Shown: piece by piece, positions 1 to 64,000 of the stretch
How the letters are laid out: each line of letters begins with the position of its first letter
How positions within the stretch are numbered: position 1 is the first letter of the stretch
Origin: Eledone cirrhosa
Lineage: Eukaryota
DNA length: 64,000 nucleotides
Direction of reading: 5' to 3'
Assembly: GCA_964016885.1 (NCBI GenBank)
Contig: OZ024740.1
Location: 101,432,001-101,496,000, forward strand
The notes under the pieces: model-generated
Told to the model about the DNA's origin: nothing
Seen by the model: the letters and a program-made list of their open reading frames with translations, nothing else
Database searches by the model: none
Translations under genes and position numbers: made by a program

Positions 1-890
1 TCTTCTCTGCTTCCCCCATCCCGCCATACTTTCCAAGCCTGCTTTTTGGCCTTAATTGACTCCTCCACCTTACTGTTCCACCACCATCTAACTCTCCTCC
101 TGCCTACAGGCCTGCTCCAGCCGCAGACTTCGTCTGCCGCCGTCAGCAGGTTTGCTTTCAGGAATTCCCACTGTTCCTCTACCTTGTACGTCTCTAATTG
201 CTCTTCCTCACTGTCGAAAGCATCAAGTAATATGCTTTGGAATTTATTTTTGGCTGTGGGGTCCTTTAGCTTCCATATTTTTCTCCTGAGGATAGTCCTC
301 TTCTGTTGTCTAGTACGTCTCGTCCTGACTATTAGGTCGCTAATTATCAGTCTATGTTGGGAAGTGCATTCTTCATGGGGGAGGGATTTAGTGTTTACGA
401 CAGTCACTTTGTCACGTCTTCTGGTAAGGATATAATCTACCTGGCTAGTATGTTCCCCTGATCTGTAGGTGATCAAGTGATTGTCTCGTTTTTTGAAGTT
501 AGTGTTGCAGATAGTTAGGTTATTTGCGTCGCAGAATTCCAGGATTCTGGAGCCTTCCTCATTTCTAGTACCAAACCCATAGCCCCCATGGATTTCGTCG
601 TAGCCGTCACAATGTTGTCCAACGTGACCGTTTAGGTCGCCTGCAATAATTATATAGTCACTGTCGGTTATTTGGGAGGTAGTGAGCATCAGTGTCTCAT
701 AGAATCTGTCTTTTATAGTGCTGGGCAGTCCGGATTGGGGTGCGTACGCGGATATTACTGTCACCGTAGTTCTATTGAGGACAAGTCTTATTTTAATTAT
801 TCTGTCGTTCACTCTATTTACGTCTATTATCTTATCTGCCCACTTTTCTGCTACCATGATTCCTACTCCACCCAGCCCATTGTCGTTTCC
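1..890 (-). mobile_element. RTE-clade LINE fragment (APE endonuclease region and linker)
   Basis: Minus strand reads APE motifs AGDLNGHVG and SQVDYI; homologous to the RTE 5' fragment at 41935-43110. Confidence 0.8.
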
Positions 891-1229
891 CATGTATGTA
901 TGTATATATTTATTTAGGTTTGTTGATTCACCACTGGATAGAACTGGGCATTCCGTATGGTCAACCTTGATGTAAAATTAGGGAGAGCACTAAGTACGGA
1001 GTTAATTATTATAAAATAACAGGAGGCTGGACTGGTGTAATTCGATAAAAGGTTTTTTATACTATAATCATTTCAATGACCGGGTTCGGTATGAATTCGG
1101 TGATATCATCATGTATTCGAAATATAACAAAGGAATATAATAGACAAAATACATGGGGCTGACAATCAGAGACATGAGGGCGACCGAACATTTAGCAGCT
1201 TCTACCCCGGTTGGCCACCCTCAAGTCAC

Positions 1230-2205
1230 TTGCTTTGAGAGCCTTGGGAGAGGGCTCCAACACTGATGGCATCTACCTTGATTTCAGCAAGGCCTTTGAT
1301 AGGGTTGATCATAAGTTTCTACTGAAAAAACTATCCAATATTGGTCTCTCTGGAAAGTTACTACAGTGGATCAAATGTTTCCTGACAGACAGAACCCAAC
1401 ATGTTTTAGACGAAGGAGTAAAATCAAGCCCTGCCAATGTCAGCAGTGGCGTCCCACAAGGCACTGTGTTGGGCCCACTTCTTTTCATCATCTACATTAA
1501 TGAAATTACTGACATCATCAAGCACAGCAACGTAAAAATCTTCGCAGATGATTCCAAGCTCCAAAGGGCCATTAATGAGGTGGGTGACGGGACTTGGCTT
1601 CAGTCAGATTTACTGGCTGTTATCCAATTGGCAGAAAAGAATAATATGCTGTTGAATGAGGATAAGTTTGAATTAATCCACTTTGGAAAAAAGGATGCTC
1701 TGAAACTACCATACTCTCTTCCTTCAGGTGAAACTCTAGTGGCATCCAATAACATCAGAGACCTGGGAGTAATTGTGGACAACAATATAAGCTGGGCCAC
1801 TCATATAAACAGCAAAGTTGATATTGCCCGCAGAATGTGTTCCTGGATTCTCAGAACTTTCCAGTCGACAGATATCGACACTGTTATCCTTCTCTTCTCC
1901 ACTTTTGCTCGACCCCACCTTGAACACTGTTGTCCACTGTGGTCTCCCCACACGAAACAAAGTATCATGAAAGTTGAAGCACCCGAAAAGTCAATTACAA
2001 AAAAGATAGATGGCATGACAGGCCTTGACTATTGGAGTCGATTAGAAAAGCTCAACCTTTATTCTCTCCAACGTCGCCGTAAGCACTACATTATCTGCAT
2101 GATGTAGAAAATATTCCATCAGCTTTGCCCAAATGATGTTGACATCACCTTCCATGTACACGCAAGGCGTGGGCCCCATGCTATCCGCCCACAACAAAAA
2201 ACTCA
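1230..2205 (+). mobile_element. CR1/L2-group LINE, 5'-truncated RT fragment
   Basis: ORF 1211-2107 with YLDFSKAFD, GVPQGTVLGPLLF, FADD; same family as 43345-45145. Confidence 0.9.
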
Positions 2206-3135
2206 CTCGTATAGAGCTGTCTGGCAGGTTTTCTACAGCTGGATGCCCTTATTAACACCAACCACGTTTACAGTGTGGACTCGGAGGTTTCTACCGTGTT
2301 ACCTACACGGTCACATTACAGCATGGAATGTGTGTTTTTTTTGTCGTGACACCTACACGACCTCATTTATTTTGGACTGGATGTTGTGGTACCAACATAA
2401 CTTTACAGAGAAAGGGTGGTGTTGATGGGAGTGGGAGGGGGGCGGAGGGGTAGTAGGATGGGGTGTATATTTGGTTAAGAGGTGCCTACTGACTGTAGGT
2501 TTCGCTTTGTACAGAGGCAAGGCGGGTTTTTTGTATTACTGTGTAGCGCTAAAGATCTCAGTCCAGTGACATTGTCTTAGAGAGGTGTAAGTGTGTGAGG
2601 TCGGAATTTATCAAATCGTCCCAGGTTTTTCTGGGTCTACCTACTCCGTAACTTCCATCAATTTTGATCGCCCTGCACTTTTTTATACAACTGTCGTCTT
2701 TCATGCACATCACATGACCATACCAACGTAGTCTTCTCTCAAGTAAACAGCATCTGATCCTTCTTATTCTTAATTTCTCACTTAGTTCATTTATGCTTTG
2801 CCGTTCGCATATATTACTATTACACCTCCAATGGAACATGGATGCTTCGTTCCTCTCCAGTCTGTGCAGATCCTCTGCACACAAAGCTCATGTCTCACTG
2901 CCATGTAACATTGCTGTTCGTATGCAGGCATCATCGAATCTGCCTTTCATTTTTAGAGAGAAACCTTTAGTGGCCAATAGTGGTATAAGCTCTCTGAACT
3001 TTTTCCATCCCGTTCTGACTCTGGCTACTGTACTTTCAGAGCACCCTCCACCACTGCTGATTTTGTCACCCAGGTAACAGAAGGTGTCCACTATTTCTAT
3101 AGAACCATCTGGGCAAGAGAAGGAGCTAGTATCCT
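2206..3135 (-). mobile_element. RTE LINE 3' end (RT C-terminus plus 3' UTR), degenerate
   Basis: FCYLGD..GG, MLHGSET, RRLRWYGHV, GRPRKTW; near-copy of 32200-32900. Confidence 0.85.
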
Positions 3136-3194
3136 GTGTATATGTATGTATATATATATGTATGTATATATATATATATGTATGTATATATATG

Positions 3195-3231
<37 letters not shown>

Positions 3232-3646
3232 GTATATGTGTATATATATATGTATATATACACATACACACAAATGCATGCATACATACATATATGATGG
3301 CTGCCTCCTCCGTATCGAGTATGGCTATTGCACGATATAACATTATTAGTAATTATCAATTAATGCTATCACGTAATACCTGTGCATGAAGATGTTTTTT
3401 AAAGTGAGGAAAGACTGTGCACTGAGCCAATCCCACTCGCTGAGCGATAGTAGCTATAACCCAAAAAGAAAAGATCATTATCATTGGTAACTACTGAGCT
3501 GCAGGTTTTATGTCAGAGTTATCCCAGTTTCCTGAGTTGCCTTCTCCTAGAAGAATGCCCTGACAAAGGCTAGGGTTCCTTCACTCCCAGTGCTTTAACT
3601 GCACCAACAGGTATCCAGCTCGATTATTTCTATGTCCCTGCGCATA

Positions 3647-4138
3647 TCTGTATATATATAAAATTAAGTATGTGTGTGTGTGTGTGTATTACCTATAGAG
3701 GCCTACATCTTACGACCGATTTTCATGAAACTTTACAGGCTCATAGATTAGTCATAGGGGAGTGTTTTCTATATATCAGCGTATCGTTTTTTTTTTATTC
3801 CGGGGTCATTGTGCAGACAAAAATCGATAGGGGGGTCACCTTTTTTTAGGCATCGAAAAATAAGATTTTTGGCTCTAGCTCCCACATTTTGCCACCGATC
3901 TCGTTCAAATTTTAAAGCAAAATAGAATTTATCATTGCACATCTTGTAGTGCCTTTATATTTTGCATTTGTTGTTCAGGGACTCTTCAAAATATATTCCA
4001 TACGATTTCACTCAACATTTCACCATTTGCTACACCTTACGACCGATTTTCAAGAAACTCGCAGTCGCTAAGATCAACACCTTTTCATCTATGCAGATAT
4101 TATTTTACCTACCCAGGCAACGCTGGGTACTGCTGATA

Positions 4139-4139
<1 letters not shown>
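3647..4139 (+). mobile_element. Non-autonomous Helitron-like element
   Basis: A|TC start; subterminal hairpin ACCCAG-gcaacg-CTGGGT (4111-4128), then ATAG|T (degenerate CTAG); ends resemble those of 28593-29954. Confidence 0.6.
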
Positions 4140-4186
<47 letters not shown>

Positions 4187-4229
4187 GTAGACATACACAT
4201 TTATACATGTAGATACGTGCATACATGTG

Positions 4230-4285
<56 letters not shown>

Positions 4286-4944
4286 TATAAATATAATACA
4301 TATATATAACTTTGTGAGTGAATTATGCTAGATGGAAACTGAAAAACCCTTGGATTGACTGCTTCTCTTCTTAATTGGTAATCTTAATCCCTTGCCCAGT
4401 TTAATACCATTAGCTGTTGCTTGATGGCTTTAGTAAAATCCACATTGCCAAAAGCACTTGGGGCATTAAAACAAAATTTTATTCTCTTAAAAATGATATC
4501 AATTAAATATTATGGATGGGGATGCCTGTGATGAACAAATATTTAAATTTATTTAGACTATGCTATTTTATGTCCCACTGGTGTAGTTTATACATTATAT
4601 TCTGGCAGTCTGACTAAATCAACATTGTGCTTTGTCATATAGAAATAGAAAAATGCAATACAATTACTAAATATTTTTAAAACAGTGTTATTTCAGCTTA
4701 GCTATTTATCATTGTTTTATTTTCACACATTCATGACATTTTGAATCCAGAACTGAATGGGTGGTTCAGTTAACACATCGAAGCATGATTTTACTCAGAT
4801 TTCTCCTCTGTCACCTCTCTTGAGGATTTGGTTACAATTAGAAATTTGTTTTATAATGATATTTTATTTATATTTAAAGTTAGCCCACCCTCATTTAATC
4901 CATAACATATTAATCCATCATATATAGGTAACTCTCAAAAACAT

Positions 4945-5730
4945 TAACCCTTTGTTTGCCACATTTCTCATGAAAAACACAGCCTATAATTTTCAAATAA
5001 TTTTGAAAATAATCAATAATTTGAAAGGATTCAGTAATATAAATAGCTTTCTCTGTATTAACTCTAAATATCCTGTACAAGATTGGAACGCCAGCACCCT
5101 GTCTGAGGAAGGAACCCTGCGTGGTGGGGTGGCTGTTGCGGCGAGTGTCGCTGGCCATTGTCCATGGAAATGCTTTTGTGGTCTTGTCCATGGGGTGCAG
5201 TCCCAAGACCACCATGGCCTAAGTCTACAGCCCACCCCACTCCCCCACCCACCCCATTCTTCTGTGAGCCCCAGACCCTTTGCCCTTCCCTTCATTTTCC
5301 ATTTTTAAATATCTGTAGTGTTGTTCTTTGAAATGCATTTGGTTATGACTCTTTTTGGTTTTTAGATATTCGAGAAATGTACAAAAACAGCAAATAACTA
5401 TCTCATGTAAGAGGCATAACTCTAATTTATTATGTAATAAATTAAGAACTATGCACAGGCAACGTTATTTTTAGCATAATTGACTACATCACATTTAATA
5501 GTGAAGTCTTTTTTCTACTACTACATGTTTTCATAATGATCTATCTACAAGTAAAGATACAATAAACATTTGACAAGCCCACTTTTAGATATTTTCTGCT
5601 AAATCATTGTAGGATGTTAAGAAGCAAACTATTTTCTAGAACATAACTTAAAAAGAATTATGATAGATTTTTAGATAAATATAATGTAGAACAAAAAAGA
5701 GTTTCACAGAGTTTGGTATCAAAACGTTAA
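4945..5730. mobile_element. Degenerate TTAA-flanked (piggyBac-like) MITE, possibly with an internal GC-rich insert
   Basis: TTAACCCTTTG...CCA at the left end and TGGTATCAAAACGTTAA at the right; imperfect TIRs. Confidence 0.35.
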
Positions 5731-6423
5731 GATATTATTACAACCTTGCCTTTCATCCTTACGGAGTCAATAAAATAAAGTACCAGTAATGCACTGGGTA
5801 ATTGCTGGCCTTGTGCCAAAAAGAAGAAACAATTATTACATTCATCACAACTACCATTCAGTATTATTATTGAGCTAACCAAAGAGTCTCTACATGTTCC
5901 CTTAACCTACTAGAAATAGCTGTCAAATCTCTCTAAAATCACAACCCTCTCTTGAAAAAGACATGATGAATGAGTTTCTGGGTTCCTTGCAAATAATTGA
6001 TGGTCATTCATATTTAAAATGTGTTTGGTCACAGATTTGTTTGGGTTGACTTTGGACTAAACAACAACATTTATCAGCTTACTTGAAACAGCAGCCAATT
6101 CTCCCTCATATCCCACTTTACCATATGTTCTTAAATATATTGTATATAAAGACAAGACAGTCATGATTGGACTTTATTTGATCTGTGACAAAACTACAAT
6201 AACTACCAACGAGCTAGAAAAAGTAGCCAAATATGTCCCTAATAACATTCCACAGACCTAAAAAAGAGAGGAGAATATTAACATTTGAGATATTCAGAAA
6301 AATAAATACAAGATGATCAAGGCCGGACTCACTTTGATCATTGGTATAATGAACAAAGTTTCCATCTAGCAAATTTCACTCACGATATTGACTGTGTGGA
6401 AACACATATATATATATTGATAT

Positions 6424-6600
6424 ATCATCATCATCATCATCATCATTTAACGTCTATTTTCCATGCTAGCATGGGTTTAGACGAGAATTGTCCTACTTGG
6501 GGCAAGATTGGTCGGGTGACCATGTCTCGCTCGTATAGGGCTGTCTGGCAGGTTTTCTATGGCTGGATGCCTTTCCTAACACCAACCACGTTTACAGTGT
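6424..6600 (-). repeat. RTE/SINE 3' tail fragment
   Basis: (CAT)n tail and gctggatgcc..ctaacaccaacc motif shared with the other RTE and SINE 3' ends. Confidence 0.65.
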
Positions 6601-9499
6601 GTGTATTTGTTTATATCTCATAATTTAGCAGTTCAACAAAAAGATATCGATAAAAATAAGCACCAGATTTGGAAAAATATATTAGTGTCAATATGATTGA
6701 CTAAATTCTTTGAAGGTAGTGCCTCAGAGTAGCAGTTGTCTAATGACTGAAGGCAGTATAAAAAGAATGAACCTTTAACTTTAGTTAAGATATACTTAAA
6801 ATAACTACAAACTGTTTTATTGAAGTGTTGTTTATTGTATAACAAACATTTACAAACTGTAAAAAGCAATGATCTGCCCCTAAAGACTAGGACTTGTTAG
6901 CCATCTAACCAGAATTCCTTTCACTGCCAACCAGTTGAATAATTGGTCTGCCGTAAAGTTCCTTCCATTAACAGTTCACCTTTACAGGCTTGTAGCAATG
7001 TAGGATTTGAACACAGTATATAAAGGGCTGTAACTAAAACAAGCCTGAATTATATGACAGGAAACTAACTCCAGTATACACCACTCAAAAGATCCTGAAA
7101 TCAACAGGGTCATGTGGATTTAATCTCACCATGGCATTTTTAAGAGTATAGTTGAAGAAAATAGCTATTCAGTAAGCTAACTGACATGTCACAATTATTA
7201 GTTAGATAACAAAACAATCTCTCAGTCGAAATACTATGATGATATATTATCAGTAACATTGTGGTATGCATATGACAGGGCACTAATGCCATGCTGATGC
7301 ATTTAACTGACAACAGTGCAACTAAAAAGGAGAAAATAGCCCAATAGTGAAACAATCTTTCAAGAATTATGTTTACTTTTTACTGAGGGTTTGATCTCTG
7401 CTCTCAGCATTGGTCCTTCACATAAATGTTTCTACATTATCAATAATATCCCTCTCCAGTTCTTGATATCACCACCATACTCTCTAGTATGTCCTACCAG
7501 TCAGGTAGGACATACTGGATCTATCTACAAATCCATGACATCCCACCTCAACTTCAAACAATGTACACTGTCATACTTGGGCCTGATAAGACTCGTTAAG
7601 TTTTTCCTATTTTAGGTTCTTTCTTTTATGCACATACTCCATATTGATTTCCTCAAGCATTGCTATCTCAAGACTTGTTTTGTCAAGTCAGACCATGGCT
7701 ATATAAAGTCAGGACATTTTCTTGGTATATATGATTTGAGAATACTGGTGCTTTTTTTAAAGTCAACCTGTACTTCCCAATCATTGGGACATTACATAAA
7801 CATAATCACCCACTTTTCTTTGTTTACCTTCCTTGTGTAAGACAACAGGATTTTCCTTGCATTAACACTTTTGCATTGTTTTTGTAATGCATTAGTGAGG
7901 TGAGTCAGAACTTGGTTATGTTACTTCTGCCAGGAATTACTTACATGCTGCCAGAACATGTTCTAATAATGCATAACCTCTACACAGATGAGAATCAGCA
8001 GTGTTACTCTATCCTCACTGCTTAATATTGGCTAGGAATGGAAGCACATCAAACCCTGTTCTCAGGAAGAATTACAAGCTATCTGTTTCCATTTTCCATA
8101 ACCTGTTCCACAATATCTTTACAATATTGAAAGAAAGCTTTGCAGCTTTAGTTACAGCCCTTTATATTCTGTGTTCAAATCCTACAATGTCACTTTACTT
8201 TACAACCTTCCAAGGTCGATAAAATAAAGTATCAATCATATACTGGGTTTATTCAATTCTGTCTGCTTCCTTCCTCAAAACATTTGGAGCATTGTAACAT
8301 TGTTATAAACCATTATCAACTTATTTTAATCATGGTATATTTTAGCTTTCTAACTTATTGAATTAAAGGCAAATATCATACTGAGTTAAATGATTAAATA
8401 TTGGTCCAAGACTGCTTATATAAAGTATTTGTGTTACTATCTAAATTTTAATCAATAACTTATCAACGACAAGTCTGATGTATCAGAGCTGACATTTTAT
8501 ACTGAAAACTATTCGACCCTATTTTTTCTTTTTTTATGCACTACATTATGTAGACTAGTGTCGTCATCTTGGTTGCTATAGTCCTATTTTAGCTGTTATA
8601 TCTATCCATCAGCCTTCTTCAACAAACGAGCATAGATTGTTTTCATTCTTTTTTCTATGCTTGGGATATTCTTGTATTTATTATGAAAGATCCTGTTTAA
8701 ATCAGTTTATGCATATATATAGATAGATTGCCTTGGAAATTGAACTGCTGCCCACCAGGTAAACTACAGCAGTTAACACTTAGTCAACACTTATATTAAG
8801 CATGTTATTTTGAGGGGAAAATAAAAGGGAATGCTATTTAACAAACAATAATGTAATCAGATTTGTGATGAATTAAAATAGTCTTGTTAATAGAAATGAA
8901 AGCATGATAGAGAATACAGAGCTTAACTATGGAAGATATAAGCATTCTATTGAATTGCTTGTTCTTTTGGAGGAAAAAAAATCTGTTTTAAGAAATCAAA
9001 GAAAGTTATTAGTTCAGGTTATAAGCTCTTTTCCCAATGACGTCTTCAAGTAGCCTTTCTGTCAACATCATATCATTAGAAAAAAGAGATTTATTTTTAA
9101 AGAGACCAGCTATTTCTGAGAGTGAGCACAATGTCTTGTTTCATATTTTGTATAAAGAACAAACATTAGTAGCGATTGATACTGCAGATGTACCTCTTAA
9201 GCTTTGTGGTTCACTCTATCACTAAATATCCAAATGTATCTTCGATTCAAAACATTAATTTATTTTATCATTTTAGAATCCATCCCGTGTTACACATAAA
9301 AACTGACAGTGATTTGTTGCTGTTTGTAAATATTTAGTCAGAAGAGGAAGTGCAGCATCTCTGACATTTGTTGGTTTTCTAAGATTGGGTCATCATTATA
9401 TTTTTATCTGTGGTTTATAATTTGTTTTGTTTTTTAACTCACCTGTTTGTTTTCAACAGAAATAGGGAGAGGAGGGGCAAGTTTTTATAAAATTTATTT

Positions 9500-9712
9500 G
9501 TAATAATGGCTTCTGATTTAGGCAGAAGGCCTGGGAAAGTAAAAGTCGATTAAATCAACCCTAGTTCATTACTGGTACTTCATCTTATCGGCCCTGTATG
9601 GATGAAAGGCAATGCTAACCTTGGCTGGATTTGAACTCAGTACATAAAGGCCCATAACTATATGCCATGAAACATACTGTCCGAAACTCTACGATATTGC
9701 CACTCCACCACT
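9500..9712 (-). mobile_element. Diverged tRNA-derived SINE (family B)
   Basis: actggtactt..tatcg..ggatgaaaggc..ggatttgaactcag, as in 22891-23081. Confidence 0.55.
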
Positions 9713-9772
9713 CTTTATATAATGTAGTCATAAAAGGAGTGGTACCCTCAGAGAAAAGGGCACAGTACTTAT

Positions 9773-10013
9773 TGTTGTATTCCTCTCGGTACTCGCAGAG
9801 AAAACAACGAGTTATTATCAAATAATTTGTGTAATTTATATGAAACAAGCAAAACGCCCCTCCTCGCAGTAGCAGAATAACATAAAGTAAGTAAGTAGCA
9901 GTCTGTGACCGAGTTTTTAATACCAACGCTGACTGACTGCCCAGGTCACGTGATTCATATGCAAATGTGTGAGCACGTGTAAATTGAATAGAAATTTAAC
10001 AGTCCATACAACA
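9773..10013 (-). repeat. 3' LTR (241 bp)
   Basis: Direct repeat of 14345-14560; adjacent purine tract GGTGGGGAGG on the minus strand (10014-10023). Confidence 0.9.
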
Positions 10014-10047
10014 CCTCCCCACCAAAATTGATGCGACAAAAGAAGCA

Positions 10048-13000
10048 TCAACAGCAAAGTCTCTCTGGGGGTTTACGAGTTCTCTTGGACCGTCTTCGAT
10101 TGTCTGGTCCATACTCTGGAACAGGCAATAAGGCCTTGGGTCTGGTCTGTCTTGGAGTTAGTGGCACCATTTCCGAGATCTCCATCGGGTGATCTGTTGC
10201 AAATTCAAAAACAGTGTCTACTGCATCACCAGGTTCATTGTCTTCCTCAGTAGTGTACCGCGGTTGCAGCTGTTCCCAGTGCCGTCTCCACACCGGGCCA
10301 TGAGGTATGACCTTAACGTTGAAGCAGCGAGTACCCAATGACTTCTTAATGATTGCTGGTACCCATCGGGGATCTTTGTCTCGGCGAGGTTCGTAGTACA
10401 GTGCATACACAGGATCTCCAGCCTTGTACTGCCTGGTAACCTTAGCAACACCTGCTGAGTCCGGAGTCATCTGAGGCTTATATGCTTCCTTAGACTGCTT
10501 GCCTTGAGCGATGTGTGCTGGCGAGGGCAGCAGAGAATCAATCCTTGTCCGTATCTGCCGGTGATTCAAAAGTTCACTCGGAGAGAATCCACTGGATGTC
10601 GGTGTTCTCCGGTACTGCATCAAGAACTCTTGAAGTGCTCGCTTCGGCGGAAGAGAAGTCTTCCTCAGAGCTTGTTTGAAGGTCTGCACCAAACGTTCCG
10701 CTGCTTCGTTAGTAGCTGAGTGGTAAGGTGCCCCTGTCAGGTGCGTGATCCCACGTTCTTTGCACCAGCTCTGGAACTCCTCAGAAATAAAAGTTGGTGC
10801 GTTATCGGTGACTAGCGTGTGAGGAAATCCGAAGTGCGCAAAGTCTTCCTCAAGCAGATCTAAAGTGGCTCTGGAGGACGTGGATGACGTAGGATGAATG
10901 CATGGATACTTGGAATAAGCATCCGTGATCACCAACCAATTACTGCCCATGAAATTTATTGCGTGGTCCAGGTGTAAGCGGCTCCACGGCTTTTCAGGTA
11001 ACATCCATGGGTGAACTAGAGACTTGGGTGGCTGGTTTTGATGTTCACCACACGAATCACATTGTCGACTGGTTTTCTCTATAGCAGCATCGATACCAGG
11101 CCAATAAACAGCAGTTCTTGCCAATTGTTTCATGCGCTCCATGCCAAAGTGTCCGAGATGCAGAAGATTGAGGATCTTTGGCTGTAAGCTATGTGGAATC
11201 ACAACTCTCGATCCATGGATAAGGCATCCGTGACAGATACTGAGTGAATCCGATAACTTCCGGAACTTATTGACTTCGTCATTGATCTCAGTATTCTTTG
11301 GTGGCCAGCCTTCACGGACGTAGCGTATCACTGTAGATATCACTGGATCTTTCCCTGACTCTTGACGGAGGACGTTAGAATCGATAGGTTGGAGTTGAAG
11401 ACTGAGAGCTTTGATGGCGCACACCATGTCCATGTCTTCACCATTTTCCTTCCTGTCAAAGTCGATGTCATTACCAAATGGCAAGCGACTGAGGGCATCT
11501 GCATTGCCATGATCCGCTGTTTTCCGATATTCGATGGTGTAGTCAAACTGGTTCAGCCACAGGGCCCACCGTGCTAGTCGGTTAGCAGCGAGAAGTGGCG
11601 TCCCTTTCCTCGGACTGAACAGTGATGTCAGTGTCTTGTGGTCAGTTACGAGTATAAACTGATGTCCGTACAGATACTGATAGAACTTCTGCAAGCCAAA
11701 TATGATGGCCAGGGCTTCCTTTTGAATTTGGCCGTAGTTACGCTGTGCAGAAGTAAGAGTCTTGGACACATTGGATATTGGGCGCTCGCTTCCATCAGGA
11801 TAGCGATGAAACAGGACTGCTCCAATACCAACGTTTGACGCGTCGCAAGCCAGTCCCAAAGTTTTGTTTGGATCGAAGTGTATCAGAACTCGATCCGATG
11901 AAAGCACATTTTTCAACTGATCGAAAGCTGACTGTTCTTCATCTCCCCACTTCCAAGTAGTCGTTTTTTTCGTAAGGCAATAGAGTGGCTCTGCCATGCT
12001 GGCCAGGTTTGGGATAAACTTTCCATAGAACTAAACTCAACCTAGGAAAGACTTCAAGCTTGAGACGTTCGTTGGATGTGGCATCTTTAAAACTGCTTCG
12101 ACCTTGGATCCCTTCAGCCGACAAGGTGTGTCCAAGGTATTCCACACTGGGTAGTGTAAACTGGCACTTGTCACGGCGACATCTGAGTCCTTTGTCGCAC
12201 AGACGTGTGAACAGACACTTTAGGTTGTTCAGGTGATCGTTTGCATCTTTCCCACTGACGAGCATGTCGTCCTGGAAGACGGCCACACCAGGTAGATCTT
12301 GAGTCAGGTTTTCCATGATCTCCTGAAAGTAACCAGGTGCTGACTTGATTCCGAAAGGGAGTCGTTCCTGCAGGAGCACCCCACGGTGAGTGCTGAGTGC
12401 AAGCCTGCGTTGACTTTCTGGAGCCAGCTTGATCTGATTATAGGCATCAGCAAGATCAATCTTTGTGTATCCGAATCCACCTCCGAGCTTCTGCATCAGT
12501 TCCTCTGGGAGTGGCATTGGATGACGATGATCTGCAAGTTCGTCATTAATTCCCACAGAGTAGTCACCACAAATCCGTAGTTTGGGCTTCAGGTTGCCTG
12601 AAGTATGTGCTTTACGAATCGGTACCTCTGGCATTCCGTATTCGTTGAACTGTACTGGCTTCCAGATTCCTTTGGCGATGCCTTCTTCGTAACCTTTGGC
12701 CAAGTCATCACGAAGAGCAAACGGGACCGGGCGTGCCTTGTGAAAGACCGGTGTCGCGTCCGACTTGAACTTCACTTCCAGTTCGAAGTCATTAAGACAT
12801 CCCAATTCTTGCTTGAAGAGATCTGGGAATTCATCACACATGTGACAATCTCGTTGCATGGAAATATAGGGCTCATTTGAGGTCTTTGGATGCATCACTT
12901 CTGCACCCTCACTCTTGGCCTGGCTGTCTATGCTTTTCAATCCTAGAGCATTGTCCACGGAAATTCCCAGAGTCTGGATAGCGTTTCGTCCCAGCAAATT

Positions 13001-13156
13001 AAGATCAGGGATCTTGGTGACGATGTAGGGTATTGAATTCCGTTTACCGGTCGTTGGATCCTTGGTTTGGCCCATGAAAGTTCCCAGAACGGGCAGGTCG
13101 TGCTTGCTGGCAGATGTTTGACATCTTGCAGCTTCGGTTTTCCTAATTGTTTCCAA
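10048..13156 (-). pseudogene. pol: Gypsy pol (RT, RNase H, integrase), frameshifted near 12040
   Basis: KIDLADAY, LPFG, FQDD (RT); CDAS..GIGAVL (RNase H); H..H...CDSC and LVTDN..F (integrase). Confidence 0.92.
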
Positions 13157-14281
13157 ACTGACAAGGAAACAAAATTGCCTGTAGTAGCTGTGTCCAATTC
13201 CATTGTGAAAAGTCTGTTCTGGATTGTTATTGGCACATTCAAACTATGAGTATCGTGGGGAACTTCACCAAGGATCGCCTTGACTAGCTCAGCTTTCGTG
13301 ATTCTTTTCACGTAATTCTGTGAGCGATTATTACGTTGCTGATGTTTCTTTCTACACACCGCTTGCAAATGTCCCTTTTTGTCACAAAAATGACATTTGG
13401 CTTCTTTGAAGGGGCAGTCTGTCGCTTTGTGGGCCTTTCTACATCGGTAGCACATCTCCTGGTCTGTGGAATAAGACTGCTGATAGTTCTTTCGAGGACC
13501 CTTGTTCTTGTTCTGCTGGACCTTGTAGACTTGCTTGGTTTTGGAACCGTAAACAGTTTCCTTGGCAACCTTTGCTGCGTCTTCGGTCCCGATGGCAACT
13601 TGGACAGCACGGGCGAAATCTAGTTCTGTATCCTTGATCTTGAAAATAGCCTTCAACACAGCTTCATTATTGACAGAACATAAATCTCTGTCTTAGAGCT
13701 TCATCTTGTGGATTTGTGATCGAAGGAAAATCACAGGTAGCTGCATCCTGACATATACGTGCTGCCAGCTCCTGGAGAGTTTCGCCTGGCTTCCGTTGCA
13801 TGTCACTCCAGAACTTGAAACGTTCTCTCACAATGAAAAGTTTTGGCTCGAACTGTTCTTTCATGAAGTCAACAATTTCGTCCATTGTCAACTTGTTGAT
13901 ATTCTTAGGCGGATTTTGTTGAGCAGCCAGATTTGCAAGTTGTTTGTAGATAGCAGCCGTCTGATTAGTCAGGAACACTTGTGCCATGCGTTGCTCGGGT
14001 ACAGCGTTAGCAGCCACAAACGTGCAGAATCTTGACCAGTAATCAGGCCATAGTTCTGTTGTTGAATCAAAAGCAGCAAATGGTGGGATGAATGCTGTTG
14101 GTGTCGAAGCAACTGGCGACGCCAATAAACTCTGTTGTTCAGAATCTCGAGCACCAAACAGTTTTATCAGAGTCTCCATATCTTTCTTGTGTTGTTGCAT
14201 TTGTTGTTCCTGTTGTTGCATTTGTTGTTCCATCTGTTCTCTAAACAACTTTATTAGCTCCGCTGTTTGTTGTTCCGCCAT
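13100..14281 (-). pseudogene. gag: Gypsy gag plus protease, frameshifted near 13660 and 13110
   Basis: ATG at 14281 (MAEQQ); two zinc knuckles CYRCRKAHKATDC and CHFCDKKGHLQAVC; protease motif ELDTA. Confidence 0.88.
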
Positions 14282-14344
14282 GTTTTTGTGATAAACAATT
14301 TCCCGGCAATGTAGGTAAATCCTATCGGCGACGCCAATAAACTC

Positions 14345-14560
14345 TGTTGTATTCCTCTCGGTACTCGCAGAGAAAACACAACGAGTTATATCAAATAATT
14401 TGTGTAATTTATATGAAACAAGCAAAACGCCCCTCCTCACAGTAGCAGTCTGTGACCGAGTTTTTAATACCAACGCTGACTGACTGCCCAGGTCACGTGA
14501 TTCATATGCAAATGTGTGAGCACGTGTAAATTGAATAGAAATTTAACAGTCCATACAACA
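14345..14560 (-). repeat. 5' LTR (216 bp)
   Basis: Near-identical to 9773-10013 except a 26-bp indel and small changes; followed by gagtttatTGGCGTCGCC (PBS-like). Confidence 0.9.
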
Positions 14561-17184
14561 ATGAGGTTGTGAGTTCGATTCCCAGTCCATACAACACTTA
14601 TGACATTTCTCGTAGATGAGACAGTGCCTGTAACATCAGGCAGAAGGGATAATATCCATGACGTTAAGTAAAGAGCAGGGCCCTTGACATTTTCTATGGA
14701 AAATGAAAGTGCCCAAGGCATTATCAGGCTATCTCAGATTGGAAACTTTAATGCTGGTCAGCTTGCAATTCTGTACTTAAATGTCTATAAGGATAACAGA
14801 TGGGCAGTGAGCAACCTCTCTATGTAGCTGCTTGGGCTGCCAGAAATACCAACAAAATCTTTTGAATGCAGGGTTGGAGCCAGTGCTATATTTCTGCCAA
14901 ATCAGATTATCTAGTCTGAAATATACTGTCTAAAAAGACTGGATAGTCATGACTGGAATCACTATGGTTTTTGATTTGCTCAATTAGGCTAATGTTTAGA
15001 GATGTTATGTAGCCTGAATAAATGACAATCAATAAATAAAACTATGTACAGATTGAAGATCAATGAAAATCCACTTTGGTCTACAGCTTTTTTAGGTAGA
15101 TAAATAAAGCACAAATCCAATACTGGGACCAGCTCTTCCTCTTTCTACCACATTCTAACACACACACACACACACACACACACTCTCTCTCTCTGTGAAA
15201 GAAATTGACTGTACTCTAACCTGGAGAGGGATGACTCCTGCCAGGTTTTAAAATGCCCAAAACATGCTGTGTTTCAGGACAGTGTTCCTACATTTACATC
15301 ACAGTTTAAGAGTCCTTTACCTTAACTTGGCTACTAATAGCTCATCATTGAATGCCACATACCTATGCCAGTAGAGGATGTTCATCACATGTAGTTTTGT
15401 ATTGATGGCTGCCTCATCCCATGTGTTTTTTATTGTTACTGTTGTGTAGATTAAGAATAGTATTAAAGACATAGTAATTATTAGATGATAACAATGATTA
15501 TAATGACGACATTAAAAGCAATGACGACGGTGTTGATATACTTGTTCTGAACTTCAAAGGTTATCAAATTTAGGTGGAAAAGTAAATAATTTGTTTTCAA
15601 ACACATTGCAGCTAATACGAAGAACTGAAACAACAATTGTATCACCTATACTCACATTATCACTGCTGCTACTACTAATGCTACTACTATAACTACCACT
15701 ACTACAACCACTACAATGACGATTACTACTACTAGATAATAACAATAATAGATCTACAAAGCAACAGTGTTTTGCAATTGCTCCTGGGAATAATCATAAA
15801 ATGATGAATTGCAAGTGCATTTCCATTGATAAAGAAATGAAACAAAACAAATCATCATTATCACTGTTGTTGGTGTTATTAATATTATTATCATTATTAT
15901 TGGGTTTTTTTTCGTTCATTTGATTCCTATGTAAACTACTACACTTTTTGTAACCTGTCCTTGTAAAGTCCTCCTTACACATTGCCCTTGTGGCAATAAA
16001 AGAAAACGTTATTGTTATTGTTGTTGTTCATATTGTTATTACTGTTGTTGTTGTTATTGTTCTTACTGTTGTTGTTGTTGTTGTTATTAAGGCATTAACA
16101 TTATTGCTTTTATTTCAGTATAATTTGGTCCTTCAGTAAGTAATCAAGTAATTGCATGAATGCTTTCCTCTTTGAATACCATATTCTCTAAACTTGGCTT
16201 CCATATGTTCTGAGAAGTTTTGGAATATATAAATGTATGTTTGTCTGTGTATGTATATGTTCATTTGTGTGTATGTACTCTTATGTTTTTGCTTTTGTTA
16301 TTGGTTGGTGAGGGGAGGGGGTTAGCTTTACTTTCTACCTTCAACAGTAACTTTTTTTTGCTGTTACCTCATTGATTCTAGGGTGAAAGTATAATGGAAG
16401 TGAGAGAAAAAAAACTATATTTTTTTTAATTTGTGTATTTGTTCATCATTTAGTTTACTTCATAAAACATACATTTTTTTCTTTTTAATATTTTTCATAT
16501 GAAATTACATTCCCTGTTCATGTAAAACAGACTTATATAATACTAAATCTAGCAAACAGAGAAAGATATTATCTTATGAGTTTAGTTTGATCCTTCTTGA
16601 TCTTTAAATATCACATCTGTCATGTTTTCTGGAATGAATAATCTGCTATAATCTATTCTTCCACAATGAACTTCACTAAATGCTCTCTGTCATATATGTA
16701 ATTTTTATTGAGGAGCAAAGTTAAGTGTCCAAGCAAAGTAGATTGCTGGTAAGCACTTAGCAAGCTGTATTTATATTGCAGGTTCTATTCCTAATTGAGC
16801 CATATCATCTCAGGCTTTTTTATATGTCATTTTGCAGCCAGTAAAAGTATATGAGTCCACATTGCTTTGTTAATGTGTGTTCCAGTTTTTTCAGTCAACG
16901 TAATAGTTTATTCATTAAATGAATGCATATGTAGCTGGATCCTTAACATAAACCTCTAGTTAAATCAGCATGACACAGCAGAAAGGTTTGATTTTTGAAT
17001 TACTGGTACAGCCCACCATATTGTCCTTGACTCTAGCAAAAGATACTTCAAAATGCTAAGCAGTGGGATTAAATTTGACATCTCAACAGTATGAAGCAAA
17101 CTTCTTAACTATTCCCAATGCGGCCATTGTCAATAGCTTGAAGGGAATTTTCATTCAAGAACTTGTTTGGTCGATGAAACGGTT

Positions 17185-17400
17185 TTCAATTTTAGCACAA
17201 GGCTAGCAATTTGGGGTCACAGCAAAGTCAATTATATCAACTTCAGTATTTGACAAATATTTCATTTTTATCAACCTCAGAAGGGTGGAAGGCAAAGTTG
17301 ACCTTGGTGGGATTTGAAACCAGAACATAGAGGGCCATAACAATATAATACAATGCATTTCATTTGACACACTAACAATTCTATCAATCCATTACCATCG
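17185..17400 (-). mobile_element. Diverged SINE (family B)
   Basis: cacaaggc..agcaat, aaggcaaagttgacc..gggatttgaa. Confidence 0.5.
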
Positions 17401-18583
17401 ACTTGGCCATAAAATAAAACTAAGACTACATCGTTCAGTGATCAGGCAATGAGTTATAAAAAAGTGTCATTTCATTACAAAATTATTTTGAGTTGTTTGA
17501 CTCTGGTCTTGCATCTCTGTGCTGTCTTGTTCATTTGGTAGCAAGTGCATGGAAGATATAATGCAAATAGGACATACAATAGGTGGAAGAGCAGGTACAT
17601 CAGTCCAGGGTCCAGATACCCTTGAGGTTTAAGACAAACTACCCCCAGGCCATCCTGAGGGCCCCAAAGCAGTTGTGTCCTACCTACAAAATTTCCTTCC
17701 TGAAAGCAAAGTATGCCTCCTGCCAGAATGAAAGCTGTATTATTTGGTCATTAGATCCAGACATACTTCTCTCCAAATTTGTTCAATATAATGGCCAATA
17801 GACTATTAATAGGCTCCCTACTATTTCTTGTATAGAAGAAAACTCATTAATTAATAGTAAAAAGAAACAGTACTTTTGTAGATTTTTCTCTTACTCAATG
17901 CATCATCATTACCTTTATATATTGATTACAATTTGCACTTGCCACATGTATGTACACGCATTAATATGCATGTATTTGTGTATATATGTGTATGTGTGCA
18001 TACTTGTATTTATATGTACATACCCATGCAAGCATGGAAAACGTATGTAAAAATGATGAGGAAAATTTGGCTGATATGTTTATGTATATATGTCTGGATA
18101 TTGTTAGTATTTTCAAAAGGTAACGAGATTGTAAAGCATACTTCTCTCCAAATGCTTAATATTTAGTGAAAGGAAATACCTCATTCAGTGTTTATGGAAT
18201 ATTCCATCAAATTATTGGAGTTAAAGAGAAAGTAGTATGGTTTAAAAAACATACAAACATTTTGCATGCTTAAATCATTTTCTTTTTCGATTAATTCAAT
18301 TTCTTCAAAGCTATTTTATGTGCAGACAACTTAGCTTTTCTTGAAAATTTAATGGTAGGGAAATCTTATGTGAGACGATAGAAAATTCACATTGATTAGA
18401 AACAATAACTATGAAGAAATGAAAGAAAGGAAACAATGAGCAGAAGCAGGAGGAAATGAGAAGAAAGAATTAGATTAATGATAAAATATTTCGAAATCAA
18501 TTATTATATCAAAATTATTTTTTCATTTTTATCTACTCCTCTCTCTCCCATTCTCACTCTCTCTTGATATGTATTTATATATA

Positions 18584-18585
<2 letters not shown>

Positions 18586-18629
<44 letters not shown>

Positions 18630-18633
18630 ACAC

Positions 18634-18679
<46 letters not shown>

Positions 18680-18683
18680 ACAC

Positions 18684-18739
<56 letters not shown>

Positions 18740-18745
18740 ATACAC

Positions 18746-18789
<44 letters not shown>

Positions 18790-18841
18790 ACACACATACA
18801 TGTATATCATCATATATATATATATATATGTATGTATGCAC

Positions 18842-18897
<56 letters not shown>

Positions 18898-18909
18898 ACA
18901 CACACATGC

Positions 18910-18940
<31 letters not shown>
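18586..18940. repeat. Compound minisatellite: (TA)n-TGTATACACACATACATG units
   Basis: About 7 recurrences of the interrupting motif within (TA)n. Confidence 0.85.
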
Positions 18941-18942
<2 letters not shown>

Positions 18943-19555
18943 ATTTTTTTATACCTGTAGATTTTAACAATACTGTATAATAAGAGTCAATGTTAAAATT
19001 TCTAAACATTTCAATGCTCATATTTCTATGAAGAAATGAGTTAAATTACATAATATTTTAGAGAAAAATAATTTGAGAATTCTACTATTATCAGTTTGGT
19101 TTTATATATTTATTTTTGACATACTATCTCATCTCACAATATTTAATGCATATCTGTTTTATATTTTTTAACCAATTCAGAGGGGAAATTAGCTAATTCT
19201 AGTTACTATATTTAAAATAGTAAATTCTGAATTGAGTTTAACAACAAATATGAAAATAATAGTGTGGGAGAGGATAGCTTATATTACTTTCTTTCATCAT
19301 GATGCTGATCATTATAGTGGCTGTAGTTGTAGTGGTGGTGGTGGTGGCAGTGTCAGTAATGTTTTTGTTGGTAGTGGTGGTATTGGCAGCGATGTTGGTG
19401 TTGGAAAACAAAATTTACATTTTGCAGAGACAGTCAGCTTATTTTTTCCAGCGAATTTGTTCTGGGAAGAAAAATTGTTTTTACTTTCAGGAACAATTTC
19501 TCATTTTCTCTGATATATATTTTTGAACTCAGGCATTATATATATATAGAGAGAG

Positions 19556-19770
19556 AGGAAAATGTTTAACCCCGACGGCAGAGCTCAAGCCGTTTCAACG
19601 GCTATTTCTGGACTTCATGTTGTAGTCCAGAAATAGCCGTCGAAACGGCTTGAGCTCTGCCGTCGGGGTTAAACATTTTCCTATTACCCACTCTACTACC
19701 CTAAGTATTGAGTACTCTGGTGCGTTATGGTCCATCTGGTTCCTTACCACACTTCCTTCGTTATATATAT
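19556..19770 (+). mobile_element. Fold-back, ORF-less PLE-like cassette (family of 23325-23410 and 56211-56470) containing the 3' half of a hammerhead
   Basis: 59-bp inverted repeat 19556-19682; GAAA-CGGC..GCCG-TC-GGGGT at 19642-19669; (TA)/(GA) flanks. Confidence 0.7.
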
Positions 19771-21589
19771 AAATATATATAGAGAGAGAGATAAAATTAT
19801 ATATAATTTTAAATGTAAATATCTCAGGCACTACCACCATATACGGGGAATTAATGTTGACAAATTTTGAGGAATAAATCTTGTTACTCAACATTAAGCC
19901 TGCTCAGTCTCGTCCTAGACTTTGTAGTTTCTGCGATATTTATAACTCAAATGATATCTAAATTTTTGAAACATCCTGTATATTTATGTATGTGGATGTA
20001 GTTCATTAAAAGTAGAGAGGTTTTGTGCTTCCGACACATCTATGAGTTGTCTCAGTCCATTTTGGGGATACCTTTCTCACCATTTTACATGGTGTATTGA
20101 GTACATTTATTGTGACATTGTCACTAGAGATTGTCATCATTGACTCGACTGAAGAGCCCACTCTACTCTATGGACAGGGGTGGTGAGTTGCTAACTGCAG
20201 AGAGATTTGAGAAAGCTAAGGGTGGTGGATGGGAAGGGTGGTGAATGGGCTTGGAGATCTCCAGCAGTGTGGGAAGTATTGTGGAGAAACAGCTAATATG
20301 GGTCTATAACTGGTGTGTGAGGGTTTGTAAGGTATCTAAAGTATAGTGGGAGGATACTTGGATGGTGATCCTAGGAAGAATGTAGGTGTTAGTATTTAAG
20401 AATGTTAAAGTTGACCTTGGTTAGAGTAGGAGTAGGTGTGTACAGTGATGCTAACGATAATTAGTATGGTGGCGACAGTAATGGTGCTTTGTGGATGATG
20501 GGAAACAATATGCAGCTGTGTGAGGTCAAGCTGGTGGACAGGTTTTCTCCAGCAAAGCATCTCACCTGTTCTTGTGTTCCTTTGTCATCTATGTTGTGAG
20601 ATTCAGCATTTTAAGATCAGCTCAAACTACCTCATTCTATGTCTTCCTGGATGTGCCTCTTCCATGAGTTCCCTCCACAGAGATTTCTCTGCACTTTATA
20701 CAGATATGTTATTTATATATATATATATAAACATACATACATATACATACATTTATATGCATATATATATACAAACATTTATATATACATACATAAGCGG
20801 GTTAAAGAAGTGTGTTTGTTTGTCTGTATTGTTCATTTGTTAGATGGTAGTTTGAGTTGTGGAATGATGCTGTTGAATAAGTGAATTGCTTGTTATTTGA
20901 GTAATTGCAAGTAAGTGAATTCTCTTGGTGAATCAAGAGAAATTTTGCCATGCTCAAGAAAAACAAGTAGTTGTACTCACTTGTTGTGGTGTGAAGTGAC
21001 ATTACCATTGGGAAGATGATTTTCCCAAATCACAAGGATAAGAATTAACAAATGAAAAAGACACTGCTAATTTAAATTGCTTTTATTTTATAATTTGATT
21101 TAAATCAAAATCATAGATAGCAAGTATAGATGCAGTATGTGTGCAATTTAAGATACATTGTGGTAAATTTTACTAGCCTGATAGCAATCTTAGCTAGTTC
21201 TGATTCCAGCAGGGCTGACTAGCAAGAGTGTGTGTCTGTATGTGTCTGTATCTACGTTGCTATACTAGCCAAACAAAATATCTGTTGCGGAGTCGGGAGG
21301 CAGACAGTATTTTGCCAAGTCAAAAAGCAAAATGTGCCCAGGGGGTTGAAATATCTTGTGTATGTCAGATTTAGGTCATCCAGAGGCATTAAACAGATGG
21401 TCTTTTTTACTGTCCTCTCTTCAGACATTTTGGTGCTATGAGCCTTCTACAAGAGAGTATTATCTAAATGTTGGGCCATGTGGTCACACGTCAGTCATTT
21501 GGTTGTGTCTGGCAGGTTAAGAAAACCATTGTAGGAAAAATATGTTGAGATTTCTCTCTCTACACACACAGATATATATATATATACTA

Positions 21590-21860
21590 GGACGGGTAAA
21601 ATTCCTGAGATCCATGGACGAGTTCTCTCCAGCGGTCTCTGTCCCTCATTATCGCTGCCATGTCCTGCGTCTCCAACAGACCAGCGTTTGTCCTTAGGGC
21701 ATCAACATACGTTAACTTTGGTCATCCTCTTCCAGTGTGTCCATGTAGGGCTCCCACAGGAGGACTGAGTGCAATGTCAACTCTGGGTGTCGGTGAGCAT
21801 GTCCAGCTAACCTCAGTCTCTTCTGTGTCACTTTTGAGCTGACTTTTGGGAGGCTCCCAT
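21590..21860 (-). mobile_element. RTE-type LINE 3' fragment (second subfamily)
   Basis: KRLRLAGHAHRHPE...LLWEP. Confidence 0.7.
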
Positions 21861-22890
21861 ACATATATATATATAAGCTCGACTTTGAGAGTGTGAGCAT
21901 GTGGTTGTTATATGAGTGCGAAAATAAAAATCTTGCAATTGTGTTGAAAAACATAGCAACATCACACCAATTGTATAAACTTCCGTTTGTTCTGAATGGA
22001 GTCTATTTACCATATTATCATCTGTTCAAATTCTCATTGGGATTATTATGATTAAATAGAAGAACACTTTGACAACTTCAAATGATTTAGTGATCTACAC
22101 GACAGTATTTATAAATAGATTGAATAAACTCTCTGATAGTTTTCATATATTTGGACACAAGAATTAAGTCAACTAGAAACACCTGTACATCTCTTGTTTA
22201 CCCACTTCTCTTTTATTTTTATATTTCTAGAAGTTTATCATCAATTCAAATATTTATTGTAATATTATTGGCATTGTTTTTGTTGTTAGCATCGTTCTTA
22301 TCATCATCATTATCATTGTTGCCATCAGCAACCTCATCTTTCATTTACTGATTAGAAACAAGACCGCCATTAAATAAAATAAAAATGCTCTCTTTCGGAA
22401 CGCTAACAAGAAAGAACTTTGTATCACTGTTTGATAATGAAAGTTTAAATTAAATGAACTCTATAATGACACTGTTTAATGAACCAAGAATATTGTTATA
22501 TTTGTAATTCTATAACTGTTAAGAAAAATAAAGGTGTTAATTTTGGGGTCATTTGATAACTAGTGTTTATATCTTTTGTTCTTCCCTTTATCTCTCTCTA
22601 AATATTCAATACTTTAACATAAGCTGATGTTATTATTGGTTAATTTTTCTGACTGAGTTGGAAAATGTCTAGATCTGACAAGGGTCTCTTGATTTCAAAC
22701 ATAATTGTTTCTATCCAAAGAAAATGATAAAATTAACTGCCTGGAGAATCATAATAAATAATAGGTACTGGCTTGGCTGCTTGGTTAAGAATTTTTCTTT
22801 GCAACTATATGATTTCAGGTTCTATTTCATCATAAGATAACTTAGCCAAATGCTTTCTACTATAGCCTCAAGCTTGTATACATATCTATA

Positions 22891-23081
22891 ATAATTGTTT
22901 CTACTTTTGACACAAGGCCAGCAATTATCCAGTGCATTACTGGTACTTTATTTTATCGACCCTGTAAGGATGAAAGGCAAAGTTAACCTCGGCGGGATTT
23001 GAACTCAGAATGGCAAGGGCCGTAACTCTATGCGTCAAAGCACGGCGGCCGACCCTCTACCGTTACTGCGAATCCACCGCC
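22891..23081 (-). mobile_element. tRNA-derived SINE (family B), full copy
   Basis: Minus-strand head GGCGGTGGATT..GGTAGAG, B box GAGTTCAAATCC; many copies in the window. Confidence 0.8.
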
Positions 23082-23278
23082 ATACATATCTATAATAATG
23101 GATGCAAATTACTGAGTGTGTCCAAAAAATAATCTTCTTGTAGATGATATCAGCTACCGGAAATAACATATCACATGGTAATATATCCGAGGGAGAAATC
23201 AAATTGCATTAGAGTGAATTAAAATTACTGCTGTGCCTAAAAATGTTATCTTCACCTTTAAAACTACCCAGTCACCAA

Positions 23279-23322
<44 letters not shown>

Positions 23323-23324
23323 TA

Positions 23325-23410
23325 TAACGAAAGAAATGTGGTAAGGAACCAGGTGGACCATAACGCACCAAAGTACTCAATACTTAGGGTAGTAGAGTGG
23401 GTAATAGGAA
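23325..23410 (-). repeat. 3' terminal fragment of the 19556/56281 cassette family
   Basis: gtggtaaggaaccaggtgg..cataacgcacca..agtactcaatacttagggtagtagagtggg next to (TA)n. Confidence 0.8.
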
Positions 23411-23979
23411 CCAGTAATATATATATACATAATCTTACATCCATTTTCCCCACTAGCAAGGGTTTCCCGGGTCTTCAAAGACCAAGTTAGTACTGAAGTG
23501 GGGCTACTGACCTCCCAGACAGTCTATGGGTTCACATCTTGCTTATGTTCTACCAAGTGTATTTTATTGTGGCATCAGCACTAGATTGGTTGTTGATCAT
23601 TGTCCCAACTGGAAAACTGGGATTTGGGAGCAGGGCAATAGGTATGAAGTTATCGATGTATTGCCAATTTTGTGAGATTTGACAGGGTGATGAATAGAGA
23701 GAAGGGTGACTAATAGTTTATATATATATACATAAAAGGAAAATTGTTAAAATCAAATACGACATGCAGTGTAGATATTTTGTCTTGTTTTATTGTCCAG
23801 TGTCCATTCATTCTGAATTGCTATCTTTTGGGGGATTTTATTGATGCACTGGGAAGATTTGACATGTCTTTTGAATGATCTGAAACTATAATGATTCTCA
23901 GAAGACAGCTGATGTGTGGGAAGTATCCTTTCTGAGTTTTCTGTTTTCTTTATATTCCCCACTAGTTTTTTGAAAACTG

Positions 23980-24013
<34 letters not shown>

Positions 24014-24166
24014 GTATGCTGAAAAGATAGGCTAGCTATGAAATAGTGATGCTAGAGCTGTGAAATAAATTAATTGTTTCTTTCTGGTGACTATGTTAAA
24101 AAATAAACTTCATTTGGTCATTTCATGAGAGTATCTTGTCAATTATGAACTTTTCAACTGGCCTTC

Positions 24167-24213
<47 letters not shown>

Positions 24214-24286
24214 AAAAGCAAACAACACAGTACAATGCAAAAAATATACTATTAGTTTTACGCTTGATATCGTAGAAAAAGAGTCT

Positions 24287-24313
24287 TAACGTTTCGGACG
24301 CTAGTCCTTCATC
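24287..24313 (-). ncRNA. Truncated minimal (PLE-type) hammerhead ribozyme
   Basis: GATGA-A-GGAC-tagc-GTCC-GAAA-CG-TT; the CT of the core and the stem I 5' arm are replaced by (GA)n. Confidence 0.55.
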
Positions 24314-24761
24314 TCTCTCTTTCTCTCTCTCTTGACTGTTATGAAAGGATACTGGTAGTCATCATTAACCCTAGTCTATATGTATTGTAGATGTTGTCTA
24401 GAAAATTTAGAATAGTTTACCTTTGAATTTTATTTCCTCTCTCGTATATTTAAAAGTTAGTTGGTCTCCTGTCCCCATCCTGGAGGCTTGTCAGACCAAA
24501 GCTTATTTTGAATTTATTCACATTATGTGACTGAAAGAACAAGACTCCCTCCTTGGCAGGACAATTGTCTCTTACATGGTCAACTCCTAACTGTTGATGG
24601 TAGTTGTTTTCAGTTAATTAGAGTGGAGCCTTGTGGAATGAAACATCTTGCACCAGAATACACAGTTCAAGAAAGGCATTTAGCTGTAAGACACTGTCTC
24701 TCATAGGACTTAGTGTGGGCCTGCAAGTGTCTAACCCCTGCTTTAGTAGAGAAAATCACCT

Positions 24762-25758
24762 TAAAATGCTTGAAGGACAAAGAGTTATTTTATCAGAGTT
24801 GAATAAATTTCATTTGCTACTAGGAATTACTGGGTTATTCCTGGTCTTCAGGATAGGTACACCCTATTCCTATATGCCATAAGAGACAACTGATAGGGTT
24901 GGTAACAAATGGAAAAAAAAACCTGCCACAAAAATGCAGTCCAACCCAAGCAAGTATGAAAAAATTGACATAAAAATTATGTGATGTGATAAATATTTCA
25001 GATGGGAAATGAATTTTTTTGTTTTTGTTTTGTTTTTTTTTTCTTTTTCATTCTCTGGGATCTACTTTTCTGAAAGGGAAGATTGCTGTAACTAACAGCA
25101 ATAGAAAAATCAAGAGATTTGTTAACGTTTCTCTCATTCTTTCTTTTGAAAGGATATATCTAACCTATGTTGCTTAGTTTAAAAGTACTGGTTTACATAT
25201 TTTTGCTTTCCATTGCAAAATATTTTTTAAACAACAAAAGACATATATTCTCTACAGAAAGCTGTGTAAAAAAAGAAAGTCGAAAATGAAAATTTGAATG
25301 AATAAAAATTTAAAATCACAAGAGAGAGTTTTTTTTGTATTTTTATTAGAAATATGATTTGATATAAAATTGAGAATACTCATATCTTTCACTTTATGTT
25401 GGCAGTCTAATTTAAATACATACATTCACACACCCACACACATTTATATCTATACACATACATTCATATATGTACATATATACAAACACATATGTGCATA
25501 TATATATACACATAAATATATTTATGTTTATACATCTATGCATATAGTATAAAATGCTTGAAGGACGAAGAGTTATTTTATCAGAGTTGAATAAATTTCA
25601 TTTGCCACTAGGAATTACTGGGTTATTCCTGGTCTTCAGGATAGGTACACCCTATCCCTATATGCCATAAGAGACAACTGATAGGGTTGGTAACAAATTG
25701 AAAAAAAAAACTGCCACAAAAATGCAGTCCAACCCAAGCAACTATGGAAAAATTGACA
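24762..25758 (+). repeat. Direct repeat pair of about 209 bp (24762-24970 and 25550-25758)
   Basis: Near-identical sequence aaaatgcttgaaggac...aaaattgaca. Confidence 0.85.
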
Positions 25759-25774
25759 GTCTTAGTCTTAGATT

Positions 25775-26215
25775 CTTCCGCACCATTCAGCGCATCGAGC
25801 AGTAACTGGTCGCCAACGGTCACGATCAGCAGCAACTTTTTCGAGACCATGCCAGGTGATGTTGGCTGCCATCAGGTCCTTCCGGAACGTTCATCGTCAG
25901 GTGATACTTGGGTAACCCCGCCTCCGTTTACCGCCAGGCAGAGTCCAGTTAATTGCTGTTTTCGAATGCCTTTCATTTGGCAGACACAGAATATGGCCAG
26001 CCAGCCGGCACCGTCGCTCCGTGACCACTCTCTGTAGCGTGCATGACTCAGCTCTCTGCAGGAACTGCTCGTTTCACACTCGGTCGCGCCAGGACACACA
26101 AAGGATCTTTCGCAGGCCCCGCTGGTGGAAAGCATTCGGCCGTCTCTCTACTTTTTCCGTACTCTTCCCGGTCTCGCTCGCATAAAGCACTGTCGGCAGC
26201 ACGATGCTTTTGTCC
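25775..26215 (-). mobile_element. RTE-type LINE 3' fragment (third subfamily)
   Basis: [11 protein letters not shown]...[18 protein letters not shown]. Confidence 0.7.
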
Positions 26216-26356
26216 ATATATGTATATATAAATATATGTATATATAAATATATACATACATATATATATATACATATATGTATATAATTATATATATACA
26301 TATATAAATATATGTATATATATATATATATGTGTGTAGGTATATGTATGCCTATG

Positions 26357-28112
26357 TCATCATCATCATCATCATCACCGCTAGCATGGGTTAGACAGTT
26401 TGTCCTGTTGTGGGCAGAGTCTGGTCGGCTGACCATGCCTTGCTCGTACAGGAACTGATCTGGCTTGATTTCTACAGCTGGATGCCCTTCCTAACACCAA
26501 CCTCATTTACAGTGAGTGCTGGGTGCTTTTTTGTGGAGCCTACACGTCCACTTTACAGTGTGGGCTGGGTGCTTTTTTGCCGTGGCACCTCCACCACCAC
26601 CTTGCAGTGGGGAGTGTTGGGGCATATTGTCTATATGCTTCAGCTTGTACCCATGGGAGGTCGGGTACTCTGTATTACTGCATGACGCCAGAGGTCACGG
26701 TCGTGTGTCATCGCATTTGAGAGGTGTAATTGGGTAAGGTTGGCTTTTATCACCTCATTCCAGGTCATCTTGGGTCTCCCCACTCCGCAGTTTCCATCGA
26801 CTTCTAGTGCTCTGCACCTTTTTATGCAGCTGTCATCCTTCATACGCATCACATGTCCATACCAGCACAACCGCCTCTCCTGCACACAGCATTTGATTCC
26901 TCTTATGCTCAGTCTCTCTCTCAATTCATTTATGCTTTGTCGTTCGCGTATATTACTGTTACACATCCATCAGAGCATGCAGGCTTCGTTTCTCTCTAAT
27001 CTACGTAAGTCTTCCACCTTCAGCGCCCAGGTTTCACTACCATGCAACATCGCTGTTCAGATACATGCATCATACAGTCTGCATTTCATTTTGAGGGAGA
27101 AGCCTTTTGCAGCTAGCAGTGGTAGTAGTTCCCTAAACTTCTTCCATCCCGTTCTTACCCTAGTTATTGTACTTTCTGAATACCCACCTCCGCTGCTAAT
27201 TCGGTCACCTAGGTAGCAGAAGCTGTGTACTGTTTCTACAGAGCCCTCTCAGAGATTGGTGGTACTTGTTTCCTGTGGCTGTTTGCTGCTTGCTGTCCTA
27301 GCACAGCTGCTGCATGTGAAGCCTACATTCTTAATTAAGCTTCCTGAGATCCCGCTACATCTCTTGTGTATCCATTGTTTGCATTTGGGGCAGAGAATGG
27401 AGTTCCTACCTACACCTTTCCTACATACTGTGCAAGGCCATTTCCCTGAGGGGATCTGGGTTCTGTTCTCTCGTCTACTTACAAGGACCTTAGTCTTAGT
27501 CATGTTGACTTTGAGACCCTTTCTTTCTAGTCCCTGCTTCCAAGTTTGGAATTTCTTCTCTAGTTCTACCATAGATTCAGCTATAAGTGCGGGGTCATCA
27601 GCATACAGGAGTTCCCATGGGCATCTGGTCTTAAACTTCTCCGTTATTTCCTGCAGGACTATGATGAACAGGAGGGGGCTAAGAACAGAGCCCTGGTGGA
27701 CCCCAAACTGTACGCTAAATTCCTCGCTATACTCATTGCTAATCCTAACTTTGCTGACTGCTCCCCTATACATGGCTTGTACCGCTTTCACAAGCCATTC
27801 ATCTACTCCTACTTTTCTAAGAGCCCACCAGATTACAGCACGTGGAACTCTGTCAAAGACTTTCTCAAGGTCGACAAATGCCAGGTAGAGTGGCTTACTT
27901 TTAGCTAGGTACTTTTCCTGTAACCTCCTCACAAGGAAGAGGGCATCAGTGGTGCCTCTTCCTGGTACAAACCCAAATTGCATCTCGTCTAGTTTCACCC
28001 GGTCCCTAATCAACTGTGCTATAACTCTTTCTGTTACTTTCATGACCTGGTCCATTAACTTTATACCTCTATAGTTTCCTCTATCTAGTGTATCACCTTT
28101 ACCTTTGTAGAA
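26357..28112 (-). mobile_element. RTE LINE, 5'-truncated (RT plus 3' UTR, (ATG)n tail)
   Basis: QFGFVPGRGTTDA, DLEKVFD, GVHQGSVLSP, YADD, CTVC..CPKC..H..C. Confidence 0.92.
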
Positions 28113-28592
28113 GTTGACAATGATGTGTATGTATCTATATGAATGTATGTATATGTATATATATATATGTGTATATATGTATATATATGTATGTATGTAT
28201 GTATGTATATATGTATGTGCATGTATATATGTGTATGTATGTATATGTGTATGTATGTATATATGTGTATGTATATATATATGTGTGTATGTGTATCTGT
28301 ATATATGTATGTATGTGTATGTATGTATGTATATATGCGTATGTATATATATATATATATATTATGTGTATGTATATATATATATATAGGTATGTATATA
28401 TATATATATAGGTATGCGTATATATATGTGTATGTTTATGTATATATGTATATGTATCTGTATGTATATATGTATGTGTATGTATATGTGTATGAATATA
28501 TATATATATATGTGTGTATGCATGTATATATGTGTATGTATATATATATATATATATATGTGTGTATGTATATATATATATGTGTATGTATA

Positions 28593-29954
28593 TCTTTATA
28601 TATATAAAAGTGACGATGTGTGTGTGTCTGTGTACAACTTTGGATACCTAAGGCCTTTACAATTACCAACCGAATTTGACCAAATTTTGTGTGCACGTTG
28701 CACAGGTCGCTAAGATGGTCACATCACAAAGATTTTTCCAATCGACCCACGTTGAGCAATAAAAAATCGATATCAAAATTATCGGTAGCAAAATTGATGT
28801 AAGGGAGATAACCAATTTTATTGACAATCCTTATAAAAAAAAGGGAGATAACCAACTTTATTGACAATCCTTATAAAGAGAGTGAGATATGGAGACCTTT
28901 GTTTTCAATTTTAAAACAACAATCATCGTCGGACGAAATTTCAGAAATATAAACATCAGATTCATTTGAAGATAAATCACTAATATTATCGTTTGTTTCT
29001 TGTTTATTCTTTGTTGCACTTTCAAAGTTTAAAAAAAACACTTGTTGTTTTAACTTGTTTCACTATATTAAGTTCACTATATTAAGTTTACCTCCTAATA
29101 TCACTACTCCATAACTATGCAATGGTACACGCCTTGTGGTTAAAAAAACTGTCTCCACTTAGTATTGACGCTACCATTCTATCCGGATGTGGTAAAGGCG
29201 AGGATGTGATAATAACAAAAATTAGCCGGACTACATCAGGCGTGGATACTACCTTCTCCTTTCGCCAAAACCAATTTCCCCTTCGTGTTGCCTTTGCGAT
29301 GTCCATAAACATGTCGCAAGGTCAAACTCTGTCCGTCACTGGAATTCACTTGGATGAACCTTGCTTTTCGCACGGACAATTCTACGTTGCCTGCTCACGA
29401 GTTGGCAGTCGAGATAATCTCTGCGTTTGTTCCGAAAAGAAAAACAAAGAATATCGTCTATCCTAAAGTGCTTTAGTGTTAAAAAAACAACTTATTACAG
29501 CTCTGTCTTGACTTCACCTTACTCACCATACCAATGAATATGTCATGCAGGATATTTTGGATTATAAGTTCAAAATTTAACCATACACAGGATAGGATGC
29601 TCTCAAAGAATAGATTTTCTCTTATTCTACTCTTATTGTTTTTTTTTTTGTTTGTATACAACACTGCTTTCATTACAACCTTTTGTACTTTAGCAAAACT
29701 GCCTGTTTTTTTACAGATTTGCAACGTGTATTGTCTTTAATCATTTGTATAAATACATCCTGTTCAGTGTTTTTCATTATAATCAACATAGTTGTATGTG
29801 TACAAAGATTGCACTAAATATTCGTTTGCATTAATTATTGAAGACTTCTGCTTATTTTGACATGTTGGGGACAAATAATGTTCTTCTTTTACTTCCTAGA
29901 TGTATACACTAAGCATAATTTCAAATCCAGAGCAACGCCGGGTAAATCTGCTAG
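28593..29954 (+). mobile_element. Internally deleted Helitron with a Pif1 helicase C-terminal remnant (29122-29466)
   Basis: A|TC start; QFPLRVAFAMSINMSQGQTL, HGQFYVACSRV; GC-rich subterminal hairpin then CTAG|T at 29951-29955. Confidence 0.85.
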
Positions 29955-30109
29955 TATACATATATGTGTATGTATGTATATATATATATGTGTGTATGTA
30001 TATATATATGTGTGTGTATGTATATATATATATGTGTATGTATGTATATATATATATGTGTGTGTATGTATATATATATATATGTATATATATATATGTA
30101 TATATATAT

Positions 30110-30540
30110 GTGGCCATCCAAAATCACCGGGAGAGATGACCCCTTGGCCTTTGTCAAGGCAGAATTCTAGGAGAAGGAAAACTCTGATATAACACCTGCA
30201 ACTCTGATGGTATCCAATGATGTTGACTTGTTCTTCTTTTTGGTAAATATCATCTTGGTTAAGAGAGTGGGACTGGCTTTGTGCAGTGCCTTTGCTCCCT
30301 ATAAAAGCTTCACGGCACAGGCATTGCTTTATATCTGGAGATCTCTCTGCACTTGTCGTCACATGGTACCATGGGCCCAGCACTATGTGTCAATTATTGT
30401 CACAAGTTTATTGTTTGTACCAGAGTTTTCAAGTCGCTGGCTGGACTAAAAAGTCAAGACACTCGTTCAGCGCATCGGTAGGGGTTATCCTACATGGATA
30501 TAAAGTAGTGGCCGTACTCGAAAACGAGTTAGCAGCCACC
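30110..30540 (+). mobile_element. Probable LINE (RTE-like) 5' UTR fragment
   Basis: GC-richer island between microsatellites with ctaggagaaggaaaactctga, which resembles RTE 5' leaders (recognised by eye only). Confidence 0.35.
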
Positions 30541-30625
30541 ATATATATATGTGTATGTATGTATATATATATGTGTATGTATATATATAAATATATATCT
30601 ATATATGTGTATGTATATATATGTG

Positions 30626-30692
<67 letters not shown>

Positions 30693-30889
30693 ATGTATAT
30701 ATATATATGTGTGTGTATGTATGTGTATATATATATGTGTGTATCTATGTATCTATGTATCTATGTGTATATATATATATTGGTGTATGTATGTGTATGT
30801 ATATATATATATATGTGTATGCATATATATATAATATGTATGTATGTGCATGTATATATATATGTGTGTGTGTATATATATGTGTGTGT

Positions 30890-32950
30890 GTGGCCAGGAG
30901 GGAAGCTAGGAGACAAGTGTACTTCGCAAGAAGGGAAGCAGAGGAAAGAAATTTCAAGCATGTTCTGCAATGCGAGGAGCAAAAACGTGAGGTGTTCAGG
31001 ATTGCTAGGCAATGTGTCAAGGATAACTGTGATATTGTCGGGGAGAAGTGTGTCCGTAATGATGATGGTGTACTTGCCATCACTGACGCTGAGAAGAAGG
31101 TAGCTTGGAAGTATCACTACGAAAGGCTACTAAATGAGGAGAATAAATGGGAGAAATACAATCTCCCCCACATCGATCCAATAGAGGGACCAGCAGTGCA
31201 AGTTGAAGGTAGTATAATAAGTAAGGCAATCAAAGATATGAAGACGGGCAAGGCGGCTGGGCCTTCGGAAATAGTTGCTGAAATGCTGAAAGCATCTGGG
31301 ACACACTACGGTCACTCGGATAATAAACCAAGTTACACAGAATGGGGTCGTCCCAAAGGACTGGCTGAGCAGCATCATCATTAACTGCTACAAGGGTAAA
31401 GGAGACGCCCTAGATAGGGGAAACTATAGAGGCATTAAATTAATTGACCAGGTCATGAAGTTCACAGAAAAAGTTATGGCGCAACTAATCAAAGAGCGAA
31501 TTGATCTAGATGAAATGCAGTTCGGGTTTGTGTCAGGTAAAAGTACCACAGACGCTCTTTTCATTGTACGGCAACTACAGGAGAAGTACCTAGCTAAAAG
31601 TAAACCCCTATACTTAGCTTTTGTAAACAGAGTCACCGCTCCATTATCTGGTGGGCTTTTAGAAAACTAGGTGTAGATGAATGGCTTGTGAGAGCTATAC
31701 AAACCATGTATAAAGAAACAGTCAGCAAGGTTAGAATTAACAACGAATATAGTGAAGAGTTTAGCGTAAAAGTTGGTGTTGATCAGGGCTCTCAGGGCTC
31801 CGTCCTTAGCCCTGCTCCTATTTATTATCGCCCTCCAAGCCATAACGGAGGAGATCAAGACCGGCTGCCCATGGGAACTTCTATACGCAGATTATTTAAC
31901 GCTCATAGCCGAATCAATGGCTGAACTAGAGAAGAAATTCCAAACATGGAAGCATGGCCTATAATCAAAAGGCCTTAAAGTTAACTTGTCTAAGACTAAA
32001 GTCCTAATATGTAGGAAGGAGAATCGGGCACTGGTCCCATCTGGGAAATGGCCATCCTCAGTGTGTAGGAAAGGAGTAGGCAGAAACTCCATTTTATGTC
32101 CCAAATGCAAAGTATGTGTGCATAAAAGATGTAGTGGAATCACAGGTAAGCTAACTAAGAATCTAGATTGTATATGTGGCCGCTGCTCTGGTGAAATAAG
32201 TAACAGCAAATGCCCACAGAATACTAGCTCATTCCATTGGTCAGATAGATCTATAGAAGTAGTGGACACCTTCTGTTACCTGGGTGACAAAATCAGCAGT
32301 GGTGGAGGGGGCTCCGAAAGTACTGTAGCCAGAGTTCGAACGGGATAGAAAAAGTTCAGAGAGTTTATACCACTATTGGCCGCTAAAGGTTTCTCTCTAA
32401 AAATAAAAGGCAAGCTGTATGATGCCTGCATACGAACAGCGATGTTACATGGCAGTGAAACATGGGCATTGTGTGCAGAGGATCTACGCAGATTGGAGAG
32501 AAACGAAGCTTGCATGCACTGTTGGATGTGTAATAGTAATATACGCGAACGGCAAAGCATAAATGAACTAAGTGAGAAATTAGGAATAAGAGGGATCAGA
32601 TGCTGTTTACTCGAGAGAAGACTACGTTGGTATGGTTACGTGATGCGCATGACATAACAGCTGTATAAAAAAAGTGCAGGGCGATCAAAATAGAAGGTAG
32701 CTACGGAGTAGGTAGACCCAGAAAAATTTGGGACGACTTGATAAAATCCGACTTCACAAACTTACATCTCCCCAAGACAATGTCACTGGACCGAGAACTT
32801 TGGCGCTACGCAGTAATACAGAAGACCCGCCTGGCCTAAGTACAAAGCGAAACCTACAGTCAGTAGGCACCTCTTAACCAAAATACACCCCCGTCCAAAC
32901 CCATGCCAGCGTGGAAAATGGACGTTAAATGATGATGATGATGATGATGA
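30890..32950 (+). mobile_element. RTE LINE, 5'-truncated, with stops and frameshifts
   Basis: KAAGPS, NYRGI, QFGF, LYAD, WYGYV; (ATG)n tail at 32928-32950. Confidence 0.92.
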
Positions 32951-33496
32951 TATATATATATGTATCTGTATGTATATATATGTGTATGAATGTATATATA
33001 TATATATGTATGTATGTATATGTATATATGTGTGTATGTATGTATATATATATGTGTGTATGTATATATATATGTGTGTATATATATGTGTATGTATGTA
33101 TATATATATGTGTATATATATGTGTATGTATATATATATATGTGTATCCATATATATATATGTGTATGTATGTATATATATATGTGTGTGTATGTATATA
33201 TATATGTATGTAGATATATGTTTGTATATATATATATATATATGTATGTATGTGTATGTATATATATATATATATATATATGCGTGTGTGTATGTATGTG
33301 TATGTATATACATATATGTATCTGTATATATATGTATATATATATATGGATATATATGTATATATATATGTATATATATATGTATATATATATGTATATA
33401 TATATATATGTATATATATATGTATATGTATATATGTATCTGTATATATATATGTATATATGTATATGTATATAAATATATATATGTATATATCTA

Positions 33497-33543
<47 letters not shown>

Positions 33544-33646
33544 TAATACATTTGAATACTAAAATCCAAAGAGGTCTCGATGAAGATAAATATATATTAA
33601 ATATATAAGAACCGTAGAGCAAATATTTATTAAAATAACAGATTAA

Positions 33647-33697
33647 AGTTTAAACAAAGAATCGCTGCTTTCACCCTTAACGGGTTCTTCTGAAACT
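33647..33697 (-). ncRNA. Hammerhead-like fold in the inverted pLTR (CAGAAGA core variant)
   Basis: AGTTT-CAGAAGA-ACCC-gttaa-GGGT-GAA-AGCA..TGTT-T-AAACT. Confidence 0.6.
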
Positions 33698-34007
33698 AAC
33701 AAAGTCAATCTGTGATGTATTTATTTAATTTCATTTACCTCTGTATTTTATTTACTTTATTCTTAACTCTGAAGCCGAGAATCATTCGGTTTCCTAGTTA
33801 GAATTTTAGTCTACGACTTCTTTTATACCTTAAACGTGGTTTTGTCTTTGCGTGTAATTGTTTTTCACCGCTCCAAATAATGACGTATTCGTTTCTCCAA
33901 TCTTTGCCAGGGAACGTTTCCACGAACCAAAGTATCGTCTTCCTGTCTTCCTCCGGTTGCGACGTTTTTTGAATTATTCTCTTCTGCGTTCACAGATTGA
34001 CTCTGTT

Positions 34008-34058
34008 AGTTTCAGAAGATCCCGTTAAGGGTGAAAGCAGCGATTCTTTACTTAAACT
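34008..34058 (+). ncRNA. Hammerhead-like fold in the 5' pLTR
   Basis: AGTTT-CAGAAGA-TCCC-gttaa-GGGT-GAA-AGCA..TACT-T-AAACT. Confidence 0.55.
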
Positions 34059-34211
34059 TTAATCTGTTATTTTAATAAATATTTGCTCTACAGTTCTTAT
34101 ATATATGATATATATTATCCTTATCGAGCCCTCTTTGGATTTTAGTCTTCAAATTTATTATTATTACTATTTGGCTCCCTCGGTTGAGCACTCTATTGAG
34201 ATATATTCATC

Positions 34212-36332
34212 ATGCAGAAACAACATCTGAATATTTCTACAAAGAACATACCCGTACCAAGCAGGAAATCATACCTAAAACTCCTGATACAGAAAACAGA
34301 CGCGTTCATTAAAAGGTTGCGTTGGCGTGCCTTTTATTTCGATAATCAGGGAAAAGCAGACAACAAACAGGATAAATTTGGGTTTAAAACCTATAATAAC
34401 CCTCCGAGTAACACAGCATAGCTACCCTTCGAAAATGATGTCTTGGAACTCATACGGTGTATCAATTTTCGGAATAGGAGCAATTCCTTCCAGCAGGACC
34501 TGAAGAATAGAATTCGTTCTATTAAGGATTCTAATGCCGTGCACGTCCATTCCGACAAAACTGGCAATCTATATCAAGTGGAGCCTAGTACTTACCATCA
34601 ACTGCTACATAATGCTGTAACTAAAGACTACCGTAAAACTAATCGGTGCGTCATTAATGAAATCAACGATGCTGTGTTTAAAATCACCTCTGATCTCAAC
34701 ATGTTGGACCGGGCTGAACCTCTGGACCCTATTTCACCCCACTTTACCCTGAAGGATCACAAATCCAATTTTCCAAACAACCCCTCTATTCGGCTTATTA
34801 ACCCTACGAAATCCGATTTAAGTAGACTTAGTAAAGGATTCTTGATAGTATCATACCTGAAATTAGAAGTTTGGCCCCTCTTGCACTGTGGAACAATTCT
34901 TTCGCGGTGATTGATTGGTTCAACGGCATATGCAACAAGGAACACTAATTCGACATCAATAATTACTACTCCTCCATCACTTTACCACTTCTCCTTAGAG
35001 CTATCAATTTCGCTTAAACACTCACAGTGGTTAAGGATTTCGAAGTTTATGTCATCCTCAATGCCCGTAAGTCGGTGATTAATTTCGACGACTCTATTTG
35101 GATTAAAAAAATCTAATAGTACCCCAACCTCATTCGACGTGAGTATGGGCGCCAACGATTCTGCGGAGGTTACTGATCGTATCGGCCTTTTCCTTCTTTT
35201 CTCTATCAAGGAAGAATTCCCCAACGTGGGCGGTGGTTTGTACCGTGATGATGGTCTTTTGACCATGACTAAGTGCGGCCCACGTGCTTGCGACAGGTTC
35301 AGAAAAGAACTCACAGCCTTCTTTAAAGGCTTCAACCTCTCCATACAGGTTGAGGCCAACCTCTCGGTCGTTAATTACCTCGACGTTACACTCAATTTAT
35401 CGAATGGATTGCATTACCCGTATAGAAAGCCGAATGATACGCTTAATTACATAACTAACATTCTAACCATCCTGCGAGCATAACCAAGAACATAGTAAGA
35501 AACGTTTCTTTGAGGCTTTCCAGTCTATCTATTAACGAGCATATTTTCAACGACCATTCCACATATTACAATGAAGCTCTTGATCGGAGTGGATTTGTCG
35601 ATATGGTAGCATATACAGAGTACGAGAATAGACCTAGAAGAAATAGATGCCGACGCATTATATGGTATTACCCACTATATAATATGGAAGTGGCCACACA
35701 ATTAGCTAAGATCTTTCTCTCCCTTATTATGAAGCATTTTCCCCCTACACATAAATATAGTGAAATTTTCATAGAAATTCTATTAAAATTTCTTACTCTA
35801 CGACTCCTAACCTTGCACATGACATCACAGCTTCAAATTTAGCTAAACTACCTAGCCGTATGAACACGTGCAACCCTGTAGTTAGTACTAACTGTAATTG
35901 TAGGAATCGGATTGACTGCCCCTATCCGGGAAATGCCTCTCTAGTAACATTGTCTACAAATGTAAGGTTGAAACACCCACGTCTCGTAGGGCCTACATAG
36001 GGTTAACCGCCAATAGATTCAAGCAGCGTCTTTACATGCATACCCATTCTTTACGTTACCATTAAAGAAGGAATAGGACGTCACTTTCAGCTTATATCTG
36101 GAGTCTAAAAGACAACCACACCCAATATAAGTTACACTGGGAGATCCTAGCTAGGGCTAGATCGTATAACGGAAATAAAAGACCATGTGACATCTGCGCC
36201 GCTGAGGCCTTGGAAATACTCTACGTCAAAAACCACATCTTAAACAAAAAATCTGAGGCAATTTCGGCTTGTAAACATAAATTGCACAAAACTTTCCTGT
36301 ATTACAGCCCCACATTATACCCTAACGGATAG
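34212..36332 (+). pseudogene. PLE RT-GIY-YIG polyprotein, disrupted
   Basis: KNIPVP..IKRLRWRA, SDKTGN, RLINP, MGANDSAE, YRDDGL, CNCRNRIDCP, IVY..AYIG..FKQR, CDIC..E, LNKKSE..CKH; TAG at 36330-36332. Confidence 0.88.
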
Positions 36333-36718
36333 AATGAACTATACGCGGATATTTTAAGTCCTGATGTGGTAGCTAAGTATATGTTATGTTTATACCATTA
36401 CTTATTTGTATAGGTAAGTATATATTACCTGTATGTTTTGTGAAGGTACGTATACTTTCTCGTACGTATATTTGATTGTATATGTTATGGCGTATATATT
36501 ATATATTCTGGTACATATGCTTTTGGTTATGTGTATACGTGAGTTTTGCGTCTGTGTGAGTATGCGGGTTCGTACGTATGTAGGGTGTGTTTATATGTGT
36601 ACTTCGTGTTTTGTTTGACGTACGGCTCCGAACATAAGTGTATTTACATGTAGGTAAGTGTGTGCGCTTGTTATATACGTATTTATTTATTTATATACGT
36701 TTATTTAATTATATGTAT

Positions 36719-36752
<34 letters not shown>

Positions 36753-37359
36753 GTTTATGTGTATTTGGTGTATACATTCGTATGCGTGCGGGTACAGGCG
36801 TTGCGTGGGTTCTGTATGTGCGTGCGAATTTTTTTTTTTTTTGTGTACGTGCGTGTATTTGTATACCTATGGCGAGTGTTTTCGCGTATGCTTGTGTATG
36901 TACGTATATGGATGCGTGTATGTATTTTATTAATTTCATTTACCTCTGTATTTTATTTACTTTATTCTTAACTCTGAAGCCGAGAATCATTCGGTTTCCT
37001 AGTTAGAATTTTAGTCTACGACATCGGTTATACCATTTACGTGGTTTTGTCTTTGCGTGCAATTGTTCTCCACGCTCGACATATGACATATTATCTTCAT
37101 TTTCTCCGTTCATTGCCAGAGAACGTCTCTATGAACCACCTAATAGAATATGAGTCTACGACTTCTTTTATACTATAAATGTGGTTTTGTCTTTGTGTGT
37201 AATTGTTTTTCACCGCTCCAAATAATGACGTATTATATTCGTTTTTTCCCGTTATTTGCCAGGGAACGTTTCCACGAACCAAAGTATCGTCTTCCTGTCT
37301 TCCTCCGGTTGCAACGTTTTTTGAAATATTCACTTCTGCGTTCACAGATTGAATTTGTT

Positions 37360-37410
37360 AGTTTCAGAAGATCTCGTTAAGGGTGAAAGCAGCGATTCTT
37401 TGCTTAAACT
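37360..37410 (+). ncRNA. Hammerhead-like fold in the 3' pLTR
   Basis: AGTTT-CAGAAGA-TCTC-gttaa-GGGT-GAA-AGCA..TGCT-T-AAACT. Confidence 0.55.
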
Positions 37411-37484
37411 TTAATCTGTTATTTTAATAAATATATATATATATATATATATTAACAAATGGAAACTATATTTCTAAAACCATA

Positions 37485-37554
37485 TATATTTCATTATACA
37501 TATTACAAGGGCCACCAAGGCAAACTATGGTGCGCTTTCATCAGATAAAATATA
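37485..37554 (-). ncRNA. Type I hammerhead fold with a GAAA>GTAA change, in a separate cassette (37452-37725)
   Basis: 10-bp stem I TATATTTTAT/ATGAAATATA, CTGATGA, imperfect stem II of about 9 bp, quasi-palindromic stem III, AUA triplet. Confidence 0.6.
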
Positions 37555-37746
37555 ATATAGGTTAGTTTTATAAATAAATATTGACATACCCAGAAAAAAT
37601 GCAACCACTCTGGTTGGAATCTCCTGGATAGTATATATTGTATTTACTCCAATAATTTGTTGAGTTCTTTATATCAGTTATAAAAATATTTTGCTTTTTG
37701 TATCCCAACAAATTAAATATACCCTCTACACATACATATATATGTA

Positions 37747-37791
<45 letters not shown>

Positions 37792-37850
37792 CTGTATATA
37801 TATATATGTATCTGTATATATATATATGTATCTGTATATGTATATAAATA

Positions 37851-37907
<57 letters not shown>

Positions 37908-37960
37908 CTATGTATATAAATATCTGTATATATATATATATGTATCTATGTATATAAATA

Positions 37961-38009
<49 letters not shown>

Positions 38010-38125
38010 ATATATGTATCTGTATATATATATAAATATATATATATGTATATGTATACATGTATCTGTATAAATATGTATATATGATATATATCTATAT
38101 GTATATAGATATATATAATATATAC

Positions 38126-38932
38126 ATTCATCAACAACTAGTTTTCTAAGAGTCCACCAGATAATGGAGCGGAGGACTCTGTCAAAGGCTTTCTCCGAGT
38201 CAACAAAAGCTAAGTATAGGGGTTTACTTTTAGCTAGGTACTTCTCCTGTAGTTGTCGTACAATGAAAAGAGCGTCTGTGGTACTTTTACCTGACACAAA
38301 CCCGAACTGCATTTCATCTAGATCAATTCGTTCTCTGATTAGTTGCGCTATTATTTTTCTGTGACCTTCATGACCTGGTCGATTAATTTAATGCTTCTAT
38401 AGTTACCCCTATCTAGGGAATCTCCTTTACCCTTGTAGCAGTTAATGATGATGATGCTACGCCAGTCCTTCGGAACGGCCATTCTGTATGACTTGGTTTA
38501 CTATCCGGGTGACCATAGTGTGTCCCACCGTTCCAGATGCTTTTAGCATTTCAGCAACTATTTCCGAAGGCCCAGCCGCCTTACACGTCTTCATATCTTT
38601 GATTGCCTTACTTATTATACTACCTTCAACTAGCACTGCTGGTCCCTCTAGTGGATTGATGTGGGGGAGACTGTCTTTCTCCCATTTATTCTCCTCATTT
38701 AGTAGCCTTTCGTATTGACACTTCCAAGCTACCTTCTTATCAGCGTCAGTGATGGCAATTACACCATCATCATTAAGGACACACTTCTCCCCGACAATAT
38801 CACGGTTTTCCTTGACACATTGCCTAGCAAACCTGAACACCTCGCGTTTTTGGTCCTCGCGTTGCATAACATGCTTGAACTGTCATTCCTCTGCTTCCCT
38901 TCTAGCGAAGTACACTTGTCTCCTAGCTTCCC
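38126..38932 (-). mobile_element. RTE LINE internal fragment
   Basis: Inverted homolog of 30898-31680 ([19 protein letters not shown]). Confidence 0.9.
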
Positions 38933-39900
38933 CCATAAGGATGAAAGGCAAAGTTAACCTCGGCGGGATTTGAACTCAGAATGGCAAGGGCCATAACTCT
39001 ATGCGTCAAAGCATGGCGTCCAACGCTCTACCGATACTGCCAATCCACCGTGCATATATATCTGTATATATATATATATGTATGTATCTGTATGTATGTA
39101 TTTTTTCTCACTAGTCAGTTCTTTCGTTTTTACAGATCACGCGGCTGAATTGGCGGTCGCTATCTTCAATTTGCAAAGCCCTTTAAACTGTATGTTATTA
39201 CCTTGTCGAGTGCTTGGCTGCACTGCTGAAGTCATTCGTTGGCTTAGGTGCTGCTCGAACTTCGAATATGCTGTACTTTCATTTGTATATATATATATAT
39301 ACAATGTATATATGTATATATATAATGTATATATATATAATTGTTTCTACTTTAGGCACAAGGCCACCAATTACCCAGTGCATTACTGGTACTTTATTTT
39401 ATCGACCCCGTAAGGATGAAAGGCAAAGTCAACCTCGGCGGGATTTGAACTCAGATCGTAAAGGGACGTAACTATGCTGGAAAGCATGGCGTCCGACCCT
39501 CTACCGATACTGCCAATCCACTGCCAATGTATATATATATAATGTATATATATGTATATGTATAATGTATATATGTATATATATATTGTATATATATATA
39601 TAATGTATATATGTATATATATAATGTATATATGTATATATATATATTGTATATATATATATAATGTATATATTTATATATATATATATATAATGTATAT
39701 ATATATATATAATGTATATATTTATATGTATATATAATTGTTTCTACTTTTGGCACAAGGGCAGCAATTACTCAGTGTATTACTGGTTCTTTATTTTATC
39801 GACCCCATAAGGATGAAAGGCAAAGTTAACCTCGGCGGGATTTGAACTCAGAATGGCAAGGGCCGTAACTCTATGCATCAAAGCATGATGTCCAACCCTG
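38932..39900 (-). mobile_element. Cluster of three family-B SINE copies (38932-39050, 39337-39527, 39734-39898)
   Basis: Repeated taaggatgaaaggcaaagt..aacctcggcgggatttgaactcag. Confidence 0.85.
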
Positions 39901-40005
39901 TATATATATATGTATATATAAATGTATATATATATAAATATAATATATATGTGTATATATATATAATGTATATATATATAAATATAATGTATATATATAT
40001 ATATG

Positions 40006-40321
40006 TATTAGTAAAAAGGAAAAGAAAATGCTGACAAATTTTCCCCAGTGAAAAATAGTTTAATTAGGAACAAGTATAAATTAGTAATAAGTATTGGTTA
40101 GTATTCAGTTTTAGTTTTAAGTTTTTACCGGTTGCTCATTTCCCAGATGAGAGCAAAAATCACGAGCGCTCTATCTCAAAATTATTTTTGAAAAGCATTA
40201 GAAATGCGCAAGCGGTAAACACTTAAAACTAAAACTGAATACTAACCAATACTTATTACTAATTTAAACTATTTTTCACTGGGAAAAATTTGTCAGCATT
40301 TTCTTTTCCTTTTTACTAATA
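40006..40321. repeat. Fold-back cassette with a degenerate hammerhead-like motif
   Basis: Inverted arms of more than 100 bp; TTGAAAA-GCAT-tagaa-ATGC-GCAA-GCGG-TA at 40188-40217. Confidence 0.65.
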
Positions 40322-40382
40322 TATCAAATCTCGTGTGTCACACCTCTATTTTTTTAAATATACATATATATATATATATATA

Positions 40383-40686
40383 TCATCATCATTTCATCAT
40401 TTCATTTTACGTCCGCTTTTCCCTGCTTGCAAGGGTGGGACGGGAACTGATGCTGGCTTGATTTCTACAGCTGGATGCCCTTCCTAACACTAACCTCATT
40501 TACAGTGAGTGCTGGGTGCTTTTTCGCCGTGGCACCTCCACGACCACTTTACAGTGGAATGATATGGACCCCAGTCCCTATCATCTCATTTCTACAGCTG
40601 AGTAAACTGGAGCAATGTGAAATAAAGTGTCTTGCTCAAGGAAACAACACATCACCCGGTCTTGAACTCACAACCTTTCGATTGCA
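40383..40686 (-). mobile_element. tRNA-derived SINE family A (RTE-type tail), head-truncated
   Basis: Reverse complement of 40770-41072. Confidence 0.85.
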
Positions 40687-40731
40687 TATATATATAATGT
40701 ATATATATATATATATATAATATGTATATAT

Positions 40732-41072
40732 GGAGGCACATGGCTTAGTGGTTAAAGCATTGGCCTTGCAATCGAAAGGTTGTGAGTTCAATTCTCAGAC
40801 CGGGTGATGTGTTGTTTCCTTGAGCAAGACACTTTATTTCACATTGCTCCAGTTTACTCAGCTGTAGAAATGAGATGATAGGGACAAAGGTCCATATCAT
40901 TCCACTGCAAAGTGGTCGTGGAGGTGCCATGGCAAAAAAGCACCCAGCACTCACTGTAAATGAGGTTGGTGTTAGGAAGTGAATCCAGCTGTAGAAATCA
41001 AGCCAGAATCAGTTCCCGTCCCACCCTTCCAAGCAGGGAAAAAGCGGACGTAAAATGAAATGATGAAATGAT
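40732..41072 (+). mobile_element. tRNA-derived SINE family A, full length
   Basis: A box TGGCTTAGTGG, B box GTTCAATTC; tail shared with the RTE 3' UTR; (ATGAA/ATG)n end. Confidence 0.88.
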
Positions 41073-41080
41073 ACATATAT

Positions 41081-41121
<41 letters not shown>

Positions 41122-41153
41122 AGAATAGTTTCGAAACAACGAGTGGATTTGAA

Positions 41154-41361
41154 ATTATTAGAAATGTTAGCTATCGCCGTAATTTGACTAAAGAAATTAT
41201 TTAGCCTGATAGTGGGGTTAAGAACCCTCGGAGAAATGGAAAAAGACGAGTATTGACGTACATGTACGTCAATACTCATCTTTCTCCATTTCTCTATCAG
41301 GCTAAATCATTTATTTAATTTCTTTAGTCAAAATACGGCGATAGCTAACATTTCTAATAAT
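41154..41361. repeat. Fold-back palindrome cassette in (TA)n
   Basis: Inverted arms around a perfect 30-bp palindrome at 41248-41277. Confidence 0.85.
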
Positions 41362-41934
41362 ATATATATATATATTTATATATAACGGCGATGAATTAGT
41401 TTTGCGAGGTTTTTTATATGAAATCGTGTGTCGAAACAAATATTGTTATACTTGGGGAGGGTCATATTTGTGTAATATTGCCAGAATTAATAACAGAACA
41501 CACTCACTGTTTGGTTGGTTTTCGCTTTTCGCTTCTGTGTCTTTTATATCGGTAATCTAATTTATTCGGTCCTCAATGTTGCCATTGACTGACCAACGGT
41601 CAAAAATAATACAGATACAATATAGACACAAACACATATATAGAGTTTATCAAAGTTCTTTCGTTGCACATCTGCAACATCGTCAGTGGTGCTATTGTTT
41701 CCTCCCGTTACATTGTATGTCTACGCCATTTTTATTTAGTCTGTCTATATATTTATTTATTTGTTTGTTTGTTTATTTTATTTTGTCTTCTTTGCGCATG
41801 CGTTTGCGTGTGTGTATAGTGTTTTGTTTGATGTGTGCTCGTGATTGGGTGACTAGTGTGTGTTTATATGTGTTTGTTGTTATTGTGCTTGTGTATGTAT
41901 TTATTTATTTATTTATATCCAACAACATTTTTAT

Positions 41935-43110
41935 TTACACTGACACACCGCCTTGCAATGCAGAACACCGGACATCTCTGATCTTCTCATCATTAGCAAA
42001 CCTCCTACTCTCATCTTCCCTGTGTACTAAGTACACCTGACGTCTAGCTTCTCTTTTAGTGGCTGTGTATTGGTCTCTACTCCCACCATTTTTCCAAGGC
42101 TTCCATGCTCGTGTTTTGTCTTTAATGGCCCTGTCTACCATGCTGTTCCACCACCAGGACACCCTCTACCTGGTCGGAGCTCTGCTCCAGCCATAAGTTT
42201 CTTCAGTAGCTTGCAGTAAGTTGTCATGGAAGAAATTCCAGTTATCATCTGTCATATGATTCTAACTTGTCTTCTTTTTCGTCATACACATCTTGAAGGG
42301 CTATCCTAAATTTATATTTTAGTGAAAGATCTTTTATCTTCCAGACTTTCCTTTTCCTCACCTTCTTGTATGTCTCATTTTGTCTCTTGCTTATTGAGAT
42401 GTCACTAACGACTAACCTATGCTGGGGAGTATGTTCTTCCTCGGGGTACACCTTAGTATTTGACACCATCTGTCTGTCTCGTTGCCTAACTAACGAGAAA
42501 TCAATCGCCTGATTGATAGGTTATTAGGTGGTTGGTAGACTTCTTGAAGTTAGTGTTGAAAATGGTTAGTTCACTTGTATCACAAAATTCAAGAAGTCTC
42601 ACTCCTTCTTCATTTCTTGAGCCATAACCATGACCACCATGTACCCCAGTGTATCCATCCTGGAGCTTTCCAACATGACCATTGATGTCCCCTGCTAGTA
42701 TAACTAGGTCTCTGTCCTCTGTCATTGTGATTGTTTCTAGAAGTTGCTCGTAAAAGCAGTCCTTCTTTTCTTTACCTAGGCCCGCTTGGGGTACATAGGT
42801 AGAGATAATTGTCAGCAGTCTCTTGCCTACAATTAATCAAATCTTAATTATTCTATTACTGACTCTAACTACCTCTATTGTCTTATTGATCCACCTCTCA
42901 GCCAGTAAAATGCCTACCCTACCTAACCCATCATCATTTCTTACCCAGAAAAGCTTATAGCTAAGATGTTTGCCTGCGATTAGTCTTGCTGAGGCACCTC
43001 TCCATCTCACCTCTTGCACGCTGCACACATCCACATGTCTTCTCTCACCTGATCTACCTGCCAGGGTGCCAACATTGTGGCAACCCTGAGACGCGACGTC
43101 TTTCATTGTT
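41935..43110 (-). mobile_element. RTE LINE 5' fragment (APE endonuclease)
   Basis: NVGTL, VQEVRW, GDINGHVG, QHRLVV, WWWN. Confidence 0.88.
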
Positions 43111-45392
43111 TCTTCCTTTTCTGCAAAAAAGAATGGTTTATAATCATGTTGTGCGATTGCTTGATGACGGTCGGGGGTTTCTCGCTCATGGCCACACTAG
43201 CCACCTCACTACCCTGTGCAGCCCTAACATGGTTAGTGTTATTGCTGTTCACGCAGTTATTGCGATATATATTTGCTGTTGTGCTCATAATTGTTTTGGC
43301 ATTAATACACTGGTTAGATGCCCTTACTAACACCAGCACCACTTTACAGCATGAACTGGGTGCTGAAGGAATCTGTACAAATACTTCTTGAACTTTATGG
43401 GGTTTGTTTCCATTTTAATGTGTTTTGGTGTAATGTTAAAGAGAGCAGAGCCAATTGAGGTGAAATAATTGTGCCGTACTGTTGTTATGAGATGCGAGTG
43501 AGATTTTTGTTGTGAGTGGATAGCACGGGGCCCAAGCCTTGGCTGTACCTTAAAGGTGATGCTAACATCATTTGGGCAATGCTGATGGAATATTTTCCAC
43601 ATCATGCAGATAATGTAGCGCTCATGGTGACGTTGGAGAGAATAAAGTTTGAGCTTTTCTAATCGACTCTAATAGTCAAGGCCTGTCATGCCATCTATCT
43701 TTTTTGTAATTGACCTTTGAGGTGCTTCAATTTTCATGATACTTTGTTTCATGTGGGGAGACCACAGTGGACAACAGTATTCAAAGTGGGGTCGAGCAAA
43801 AGTGGAGAAGAGAAGGATAACAGTGTGGATATCTCTCGACTGGAAGGTTCTGAAAATCCAGGAACACATTCGGTGGTCCATGTCAACTTTGCTGTTTATA
43901 TGAGTGGCCCAGCTTATATTGTTGTCCACAATTACTCCTAGGTCTCTGATGTTGTTGGATGCCACTAGAGATTCACCTGAAGGAAGGGTGTATGGGAGTT
44001 TCAGGGCATCCTCTTTTCCAAAGTGGATTAATTCAAATTTATCCCCATTGAGCAGTATATTGTTCTTTTCCGCCCATTGGATATCAGCTAGTAGTCTGAC
44101 TGAAGGTATGTCCGGTCACCCACCTCATTGATGACCTTCTAGAGCTTGGAATCATCTGCAAAGATTCTTATGTTGCTGTGCTTGATGATGTCAGTAATGT
44201 CATTAATGTAGATGATGAAAAGAAGTGGGCCCAACACAGTGCCTTGTGGAACACCACTACAGACTTTGGCTGGGCTTGATTATACTCCTTCAACTACAAC
44301 ATGTTGGGTTCTGTCTGTCATGAAACACTTGATCCACTGTAGTAACTTTCCAGAGACACCAATGTTGGATAGTTTTTTTCAATAGAATCTTGTGATCAAC
44401 CCTGTCAAAGGCCTTGCTGAAATCAAGGTAGATGACATCAGTCCCTCTCCCAAAGCTCTCAAAATATCATCAAAGTGATGCAGGAGCTGAGTTACACAGT
44501 CCCTTCTATTACAGAACCCATGTTTGTTGGAGTTAAGCAGTCTGTTGCTTTCAAGTAAGTGGGTTATTTGTGATCTCACCATCCTCTCAAATACTTTGAC
44601 GATATGAGAGATGAGTGAGATCAGACAGTAGTTCACTGCAAGGGACTTGCTTCCCTTTTTGAAAACTGGGACAAAAGATTAGGACACAAAGTTTTCAGGA
44701 ATATAGCCAGCAGCCAGTGAGTTCCTCCACAGATTAGCAAGAGGAGATGCAAGTTGGTGTCAACACACCTTCATGACACAAGCAGGTAACCTATCAGGGT
44801 CTACTGCTGAATTGTGTTTAATTTCATTTATTGCCACTAAGACATCAGGGGCGCCAAACATTATGTCCAATATAGGGTGTTGGGGATTAACATCACTGAT
44901 ACAACCCAGATAGGCCATATCAGGATTGTTGAAAGCAGAGCAGTATTGTTTCTGCAGTATCTCACCCATGGTTTTGGCATTATCTTAGAGTGTACCATTT
45001 TCATCAACTAGAGGGCCAACAGTGGAGACAGTGACCTTGTGTTTTTTCGCAAATGAAAAGAACACTTTGGGGTTGAGTTTGATTTTCTCAATGGCCCATT
45101 TCTCCTCAGCTGTTCTTTTGTTATTGATGATGGTCTTCATGCATTGTTGGAGGTTATATTTTCTTATTCAAGCAGTGCGATAGCCGTCAAATGTGTGTGT
45201 TGCTGTTGGCAGTATTTTAGTATGTTAATTTTTTTGTTTGTTCTTTTTATTTTTCTGATAATAGTTTTTCTGTTTTGGGGGACACTGCACTTAGTTTTGT
45301 TCATAGATGTTGGTGGGGTGTGTTTTGCACATATGTTTGTGACAGTGTATACAAAGATCTGCCAAGATGTTTTGATGTTGATGGAAATGAGT

Positions 45393-46450
45393 CATCATCA
45401 TCATCATCATCACCGTTTTACGTCCATTCTTCCATGCTAGCATGGGTTAGACGGGTTGTCCTGTTGTGGGCAGTGTCTGGTCGGCTGACCATGCCTTGCT
45501 CATACAGGAACTGATTTGGCTTGATTTCTACAGCTGGATGCCCTTCCTAACACCAACCTCATTTACAGTGAGTGCTGGGTGCTTTTTCGTGGCGCCTACA
45601 CGTCCACTTTACAGTGTGGGCTGGGTGCTTTTTTGCCGTGGCACCTCCACGACCACCTTGCAGTGGGGGGTGTGGGGGCATATTGTTTATATGCTTCAGC
45701 TTGTACCCATGGGAGGTCGGGTACTCTGTATTACTGCGTGACGCCAGAAGTCACGGTCGTGTGTCATTGTCTTTGAGAGGTTTAATTGGGTAAGGTCGGC
45801 TTTTATCACCTCATCCCAGGTCATCTTGGGTCTCCCCACTCCGCGGTTTCCATCAACTTCTAGTGCTCTGCACCTTTTTATGCAGCTGTCATCCTTTGTA
45901 CGCATCACATGTCCATACCAGCGCAACTGCCTCTCCTGCACACAGCATTTGATTCCTCTTATGCTCAGTCTCTCTCTCAATTCATTGATGCTTTGTCGTT
46001 CACGTATATTATTGTTACATATCCATCGGAGCATGCAGGCTTCATTTCTCTCTAATCTACGTACGTCTTCCACCTTCAGCGCCCAGGTCTCGCTACCATG
46101 CAACATCGCTGTTCGGATACACGCATCATACAGTCTGCCTTTCATTCTGAGGGAGAAGCCTTTTGCAGCTAGCAGTGGTAGTAGTTCCCTAAACTTCTTC
46201 CATCCCGTTCTTACCCTAGTTATTGTACTTTCTGAGCACCCACCTCCGTTGCTAATTCGGTCACCTAGGTAGCAGAAGCTGTCTACTGTTTCTACAGGGC
46301 CCTCCCAGAGATTGGTGGTACTTGTTTCCTGTGGCTGTTTGCTGTTTGCTGTTTCAGCACAGCTGCTGCATGTGAATCCTACATTCTTAATTAAGCTTCC
46401 TGAGATCCCGCTACATCTCTTGTGTACCCATTGTTTGCATTTGGTGCAGA
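45393..46450 (-). mobile_element. RTE LINE 3' part nested in the CR1
   Basis: Near-identical to 26357-27385; (ATG)n tail. Confidence 0.9.
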
Positions 46451-46846
46451 GTGCATGTGTAAAAGACCAGTCAACATGTGACAGCTTGTTCATGATTGCA
46501 TCCCAGTTGACATTATAGAGATCCATGTTATCATATGGGTGGAGAGCGGTCACTCGGATTAGCTTGCAGCTGGTAAAATCTCAGGTTACAAAGAACCATG
46601 TCATGGTCTGAAAGAAGGGTTTTTTCCACTGTAATATTATGTATAGTGTTAGTGTGGTTACTAAACACTAGGTCCAAAATGTTCTACTGATACCTTGTTG
46701 GTGCAAGGACAATTTGGGACAAGAAAAACTCATTCATAAAGTTGAGAAGTGACTCAACTGCTTCTTTGTCAGTGGTTGAGGTGAGAGTGCCTGGTTTCAA
46801 ACTGTTTGTAGACCAATCATTACAGGGTGGATTGAACACAACCATG

Positions 46847-48341
46847 CCTCTCCTGGTCTTGACATGCTTCTCAAACATGGTGGGTACTTCCTTCTGCACC
46901 AGCTATCATGCTTCTTCCAATTCTGTCTGAACAGCGGTGCTACTCCAGAACAGTGGAAAACTGCCAGTGTCATTCTTTTGTTCTAAAAGGGTGACCACAC
47001 ATCACCTGTGAACTATCGTCCTGTCAGTCTTACTAGCTGCATTGCCAAACGGATGGAATCCTGTGTCAGAGAAACACTTTAGAACTTCTGGAACTCTCAC
47101 AGTCTTATCCAGCCCTCATGTTGTTTACCTTGACTTTGCTAAAGCTTTCAATTATGTGCCACACAAAAGGCTTATGGCAAAACTCTCTGCAATGAGTGTG
47201 AAGGATGATCTTTTTAACTGGCTGAAGTCCTTCAGTTGAAGAGAGGTAGTCACGGTTCTAGGACAGCAATCTTCACCATATGAGATGTCATCTGGTGTAC
47301 CACAGGGATCTGTTCTTGGCCCCCTTTTGTTTGTGGCATATATTAATGATATAGATGCCAACTTAAAGAATGCCACAGTACTAAAATATGCAGATGACAT
47401 CATCAAGCTGTACCTTGAGATAAAAAGGACAGATCCTGAACACTATAGATCTTGCCTGCAATCTGACCTGGACACAATGCAACAATGGATCAAAGACTGG
47501 TAACTCAAGCTAGCTGTGGACAAGTGCACCACCATGCATTTTGGGAGTAAAAACCCAGCATCCATATACTCCCTCCACAACACTAATATCAAGAAGTCTT
47601 CTTGTGAATGCAACCTGGGCAGTACTGTCAGCAGCGATTTGCATTAGACGAAGCACGTCTCTAAAATTATCAAGAAGGCTGAGGGTGTCTTAGCATCACT
47701 CAGCAAGACCTTTGTCAGCCGCTCTCCAGCTATCTATTTAAAGTTGTACATAGGTATGGTGCTGCCACACTTAGATTCGCATCATCAGTCTGGAACCCCT
47801 ATCTTGCTCAGAACATTGACCGCCTGGAAACTGTTCAGGGACGTGCAACGAAGCGAATACCCTCCATCAGGCATCTACCATATTCTGAACGCCTTGCTTC
47901 CCTGGGCATGGATACATTGAAGCTCCGACGTCTGGCAACTGACTTTGTAAACACACACAAAATTATTAACCATCTTGCCAACAACAACCCTGAGTACCTT
48001 TTTGATTTCCATGTGTCTAACACACGTGGGCATGCCCACAAAGTCAGAAAACAGCACAGTTCCCATGACTTTCGGAAACATTTGTTCACGCTCAGAGTTG
48101 CTGAAGCATGGAACAAACTACCTGCATCAGTTATTAGCTGTCGAAACACTACATCCTTTAAAACCTCGCCAACACTACACCTAATATTCCCCCTCCATAC
48201 ACCTACACACATGTATATCATGACTCATACACTATTCACTTCCCTGACATTTGTATATTATTCTATGTAGTATACATGCACCTTTGACGAGTTGTAATGT
48301 ACCTGAGCACTTTACACAATAATTTCATTATTATTATTATT
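46847..48341 (+). mobile_element. CR1/L2-group LINE (second family), 5'-truncated, (ATT)n tail
   Basis: NYRPVSLTS, YLDFAKAF, GVPQGSVLGP, YADD, TRGH, WNKLP. Confidence 0.85.
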
Positions 48342-48467
48342 AAATACTGGGTTGGCTATAATTAATTTTCCCTTAGAGGTACTCCTTAAGATAAACATGT
48401 TAAGTGATATCCAGAGACCCACAACCTTGCCTGTTATGCCAGCTGTTGAACAAATGCTAATGCCAAG

Positions 48468-48652
48468 ATGGTGGATTGGCAGTATCGGTAGAGTGTCGGA
48501 CGCCATGCTTTCCAGCATAGTTACTTCCCTTTACGATCTGAGTTCAAATCCCGCCGAGGTTGACTTTGCCTTTCATCCTTACGGGGTCGATAAAATAAAG
48601 TACCAGTAATGCACTGGGTAATTGCTGGCCTTCTGCCTAAAGTAGAAACAGT
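48468..48652 (+). mobile_element. SINE family B
   Basis: ggtggattggcagtatcggtagag...gagttcaaatcc...gataaaataaagtaccag. Confidence 0.85.
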
Positions 48653-48689
48653 TATATCTTTTATTTAAATACTCTATGATAACATAATT

Positions 48690-48838
48690 TATACCAAAAA
48701 ATATGACAGTTTAAATCTCACACCATGAGTAACCAGTCTAAAATATTATACCAGAAAATATGACAGTTTAAATCTCACACCATGAGTAACCAGTCTAAAA
48801 TATTATACCTGAAAATATGACAGCTTAAATCTCTCACC
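48690..48838. repeat. 57-bp tandem repeat, about 2.6 copies
   Basis: ATACC at 48691, 48748 and 48805. Confidence 0.9.
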
Positions 48839-48857
48839 CAGTCTGAAGTAATTTACC

Positions 48858-49123
48858 AGAAACTACCTGCATCAGTTGTTAGCTGCCGAGACACTGCAAC
48901 CTTCAAAACCTCCATGCTTCCAGAAATTCGCCAACACTACACTTGATATTCTCCTTCCATACACACGCATGCATGCATGTATTTGTGTGTATACGATGAC
49001 TCATACACTGTTCACTTTCCTGACATTTGTATATTATTCTATGTACTATACATGCACCTTTGATGAGTTGTAGCGCACCTGAGCACTGTACACAACAATT
49101 TTCATTATCATTATTATTATTAT
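48858..49123 (+). mobile_element. Second 3' end of the 46847-48341 LINE family
   Basis: Homologous to 48113-48341, ending in (ATT)n. Confidence 0.85.
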
Positions 49124-49896
49124 ATCATGAGTATGTTACTAGAATGGCACTGTTGAATAAAGTACTTAATGCTGTTGAGGCATTCTTTGAAGCGCATTAT
49201 AGGTGTTTGGGGTGGCCTATAGAGCCCAACTACTATCAGGTCATTGGCTTTGTTGTGCACAGTGACTGATTCACAGTAGCCATTGGAGAATGTAATATTT
49301 CCATCTGCCGTAAAGGAATCATGCAGGAAAATGGCAGTTCCACCCTTCCTTCTGTCGACAGATCTGTGCGGATGGTTGTGAAATTCCTCACTTTTACTCC
49401 AAGTGAAGTTGTCAAGGTGGGTTTCAGTAAGAATGAAGAAAGGGATGTGGAGTGGTTACCAACCCAATCATCAATGAGTTGGATCCTCCATTTCTGTGCA
49501 TTGATGGATGGGCTGACACCTTGTGCATTGAGTAGAAATGTGAGGGCTAGTGTAGTGGCAGGTTTTGACTGTTGCAGGTTGCTTGTTTTGAGATTGTGTG
49601 TTATTGACAGCAATGTAGGGGGGGGGGGGGGGGGGCACTGGGGTAATATCATAGGATGGTGTTGGGTGATGGCTAAAAGGTTTTTCTGTATCTCTTTTGC
49701 CAGGTTCAATATTGCTAAAAAAGAAAAATGTTCCTGTTCAGTTTTTGACTGGAATTATGGTTACACTGTTGGATAGGGTTGTAGTTCCCTCTTTCGTTGT
49801 TGTTTTTTTTTGTTGTTGTATTTGTGTCTTTGTGAAAAGACTAGAACAGCATTACTGCAGCAGGGGGTGGTTTCTGTTAGTGCGTTGGGTCCCTGC

Positions 49897-49936
<40 letters not shown>

Positions 49937-50007
49937 TTGTGTATATATTACTCTTCTACTCTTTTACCTGTTCCAGCCATCCAGCTGAGGCCATGCATCT
50001 GTATATA

Positions 50008-50415
50008 TCATCATCACCATCATCATGGTTTTACGTCCGTTCTTCCACGCTAGCATGGGTTAGACGGGTTGTCCTGTTGTGAACAGTGTCCAGACCTTGT
50101 CCTGTTGTGTCCAGTGTCCAGACCTTGCCTACACATCCATTTTATAGTGTGGGCTGGGTGCTTCTTTGCCATGACACTTCCACAACCACTTTGCAGTGGG
50201 GGGGGGGGCATATTGTCCATATGCTTCAGCTTCGGCTTGTTCCTGTGGGGGATCAGGTCTTCTGTATTACTGCGTGACACCAGAGGTCACATTGAGAGGT
50301 GCAATTGGGTAAGGTCGGCTTTTATCATCTCATCCCATGTCTTCTTGGGTCTCCCCACTCCGCGGCTTCCATCATTTCTAGTGTTCTGCACCTTTTTATG
50401 CAGCTGTCATCCTTA
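50008..50415 (-). mobile_element. RTE LINE 3' fragment
   Basis: KDDSCIKRC plus the shared 3' UTR and tail. Confidence 0.8.
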
Positions 50416-50563
50416 CAAGTAAACAACTTGTTCTCATTTCCAACCAACTTTTCAAGAAGCATGATGGAAGAAAAATTACTCAAACATTCGATTTTGATTT
50501 TGGTTTTAAACCTTTCTTTTTTTACTCCTATCAACTCTTTTTAATTAATTTTTTATACTACAT

Positions 50564-50598
50564 TTGACAAGATGGATTTTAATACATCGAAACCGGTA
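50564..50598 (+). ncRNA. Minimal hammerhead-like motif, U3-A8 variant
   Basis: TTGACAA-GATG-(10 nt)-CATC-GAAA-CCGG-TA; stem I weak. Confidence 0.45.
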
Positions 50599-50760
50599 AT
50601 TTTCTCATATACTTTATATACTTCATAAAGACATATTTAAAAAGAATTGTCCCTCTCTTCTTTTAATAACATTATCTTTTTAATAATGTCACTTTGACGA
50701 ATCAAAAACAAAAAAAAAGACCCTTAAATATATCTCCCGTGCTATTTCCAGCTTCATCTT

Positions 50761-50834
<74 letters not shown>

Positions 50835-50972
50835 GTGTGTGTGTGTACCTATCTATATACATGTATGTATATCTATATATATATTTATGTATGAATATCT
50901 CTCTATATATATTTATGTATGAATAACTATATGTATATATGTATGAATATCTATATCTATCTATATATATAT

Positions 50973-51023
<51 letters not shown>

Positions 51024-51232
51024 CATATATACATATATATACATATATACATATACATGTATATATATATGTATGAATATCTATATATATGTATGTATGC
51101 ATATATATGTATACATATATATGAATATCTATATATATGTATACATATGTATGTATGTGTATATATATGTATATATATATATATGAATATCTATATGTAT
51201 GTATGTACATATATGTATGAATATCTATATGT

Positions 51233-51667
51233 ATCATCATCATCATCACCGTTTTACGTCCATTCTTCCATGCTAGCATGGGTTAGACGGGTTGTCCTGT
51301 TGTGGGCAGTGTCCGGTTGGCTGACCTAGTCTTGCTCATACTGGAACTGATTTTGGCTTGATTTCTACAGCTGGATGCCCTTCCTAACACCAACCTCATT
51401 TACAGTGGGTGCTTTCTTCCGTGGCACCTACATGCCCACTTTACAGTGTGGGCTGGGTGCTTTTTTGGTGTGGTACCTCCACGAACACTTTGCAGTGGAA
51501 TGATAGGGACCCCAGTCCTATCATCTCATTTCTACAGCTGAGTAAACTGGAGCAATGTGAAATAAAGTGTCTTGCTCAAAGAAACAACACATCACCCAGT
51601 CCGAGAATTGAACTCACAACCTTTCGATTGCAAGTCCAATGCTCTAACCACTAAGCCATATGCGCCT
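51233..51667 (-). mobile_element. SINE family A with a longer RTE-type tail
   Basis: Head TGGCTTAGTGGTTAGAGC; (CAT)n tail. Confidence 0.85.
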
Positions 51668-51906
51668 ATATATATATATATATCCAATTGAGTTCTAAGC
51701 ACGTGGCTTGAATTCGCATCGGAATTCAACTGACCTGCGCATTTATTGTTTTTTGGCGTTAGTCTCTTTCCTCCTATTTTCGAGACAGTGTGAGATTTTC
51801 TTTAGAACTGCTGGACTAACAACATAGCAGCTCCCTCAAGCACTGATGGTGATTATCGCTAAATATTGATGTTGATTTGGTTATCAATATTAATATTATT
51901 GGGCAT

Positions 51907-52027
51907 CCACTGAAGAATTATAAGAGCCCACTTGTATAAGTATCTGTTGATCTTATACAAGCTTCTACATAATTTGGTATAATTTCACCCAACTTGTAGA
52001 AATCTTATAATGAAACGAGTCGTCTGG
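51907..52027 (+). ncRNA. Type I hammerhead ribozyme, canonical core, branched stem II
   Basis: CCA-CTGAAGA-ATTATAAGA...TCTTATAAT-GAA-ACG-agt-CGT-C-TGG; GUC site after 52024. Confidence 0.78.
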
Positions 52028-52199
52028 TAAGTGATGTATTTGATATATCTCATATGAAATGATATAGCCAATTCTCCACACAATACAATATAGTTAGCAC
52101 CCCGAATGTTTAATTAGGAATATACTCAGGTATTTCCTAATGTTTGTTGAGTGAGTTGGAATTTGGCCGGAGTATCGCTATTAGCTTTCTCCCTTTATG

Positions 52200-52258
<59 letters not shown>

Positions 52259-52375
52259 TTGTGTATAACATCATCATCATCATGAAATATATATGTGTTT
52301 GTGTATATCTATGTGTGTGTGGGTGTATATCTGTGTGCGTATCTATATGTATATGTATGTATAGATGTGTATGCA

Positions 52376-52438
<63 letters not shown>

Positions 52439-52532
52439 TATTTTTGCACATTCATTCTTATTTTTTACTTAGAGAGAAAAATAGATGTTAGATAAGAGAA
52501 AAACTATTTTCTTTTCTTTCTTTCTTTTTCAG

Positions 52533-52692
52533 ATACTTATTCAAATACGGTTGGTTTTTTTGGTAACAAAGCATTGAATTACTCTTCATATATCAAGCTA
52601 AAGGGAAAAATGAATGGAAAGCAAAGAAAAGCTCCTACAGAGTTATTACTAGTGAACAGCCAAAATTATCCGCATGATTAGATTAAGCTATG
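52533..52692 (+). other. Candidate non-coding (5' UTR or lncRNA) host exon
   Basis: Long polypyrimidine tract plus CAG acceptor; ATG|GTAAGT donor; stops in all three frames. Confidence 0.5.
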
Positions 52693-53762
52693 GTAAGTGA
52701 AATTCAATCAGTTAATAGCATTCATAGTGACATGTAAACACAGCTAAATAAGAATAAAATACACTTTTTTTTTACTTCTATGAAATAACATAACAACATT
52801 GTTCTCTCTTCATTGCAATAGTGCTACATTGTTAGAGAATCTGTTTTCTATATATGCACTACGATACGTGCCTATTTTTTAAATTTTATACTTATTTACT
52901 TTTTCATCTCAGGAATCATTTTTAAATTATGTTTACTATTGTCTATTGTTAAATGGAGACCATTTCATGCAAATATTGCCAGAAAGTGTGATAGACATTT
53001 AACCTTGTCATTAGAAGTTTAGATATTTTTATTTTGTTTGTTTTCAGATGTGTATGTGTGTGTACTTATATATGTGTGTGTGTTTTATTTATATGTCTTT
53101 TTATTTAATCATGAACTTTCTTTCATCATTGTCATGCTCATGTTATTGTTATCTGCTATGTCACGAGTTCATCAAGCCTTATCTGTCACCATCACCATCA
53201 TCACACCAACACCGCCCTTGCCACCACTGCCATCACCATTTATTATTACAATCATCCTCATCATTATCGTAATGCTTTTTATTTACTCAATGCTGACAGG
53301 AGTTGAATGAGTCTGCAATACAACATACTACCCTTTGACTTTAATGTTTCATCTTATTGACTTGCCCAAAATGCTAAGATCCACATCACATCACAATTTC
53401 ACCCTTGGACTCCTTCTACCACAAGTGCCTACTCTTACTGTTAGTATGAGGTGCATGTTTAAACATCAAGTATCATCCATCTTCATTACATGCCATACAT
53501 ACATTTTGCTATCAAGGAAACCATGACAACAATGAAACCACAGGATATGAGGGATCTACAATCCAGTATGAAGTCTCTGCATGATCATTCATTCTAACTG
53601 CTAGATGTAGCAACCACATCTTCAAATCACATCCGATTGTTTTATAAAATGGACATATTAGATAATGAATTTCTAGATACGGTATGCTTGAATAAAATAT
53701 AATATTCACAACTGAAATGCTAACTTGTGGTTCAGCAACAGCAACAATTCTTTTTCATCTAG

Positions 53763-54120
53763 TACTCTTGGGTCCCAAATGATAGGGGGTGGCTGGAATA
53801 ATCGGGGCGGGGTGGAAAATCGCTAATTTTTATAGGTTGTCTCCCTTAATATTTTTTCAAAGACCAGGATTAGTTTTTTTGTTCACATATTGGAACACCT
53901 CCCCAACCCATGCTATATATTTTATAATGTATGAGATACCTTGTATATTGTTTTTTAATGTCTAAAGAAAATTGTTATTGTAATGCTACCATTTAAAATA
54001 AAATTTCATTGGGGATAGATCAGAAAAATTTAATAAGTGCAGGGCATAGGATGGAATATGAGATGGGAGATCTGAAAAATTAATAAGCAGCGGGGACGAT
54101 TATTTGAAACCCAAGAAATA
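53763..54120. mobile_element. Putative MITE with imperfect TIRs
   Basis: tactcttgggtcccaaat ... atttgaaacccaagaaata. Confidence 0.4.
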
Positions 54121-54536
54121 AGGCAGATACTGAGGAGTGAGCCATGGTAAAATATTTAACCATGCAATAAAATTTCTAGTTGAGGTTACTTTCATTCCAT
54201 ACTTAGTCTATGAATGGCACACTAACATATGGCTAAAACATTCATGATAAGCCATATATCTATATTTAGTTTTCTCAATACCAATTTGACTATAGTGCAT
54301 GGACAATCCAGAAACCAGTGAGAGTCTGCTTTAATAAAACTTAATCCATTACATTTATTTCAAGAAAACACTTCAGTGAGTTGATTAGCCATGAAGATTA
54401 AAAAAAATAATGGTGTTGTGTATGTCTCTTTGGACCAAGTAATGATGTGTGACATGTGGTGCTAACTGATGCTGAAATAAATATGATAATTGTGTAACAT
54501 GGGAATGATCATATGGAATGGCAATAATAACGAGAA

Positions 54537-54570
<34 letters not shown>

Positions 54571-54573
<3 letters not shown>

Positions 54574-55395
54574 CAAGGTTTAGCAAATAAGAAAAAGTTT
54601 CAAAATAAATTTCAAAAAATTCACTGTATTCACTATGGTTACCTTTACCGAATCGGTTTCGAGTCTCAAAAATAAATGGACAGTCCTTGCGGCCTTCCAT
54701 TGAAAAGATAAACTCTCGTCAGAAGGTGCTTTACACTCAGAGAATATAAAATTCCCGAGTTCAAATTACGAACCGGCGCTATTCAAAATTGTTCCCGAGA
54801 TGAGAATGAATGATGTGGAAGCAATTCTGTCCAGTGCCATGTGTAAAGATAGAAGCAGAGGCAGGGAGGTCAGTCTACTACCACTATAAATAGCAGCAGT
54901 CAAAACGACCAAATTTTTTCTCGACCAAGAGGAGAATAATAATAATAAAGTATATATACCTACACACAAAAAGTGTCCAGGGACATTGTCCAACCATATG
55001 CCAATGTGGTTCAATGGCAGGTTAATAAATTAACGAGCCAGAACATATATAATCAAGGTTTAGCAAATAAGAAAAAGTTTCAAAATAAATTTCAAAAAAT
55101 TCACTGTACTCACTATGGTTACCTTTATCGAATCGGTTTCGAGTCTCAAAAATAAATGGACAGTCCTTGCGGCCTTCCATTGAAAAGATAAACTCTCGTA
55201 AAGGTAACCATAGTGAGTACAGTGAATTTTTTGAAATTTATTTTGAAACTTTTTCTTATTTGCTAAACCTTGATTATATATGTTCTGGCTCATTAATTTA
55301 TTAACCTGCCATTGAACCACATTGGCATATGGTTGGACAATACATGTGTCCCTGGCCGCTTTTTGCGTGTAGGGATATATACTATATTATTATTA
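54571..55395 (-). mobile_element. Retrozyme-like non-autonomous PLE cassette: 480-bp unit, partial tandem copy and inverted arm
   Basis: Direct repeats start at 54571 and 55051; inverted arm 55198-55395; (TA)n flanks; no credible ORF. Confidence 0.8.
54641..54727 (-). ncRNA. Type I hammerhead ribozyme, canonical core, extended stem II capped by GCAA
   Basis: ACCTT-CTGACGA-GAGTTT...AGACTC-GAA-ACCG-att-CGGT-A-AAGGT; GUA site. Confidence 0.85.
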
Positions 55396-55537
55396 TATAT
55401 ATATATATAAACCATCATTTTCATCACCATTTTATGTGTTATTTCATGAATTCATAGGTTGGGACACACACACAAGAAAATTAGGTTTTTAAAAAAAAGA
55501 AAGAAAAAAATGAGATGTCCTACACAGGAGAAAGTAT

Positions 55538-55768
55538 AAGGAAAAGAAATTGAAAATGCAATTGGAGTCTTTTAAGGATATTTATTTATTTACTTTACTG
55601 GTTTCACTGTTCTTATGCTTTTCAAAAATAAAAGTGAGACGAAGGGTTTGTGTTTCTGTTGTGGTTTGTCTCACATCTGATGCGAGACAAAAGCATAAGA
55701 ACTGTGAAACCGGTAAATAAATAAATATTCTTAAAAGACTCCAATTGCATTTTCAATTTCTTTTCCTT
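55538..55768. repeat. Fold-back cassette with minimal hammerhead-like motifs
   Basis: Inverted arms of about 80 bp; minus strand TTGAAAA-GC..GT-GAAA-CCAG-TA (55596-55625); plus arm GCA..TGT-GAAA-CCGG-TA. Confidence 0.65.
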
Positions 55769-56100
55769 CATCATCATCATCACCATACGTCCGCTTTTCC
55801 CTGCTTGCAAGGGTGGGACAGGAACTGATTCTGGTTTGATTTCTACAGCTGGATGCCCTTCCTAACACCAACCTCATTTACAGTGAGTGCTGGGTGCTTT
55901 TTTGCCGTGGCACCTCCACGACCACTTTGCAGTGGAATGATAGGGACCCCAGTCCCTATCATCTCATTTCTACAGCTGAGTAAACTGTGAAATAAAGTGT
56001 CTTGCTCAAGGAAGCAACAACACATCACCTGGTGTGAGAATTGAACTCACAACCTTTCGATTGCAAACCCAATGCCCTAACCACTAAGCCATGTGCCTCC
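55768..56100 (-). mobile_element. SINE family A, full length
   Basis: Reverse complement of 40732-41072. Confidence 0.88.
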
Positions 56101-56107
56101 ATACATT

Positions 56108-56161
<54 letters not shown>

Positions 56162-56210
56162 GTATATATATATATATGTATTTGTATATATATATATATA
56201 TATATATATC

Positions 56211-56332
56211 GAGTACTCTGGTGCGTTATGGCCCACCTGGTTCCTTACCACACTGCCTTCATTATATATATATATATATAATGAAGGCAGTGTGGTAAGG
56301 AACCAGGTGGGCCATAACGCACCAGAGTACTC
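56211..56332. repeat. Perfect palindrome: 52-bp arms around (TA)n
   Basis: gagtactctgg...ccttcat-(TA)n-atgaagg...ccagagtactc. Confidence 0.9.
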
Positions 56333-56374
56333 AATACTTAGGGTAGTAGAGTGGGTAATAGGAAAAGAGTCAGG

Positions 56375-56470
56375 ACCCTGACGGCTGAGCTACAGCCGTT
56401 TCGACAGCTAGATCTGAACTAACCCAGTAGTGTTGGGACAGTAGTAATCTAGCTGAACTTATCAAGGGGT
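56375..56470 (-). ncRNA. Type I hammerhead fold, U3-A8 core variant, extended stem II
   Basis: ACCCC-TTGATAA-G..CAGCTAGAT...ATCTAGCTG..C-GAA-ACGGCTG-tagct-CAGCCGT-C-AGGGT. Confidence 0.72.
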
Positions 56471-56700
56471 ATAGTCCATATATGGGTATGTAATGAAAGC
56501 ATATCAGTAGTGTCATATCAAACAATCCTAAAAATTGTTGTTTTTCTTTTCTGTCAAGGGGAGTGTTCAAAGATTTTGTATACATAGTTAAATTTCTACA
56601 TAGCGGTTGGTGGGGGTGTCTGAACATGCTTGTAGAACTAAGGGGGGGGGGGGATAAGATGACAACCTGACCTGTGGACGCCGGGCCGCTCATGCATTAA

Positions 56701-56918
56701 CCATTTACCAATTACATTACTCTATATTTACTCTTATATTTTCATGGTAAAGGCTTTATCTTACATAATTATCTCACATAATATCGAATCTATGCGATTT
56801 TGATATTTATTTTGAGAACAATACCTTAACATAAGTATAGGCAGCCATTTATGGCTGGTTTGAACAGAAAGTGGTGAGAGAATTCTGGCCAGATATGAGC
56901 AGTTTAAATGCTAAAGGA
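56701..56918 (-). mobile_element. piggyBac-like MITE (diverged copy)
   Basis: TTAA on both sides; inverted homolog of 60088-60307. Confidence 0.7.
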
Positions 56919-59900
56919 TTAAGAGAGAATTCTTTACAGCTTTCTCTAAAGGGGGATAAGAACGAATGATAAACAAGGAATGTGTAGAGTTAATATGGGT
57001 ATGCTGGGTCTAGTGTTGGCTAGATAGCAAAGCAAATATAATTAAATACAAAATTCATAATTAATATAATTTATTTATTAGTTACTCTAATACACTAGAA
57101 CAGCATCTCAAAGTAGTAATTTTATCAATATTATTATCCATAATTATGCACCCCCGAAAGAAAAAAACACTGGCTATGTGTTAGGGCGGTGCTATGTATA
57201 TATATATTACTTAACTACTGTAAATTAGCCAAAATATTGATATTATCATGGTTCATTTCACCTTTCAAATGATAAATTAAGCACTAAAACTTGCCTTTTT
57301 TTTTCTTTGTTCAACCTATATATCTGACTTTAGTTCTTTGAATACTCAATAATATGTAATAAGATAGCAATTTTTCACAAAAACAGATTTCACCTTGTTT
57401 CAATGAAATATTCATATCCACACTACATTGGGTTCTAACCGTGTTATTAGTTCTGCCTTAATAAGGTAGAATATATATATATATATATAATAACTAGAAA
57501 TTGATTAACATATAAATAAACATGAATAATCACAGGAGATAATTTTTACAAGTGTGTAAGCACACATAGCTAGGTAGGTAATTAAATAAAGTTAACCAGA
57601 ACTTCAAAAATAGATACCTTATAATATGATTATTATTTATTACCTTATAATATGATTATAATATGCTTGAAAGTGACCACTGCTGGTCACTTTCAAGCAG
57701 TGCCTATTTAAATACTTCTGTGATGGAGTTGGCTTGGAAAGTGTTTATATATATATGCCAGGATTATTTGTTAGTTTTTACATTAAGGGAAAAACCATTG
57801 GGTCTGGGTGGTTTTGAGTGAGACATATGTCTAATCTTATCTTTGAAAAAACTATCTACTTTTTCACTATGGTAATAAGGTTCTGTTCTGTTAAAAACGA
57901 GGTTGCACATTTTTGTGATAATATGCTAATAGTTTTTATTAGGTGGCAGAAATTTCTATTTATTTTAGTATATCATTGGATTTATTATAAGGTTTATATG
58001 TATTATGAAAATTTAGGGTGACATCTCAGAAATTTATCTTAAGATTAATGTTGATTGTAATTTTTAGTCTTTTATTACTAAATGATTTAATGAGATCTTT
58101 TCTAAATTCGTCATGCATATGTTCTTCAGCATGTGTGGATACTGCTAAACCATCGTCCTTGTTTAAGTCTGTAATAACATCCTTAGAATATTGAAGCAAT
58201 CATGCAGTCCTGTTGCAACTGAAAACAAGGCTAAAACTTAAAATCCTGTCCTAAATTAAATCACCAGCCATCTTGGCTCAAATGCACATTCCAGAGAAGG
58301 GGCTTACTCTTAGACCTTCAAATCCACACCAATGTGCAGCCACAATCACCTATACATAAACCCATCCCCCACACATATATACATAGGCTTGGCTTCTGCA
58401 AAGATAGAAATAGATCTCAATACATAAAGCAGGGCAATATATATTATTACTTGTGAAGCTACATAAGTGAATGAATGCCCTAGAGTTACATGCTAAAGTG
58501 CATATGTGTGTGTTATATGAAGAATGACAGGTTTTAATAGAGCCTGCAGTTAATTATCAGTGATCAAAATTTTGAAGTTCCTGAAAGAAGGCGATCATTA
58601 TTTGATAAGCAATAAAGCATTAATTTCATTTCTGAATGAAAAAAATTTTTCTTAATGCTGCAAGAAAAAAATTTGTAATTACTTTACTGTAGTATTTTTG
58701 ATTTTGATTTTCATTTGTTTAATTGTTCTTTTTTTTTCAAAATGATCAATTAATATTCCCATGTTTTGTTTTTGTTATGATTTTTTGTGAATCTGGTGAA
58801 GAAGTTGGTAGAGTAGAATTATGTGGAATAAATTAAATTCGAATGATACTCATGGAAAAATGCAATTTAGTTATTGATTTGAGAAAAGTTATAATAGTCT
58901 CTATTATATTAAGTGTTAAACATTTTTCAGAAAATTGTGGTGAGTGCTATTTGAATCAGAGAAAATTAATGAATAATTTTTGAACTGGTTGGTTGAGTAG
59001 ATTATCAGGTCTGCATAGCACTGAGTCTTTGTTTATCATGTTTTATATTTTTTATGATTATCTTTTTAAAACTAGTATAATGGCTGTAGTTATATATAAT
59101 TATAAGAAGAATATGCCTGCAGAGACATTTTTCATCATTCTATTAATCTTTGAATTTTAAATCTTTAAATCTTAACCTTGAAATTAACTCGAGATATGTT
59201 TGATATTTCTTATTTCATTTTTTCTTTTTAATTTTTTCTATTTCATTTTTTCGTTTTATCAAATAGTAATACTGTTTGTGTAAGGACTTGGAGAAAATAT
59301 CCCCTGGTCTTCAAGAAATTGAATTCTATATTGTATAACCCATTCAGTACCATAGATCTAATAAAAGAAACTGCCATATTATTTCCAATTAATTTTTAAA
59401 ATAATCAAGAATTTGAAGCGATTTAGTAATATAACTAACTTTTTCCTTATTAAGCTGATGTTTGGGATATATCTTAACAGAAATTCTTGCATAAATTTAT
59501 TGTGGTTTCTAGATAAATATAAAAGCTTTCAAATGAATAGTTTGTATTGCAAAACCAGTGGTGATTTCAGAAAATTTGGTATTACAGGGCTAAAATTCAA
59601 GTACCTCAACTACTCTACACCACATCACCTGTTGTGTTTACCTAGTAGCAATATTATATCTAAAGAGTTGCATAATATCGTAAATTAAAACTTGTCATAA
59701 CTGTGCTAAAGAGGTATAGAAGCTGAAATGGGGTACAGTGCTATTTCCATGCTACATTCAATGGTTTGGTGTTCATTTGTGTGCTCCTTTTAATTTTCTG
59801 CTAAAAAGAAAAAGGAAATGTTTAAATCTGATGATTCCTAGTTTGAACCCACTGCATGACACTTTGGGCAAGTATCTCATTTCATGGTTTTATATGCATT

Positions 59901-60087
59901 TACCATTGTTCATGAGACAATTCAATCAATATAGGTATGTGTAAGACTATATTATTCAATGTGCTCATCCTTTTTGTTATGATGATGAAATGTGATTTGA
60001 AGGAAAAGTTTGCTGGTATTTCTAGCACCTTTAGTTAAATTCTGAAGTGAAGAGGTGAGACGGATTGGGAGAAGGACTCAAAGTTAA

Positions 60088-60307
60088 CCCTTTAATGTTC
60101 AAACCGGCCAAAACCGGCCAGAATTCTCTACCTCTTTCTGTTGAAACTGGCTGTAACTGGTCGCTCAAACTGATGTTAAGGTATTGTTCTGAAAATAAAT
60201 ACTTTTAAAACCTCATAGATTCGATATTATGTGAGATAATTATGTGAGATAAAGCCTTTACCATGAAAATATAATAGTATATATAGAGTAATGTGAATGT
60301 TAAAGGG
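60088..60307 (+). mobile_element. piggyBac-like MITE
   Basis: TTAA TSD; TIRs CCCTTTAATGTTCA / TGAATGTTAAAGGG. Confidence 0.8.
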
Positions 60308-60343
60308 TTAAATACTTTGTAATAGGGTTATTTTGCCTGATGG

Positions 60344-60413
<70 letters not shown>

Positions 60414-60460
60414 ATACACATTTATTCTAATTTAATGTGCTCTTTCCCTGCTAATGTGTG

Positions 60461-60501
<41 letters not shown>

Positions 60502-60747
60502 CATTAATTCATCATTAATATTTTTTCTGTTTGTCATTATTACATTTCAAAAGTCAGCTATGTTTTAAAGTAGAAGTATCATTAGCTTCTGACACTAAAT
60601 CATAACAACTGTAATATAATACTTAAAGCACCTGCAACATTCTAGATGTAAAAGGTAATAAACATTTCTCTGAAAGATATATTTGTCATATAGAGAATAT
60701 TTTGATTTTGTAAAGGATAAAACATACTTATCAACTCTCTTATTATA

Positions 60748-60930
60748 TAATTGTTTCTACGTTGGGCACAAGGCCAGCAATTATCCAGTGCATTACTGGT
60801 ACTTTATTTTATCGACCCCGTAAGGATGAAAGGCAAAGTTAACCTTGGCGGGATTTGAACTCAGAATGGCAAGGGCCGTAACTCTATACGTTAAAGCATG
60901 GCGTCCGACCCTCTACCGATAATGCCAATT
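60748..60930 (-). mobile_element. SINE family B
   Basis: Near-identical to 22891-23081. Confidence 0.85.
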
Positions 60931-61994
60931 CATAATATAATATAATTTGTTTGAATGAATTTCGTAAACATGATAGAAAATTGAATCCAACCTTAGAATA
61001 CAGCCAAACTCTAACTTAATAGTTATAAGGCTATGAAGAAGAGCCTTTATGCAGCTGCTCAACATGCTGGAAATAGCTGCCAAATTGCCCTCACATTATA
61101 CTCTACTGTCTTAATCTTTTTGTGTCAATATTTTTCAGAAATACACTGACTATATTTTGTATGTTTAAAGGCATGTATAGAAAGACTTTTATTTCAATAG
61201 AATGCATACAAATAGACAATTTATATGTAAAAAAAGGAAGAAGGAAAAACGTCAGGAAAAGATACACACTCAATCACATGCCACAAGTTTTGAAGTTAAT
61301 AATAAAGAATTATTATTGAAATATAATAAAGAATTTAGAGGGATTTAGTAAAATAACTACTTTTTTATAATTATGTTCATGTTTGCACAATAATTTAGCC
61401 ATAAATGGCCTTACATACAATTAAGAAGTCCTATAGACATAACGTGGAGAGATGCTGAGCTGAAAAGAACTTATTCAGCCTATGCATGCATGGAAGAATG
61501 CATGTAAAAATGATGATGATTTTAAAACCAGAGGTTTTGTATAAGAGACAAGATGTTTCAGGTAGGTGGTAATGAAAAGATTAAATAAGGAAGGATACAT
61601 TATTAAGTGTAGTTCTGTATACTACTGTATAAACAGAGTGATCATGACTAGAACGAGTGATCTTAGGTCTGCCCAACCAAGGCTATAATGGAATTAAACA
61701 ACAATGTCCATTGCTATCATCATTATTTTTATAATTATGACTATTAACATTTTTTTAATGCTCTCATTATCATCATTTGCTTTGTTTGCTTTTAATTTCT
61801 TTTTTTAAATCCTCATTCTACAGGTGTAGATATTTGTTTATATAATTTCCTTTTATTGAAATAAGGTGAATTGCAGAAATATCACAGTCTGAAGACTTTT
61901 CCATTCTTCTGTGGTAATTCAGCGTCATGTCAGTGTAGCCCAGATGAATGGAAAGTCACCAGGTTGATGTCAAACAACTGAAAAATAAAGCAGC

Positions 61995-62285
61995 AATTCT
62001 ACAGTTTGAAGAGAGACCATCACTACATACCCAAATGTACAATGTCTTAATGTAAACAACAAATTCCACAGAATAACTGAAGAGACCATCACTACATATA
62101 ATGTAAAATGCATTAATGTAAACAAACAATTCTACAGTTTCAATAGTGAGACCATCACTACATTTAATGTACAATGCCTTGATATAAACAACCAATTCCA
62201 CAGAATAACTGAAGAGACCATCACTGTATTTAATGTACAACACCTTGATATAAGCTACCAATGTCACAGACTCATTGAAGAGAAT
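61995..62285. repeat. 66-69-bp tandem repeat, about 4.4 units, alternating A/B
   Basis: GAGACCATCACT at 62013, 62082, 62148 and 62214. Confidence 0.85.
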
Positions 62286-62887
62286 GTATATATGTATGGA
62301 TCCAGAACTCCTGATGGAGTCGTGGGGGGAGGGGAGCATAGTGACATATGGCATATCCTGAGCATTTAAAACCTGACAGTCCATCACTCTCCAGGTCTCA
62401 ATACAGTCGATTTCTTCTAAAGAAGGAAAGAGTGATAGCAAAGAAGTAAGAAAGAGATATAGAGGAAGAAACGACTTCAGTACTGGACCGTTTCTTTTTT
62501 ATCACATCAAATGGAATGAAAGGTAAGGTTGACCGTAGTGGGATTTGAACTCAGCATAGAAGGCTGGAAAAAATACTACTACAAAGCATTCTATCTGATG
62601 TTCTAACAGCTTTGCCAAATTGAAGCTTAACTGAAGAGGAGAATATTACTAGATTAATGTAAAAAATCTGGCAATAAAATCTCCAGTGCTTTAGTGTCAA
62701 GAGAAAGTTACAAGGTTGCTATCAAACAACTGAGGATGGAGAAATCCAATTCTATAGTCTTCAGATCATAAAACTGTAATCAATGTGTATAATATAACGT
62801 GTATGTGTTATAAATATGTGTTTGTGTATGTATGTATGCATGTGTGTATATGTATAGATATGTATGTATATGCGCATATATGGGTGC

Positions 62888-62919
<32 letters not shown>

Positions 62920-64000
62920 CGGCATGCATTAAATCCTGGTGGTAAATGACATCGCTTATGTATCTTTCTTTGAATTATTTGTTTTCTTTAATAAGGCAGT
63001 TATGATTATCCCAAATCTTAAATGGGATGTTTATAATAGAGAATTAATATATATTCCTTCTAGTTTTCAAACATCATTTAGCCCTTGTTTTACTGTATTT
63101 ATAATGAGAAATGCTCCTTACGATTTTCAAATTATTTAAAAATAATCAAGAATTTGAAAATATTTAGTAATATAACATTGTGGTTATTTATTTTGTTTTG
63201 AAAATAACAAACATTCATAAATAAAATAATGATGTAAGTTTCTTTGTTAGATAAATATGAACAATTTCAAATAAACTGCTCTAAAGCTGGATGCCAAAAT
63301 AAACTACATCCAGTAACGTTGTAACGCAGTTGGCATTAGGAAGGGTTGTAGAAACCATGCCAAAACTTGTAGACCTGGCCTCTGGCTTGTCTAGGAGGAC
63401 TGTACCTATAATTACATAGTGAGTTAGTCTGTAATTATCCAGCCAACACATGCCAGCATGGAAAAACAGGCATAAAATAATGATGATGATTTACATAAAC
63501 ATAGGTAGCTTCATTGCTAGAGATTTGGTATTTGGATCCTTGTTTGTTATATGCCTAGAAATAGCATTTGTTAATTTACTCAGCAAGCCTTTATATAAGT
63601 GCTATTTGGCTTTCTAGCATAAGGAAGATTTATTTTATTTTTGTATTTATAATTAAATATGGAGGATAAAAACAGGACATTGCATGTGAAATGTGTCTAT
63701 TGTGTCAGTGAACGCATTCCACCTTATTTTTCTATTTGCCAAAATAAGTAAGTAAATGATAAATAAAAAAAGTCTTACATTGTTTTCAGAACACAATCGA
63801 ATGAAATCCATGAAATTTTTCCCCACAGATGCATTACATGTTGACTTGCAAAATTGCAAAAATTCCTGTTAAAATATTGTTCTTTTATGTGTTATTTTCT
63901 TGTTGCTTATAATTTCTTTTTATAGACTGACCCCAACTCCTTTTCCATTGTTTTCTTTTCTTCACTAAAATAAACCTCAAGATGTGCTTTAAGTTAGGGA

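Follow-up and report, generated by a model that had tools for sequence, protein, structure and literature searches.

Hammerhead ribozyme cassettes in (TA)n of Eledone cirrhosa and a bulged hairpin pair of Hydra-clade Penelope-like elements

Why do short cassettes lacking an open reading frame (ORF) and set in (TA)n carry hammerhead ribozymes, and what moves them? The question is raised by a 64,000-nt stretch of the Eledone cirrhosa genome (the window), in which the original prediction listed 13 hammerhead sites between positions 19556 and 56470. The cassettes are best explained, with somewhat better than even confidence, as footprints of Penelope-like element (PLE) retrotransposition, at least one family of which, with a 480-nt unit, is a non-autonomous retrozyme-like passenger of Hydra-clade PLEs, recognised by a pair of bulged hairpins. 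Coordinates are shown in Table 1.

Hammerhead-like sequence is present at all 13 sites, but its quality is unequal: two hammerheads are canonical, six are complete but defective, and five are halves or remnants. The type I core, CUGANGA...GAAA...UH on three helices with an open stem I, is present in full at 54641 (-) and 51907 (+), with descriptor scores of 38 and 37; the former is the minimum free energy fold of its sequence (z -0.8), and the latter has a fold z of -2.6. Three defective hammerheads (33647, 34008 and 37360) belong to one PLE insertion, with U4 changed to A and U at N17. Site 56375 has a U3-A8 core variant and a mismatch at pair 1.1/2.1 (fold z -3.6), 50564 has a U3-A8 core and a stem I of just 2 bp (z +0.2), and 37485 keeps CUGAUGA intact with one base of GAAA altered (z +0.1). 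Sites 19642, 55121 and 55596 are 3' halves within fold-back inversions. Site 40188 is a decayed 3' half that has lost GAAA, and the fold proposed there earlier is probably not the true one. In the remnant at 24287 a (GA)n tract has replaced the first two core bases. Judged from their sequence, most hammerhead copies here look catalytically damaged, and the majority of cassette copies in the window are probably dead.

Chance was assessed with 200 dinucleotide shuffles in 500-nt blocks. Four type I folds reach a score of at least 28, against a shuffle mean of 0.15, and no shuffle matched that number, an outcome in favour of the predicted sites; the tolerance of the descriptor for an altered U4 was introduced after the PLE copies had been seen. 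With the canonical core alone, two folds score at least 32 against 0.01 in shuffles, none of the 200 reaching two. A covariance model built from 22 outside loci only gave 23 matches. Ranks 1-5 among these all belong to the 13 sites, with weak E-values (0.08-0.83); the remaining eight sites were not recovered.

Eight sequence families were counted, the PLE included, in agreement with the roughly eight claimed. Sites 19642 and 56375 form one family (A, 88% identical, with no stem covariation between the pair); four family A copies share one end site; and a ribozyme 3' half is common to 40188 and 55596. Among the 40 of 290 variants listed for copies of the window's own families, no stem covariation was seen. 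The partial tandem and inverted duplications described around the hammerheads were found, and the islands had also been described as bounded by microsatellite. On the 3' side this holds: all ten insertions have (TA)4+ no farther than 198 nt from the predicted cut, as against 20-25% of random positions, the median distance being 99 nt versus 601-773 nt at random (P 0.0004-0.004). On the 5' side (TA)4+ is 116-1211 nt away, within the usual range; the anchoring of the cassettes is therefore one-sided, and microsatellite does not reliably bound both flanks. Family motifs gave no match in metagenome and viral contig collections, and the sole match in the genome contig collection (L081) was a chance 19-mer inside an archaeal gene. 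Raw reads were compared for two of the seven non-coding families; peaks of read begins and ends in sequencing run X8 were rejected because they coincide with AATT sites, i.e., RAD-library cuts.

Table 1. Features of the window discussed in the text
Feature	Position	Strand	Remarks
Family A insertion	19556..19760	+	62-bp inverted arm, hammerhead 3' half, tail ending in (TA)n; predicted cut after 19664
Hydra-type hairpin 1, family A	19690..19713	+	First basal pair A-U, not G-C; model E 4e-4
Family A tail-only copy	23327..23410	-	Hairpin 1 at 23375-23398; absent from the original prediction
Family B	24210..24310	-	Minimal-hammerhead remnant (palindromic stem III) and tail, between (GA)n and (CA)n(TA)n
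Decayed Hydra-clade PLE	33550..37434	+	Lies in (TA)n
PLE hairpin 1	34085..34129	+	Loop enlarged by TA repeats; about 53 nt past GAAA; model E 0.011
PLE hairpin 2	34174..34189	+	38 nt upstream of start codon; model E 1e-4
Family G hammerhead	37452..37550	-	CUGAUGA intact, GAAA damaged, long stem II; outside-loci covariance model E 0.28
Possible Hydra-type hairpin, uncertain	37646..37665	+	Strand opposite to family G hammerhead; model E 0.08
Family E2 fold-back insertion	40008..40319	+	Decayed hammerhead 3' half in each arm
Family F	50560..50760	+	U3-A8 core; stem II of 4 bp; stem III palindromic; stem I broken; tail runs to (TC)n(TA)n
Family D island	51681..52199	+	Flanked by TA tracts; canonical hammerhead 51907-52027, its 9-bp stem II bearing two further hairpins
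Family C insertion	54569..55396	-	1.3 tandem units and inverted arm 55199-55396
Family C hammerhead	54641..54727	-	Type I, canonical and complete, with a long stem II; cut predicted after 54646
Family C unit	54647..55126	-	480 nt, cut site to cut site, without ORF
Family C hairpin 2 variant	54919..54935	-	First basal pair U-A; post hoc descriptor
Family C hairpin 1 variant	55009..55044	-	Second basal pair U-A; z -3.3; second copy at 55282 (+)
Family E1 fold-back insertion	55512..55768	-	Hammerhead 3' half, 17-bp stem II arm, palindromic stem III; multi-copy
Family A	56207..56475	-	Complete U3-A8 hammerhead 56372-56468, hairpin 1 56329-56352, tail; tail-to-tail inverted copy, 54 bp
Second, old Hydra-type RT remnant	57770..58274	-	Beyond the range of the original prediction

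The PLE had been taken for the sole coding member, but its ORF is broken and a second Hydra-type reverse transcriptase (RT) remnant lies beyond the range then considered. No PLE trace connects that remnant with the 56375 ribozyme, and a link between them was rejected. The PLE consists of an inverted arm (33550-33715), upstream pseudo-LTR, 5' UTR, ORF, 3' UTR and downstream pseudo-LTR; the RT and GIY-YIG ORF (about 34212-36330) is interrupted by stops and frameshifts. Its three hammerhead cores (33692 (-), 34013 (+) and 37365 (+)) all have U4 changed to A. By its motifs (RWR 34320, DKTG 34554, YRDD 35241, CxCX5C 35893, AYIG 35991, CxxC 36186, CxH 36270; no CCHH pattern) the translated element is a member of the Hydra clade, and its (TA)n target and hammerhead-bearing pseudo-LTR, the core with U4-to-A, fit as well. 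It is like published Hydra-clade PLEs (PMC8557442) in RWK-like, DKT, CxCX5C, CxxC and CxH motifs, absence of CCHH, C-terminal GIY-YIG, type I hammerhead near the 3' end, (TA)n target and inverted 5' copy. The clade of Craig et al. 2021 includes Hydra-1_Obim from Octopus bimaculoides (PMC8557442), from which the window PLE differs as another family (N-terminus and ribozyme, read by eye), in its decay and in U4-to-A; it also differs from its relatives in spacing (3352 nt between ribozymes versus 2.4-2.8 kb). The PLE is 46% identical to P0002. Pfam gave no real match for five pieces of the PLE or two relatives, and its N-terminus none in the viral contig collection. The hammerheads of Hydra relatives have the style of those in the window (U-U or G-C at the base of stem II), with N17 = U in 9 of 51 matches, a U3-A8 core once and U4-to-A in none of the 51; their stems covary strongly (73 two-sided cells versus 22.7). 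Family G and the PLE share a single TA tract, in which they lie tail-to-tail; for the family G hammerhead at 37485 an inverted arm from stem I was rejected (score 21 versus a shuffle maximum of 32). Eight cassette pieces were aligned to the UTRs of the window PLE and none scored above shuffles, so that this PLE family is not their parent.

The clade of the likely driver is indicated by another element. Behind the hammerhead, Hydra-clade PLEs carry paired bulged hairpins, GCTC/GAGC-AC, in 17 of the 21 relatives with room for them versus a background of 0.4%. The inner stem covaries (12 versus 3.6 cells); the basal pairs, invariant in alignment A3, give no covariation because the search pattern selected them. 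In 80 loci, 65 of 70 matches of the hairpin model lie on the PLE strand, 19 of them being training rows. The model R1, built from outside loci without window sequence, has ranks 1-5 of 10 in the window in the PLE 5' UTR and three family A copies. It does not match the family C hairpins. Under a looser, post hoc descriptor both types of hairpin are found in family C, correctly ordered, and hairpin 2 comes directly after a (TTA)n tract, like its counterpart in the PLE. That descriptor, loosened only after family C had been seen, gives 22 matches in the window versus 10.2 in shuffles, nine of the 22 within cassettes or the PLE. A sense-strand hairpin is present in just two of the seven non-coding families (A, and C under the loosened descriptor). 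The published octopus consensus Hydra-1_Obim, read by eye, has no clean GAGCAC. No description of the paired hairpin was found in the literature; it is visible in the published consensus sequences of the clade and goes unmentioned in the main text (PMC8557442). The pair likely names the driver clade of the cassettes. Families B, E and F have a minimal palindromic stem III and no hairpin, and likely belong to other PLE clades. They share the 2-3-bp stem III, suited to dimeric cleavage, with minimal PLE hammerheads (PMC4209133), from which family E differs by its 17-bp stem II arm; no parent PLE was identified.

Could every cassette be a solo pseudo-LTR, a 5'-truncated end from one of many autonomous PLE families, without any separate non-autonomous population? 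As an account of every family this is rather unlikely, although for most families it may well be true: 5' truncation and inverted arms are normal in PLEs, coding traces of two Hydra-type families occur within 64 kb, and families A, B, E, F and G stop before the expected ORF start (the core-to-ATG distance is 183-217 nt in nine Hydra relatives). Family C stands against it. Its unit (37% GC; longest ATG frame 52 aa) gave no match in a Hydra HMM search, retains the two hairpins of the 5' UTR but lacks an ORF downstream of them, and is unbroken over the expected ORF position: positions 54765-55074 are continuous in a diverged copy (317 nt with 38 differing letters), 54654-54973 can be tiled with contigs from another species, and every bin has raw reads. 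The overlapping contigs come from other copies and two other species; no single record running from ribozyme to ribozyme was found. Since an ORF-less 480-nt unit is tiled by other copies, family C is likely non-autonomous, as read from these sequences. The prediction of self-cleaving non-autonomous RNAs or solo pseudo-LTRs is thus borne out as to non-autonomy for family C only; the other six non-coding families may be solo pseudo-LTRs or retrozymes.

The same unit, 480 nt long with 37% GC, is non-coding, and its circular fold has a z of -3.0 against 60 shuffles. It would suit a classical non-LTR retrozyme, a highly expressed circular RNA amplifying as tandem arrays with its driver unspecified, and mussel retrozymes measure 350-390 nt. 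This is nevertheless improbable: the window holds no array with two complete ribozymes, and the inserts lie scattered in (TA)n and show inversions of PLE type, while the main text of the retrozyme paper contains neither 'inverted' nor 'microsatellite' (0 times each). By the definition of Li et al., an active retrozyme has two or more units in tandem, each with a complete hammerhead (bioRxiv 10.64898/2026.07.22.740005); the second family C ribozyme at 54569-55396 is truncated, and the family is classed as retrozyme-like rather than as a retrozyme member. Least credible by far are chance folds in AT-rich palindromic (MITE-like) repeats or assembly fold-backs. For them speak the five halves, the folding of 37485 and 50564, no better than shuffles, and Rfam, which gave no hammerhead in the window (three tRNA matches at gathering score), in 54570-55390, or among the 150 of 261 matches listed. 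The shuffle results and the top ranks under independent models oppose them, substitutions and indels separate the arms from their partners, and members of the families are present in other species. Chance may explain 37485, 50564 or 24287 singly; for 54641, 51907, 56375 and the PLE it is refuted.

Three features uphold the PLE-type mobilisation proposed originally: the insertions finish in (TA)n at the 3' end, they have arms in partial tandem or inverted orientation, and two families share hairpins with the Hydra clade. In the process envisaged, the hammerhead would cut a tandem or read-through transcript to unit-length RNA, possibly ligated into a circle, and the hairpins would be bound by a Hydra-type RT-endonuclease. 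The enzyme would nick (TA)n and prime at an internal AT-rich position, roughly 25-200 nt behind the cut; copying past the ribozyme could then give one-sided, partial-tandem inserts. The other strand may prime a second synthesis, yielding an inverted arm; as its end would lie within or next to the ribozyme, 'half' hammerheads would remain. That ribozyme helices set the inversion junctions is a weak lead: 55199, where the family C inverted arm begins at the predicted cut site, is clear, 55596 and 40188 are compatible, 19642 is uninformative, and the PLE junction, 23 nt upstream of the core, does not fit. For Poseidon PAc (Anolis), internal priming and AT-rich nicking on both strands were shown, and insertion in vitro did not require ribozyme cleavage (PMC11167929). 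Its internal RT start behind the ribozyme, AT-rich target and extension of both strands fit the cassette tails and inverted arms; it differs in clade and in having its binding region inside the ORF, while the Hydra hairpins are in the 5' UTR.

PLE-driven retrozymes are a known kind. Animal non-LTR retrozymes, likewise small, low in GC, non-coding and with type I hammerheads, have been proposed as non-autonomous PLE derivatives, and monomers occur too (PMC7229834; bioRxiv 10.64898/2026.07.22.740005); because retrozymes and their PLE origin are published, the separate new system suggested for this locus is given up. They form arrays, whereas the window cassettes are scattered in (TA)n, carry PLE-type arms (partial tandem and inverted), have a long or branched stem II and bear a cis-element that indicates one PLE clade. 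PLEs have so far been proposed as mobilisers of animal retrozymes from co-occurrence and pseudo-LTR similarity. The hairpin pair is conserved over PLEs with 40-54% RT identity to the window element, is retained by ORF-less passengers, permits a direct bench test matching enzyme to copied RNA, and is a marker for Hydra-type non-autonomous elements missed here by Rfam and Pfam. More tentatively, the hairpins may be the packaging and priming signal of Hydra-clade PLE RTs, which several circular hammerhead RNA families here would keep with compensatory changes, hijacking the enzyme. If true, this would give animal retrozymes a named driver and a named cis-element.

Hammerhead-like sequence is present at all 13 positions where the original prediction had placed hammerhead folds or halves. 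In hammerhead residue numbering, U4 and GAAA are required. Two of the sites (54641 and 51907) are complete and canonical. Another six are complete but defective: the three copies in the Penelope-like element, PLE, of the window, and 56375, 50564 and 37485. The remaining five are halves or remnants. All three PLE copies carry A in place of U4, and 56375 has a U3-A8 core. Fold stability at 37485 and 50564 is no better than in shuffles. The density of hits also exceeds that of shuffled sequence: a type I descriptor, with tolerance for an altered U4 added post hoc, gave 4 window matches at a score of at least 28, where 200 block shuffles averaged 0.15, and the canonical core only, at a score of at least 32, gave 2, where the shuffles averaged 0.01. 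Hammerheads were not found among the 150 of 261 matches listed in one Rfam search of the window, nor in two further Rfam searches. Built on 22 loci from outside the window, a covariance model placed five of the 13 sites at ranks 1-5 of 23 (E 0.08-0.83) and did not recover the other eight.

The window PLE at 33550-37434 (+) contains a broken RT and GIY-YIG ORF, for which a Pfam search gave no match. The motifs RWR, DKT, CxCX5C, CxxC and CxH are present and CCHH is absent, which is the diagnostic set given for the Hydra clade (PMC8557442); judged by these motifs, the element belongs to that clade. The supplement of the same paper includes a Hydra family from Octopus bimaculoides, which by eye is a different family.

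Relatives were retrieved by RT alignment search (80 of 318 metagenome loci). Their loci hold 51 hammerhead matches at a score of at least 26, 47 with CUGANGA, 9 with N17=U and none with the U4-to-A change; those with a 7-nt stem-loop III (n=22) covary strongly. The ribozyme core lies 45-462 nt beyond the stop (28 cases) and 183-217 nt before the ATG (9 cases). In locus L027, a Hydra-type frame (1691-4150) continues into an unrelated C-terminal part; after it, at 4250-4431, come a hammerhead, the two hairpins and another start codon. Some Hydra elements have hammerheads of other PLE types next to them, at L016:325 (+), L016:523 (-), L014:1796 (-) and L019:2247 (+), which suggests that the two share insertion sites.

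Hairpin 1 of the relatives lies 46-71 nt 3' of GAAA and consists of GCTC, a variable inner stem, a 2-nt bulge and GAGC-AC. It occurs in 17 of 21 relatives with room for it (20 of 34 examined), against 0.4% of control windows. Covariation is seen in the two inner pairs (12 vs 3.6 cells); the search pattern itself imposed the four basal pairs. Hairpin 2 follows about 60-85 nt further on, upstream of the ATG. On the 80 loci the hairpin model gave 70 matches, 65 on the PLE strand and 19 being training rows. In the window, the top six of ten matches are the two PLE hairpins, three copies in cassette family A, with A-U as first pair, and a weak site at 37638. Family C (54569-55396, minus strand) has both hairpins in the same order, with one altered pair each, under a looser post hoc descriptor only, which gave 22 window matches against 10.2 in 25 shuffles. 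In families B, D, E and F, no hairpin was found in sense orientation. The family D ribozyme is preceded, about 70 nt upstream at 51828-51845, by a sequence that resembles PLE hairpin 2 in shortened form. By eye, the hairpins are visible in the published Hydra-2_Amil, Hydra-1_Ajap and Hydra-2_Ajap consensus sequences and are not clean in Hydra-1_Obim. The main texts of PMC8557442 and PMC4209133 do not mention them, and a literature search, with two relevant supplements and the majority of subscription papers outside its range, found no description of them.

The cassettes had been described as islands bounded by microsatellite, which holds on the 3' side but not reliably on the 5' side. In each of the 10 insertions, (TA)4+ is found no further than 198 nt 3' of the predicted cut, whereas 20-25% of random positions have such a tract that close. 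This excess is open to some bias because the sites were picked by a reader who had noticed the islands; 5' distances are ordinary. Four family A copies share one stop site. Five insertions have head-to-head inverted arms with junctions inside the ribozyme or at most about 25 nt away, which accounts for the half hammerheads. Since LINE-like fragments lacking hammerheads are also inserted in TA tracts, TA targeting is not exclusive to PLE-type cassettes.

The animal DNA of the window is rich in repeats: long (TA)n tracts occur together with LINE fragments, tRNA-derived SINEs and one LTR retrotransposon. The DNA is probably cephalopod-like. The tabulated TA-tract elements, one encoding a helicase-like piece (29086-29466), are presumably Helitron-like. 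A further fold-back element lies between TA tracts at 41154-41361; part of it, near 41205-41240, weakly resembles a ribozyme. The tandem repeat 61986-62283 contains several CTGAAGA words and no hammerhead fold.

Repeats and element remnants in the window
Feature	Position	Strand	Description
LTR retrotransposon	9773-14560	-	LTRs 88% identical; gag, RT, integrase-like frames
Two tRNA-derived SINE copies	40386-41072		head to head around TA tract
Further SINE copies	51340-51663, 55768-56100		Rfam tRNA matches
Elements in TA tracts	28650-29930, 3700-4130		end in short hairpin and CTAG
LINE-like fragments inside TA tracts	21586-21860, 23410-23710, 25760-26215, 30110-30540		GC-richer; without hammerheads
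Second Hydra-type PLE family	57770-58274	-	old RT remnant; HMM E 2e-17

Cut to cut, the family C unit measures 480 nt (37% GC), has no ORF and gives a circular fold with z -3.0. Copies were sought in four sequencing runs against 54569-55770. A diverged copy covers 54765-55074, crossing hairpin 2 where an ORF would start; one contig of organism B covers 54591-54820, organism C has contigs tiling 54654-54973, and raw reads cover every bin of the unit. No single record in these runs spans it whole. Among the 40 of 290 variant rows listed, the variants and indels either spare the ribozyme core or lie in loops. Family E is multi-copy in the same runs, and its sites 40188 and 55596 have the ribozyme 3' half in common. 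Eight cassette pieces were compared with the UTRs of the window PLE, and none is similar to them. Family C probably functions like a non-LTR retrozyme; it is classed as a putative non-autonomous Hydra-type PLE derivative because the tandem test, with two complete ribozymes, fails at the window locus.

The folds, 480-nt unit, anchoring, inversions and hairpins are the observed part of the mechanism. The hammerhead would cleave, and the unit RNA might circularise; a Hydra-type protein would bind the hairpins, and the (TA)n target would be nicked. Reverse transcription would be primed internally (AT-rich tail), and a second priming would give the inverted arm. The internal-priming and two-strand steps are taken from the study of the Poseidon PLE, which reports internal priming and extension on two strands, and insertion in vitro that does not need cleavage (PMC11167929). 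Non-LTR retrozymes are known from coral, mussel and axolotl, and it has been proposed that PLEs drive them (PMC7229834). A 2026 preprint argues that they are non-autonomous PLE derivatives, and describes monomers as common (10.64898/2026.07.22.740005). A literature search for cephalopod retrozymes found no paper. Of the PLE-driven, retrozyme-like system originally predicted, the hammerhead cassettes are real and for the most part belong to a known kind; what is new and testable is the paired hairpin, with its link to the clade.

Follow-up and report, generated by a model that had tools for sequence, protein, structure and literature searches.

The window analysed here, that is, the whole stretch of 64,000 nucleotides taken from Eledone cirrhosa (contig OZ024740.1, positions 101,432,001 to 101,496,000), carries between two (TA)n tracts a truncated copy of a dispersed non-coding repeat, and within this copy a hammerhead motif whose stem II opens into a three-way junction. 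The features of the locus, together with a second hammerhead found further along the window, are as follows (coordinates are those of the window):

51667..51682, no strand: (TA)8 tract, 5' junction
51680..52206, plus strand: 5'-truncated copy of a ~700-bp non-coding retrozyme-like repeat (L001), aligning to monomer positions 181-707 at 97%
51900..51904, plus strand: predicted pseudoknot, 5' strand (UGGGC), lying shortly before stem I
51907..51909, plus strand: stem I 5' strand, CCA, pairing with TGG (3 bp in the window copy; 4 bp in the family, 51906-09)
51910..51916, plus strand: catalytic core C3-A9 (CUGAAGA), varying between subfamilies at N7 alone
51917..51925, plus strand: stem II 5' strand, 9 bp (ATTATAAGA)
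51926..51930, plus strand: predicted pseudoknot, 3' strand, formed by the junction strand GCCCA (complementary to UGGGC)
51931..51961, plus strand: hairpin 1 of the three-way junction, 10 bp (51931-40/51952-61)
51963..52001, plus strand: hairpin 2 of the three-way junction, 7-bp stem (51963-69/51995-52001) with a 25-nt variable loop
52003..52011, plus strand: stem II 3' strand (TCTTATAAT), pairing with 51917..51925
52012..52015, plus strand: core G12-A15.1 (GAAA)
52015..52023, plus strand: stem III, self-complementary (ACG/CGT), as a monomer 3 bp with a 3-nt loop, as a dimer 8 bp around one G-G mismatch
52024, plus strand: C17 of the GUC triplet, with cleavage predicted 3' of C17 from the hammerhead consensus
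52025..52206, plus strand: stem I 3' strand and ~180-nt tail up to the fixed 3' insertion end (median 179 nt, IQR 177-184, 105 motifs)
52196..52244, no strand: (TA)n tract, 3' junction
54642..54734, minus strand: second long-stem-II hammerhead, with a 55-nt unbranched stem II domain, in a different repeat family

The hammerhead motif and its fold

A sequence-only reading had placed a hammerhead at this site, and all of its coordinates are correct base by base. The motif has the type I core (CUGANGA, GAAA and UH) surrounded by three helices with stem I open, and these helices are 90-98% paired in 109 aligned copies. Its description as a canonical hammerhead goes too far: stem III is short and palindromic, as in dimer-type hammerheads, and the canonical loop 1-loop 2 contacts are absent; instead of the canonical metazoan type I layout (6-bp helix I, 4-bp helix II and conserved loop 1-loop 2 contacts), stem I has 4 bp and stem II has 9 bp and opens into the junction. 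The exact core pattern with a spacer of 91-115 nt has 168 matches in the 3.0-Gb genome and none for a reversed control, and a chance origin of the motif is excluded. Among 120 metagenome matches to a similar core pattern, none combined a stem I of at least 3 bp with a stem II of at least 5 bp, and none was homologous.

RNAfold predicts the three-way junction for 51917-52011 (z = -2.88, 2/200 shuffles being equally stable), with pair probabilities of 0.79-1.0. The minimum-energy fold of the window copy, however, lacks stems I and III, and its hammerhead fold lies 7.3 kcal/mol above this minimum, as against 1.7 for the copy L002. Given this energy gap, and since both bases of the outer stem I pair carry changes private to the window copy, this copy is probably a poor ribozyme itself, a weakened monomer.

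As had been anticipated, standard models overlook this fold: a search of the window with Rfam at gathering thresholds gave no hammerhead, nor did one of the island at E <= 10. Weak Rfam matches to mir-7371 and snoZ7 were far below the cut-off and were dismissed as chance.

The repeat carrying the motif

The motif had been described as lying in an ORF-less island of about 520 bp between (TA)n tracts. The lack of a long ORF and the tracts on both sides are as described, but the island is not a unique locus: it is a truncated copy of a mobile element, which that description had overlooked. The genome holds 4081 first-look candidates for this repeat, of which 40 were scored, the 39 other copies being 93-97% identical. 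Copies share their 3' end at a (TA)n tract and have variable 5' truncation points, and at 13 of the first 30 loci this 3' end recurs 183 bp upstream, forming partial head-to-tail tandems; some loci hold more than two units, while the window copy is single. A coding role was ruled out, since the longest stop-free frame in the ~700-bp monomer is 71 codons.

The repeat combines the non-coding tandem units of non-LTR retrozymes, each with a type I hammerhead, with features of non-autonomous Penelope-like elements (PLEs), namely truncation at the 5' end, partial tandems, (TA)n targets and a 3' end at a fixed place beyond the hammerhead. The same architecture is reported for Penelope-like elements (PMC8557442, PMC11167929) and for non-LTR retrozymes (PMC7229834; preprint 10.64898/2026.07.22.740005). 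Judging from these sequence features, the repeat likely behaves like a non-LTR retrozyme, that is, as a non-autonomous Penelope-like element. At the monomer junction, for example at ~1300-1370 of L004, a possible 3' splice site followed by an ATG and then by a GTATGA resembling a 5' splice site, just beyond the insertion end, could be seen by eye; these signals might be left over from the 5' intron and the beginning of the ORF of a PLE.

Autonomous elements of the Neptune type are present in the genome. Five of them (L102, L103, L107, L110 and L113), some with open frames of more than 800 codons, have a short hammerhead with a U3-A8 core variant ~1 kb past the stop codon. The genome has 10595 first-look GIY-YIG candidates; in the 30 GIY-YIG loci and the 20 loci of ten kb that were compared, no DNA homology of the repeat to an autonomous PLE or its pLTR was detected, and one 210-nt piece in L117 was read as a separate insertion. 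PLE protein fragments occur in 9/250 repeat loci, none of them upstream on the same strand of the window family. As no autonomous parent was found among the loci examined, we infer the partner of the repeat.

Subfamilies and covariation

Three subfamilies (A, B and C), 76-86% identical, were found using wider patterns and a divergent seed. The alignment (A1) comprises 109 copies, obtained from 126 distinct copies after the removal of 16 with internal indels and one duplicate locus. Homologs keep the core and the pairings, as had been required of a real fold: the core differs among the six subfamily majorities at N7 and H17 only, and 94.2% of the cells are paired, compared with 91.7% in shuffled and 34-45% in slid alignments. 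Variable columns are rarer among paired, pseudoknot and core positions (9/75) than outside them (140/523; Fisher p = 0.004), and in the loops they amount to 17/42.

Double-change cells number 81 versus 20.8 in shuffles, an excess that is inflated by the kinship of the copies, while the number of pairs showing a double change (7 versus 6.2 expected in shuffles) is unexceptional. The double changes segregate by subfamily, with one for each of stem I (C-G to U-A), stem II (A-U to G-C, 13 copies), hairpin 1 (51935:51957, U-A in 21, C-G in 26 and unpaired in 59 copies) and hairpin 2 (U-A to C-G, 19 copies), and these four compensatory changes amount to about four events. The perfect 10-bp hairpin that had been reported is present in the window copy but is a subfamily trait, given the 59/109 copies unpaired at the position above; many copies have an A-A mismatch in this hairpin, the top of which is variable. 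Aligned pairs of stem III show no double change in the 109 copies. RNAalifold returned no structure for all 109 copies, and for the six majority rows it recovered the junction without stem III. On this comparative evidence, the hammerhead motif with its long branched stem II is under selection for structure. In four copies (L064, L091, L168 and L170) stem II is that of subfamily A and stem III resembles that of subfamily B, which suggests intermediates or template switching.

Across subfamilies, stem III is self-complementary in three different forms, with a self-duplex of -9.6 to -14.7 kcal/mol and no stable hairpin alone. A short palindromic stem III is the mark of dimer-type hammerheads (PMC4209133, PMC6466107), and PLE hammerheads with a palindromic helix III act as dimers (PMC4209133); the window family, with its short palindromic stem III and tandem copies, corresponds to this PLE/newt type.

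A predicted pseudoknot in the window family and its relatives

The junction strand GCCCA is identical in all six subfamily majorities, has an unpaired probability of 0.91-0.95 in the nested fold and can form with UGGGC a duplex of -7.5 kcal/mol. This predicted pseudoknot has at least 5 bp in 70/109 copies and at least 4 bp in 89/109, subfamily B having 4 bp, so that 89/109 copies can join the sides of stems I and II by the 4 bp or more that define pseudoknotted hammerheads, the covariation of this pairing being confined to sister families. Within the window family, the 109 copies show no compensatory change in the pseudoknot, only a C-to-U wobble.

Sister families were recovered with two looser patterns, which gave 1823 and 2957 matches in the genome versus 14 and 31 in controls. 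Among the matches listed, most are hammerheads with a palindromic stem III and a stem II domain of 45-65 nt made of a basal stem, an internal loop and an upper hairpin. The pseudoknot idea was derived from these data and was tested on partly the same loci, then on loci fetched later. For 144 motifs in 18 clusters (1.06 Mb of loci), the flank 5' of stem I pairs better with the internal loop (5' side) of the same cluster than with the loops of other clusters (0/100000 permutations), and in 13 hand-collapsed groups the own-pair run is 4.7 bp versus 3.1 bp across groups (0/200000 permutations), although these p-values overstate independence because groups and copies are related, and 4/13 collapsed groups score only 2-4 bp. 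In the CCATGG family (30 copies), one pseudoknot pair is C-G in 18 copies and U-A in 12 with none discordant (0/30), and the next pair is U-A, G-C or A-U in 18, G-U in 2 and unpaired in 10.

Since complementarity between the flank and stem II recurs with other letters and covaries in the sister families, the insert in stem II is most likely a docking scaffold. The suggestion that it is a protein-binding or regulatory module is supported by no test; the evidence favours a structural role, in which the insert presents a single strand able to pair with the stem I flank.

Most sister families have no second hairpin in stem II. A second family with a three-way junction (845-bp unit, 2259 candidates) has only three G-C pairs at the matching place of the pseudoknot; it is young, its copies being 98-99% identical (L021:630-770, plus strand; L271-L300), and is possibly a distant relative of the window family. 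The 1823 and 2957 pattern matches represent two large superfamilies with a long stem II (L122-L151 and L241-L270), which show many visibly covarying stem II variants; one of the two occurs in tandem arrays of 457-470 bp, e.g. G000:C1:156425779-156427677. Hammerhead-like motifs with a rod-shaped stem II of ~90 nt were also seen, at L104:-1812, L105:+3985 and L253 with no evident pseudoknot, and at L117:+9318. In the window, the second hammerhead-bearing repeat (54642-55500, minus strand) has a tandem and inverted arrangement, with relatives in L143, L183 and L014.

Tentatively, these families may together form an undescribed hammerhead subclass with thousands of copies in about ten families, in which a stem II domain of 45-95 nt would use a pseudoknot to dock onto the flank of stem I and, where it forms a three-way junction, would act as a switch tying dimer cleavage to the loading of Penelope protein; we regard this broader proposal as less probable than not.

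Proposed mechanism and alternatives

The reading that we prefer, with a confidence somewhat above even, is that the window holds a truncated copy of a ~700-bp repeat likely moving as a non-autonomous Penelope-type element, the type I hammerhead of which is predicted to act as a dimer and to cut after C52024; its branched stem II is likely a scaffold for the 5-bp pseudoknot with the stem I flank. In multimeric transcripts two palindromic stem III sequences would pair and so build a double hammerhead, and the pseudoknot would hold stems I and II side by side, replacing the loop 1-loop 2 contacts. Cleavage after C17 would release monomers, which may circularise. A Neptune-type reverse transcriptase/endonuclease would nick (TA)n DNA, and copying would begin ~180 nt 3' of the cleavage site on a template that is still intact, either uncleaved or circular, and would yield both 5'-truncated inserts and inserts longer than one unit. 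Because any insert with the ribozyme crosses the scissile bond, this template would be uncleaved or re-ligated. Stem I-II pseudoknots raise hammerhead activity (PMC3088659); counting against the mechanism, 8/9 Xenopus retrozyme dimers were uncleaved in vitro (10.64898/2026.07.22.740005).

The 5' ends of the copies show no clear pile-up at the cleavage site (60 loci versus 41 reverse-strand loci in 30-nt windows); of the 22 distinct loci listed, only 2 begin precisely at U1.1, and 11 begin at an ATAT microhomology close by. A cleaved-template signature was rejected as there is no clear excess of 5' ends at this site. The same result keeps alive the reading that the pseudoknot is an attenuator, lowering rather than raising cleavage, which we consider unlikely. 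It would also fit the fact that each ribozyme-containing copy was copied across the scissile bond, and the finding that in an anole PLE the main insertion substrate is unprocessed RNA (PMC11167929); in addition, stem I (4 bp and 1 nt) is short relative to the 9-bp stem II and may misfit the active geometry, stem lengths being known to matter (PMC3088659). On the other hand, the core is strictly conserved, the majority of the stem I-II pseudoknots that have been tested are activating (PMC3088659) and intact junctions are equally explained by a circular template.

Slightly less probable again is that the PLE protein or a host chaperone binds the branched domain, above all its hairpin 2, and thereby turns cleavage on. 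Hairpin 2 is additional to the one-hairpin design of the sister families, yet keeps a compensatory pair, the second family also has a three-way junction, and the anole PLE hammerhead cleaves only with its own protein (PMC11167929). The loops, where recognition sites would be expected, are however the most variable part, the second hairpin is missing from most sister families, and the protein-binding region of the anole element lies downstream of the ribozyme (PMC11167929). A decayed passenger, i.e. inherited inverted repeats with no current function, is very improbable: the 3-bp stem I and favoured alternative fold of the window copy and the U-U at the first stem II pair of subfamily A2 would agree with decay, but this applies to single copies and not to the lineage, U10.1-U11.1 is a known tolerated natural variant (PMC3088659), and changes fixed between subfamilies spare the core and the pairs and are compensatory.

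Comparison with known hammerheads

Retrozymes, dimer hammerheads and stem I-II pseudoknots are already known. The hammerhead of satRPV (sBYDV), a plant satellite RNA, has an extended stem II, a bulge of which pairs with loop 1, and cleaves via a double hammerhead; in both respects it resembles the window motif, the bulge-loop 1 pairing being reported as attenuating. It is not known to have a three-way junction, and we assume its sequence to be unrelated to that of the window motif.

Like metazoan non-LTR retrozymes (PMC7229834; 10.64898/2026.07.22.740005), the repeat is built of tandem units that are non-coding and contain a single type I hammerhead, co-occurs with autonomous PLEs and has a unit (~700 bp) within the reported 51-972 bp. 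Unlike theirs, its unit exceeds the characterised circles of 170-400 nt, its copies are mostly truncated and dispersed at (TA)n, and its stem II domain is branched and 95 nt long instead of a 4-bp hairpin, without canonical loop contacts. With PLE hammerheads, including min-HHRs (PMC4209133), it shares a 4-bp stem I, a stem II longer than usual, a palindromic stem III for dimer cleavage and the position of the motif shortly upstream of the insertion 3' end; theirs, however, have helix II hairpins of 6-8 bp without tertiary contacts, in contrast to the junction and predicted pseudoknot found here, and the present repeat lacks an ORF, with no parent pLTR found among the loci compared.

In pseudoknotted hammerheads (PMC3088659), human C10orf118 among them, the sides of stems I and II are likewise joined by a tertiary contact made of Watson-Crick pairs; such pseudoknots occur in about 40% of representatives, repetitive type I motifs having been omitted from part of that analysis. 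Theirs involve a terminal loop or tail beside short stems, whereas here the predicted partner is a junction strand inside stem II, 9 bp from its base, and the motif belongs to a high-copy repeat and has a dimer-type stem III. The discontinuous Clec2 hammerhead (PMC6765202) is likewise a natural hammerhead with a large insertion, but is a single-copy motif of an mRNA 3' UTR, with halves several hundred nucleotides apart and no conserved branched stem II. In the literature available to us, including the reviews PMC6765202 and PMC6155905, no account came to light of animal repeats in which a long or branched stem II presents a pseudoknot strand.

PLE-associated hammerheads have been described as minimal, slow and devoid of tertiary contacts, while their non-autonomous relatives here keep a large covarying domain and a predicted base-paired contact. 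Designed mutations could disrupt this pseudoknot and rebuild it, so that what cleavage contributes to PLE and retrozyme mobility becomes directly testable. With thousands of such motifs in one genome, and both of those in the window missed by Rfam, retrozyme counts based on short-stem descriptors are probably too low.

Other features of the window

Three tRNA-like heads (Rfam 29-36 bits) lie at 51593-51665 and 56034-56091 on the minus strand and at 40741-40798 on the plus strand; these are probably tRNA-derived SINEs, and one of them adjoins the 5' (TA)8 tract of the element. The intervals 10048-14542 (minus strand), 1196-2107 (plus strand) and 27249-28361 (minus strand) hold frames resembling the reverse transcriptase (RT), RNase H and integrase of LTR retrotransposons and two further RT fragments, one of which has a PHD finger.

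What the first reader, a model, noticed from the sequence alone, without database searches (positions are those of the whole stretch)
55196..55395. The inverted arm begins at the predicted ribozyme cleavage site
Seen: at ...CTCTC-GTA-AAGGTAACC the sequence switches from the antisense core to the sense strand of the unit. The switch starts at GUA|AAGGU, within 3 nt of the scissile bond, with GT microhomology. Inference: the junction records a cDNA that ended at the 5' end of a self-cleaved RNA, which would be a genomic trace of ribozyme activity in vivo.
Basis: partly seen in the sequence, partly recalled or inferred. Interest (0 to 1): 0.72.

Follow-up and report, generated by a model that had tools for sequence, protein, structure and literature searches.

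The report
Inverted hammerhead retrozyme insertion junction
A short mobile repeat carrying a hammerhead-type RNA motif sits in a TA run with a flipped partial copy that starts next to the predicted self-cutting site; this is a common layout for such elements, and the junction likely came from copying uncut RNA, so it is weak evidence that the RNA cuts itself in cells.

Summary
The sequence observation holds. At 55198-55200 the sequence switches from the antisense ribozyme core to the sense strand, 1-3 nt upstream of the predicted scissile bond of a type I hammerhead. The locus is 1.3 tandem 480-nt units plus a ~200-nt inverted copy, flanked by (TA)n: the usual Penelope-type layout. The family is abundant and tandem in public runs.

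The cleavage reading is only weakly supported. The GT microhomology and the next A lie upstream of the bond, so a cut RNA could not template them. The direct part crosses the cut site twice with no scar. In four runs there is no depth step at the site, 0 of 4 opposite-strand joints lie near it, and recurrent breakpoints fall instead at an (ATT)n run and the TA end. One small fold-back contig does start 2 nt inside the site. Four comparators from other families in the window end elsewhere.

Best reading: two cDNAs joined head-to-head, one having stopped at the foot of stem III on uncut RNA (0.6); cleavage trace 0.22. The scan noted a similar case on another genome. No run showed this exact junction.

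The parts
54539..54569 (.). (TA)n run at the 3' end of the direct copy; likely the insertion target; no target-site duplication can be told apart from the TA run
   Evidence: 16 family contigs of run X1 also run into (TA)n at 54571 (table 7)
54570..55049 (-). complete 480-nt monomer, 37% G+C, no long ORF
   Evidence: 155-nt direct repeat at spacing 480; tandem joint 55049->54571 in X1 (8 contigs), X9 (84 reads, 16 starts) and X7 (1 contig); base frequencies; six-frame translation
54641..54727 (-). complete type I hammerhead motif: stem I 5 bp, CUGACGA core, long stem II, GAAA, stem III 4 bp with 3-nt loop, GUA triplet; predicted cut between 54646 and 54645
   Evidence: family variants keep stem II pairing and make loop III palindromic
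54936..54948 (-). (ATT)n run in the unit; matches the outer end of the inverted arm and is a recurrent breakpoint in family copies
   Evidence: I3; joints 54936/54939 (X9), 54726/54939 (X1), 54589->54940 (X1), loose end at 54936 (X7)
55050..55199 (-). 5'-truncated second unit, broken inside the ribozyme core between G5 and A6; carries A instead of G at ribozyme position 16.2 (55128)
55198..55200 (.). head-to-head junction: 2-nt (or 1-nt) overlap, then residue H17; no untemplated base is needed if the template was uncut
55198..55396 (+). inverted, 5'-truncated copy (ribozyme sense on +); inner 143 nt 99% identical to the direct copy, outer ~55 nt differ by 5 substitutions and a 6-nt indel, mostly towards the family majority allele
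55394..55409 (.). (TA)n run at the outer end of the inverted arm

Best explanation
This is one insertion of a non-coding, tandem 480-nt hammerhead-bearing repeat, likely copied by a Penelope-type reverse transcriptase from uncut multimeric or circular RNA, with two cDNAs likely primed from the two strands of a nicked (TA)n target and joined head-to-head over a 1-2 nt overlap. Shown: the layout, both breakpoints, the (TA)n flanks, the tandem family, and two scar-free passages of the direct copy across the cut site. Inferred: one cDNA ran 1.3 units and stopped in the core at A6. The other started at the (ATT)n run, ran about 195 nt, and stopped after copying residue 17, the last base before the foot of stem III, the ribozyme's most stable hairpin. 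An enzyme moving 3' to 5' meets that hairpin one base past the scissile bond, so a structural pause puts a breakpoint next to the cut site without any cutting. A chance stop there is the weaker variant of the same model.
For: Every base at the junction is templated by uncut sequence. Stem III is the only helix with a steady pairing probability (0.35-0.59) in all three sequence contexts folded, while stems I and II fall to 0.01-0.09 in the longer contexts. No depth step across the bond: X9 646 vs 650 reads in bins 54634-49 vs 54650-65; X1 50,878 vs 56,058; X4 23.6 vs 24.5. None of the 6 listed pile-ups of ends (1 not shown) or the 19 listed loose ends (226 not shown) lies within 3 nt of the bond. 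The 4 opposite-strand joints have ends at 54595/54863, 54697/54769, 54726/54939 and 54936/54939. In the window, 0 of 4 comparators from two other families end at a cut site: offsets -40/-41, +16 and +44 to +50 in a second hammerhead family, and an RT/GIY-YIG element with the same TA-arm-direct layout whose arm starts about 20 nt before its core-like motif. Literature: an inverted 5'-truncated copy and microsatellite targets are typical of PLEs (PMC8557442 passages; PMC3846280 passages). A PLE protein nicks and extends both strands at ATT, does not need ribozyme cleavage, and no RNA reads ended at the cut site (PMC11167929, parts 1-2 of 4).
Against: A breakpoint within 3 nt of the bond is a ~2.5% event under uniform breakage, and the pause at stem III is argued, not measured; a 4-bp hairpin is a weak barrier. 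One X1 contig (depth 7, 31 letters on the short side) folds back at 54643/54644, 1-2 nt inside the cut site. X7 depth drops upstream of the site (6.5 to 2.8), though a divergent stem III variant explains that. The outer ends differ by about 115 nt, more than the 30-40 nt PLE tail. No sequence link to an autonomous partner was found. The breakpoint sample is small, RAD-seq reads are clonal, and contig depth is no copy number.
Confidence: 0.6

Rival explanations
1. One reading: the second cDNA ran off the 5' end of a hammerhead-cleaved RNA, gained one untemplated base pair, and was joined to the other cDNA. Under twin priming on one multimeric RNA, the arm's inner end would be the RNA's 5' end.
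For: The arm starts 1 nt from the bond in its most downstream reading. One independent fold-back contig starts at +2. The arm's outer part differs from the neighbouring direct copy (5 of 6 substitutions in 50 of 193 nt, p about 0.005), as expected if it came from a different unit of a multimer. The family's ribozyme looks conserved: 0 of the 40 listed variant positions fall in the 24 core and stem I positions, 2.9 expected, p about 0.05. Cut-site-defined 5' ends are reported for R2/HDV-like and Perere-3/twister elements (PMC8501958 passages).
Against: It needs the three bases before the cut to read GTA by coincidence (about 0.018). The same insertion crosses two uncut sites. No family-wide step or pile-up at the bond and 0 of 4 opposite-strand joints there; 0 of 4 comparators in the window. 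In a tested PLE, unprocessed RNA was the main template.
Confidence: 0.22
2. Fold-back self-priming: the first cDNA's 3' end looped back, skipped the mirrored stem III and copied itself, making the inverted arm.
For: The inner 143 nt of the arm are 99% identical to the adjacent direct copy. Both breakpoints lie inside the 87-nt ribozyme (3% by chance). A near-perfect fold-back centred in stem II is present in the second family at 19556-19682. Self-priming was proposed for PLE inverted junctions.
Against: The mirrored stem II does not form in the cDNA with DNA parameters (pair probability 0.00-0.03; stem III mirror 0.3 or less). The arm's outer part carries family-majority alleles at 54958, 54966, 54974 and the 6-nt insertion at 54984 that the direct copy lacks, so these would all have to be later mutations of the direct copy. 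The junction is not palindromic: 71 nt lie between the arms.
Confidence: 0.13
3. Assembly or library artefact (a chimeric fold-back read).
For: The junction was not among the joints of the 4 runs laid. PLE tandem/inverted structures are known to trouble short-read assemblies.
Against: The arm is not a mirror of the adjacent sequence: it differs by 6 substitutions and a 6-nt indel, several matching the family majority. It ends at a breakpoint that recurs in family copies, has its own TA and unique flank, and the same layout recurs in another element of the window. The runs are not shown to be the same organism.
Confidence: 0.05

Closest known systems
Metazoan non-LTR retrozymes (Cervera and de la Pena 2020, PMC7229834, passages; Li et al. 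bioRxiv 10.64898/2026.07.22.740005, part 1 of 5 and passages)
   Same: Non-coding, low-GC tandem monomers each with a type I hammerhead; proposed non-autonomous derivatives of PLE pLTRs.
   Different: Monomer 480 nt against the stated 150-450 bp. This locus has one complete and one truncated ribozyme, so it fails Li et al.'s two-complete-motif rule for an active copy. Long stem II. The word 'inverted' does not occur in the main text of PMC7229834. Circular RNA not tested.
Penelope-like element insertions with partial tandem plus inverted pLTR (PMC8557442 and PMC3846280, passages; PMC11167929, parts 1-2 of 4)
   Same: Partial tandem, head-to-head inverted 5'-truncated copy, short overlap at the joint, (TA)n target, ATT-rich breakpoint, hammerhead in the repeat.
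   Different: No RT or GIY-YIG ORF. Outer ends offset by about 115 nt rather than a 30-40 nt tail. No detectable homology to the PLE in the same window.
R2 (HDV-like ribozyme) and Perere-3 (twister variant) 5' junctions (PMC8501958, passages)
   Same: The idea that a genomic 5' junction records a ribozyme cut.
   Different: There the junction sits at the cut in many copies and the upstream ribozyme arm is replaced by target sequence. Here it is one copy, the three upstream bases match uncut sequence, and family copies show no step at the site.
LINE-1 5' inversions by twin priming (PMC10760644, passages)
   Same: Two cDNAs joined by microhomology give an inverted 5' piece.
   Different: No poly(A) priming. 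About 215 nt of the unit are missing between the arm's outer end and the start of the direct copy, and the outer end falls on a recurrent family breakpoint.

Membership tests
Type I hammerhead ribozyme | CUGANGA and GAAA core with an NUH triplet | tested here: met
   CUGACGA, GAAA and GUA in the copy at 54641-54727; sole hit, 0 in each of 10 shuffles
Type I hammerhead ribozyme | three helices, helix I open, helices II and III closed by loops | tested here: met
   constrained fold -21.4 vs free MFE -22.0 kcal/mol; the three listed family variants in stem II keep pairing, and loop III is palindromic in 211 of 626 X9 reads and in an X7 contig. The unconstrained fold is not the hammerhead and is no better than shuffles (z -0.15)
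Type I hammerhead ribozyme | reaches an Rfam hammerhead model | tested here: not met
   only 3 tRNA-like matches at gathering score in the window; the long stem II is the likely reason (inference)
Type I hammerhead ribozyme | self-cleavage activity | not testable with these tools
   needs in vitro transcription; only 1 of 9 predicted Xenopus retrozymes cleaved
Non-LTR retrozyme | head-to-tail tandem monomers carrying the ribozyme, many genomic copies | tested here: met
   tandem joint in 3 of 4 runs at 55049->54571 and a variant joint in the fourth; 1502 contigs laid in X1
Non-LTR retrozyme | monomer 150-450 bp, G+C under 50% | tested here: inconclusive
   480 nt (just above the range), 37% G+C
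Non-LTR retrozyme | no protein coding | tested here: met
   six frames hold no long ORF; a 52-aa ATG frame starting inside stem II found 0 hits at E 0.1 among 3 candidates (weak negative)
Non-LTR retrozyme | two consecutive complete ribozymes at the locus (Li et al. rule for an active copy) | tested here: not met
   the second motif is truncated at A6
Non-LTR retrozyme | expressed as circular RNA | not testable with these tools
   no RNA holder listed
PLE-type insertion | partial tandem with an adjacent inverted 5'-truncated copy | tested here: met
PLE-type insertion | AT-rich or microsatellite target | tested here: met
   (TA)n on both sides; 16 X1 contigs end in (TA)n at 54571
PLE-type insertion | 30-40 nt tail between the two outer ends | tested here: not met
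   offset about 115 nt
Autonomous PLE | RT plus GIY-YIG ORF, or homology to such an element's pLTR | tested here: not met
   no ORF; alignment to the in-window element's 5' region scores 92 against shuffles 96.6 +/- 9.8

The most novel reading that the evidence does not exclude
Hammerhead self-cleavage sets the 5' end of some templates in Penelope-type retrotransposition, and the inner ends of inverted copies record those cuts in the genome. This junction and the +2 fold-back contig would be two such records, giving the first in vivo readout of the role of the hammerhead in PLEs and animal retrozymes.
Probability: 0.2. Interest if true: 0.6.

Novelty: new member of a known kind. Interest (0 to 1): 0.24.

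Why it matters
What the hammerhead does for Penelope-like elements is stated to be unclear (PMC8557442), and in the one PLE tested in vitro cleavage was dispensable. A breakpoint peak at the cut site would answer that from genome sequence alone, and this abundant family is a good substrate for the test. A single junction whose bases are all templated by uncut RNA does not answer it. As it stands, the finding adds one more retrozyme-like family with an ordinary inverted copy, and a caution: the foot of stem III lies one base from the scissile bond, so pausing and cleavage give nearly the same footprint and must be told apart at single-base resolution.

Tried and rejected
No whole genome is held for this window, so the genome-wide breakpoint plot could not be made. 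No other copy of the family lies in the window.

A 19-nt pattern scan gave 6 metagenome and 3 prokaryote loci. All 9 match only 19-23 nt of the unit and were dropped as chance.

No RNA holder was listed; this is no evidence on expression.

The idea that the unit holds the start of a PLE ORF found no support (52-aa frame). The apparent likeness between the unit and the 5' region of the in-window RT/GIY-YIG element was no better than shuffles and was dropped. Pfam did not name three ORF pieces of that element. Its homologues numbered 576 at E 0.001; of the 3 rescanned, 1 carried GIY-YIG.

A mirrored three-way cDNA fold as guide of the junction was not supported by DNA folding. Rfam gave no ribozyme hit. 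The look-up for look-alike stretches among earlier findings was empty.

Paper searches listed no study that maps PLE or retrozyme inversion breakpoints onto hammerhead cut sites. Only listings and the passages cited were seen; supplements were not read and could hold such data (for example Fig. S2 of PMC11167929).

Full report
Setting. The window is AT-rich animal-type DNA with tRNA-derived repeats, LINE-like and LTR-retrotransposon-like remnants and many (TA)n runs. Its short repeats resemble ones I recall from octopod cephalopods; that is recall and comes from no call. No genome is held for it.

Anatomy. From left to right: (TA)n 54539-54569; a 480-nt unit on the minus strand (54570-55049); a partial second unit (55050-55199); an inverted copy (55198-55396); (TA)n 55394-55409. 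The unit holds a type I hammerhead at 54641-54727. It was the only hit of a strict scan of both strands, against 0 hits in each of 10 shuffles. It folds at -21.4 kcal/mol when the core is held unpaired, against -22.0 for the free fold; the free fold is not the hammerhead and is no better than shuffles. The predicted cut is between 54646 and 54645.

The junction. The + strand is antisense unit up to T55199 (core residue A6) and sense unit from G55198 (residue 16.2). The overlap is GT if the donor had the intact triplet, and only T if it was like the adjacent unit, which has A at 16.2. The arm therefore begins at residue 16.2, 16.1 or 17, all upstream of the bond. An overlap of 2 nt or more arises in 16.7% of random head-to-head joints. 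On the other side, an inner end within 3 nt of the bond is a 2.5% event under uniform breakage, so the position does call for an explanation (all).

Family evidence. Four of the 11 listed runs were laid on one unit at 80% likeness. The family is abundant in organism A (1502 contigs in X1, 2588 reads in X9) and present in organisms B and D (7 and 6 contigs). It is tandem (joint 55049->54571 in X1, X9 and X7) and ends in (TA)n at 54571 (16 X1 contigs). Listed stem II variants keep pairing, loop III is palindromic in 211 of 626 X9 reads and in an X7 contig, and none of the 40 listed variant positions lies in the 24 core and stem I positions (2.9 expected, p about 0.05; 296 variants not shown). 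So the ribozyme motif looks maintained.

Depth does not step at the bond in X9 (646 vs 650), X1 (50,878 vs 56,058) or X4. X7 drops, but because of a divergent stem III. None of the 6 listed pile-ups of ends (1 hidden) or the 19 listed loose ends (226 hidden) is within 3 nt of it. The 4 opposite-strand joints have their nearest ends 50 nt away. Three joints and one loose end fall at 54936-54940, the (ATT)n run where this arm's outer end also lies, so that run and the TA end are the visible hot spots. One X1 contig (depth 7) reads antisense to 54643, then 8 letters of sense starting at 54644, which is 1-2 nt inside the cut. The window's own junction (54719/54648 in unit coordinates) was not listed in any run, but no run is shown to be the same individual. 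These data are thin: unitig depth is no copy number and RAD-seq reads are clonal.

Comparators in the window. A second hammerhead family has its complete motif at about 56375-56470 on the minus strand, with a U3-A8 type core. Its other copies begin 16 nt downstream of the cut (23410), 44-50 nt downstream (56210), and 40-41 nt upstream (a fold-back at 19556-19682 whose two arms both cross the triplet intact). A decayed RT/GIY-YIG element at 33534-37434 shows the same order of TA run, ~180-nt inverted arm ending at an ATT run, and direct copy; its arm starts about 20 nt before a doubtful core-like motif. So 0 of 4 end at a cut site, and inversions are routine here.

Mechanism. PLE insertions often carry an inverted 5'-truncated copy and favour microsatellites (PMC8557442, passages; PMC3846280, passages). 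The anole PLE protein nicks and extends both target strands, prefers ATT, starts internally on the RNA, works equally with an inactive ribozyme, and no RNA reads ended at the cut (PMC11167929, parts 1-2 of 4). I infer two cDNAs, one from each target strand, joined head-to-head. The direct cDNA crossed two cut sites without a scar, so its template was uncut or circular there. The arm's cDNA stopped after residue 17, the last base before the foot of stem III, the only helix with steady pairing in all three contexts folded (0.35-0.59). This needs no untemplated base. The pause is inferred, not shown, and the hairpin is short. I put this model, with its chance-stop variant, at 0.6, the cleavage trace at 0.22, fold-back at 0.13 and artefact at 0.05. 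These weights are my judgement.

Unexplained. Five of the 6 substitutions and the 6-nt indel between arm and direct copy lie in the outer 50 of 193 nt (p about 0.005), and the arm mostly has the family-majority state. Different source units, a clustered later mutation of the direct copy, or conversion of the inner arm would each fit. The difference argues against an artefact and against simple fold-back.

Comparison and novelty. It works like a non-autonomous PLE derivative, a non-LTR retrozyme in the terms of PMC7229834 (passages), PMC4209133 (parts 1-2 of 4) and bioRxiv 10.64898/2026.07.22.740005 (part 1 of 5 and passages). Family membership is met for tandem structure, ribozyme motif and lack of coding, borderline for size, unmet for the two-complete-motif rule at this locus, and untested for cleavage and circular RNA. 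Junctions at ribozyme cut sites are already reported for R2 and Perere-3 (PMC8501958, passages); twin priming for LINE-1 is from PMC10760644 (passages). My searches listed no such mapping for hammerhead-bearing PLEs; supplements were not read.

Verdict. Real junction, known architecture, new family member. The cleavage-trace reading is not excluded but is the less likely one and cannot rest on this copy. Interest 0.24.

Noticed in passing
window 56207-56480 (- strand motif, H17 at 56380); related copies 19556-19779 and 23309-23410: Second, unrelated type I hammerhead family with a U3-A8 type core, a long stem II and a 7-bp stem III; the free fold gives the hammerhead (-42 kcal/mol). Ends in (TA)n, with a tail-to-tail 54-nt inverted piece at 56210-56263 and a fold-back copy at 19.6 kb.
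   Followed up: partly
window 33534-37434: Decayed Penelope-like element: RT pieces with a YRDD motif and a downstream YIGLT (GIY-YIG-like) motif, broken by stops and frameshifts; inverted arm 33534-33715, repeat copies at 33716-34230 and 36921-37434, (TA)n at both ends. All three repeat copies carry CAGAAGA where a hammerhead has CUGAAGA. Clade not determined.
   Followed up: partly
window 54936-54940: (ATT)n run is a recurrent breakpoint of the family in 3 of 4 runs and the outer end of this arm; the other element's arm also ends at an ATT run (34170). Candidate second reverse-transcription start or endonuclease site.
   Followed up: partly
window 55025-55180 (- strand): 52-aa open frame starting at an ATG inside stem II of the ribozyme and running through the cut site, as the ORF start does in some PLEs; no homologue found.
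   Followed up: yes
window 54948-54985 vs 55342-55396: Cluster of 5 substitutions and a 6-nt indel between the direct copy and the arm, the arm mostly holding the family-majority state; unexplained.
   Followed up: partly
window 40355-41108: Two copies of a tRNA-derived short repeat in head-to-head orientation around a TA run, forming a 750-nt imperfect palindrome (86%); a third copy at 55770-56100 has the palindromic block 55538-55768 beside it.
   Followed up: no
window 39947-40383, 41154-41361, 55538-55768: Further imperfect palindromic blocks next to (TA)n, either MITE-like or inverted-arm remnants of other elements.
   Followed up: no
window 56697-56922 and 60084-60311: A 225-nt repeat in opposite orientations 3.2 kb apart (83%), upstream of the second hammerhead.
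   Followed up: no
window 10048-14542 (- strand): Long open frames of an LTR-retrotransposon-like gag-pol region (660, 434, 249 and 291 aa pieces, broken between frames); label from recalled motifs, not scanned.
   Followed up: no
window 29086-29466: 126-aa frame resembling the C-terminal part of a PIF1-type helicase of Helitron elements (recalled motif, not scanned).
   Followed up: no
window 62012-62283 and 48689-48838: Tandem arrays with 66-nt (4.1 copies) and 57-nt (2.6 copies) periods.
   Followed up: no
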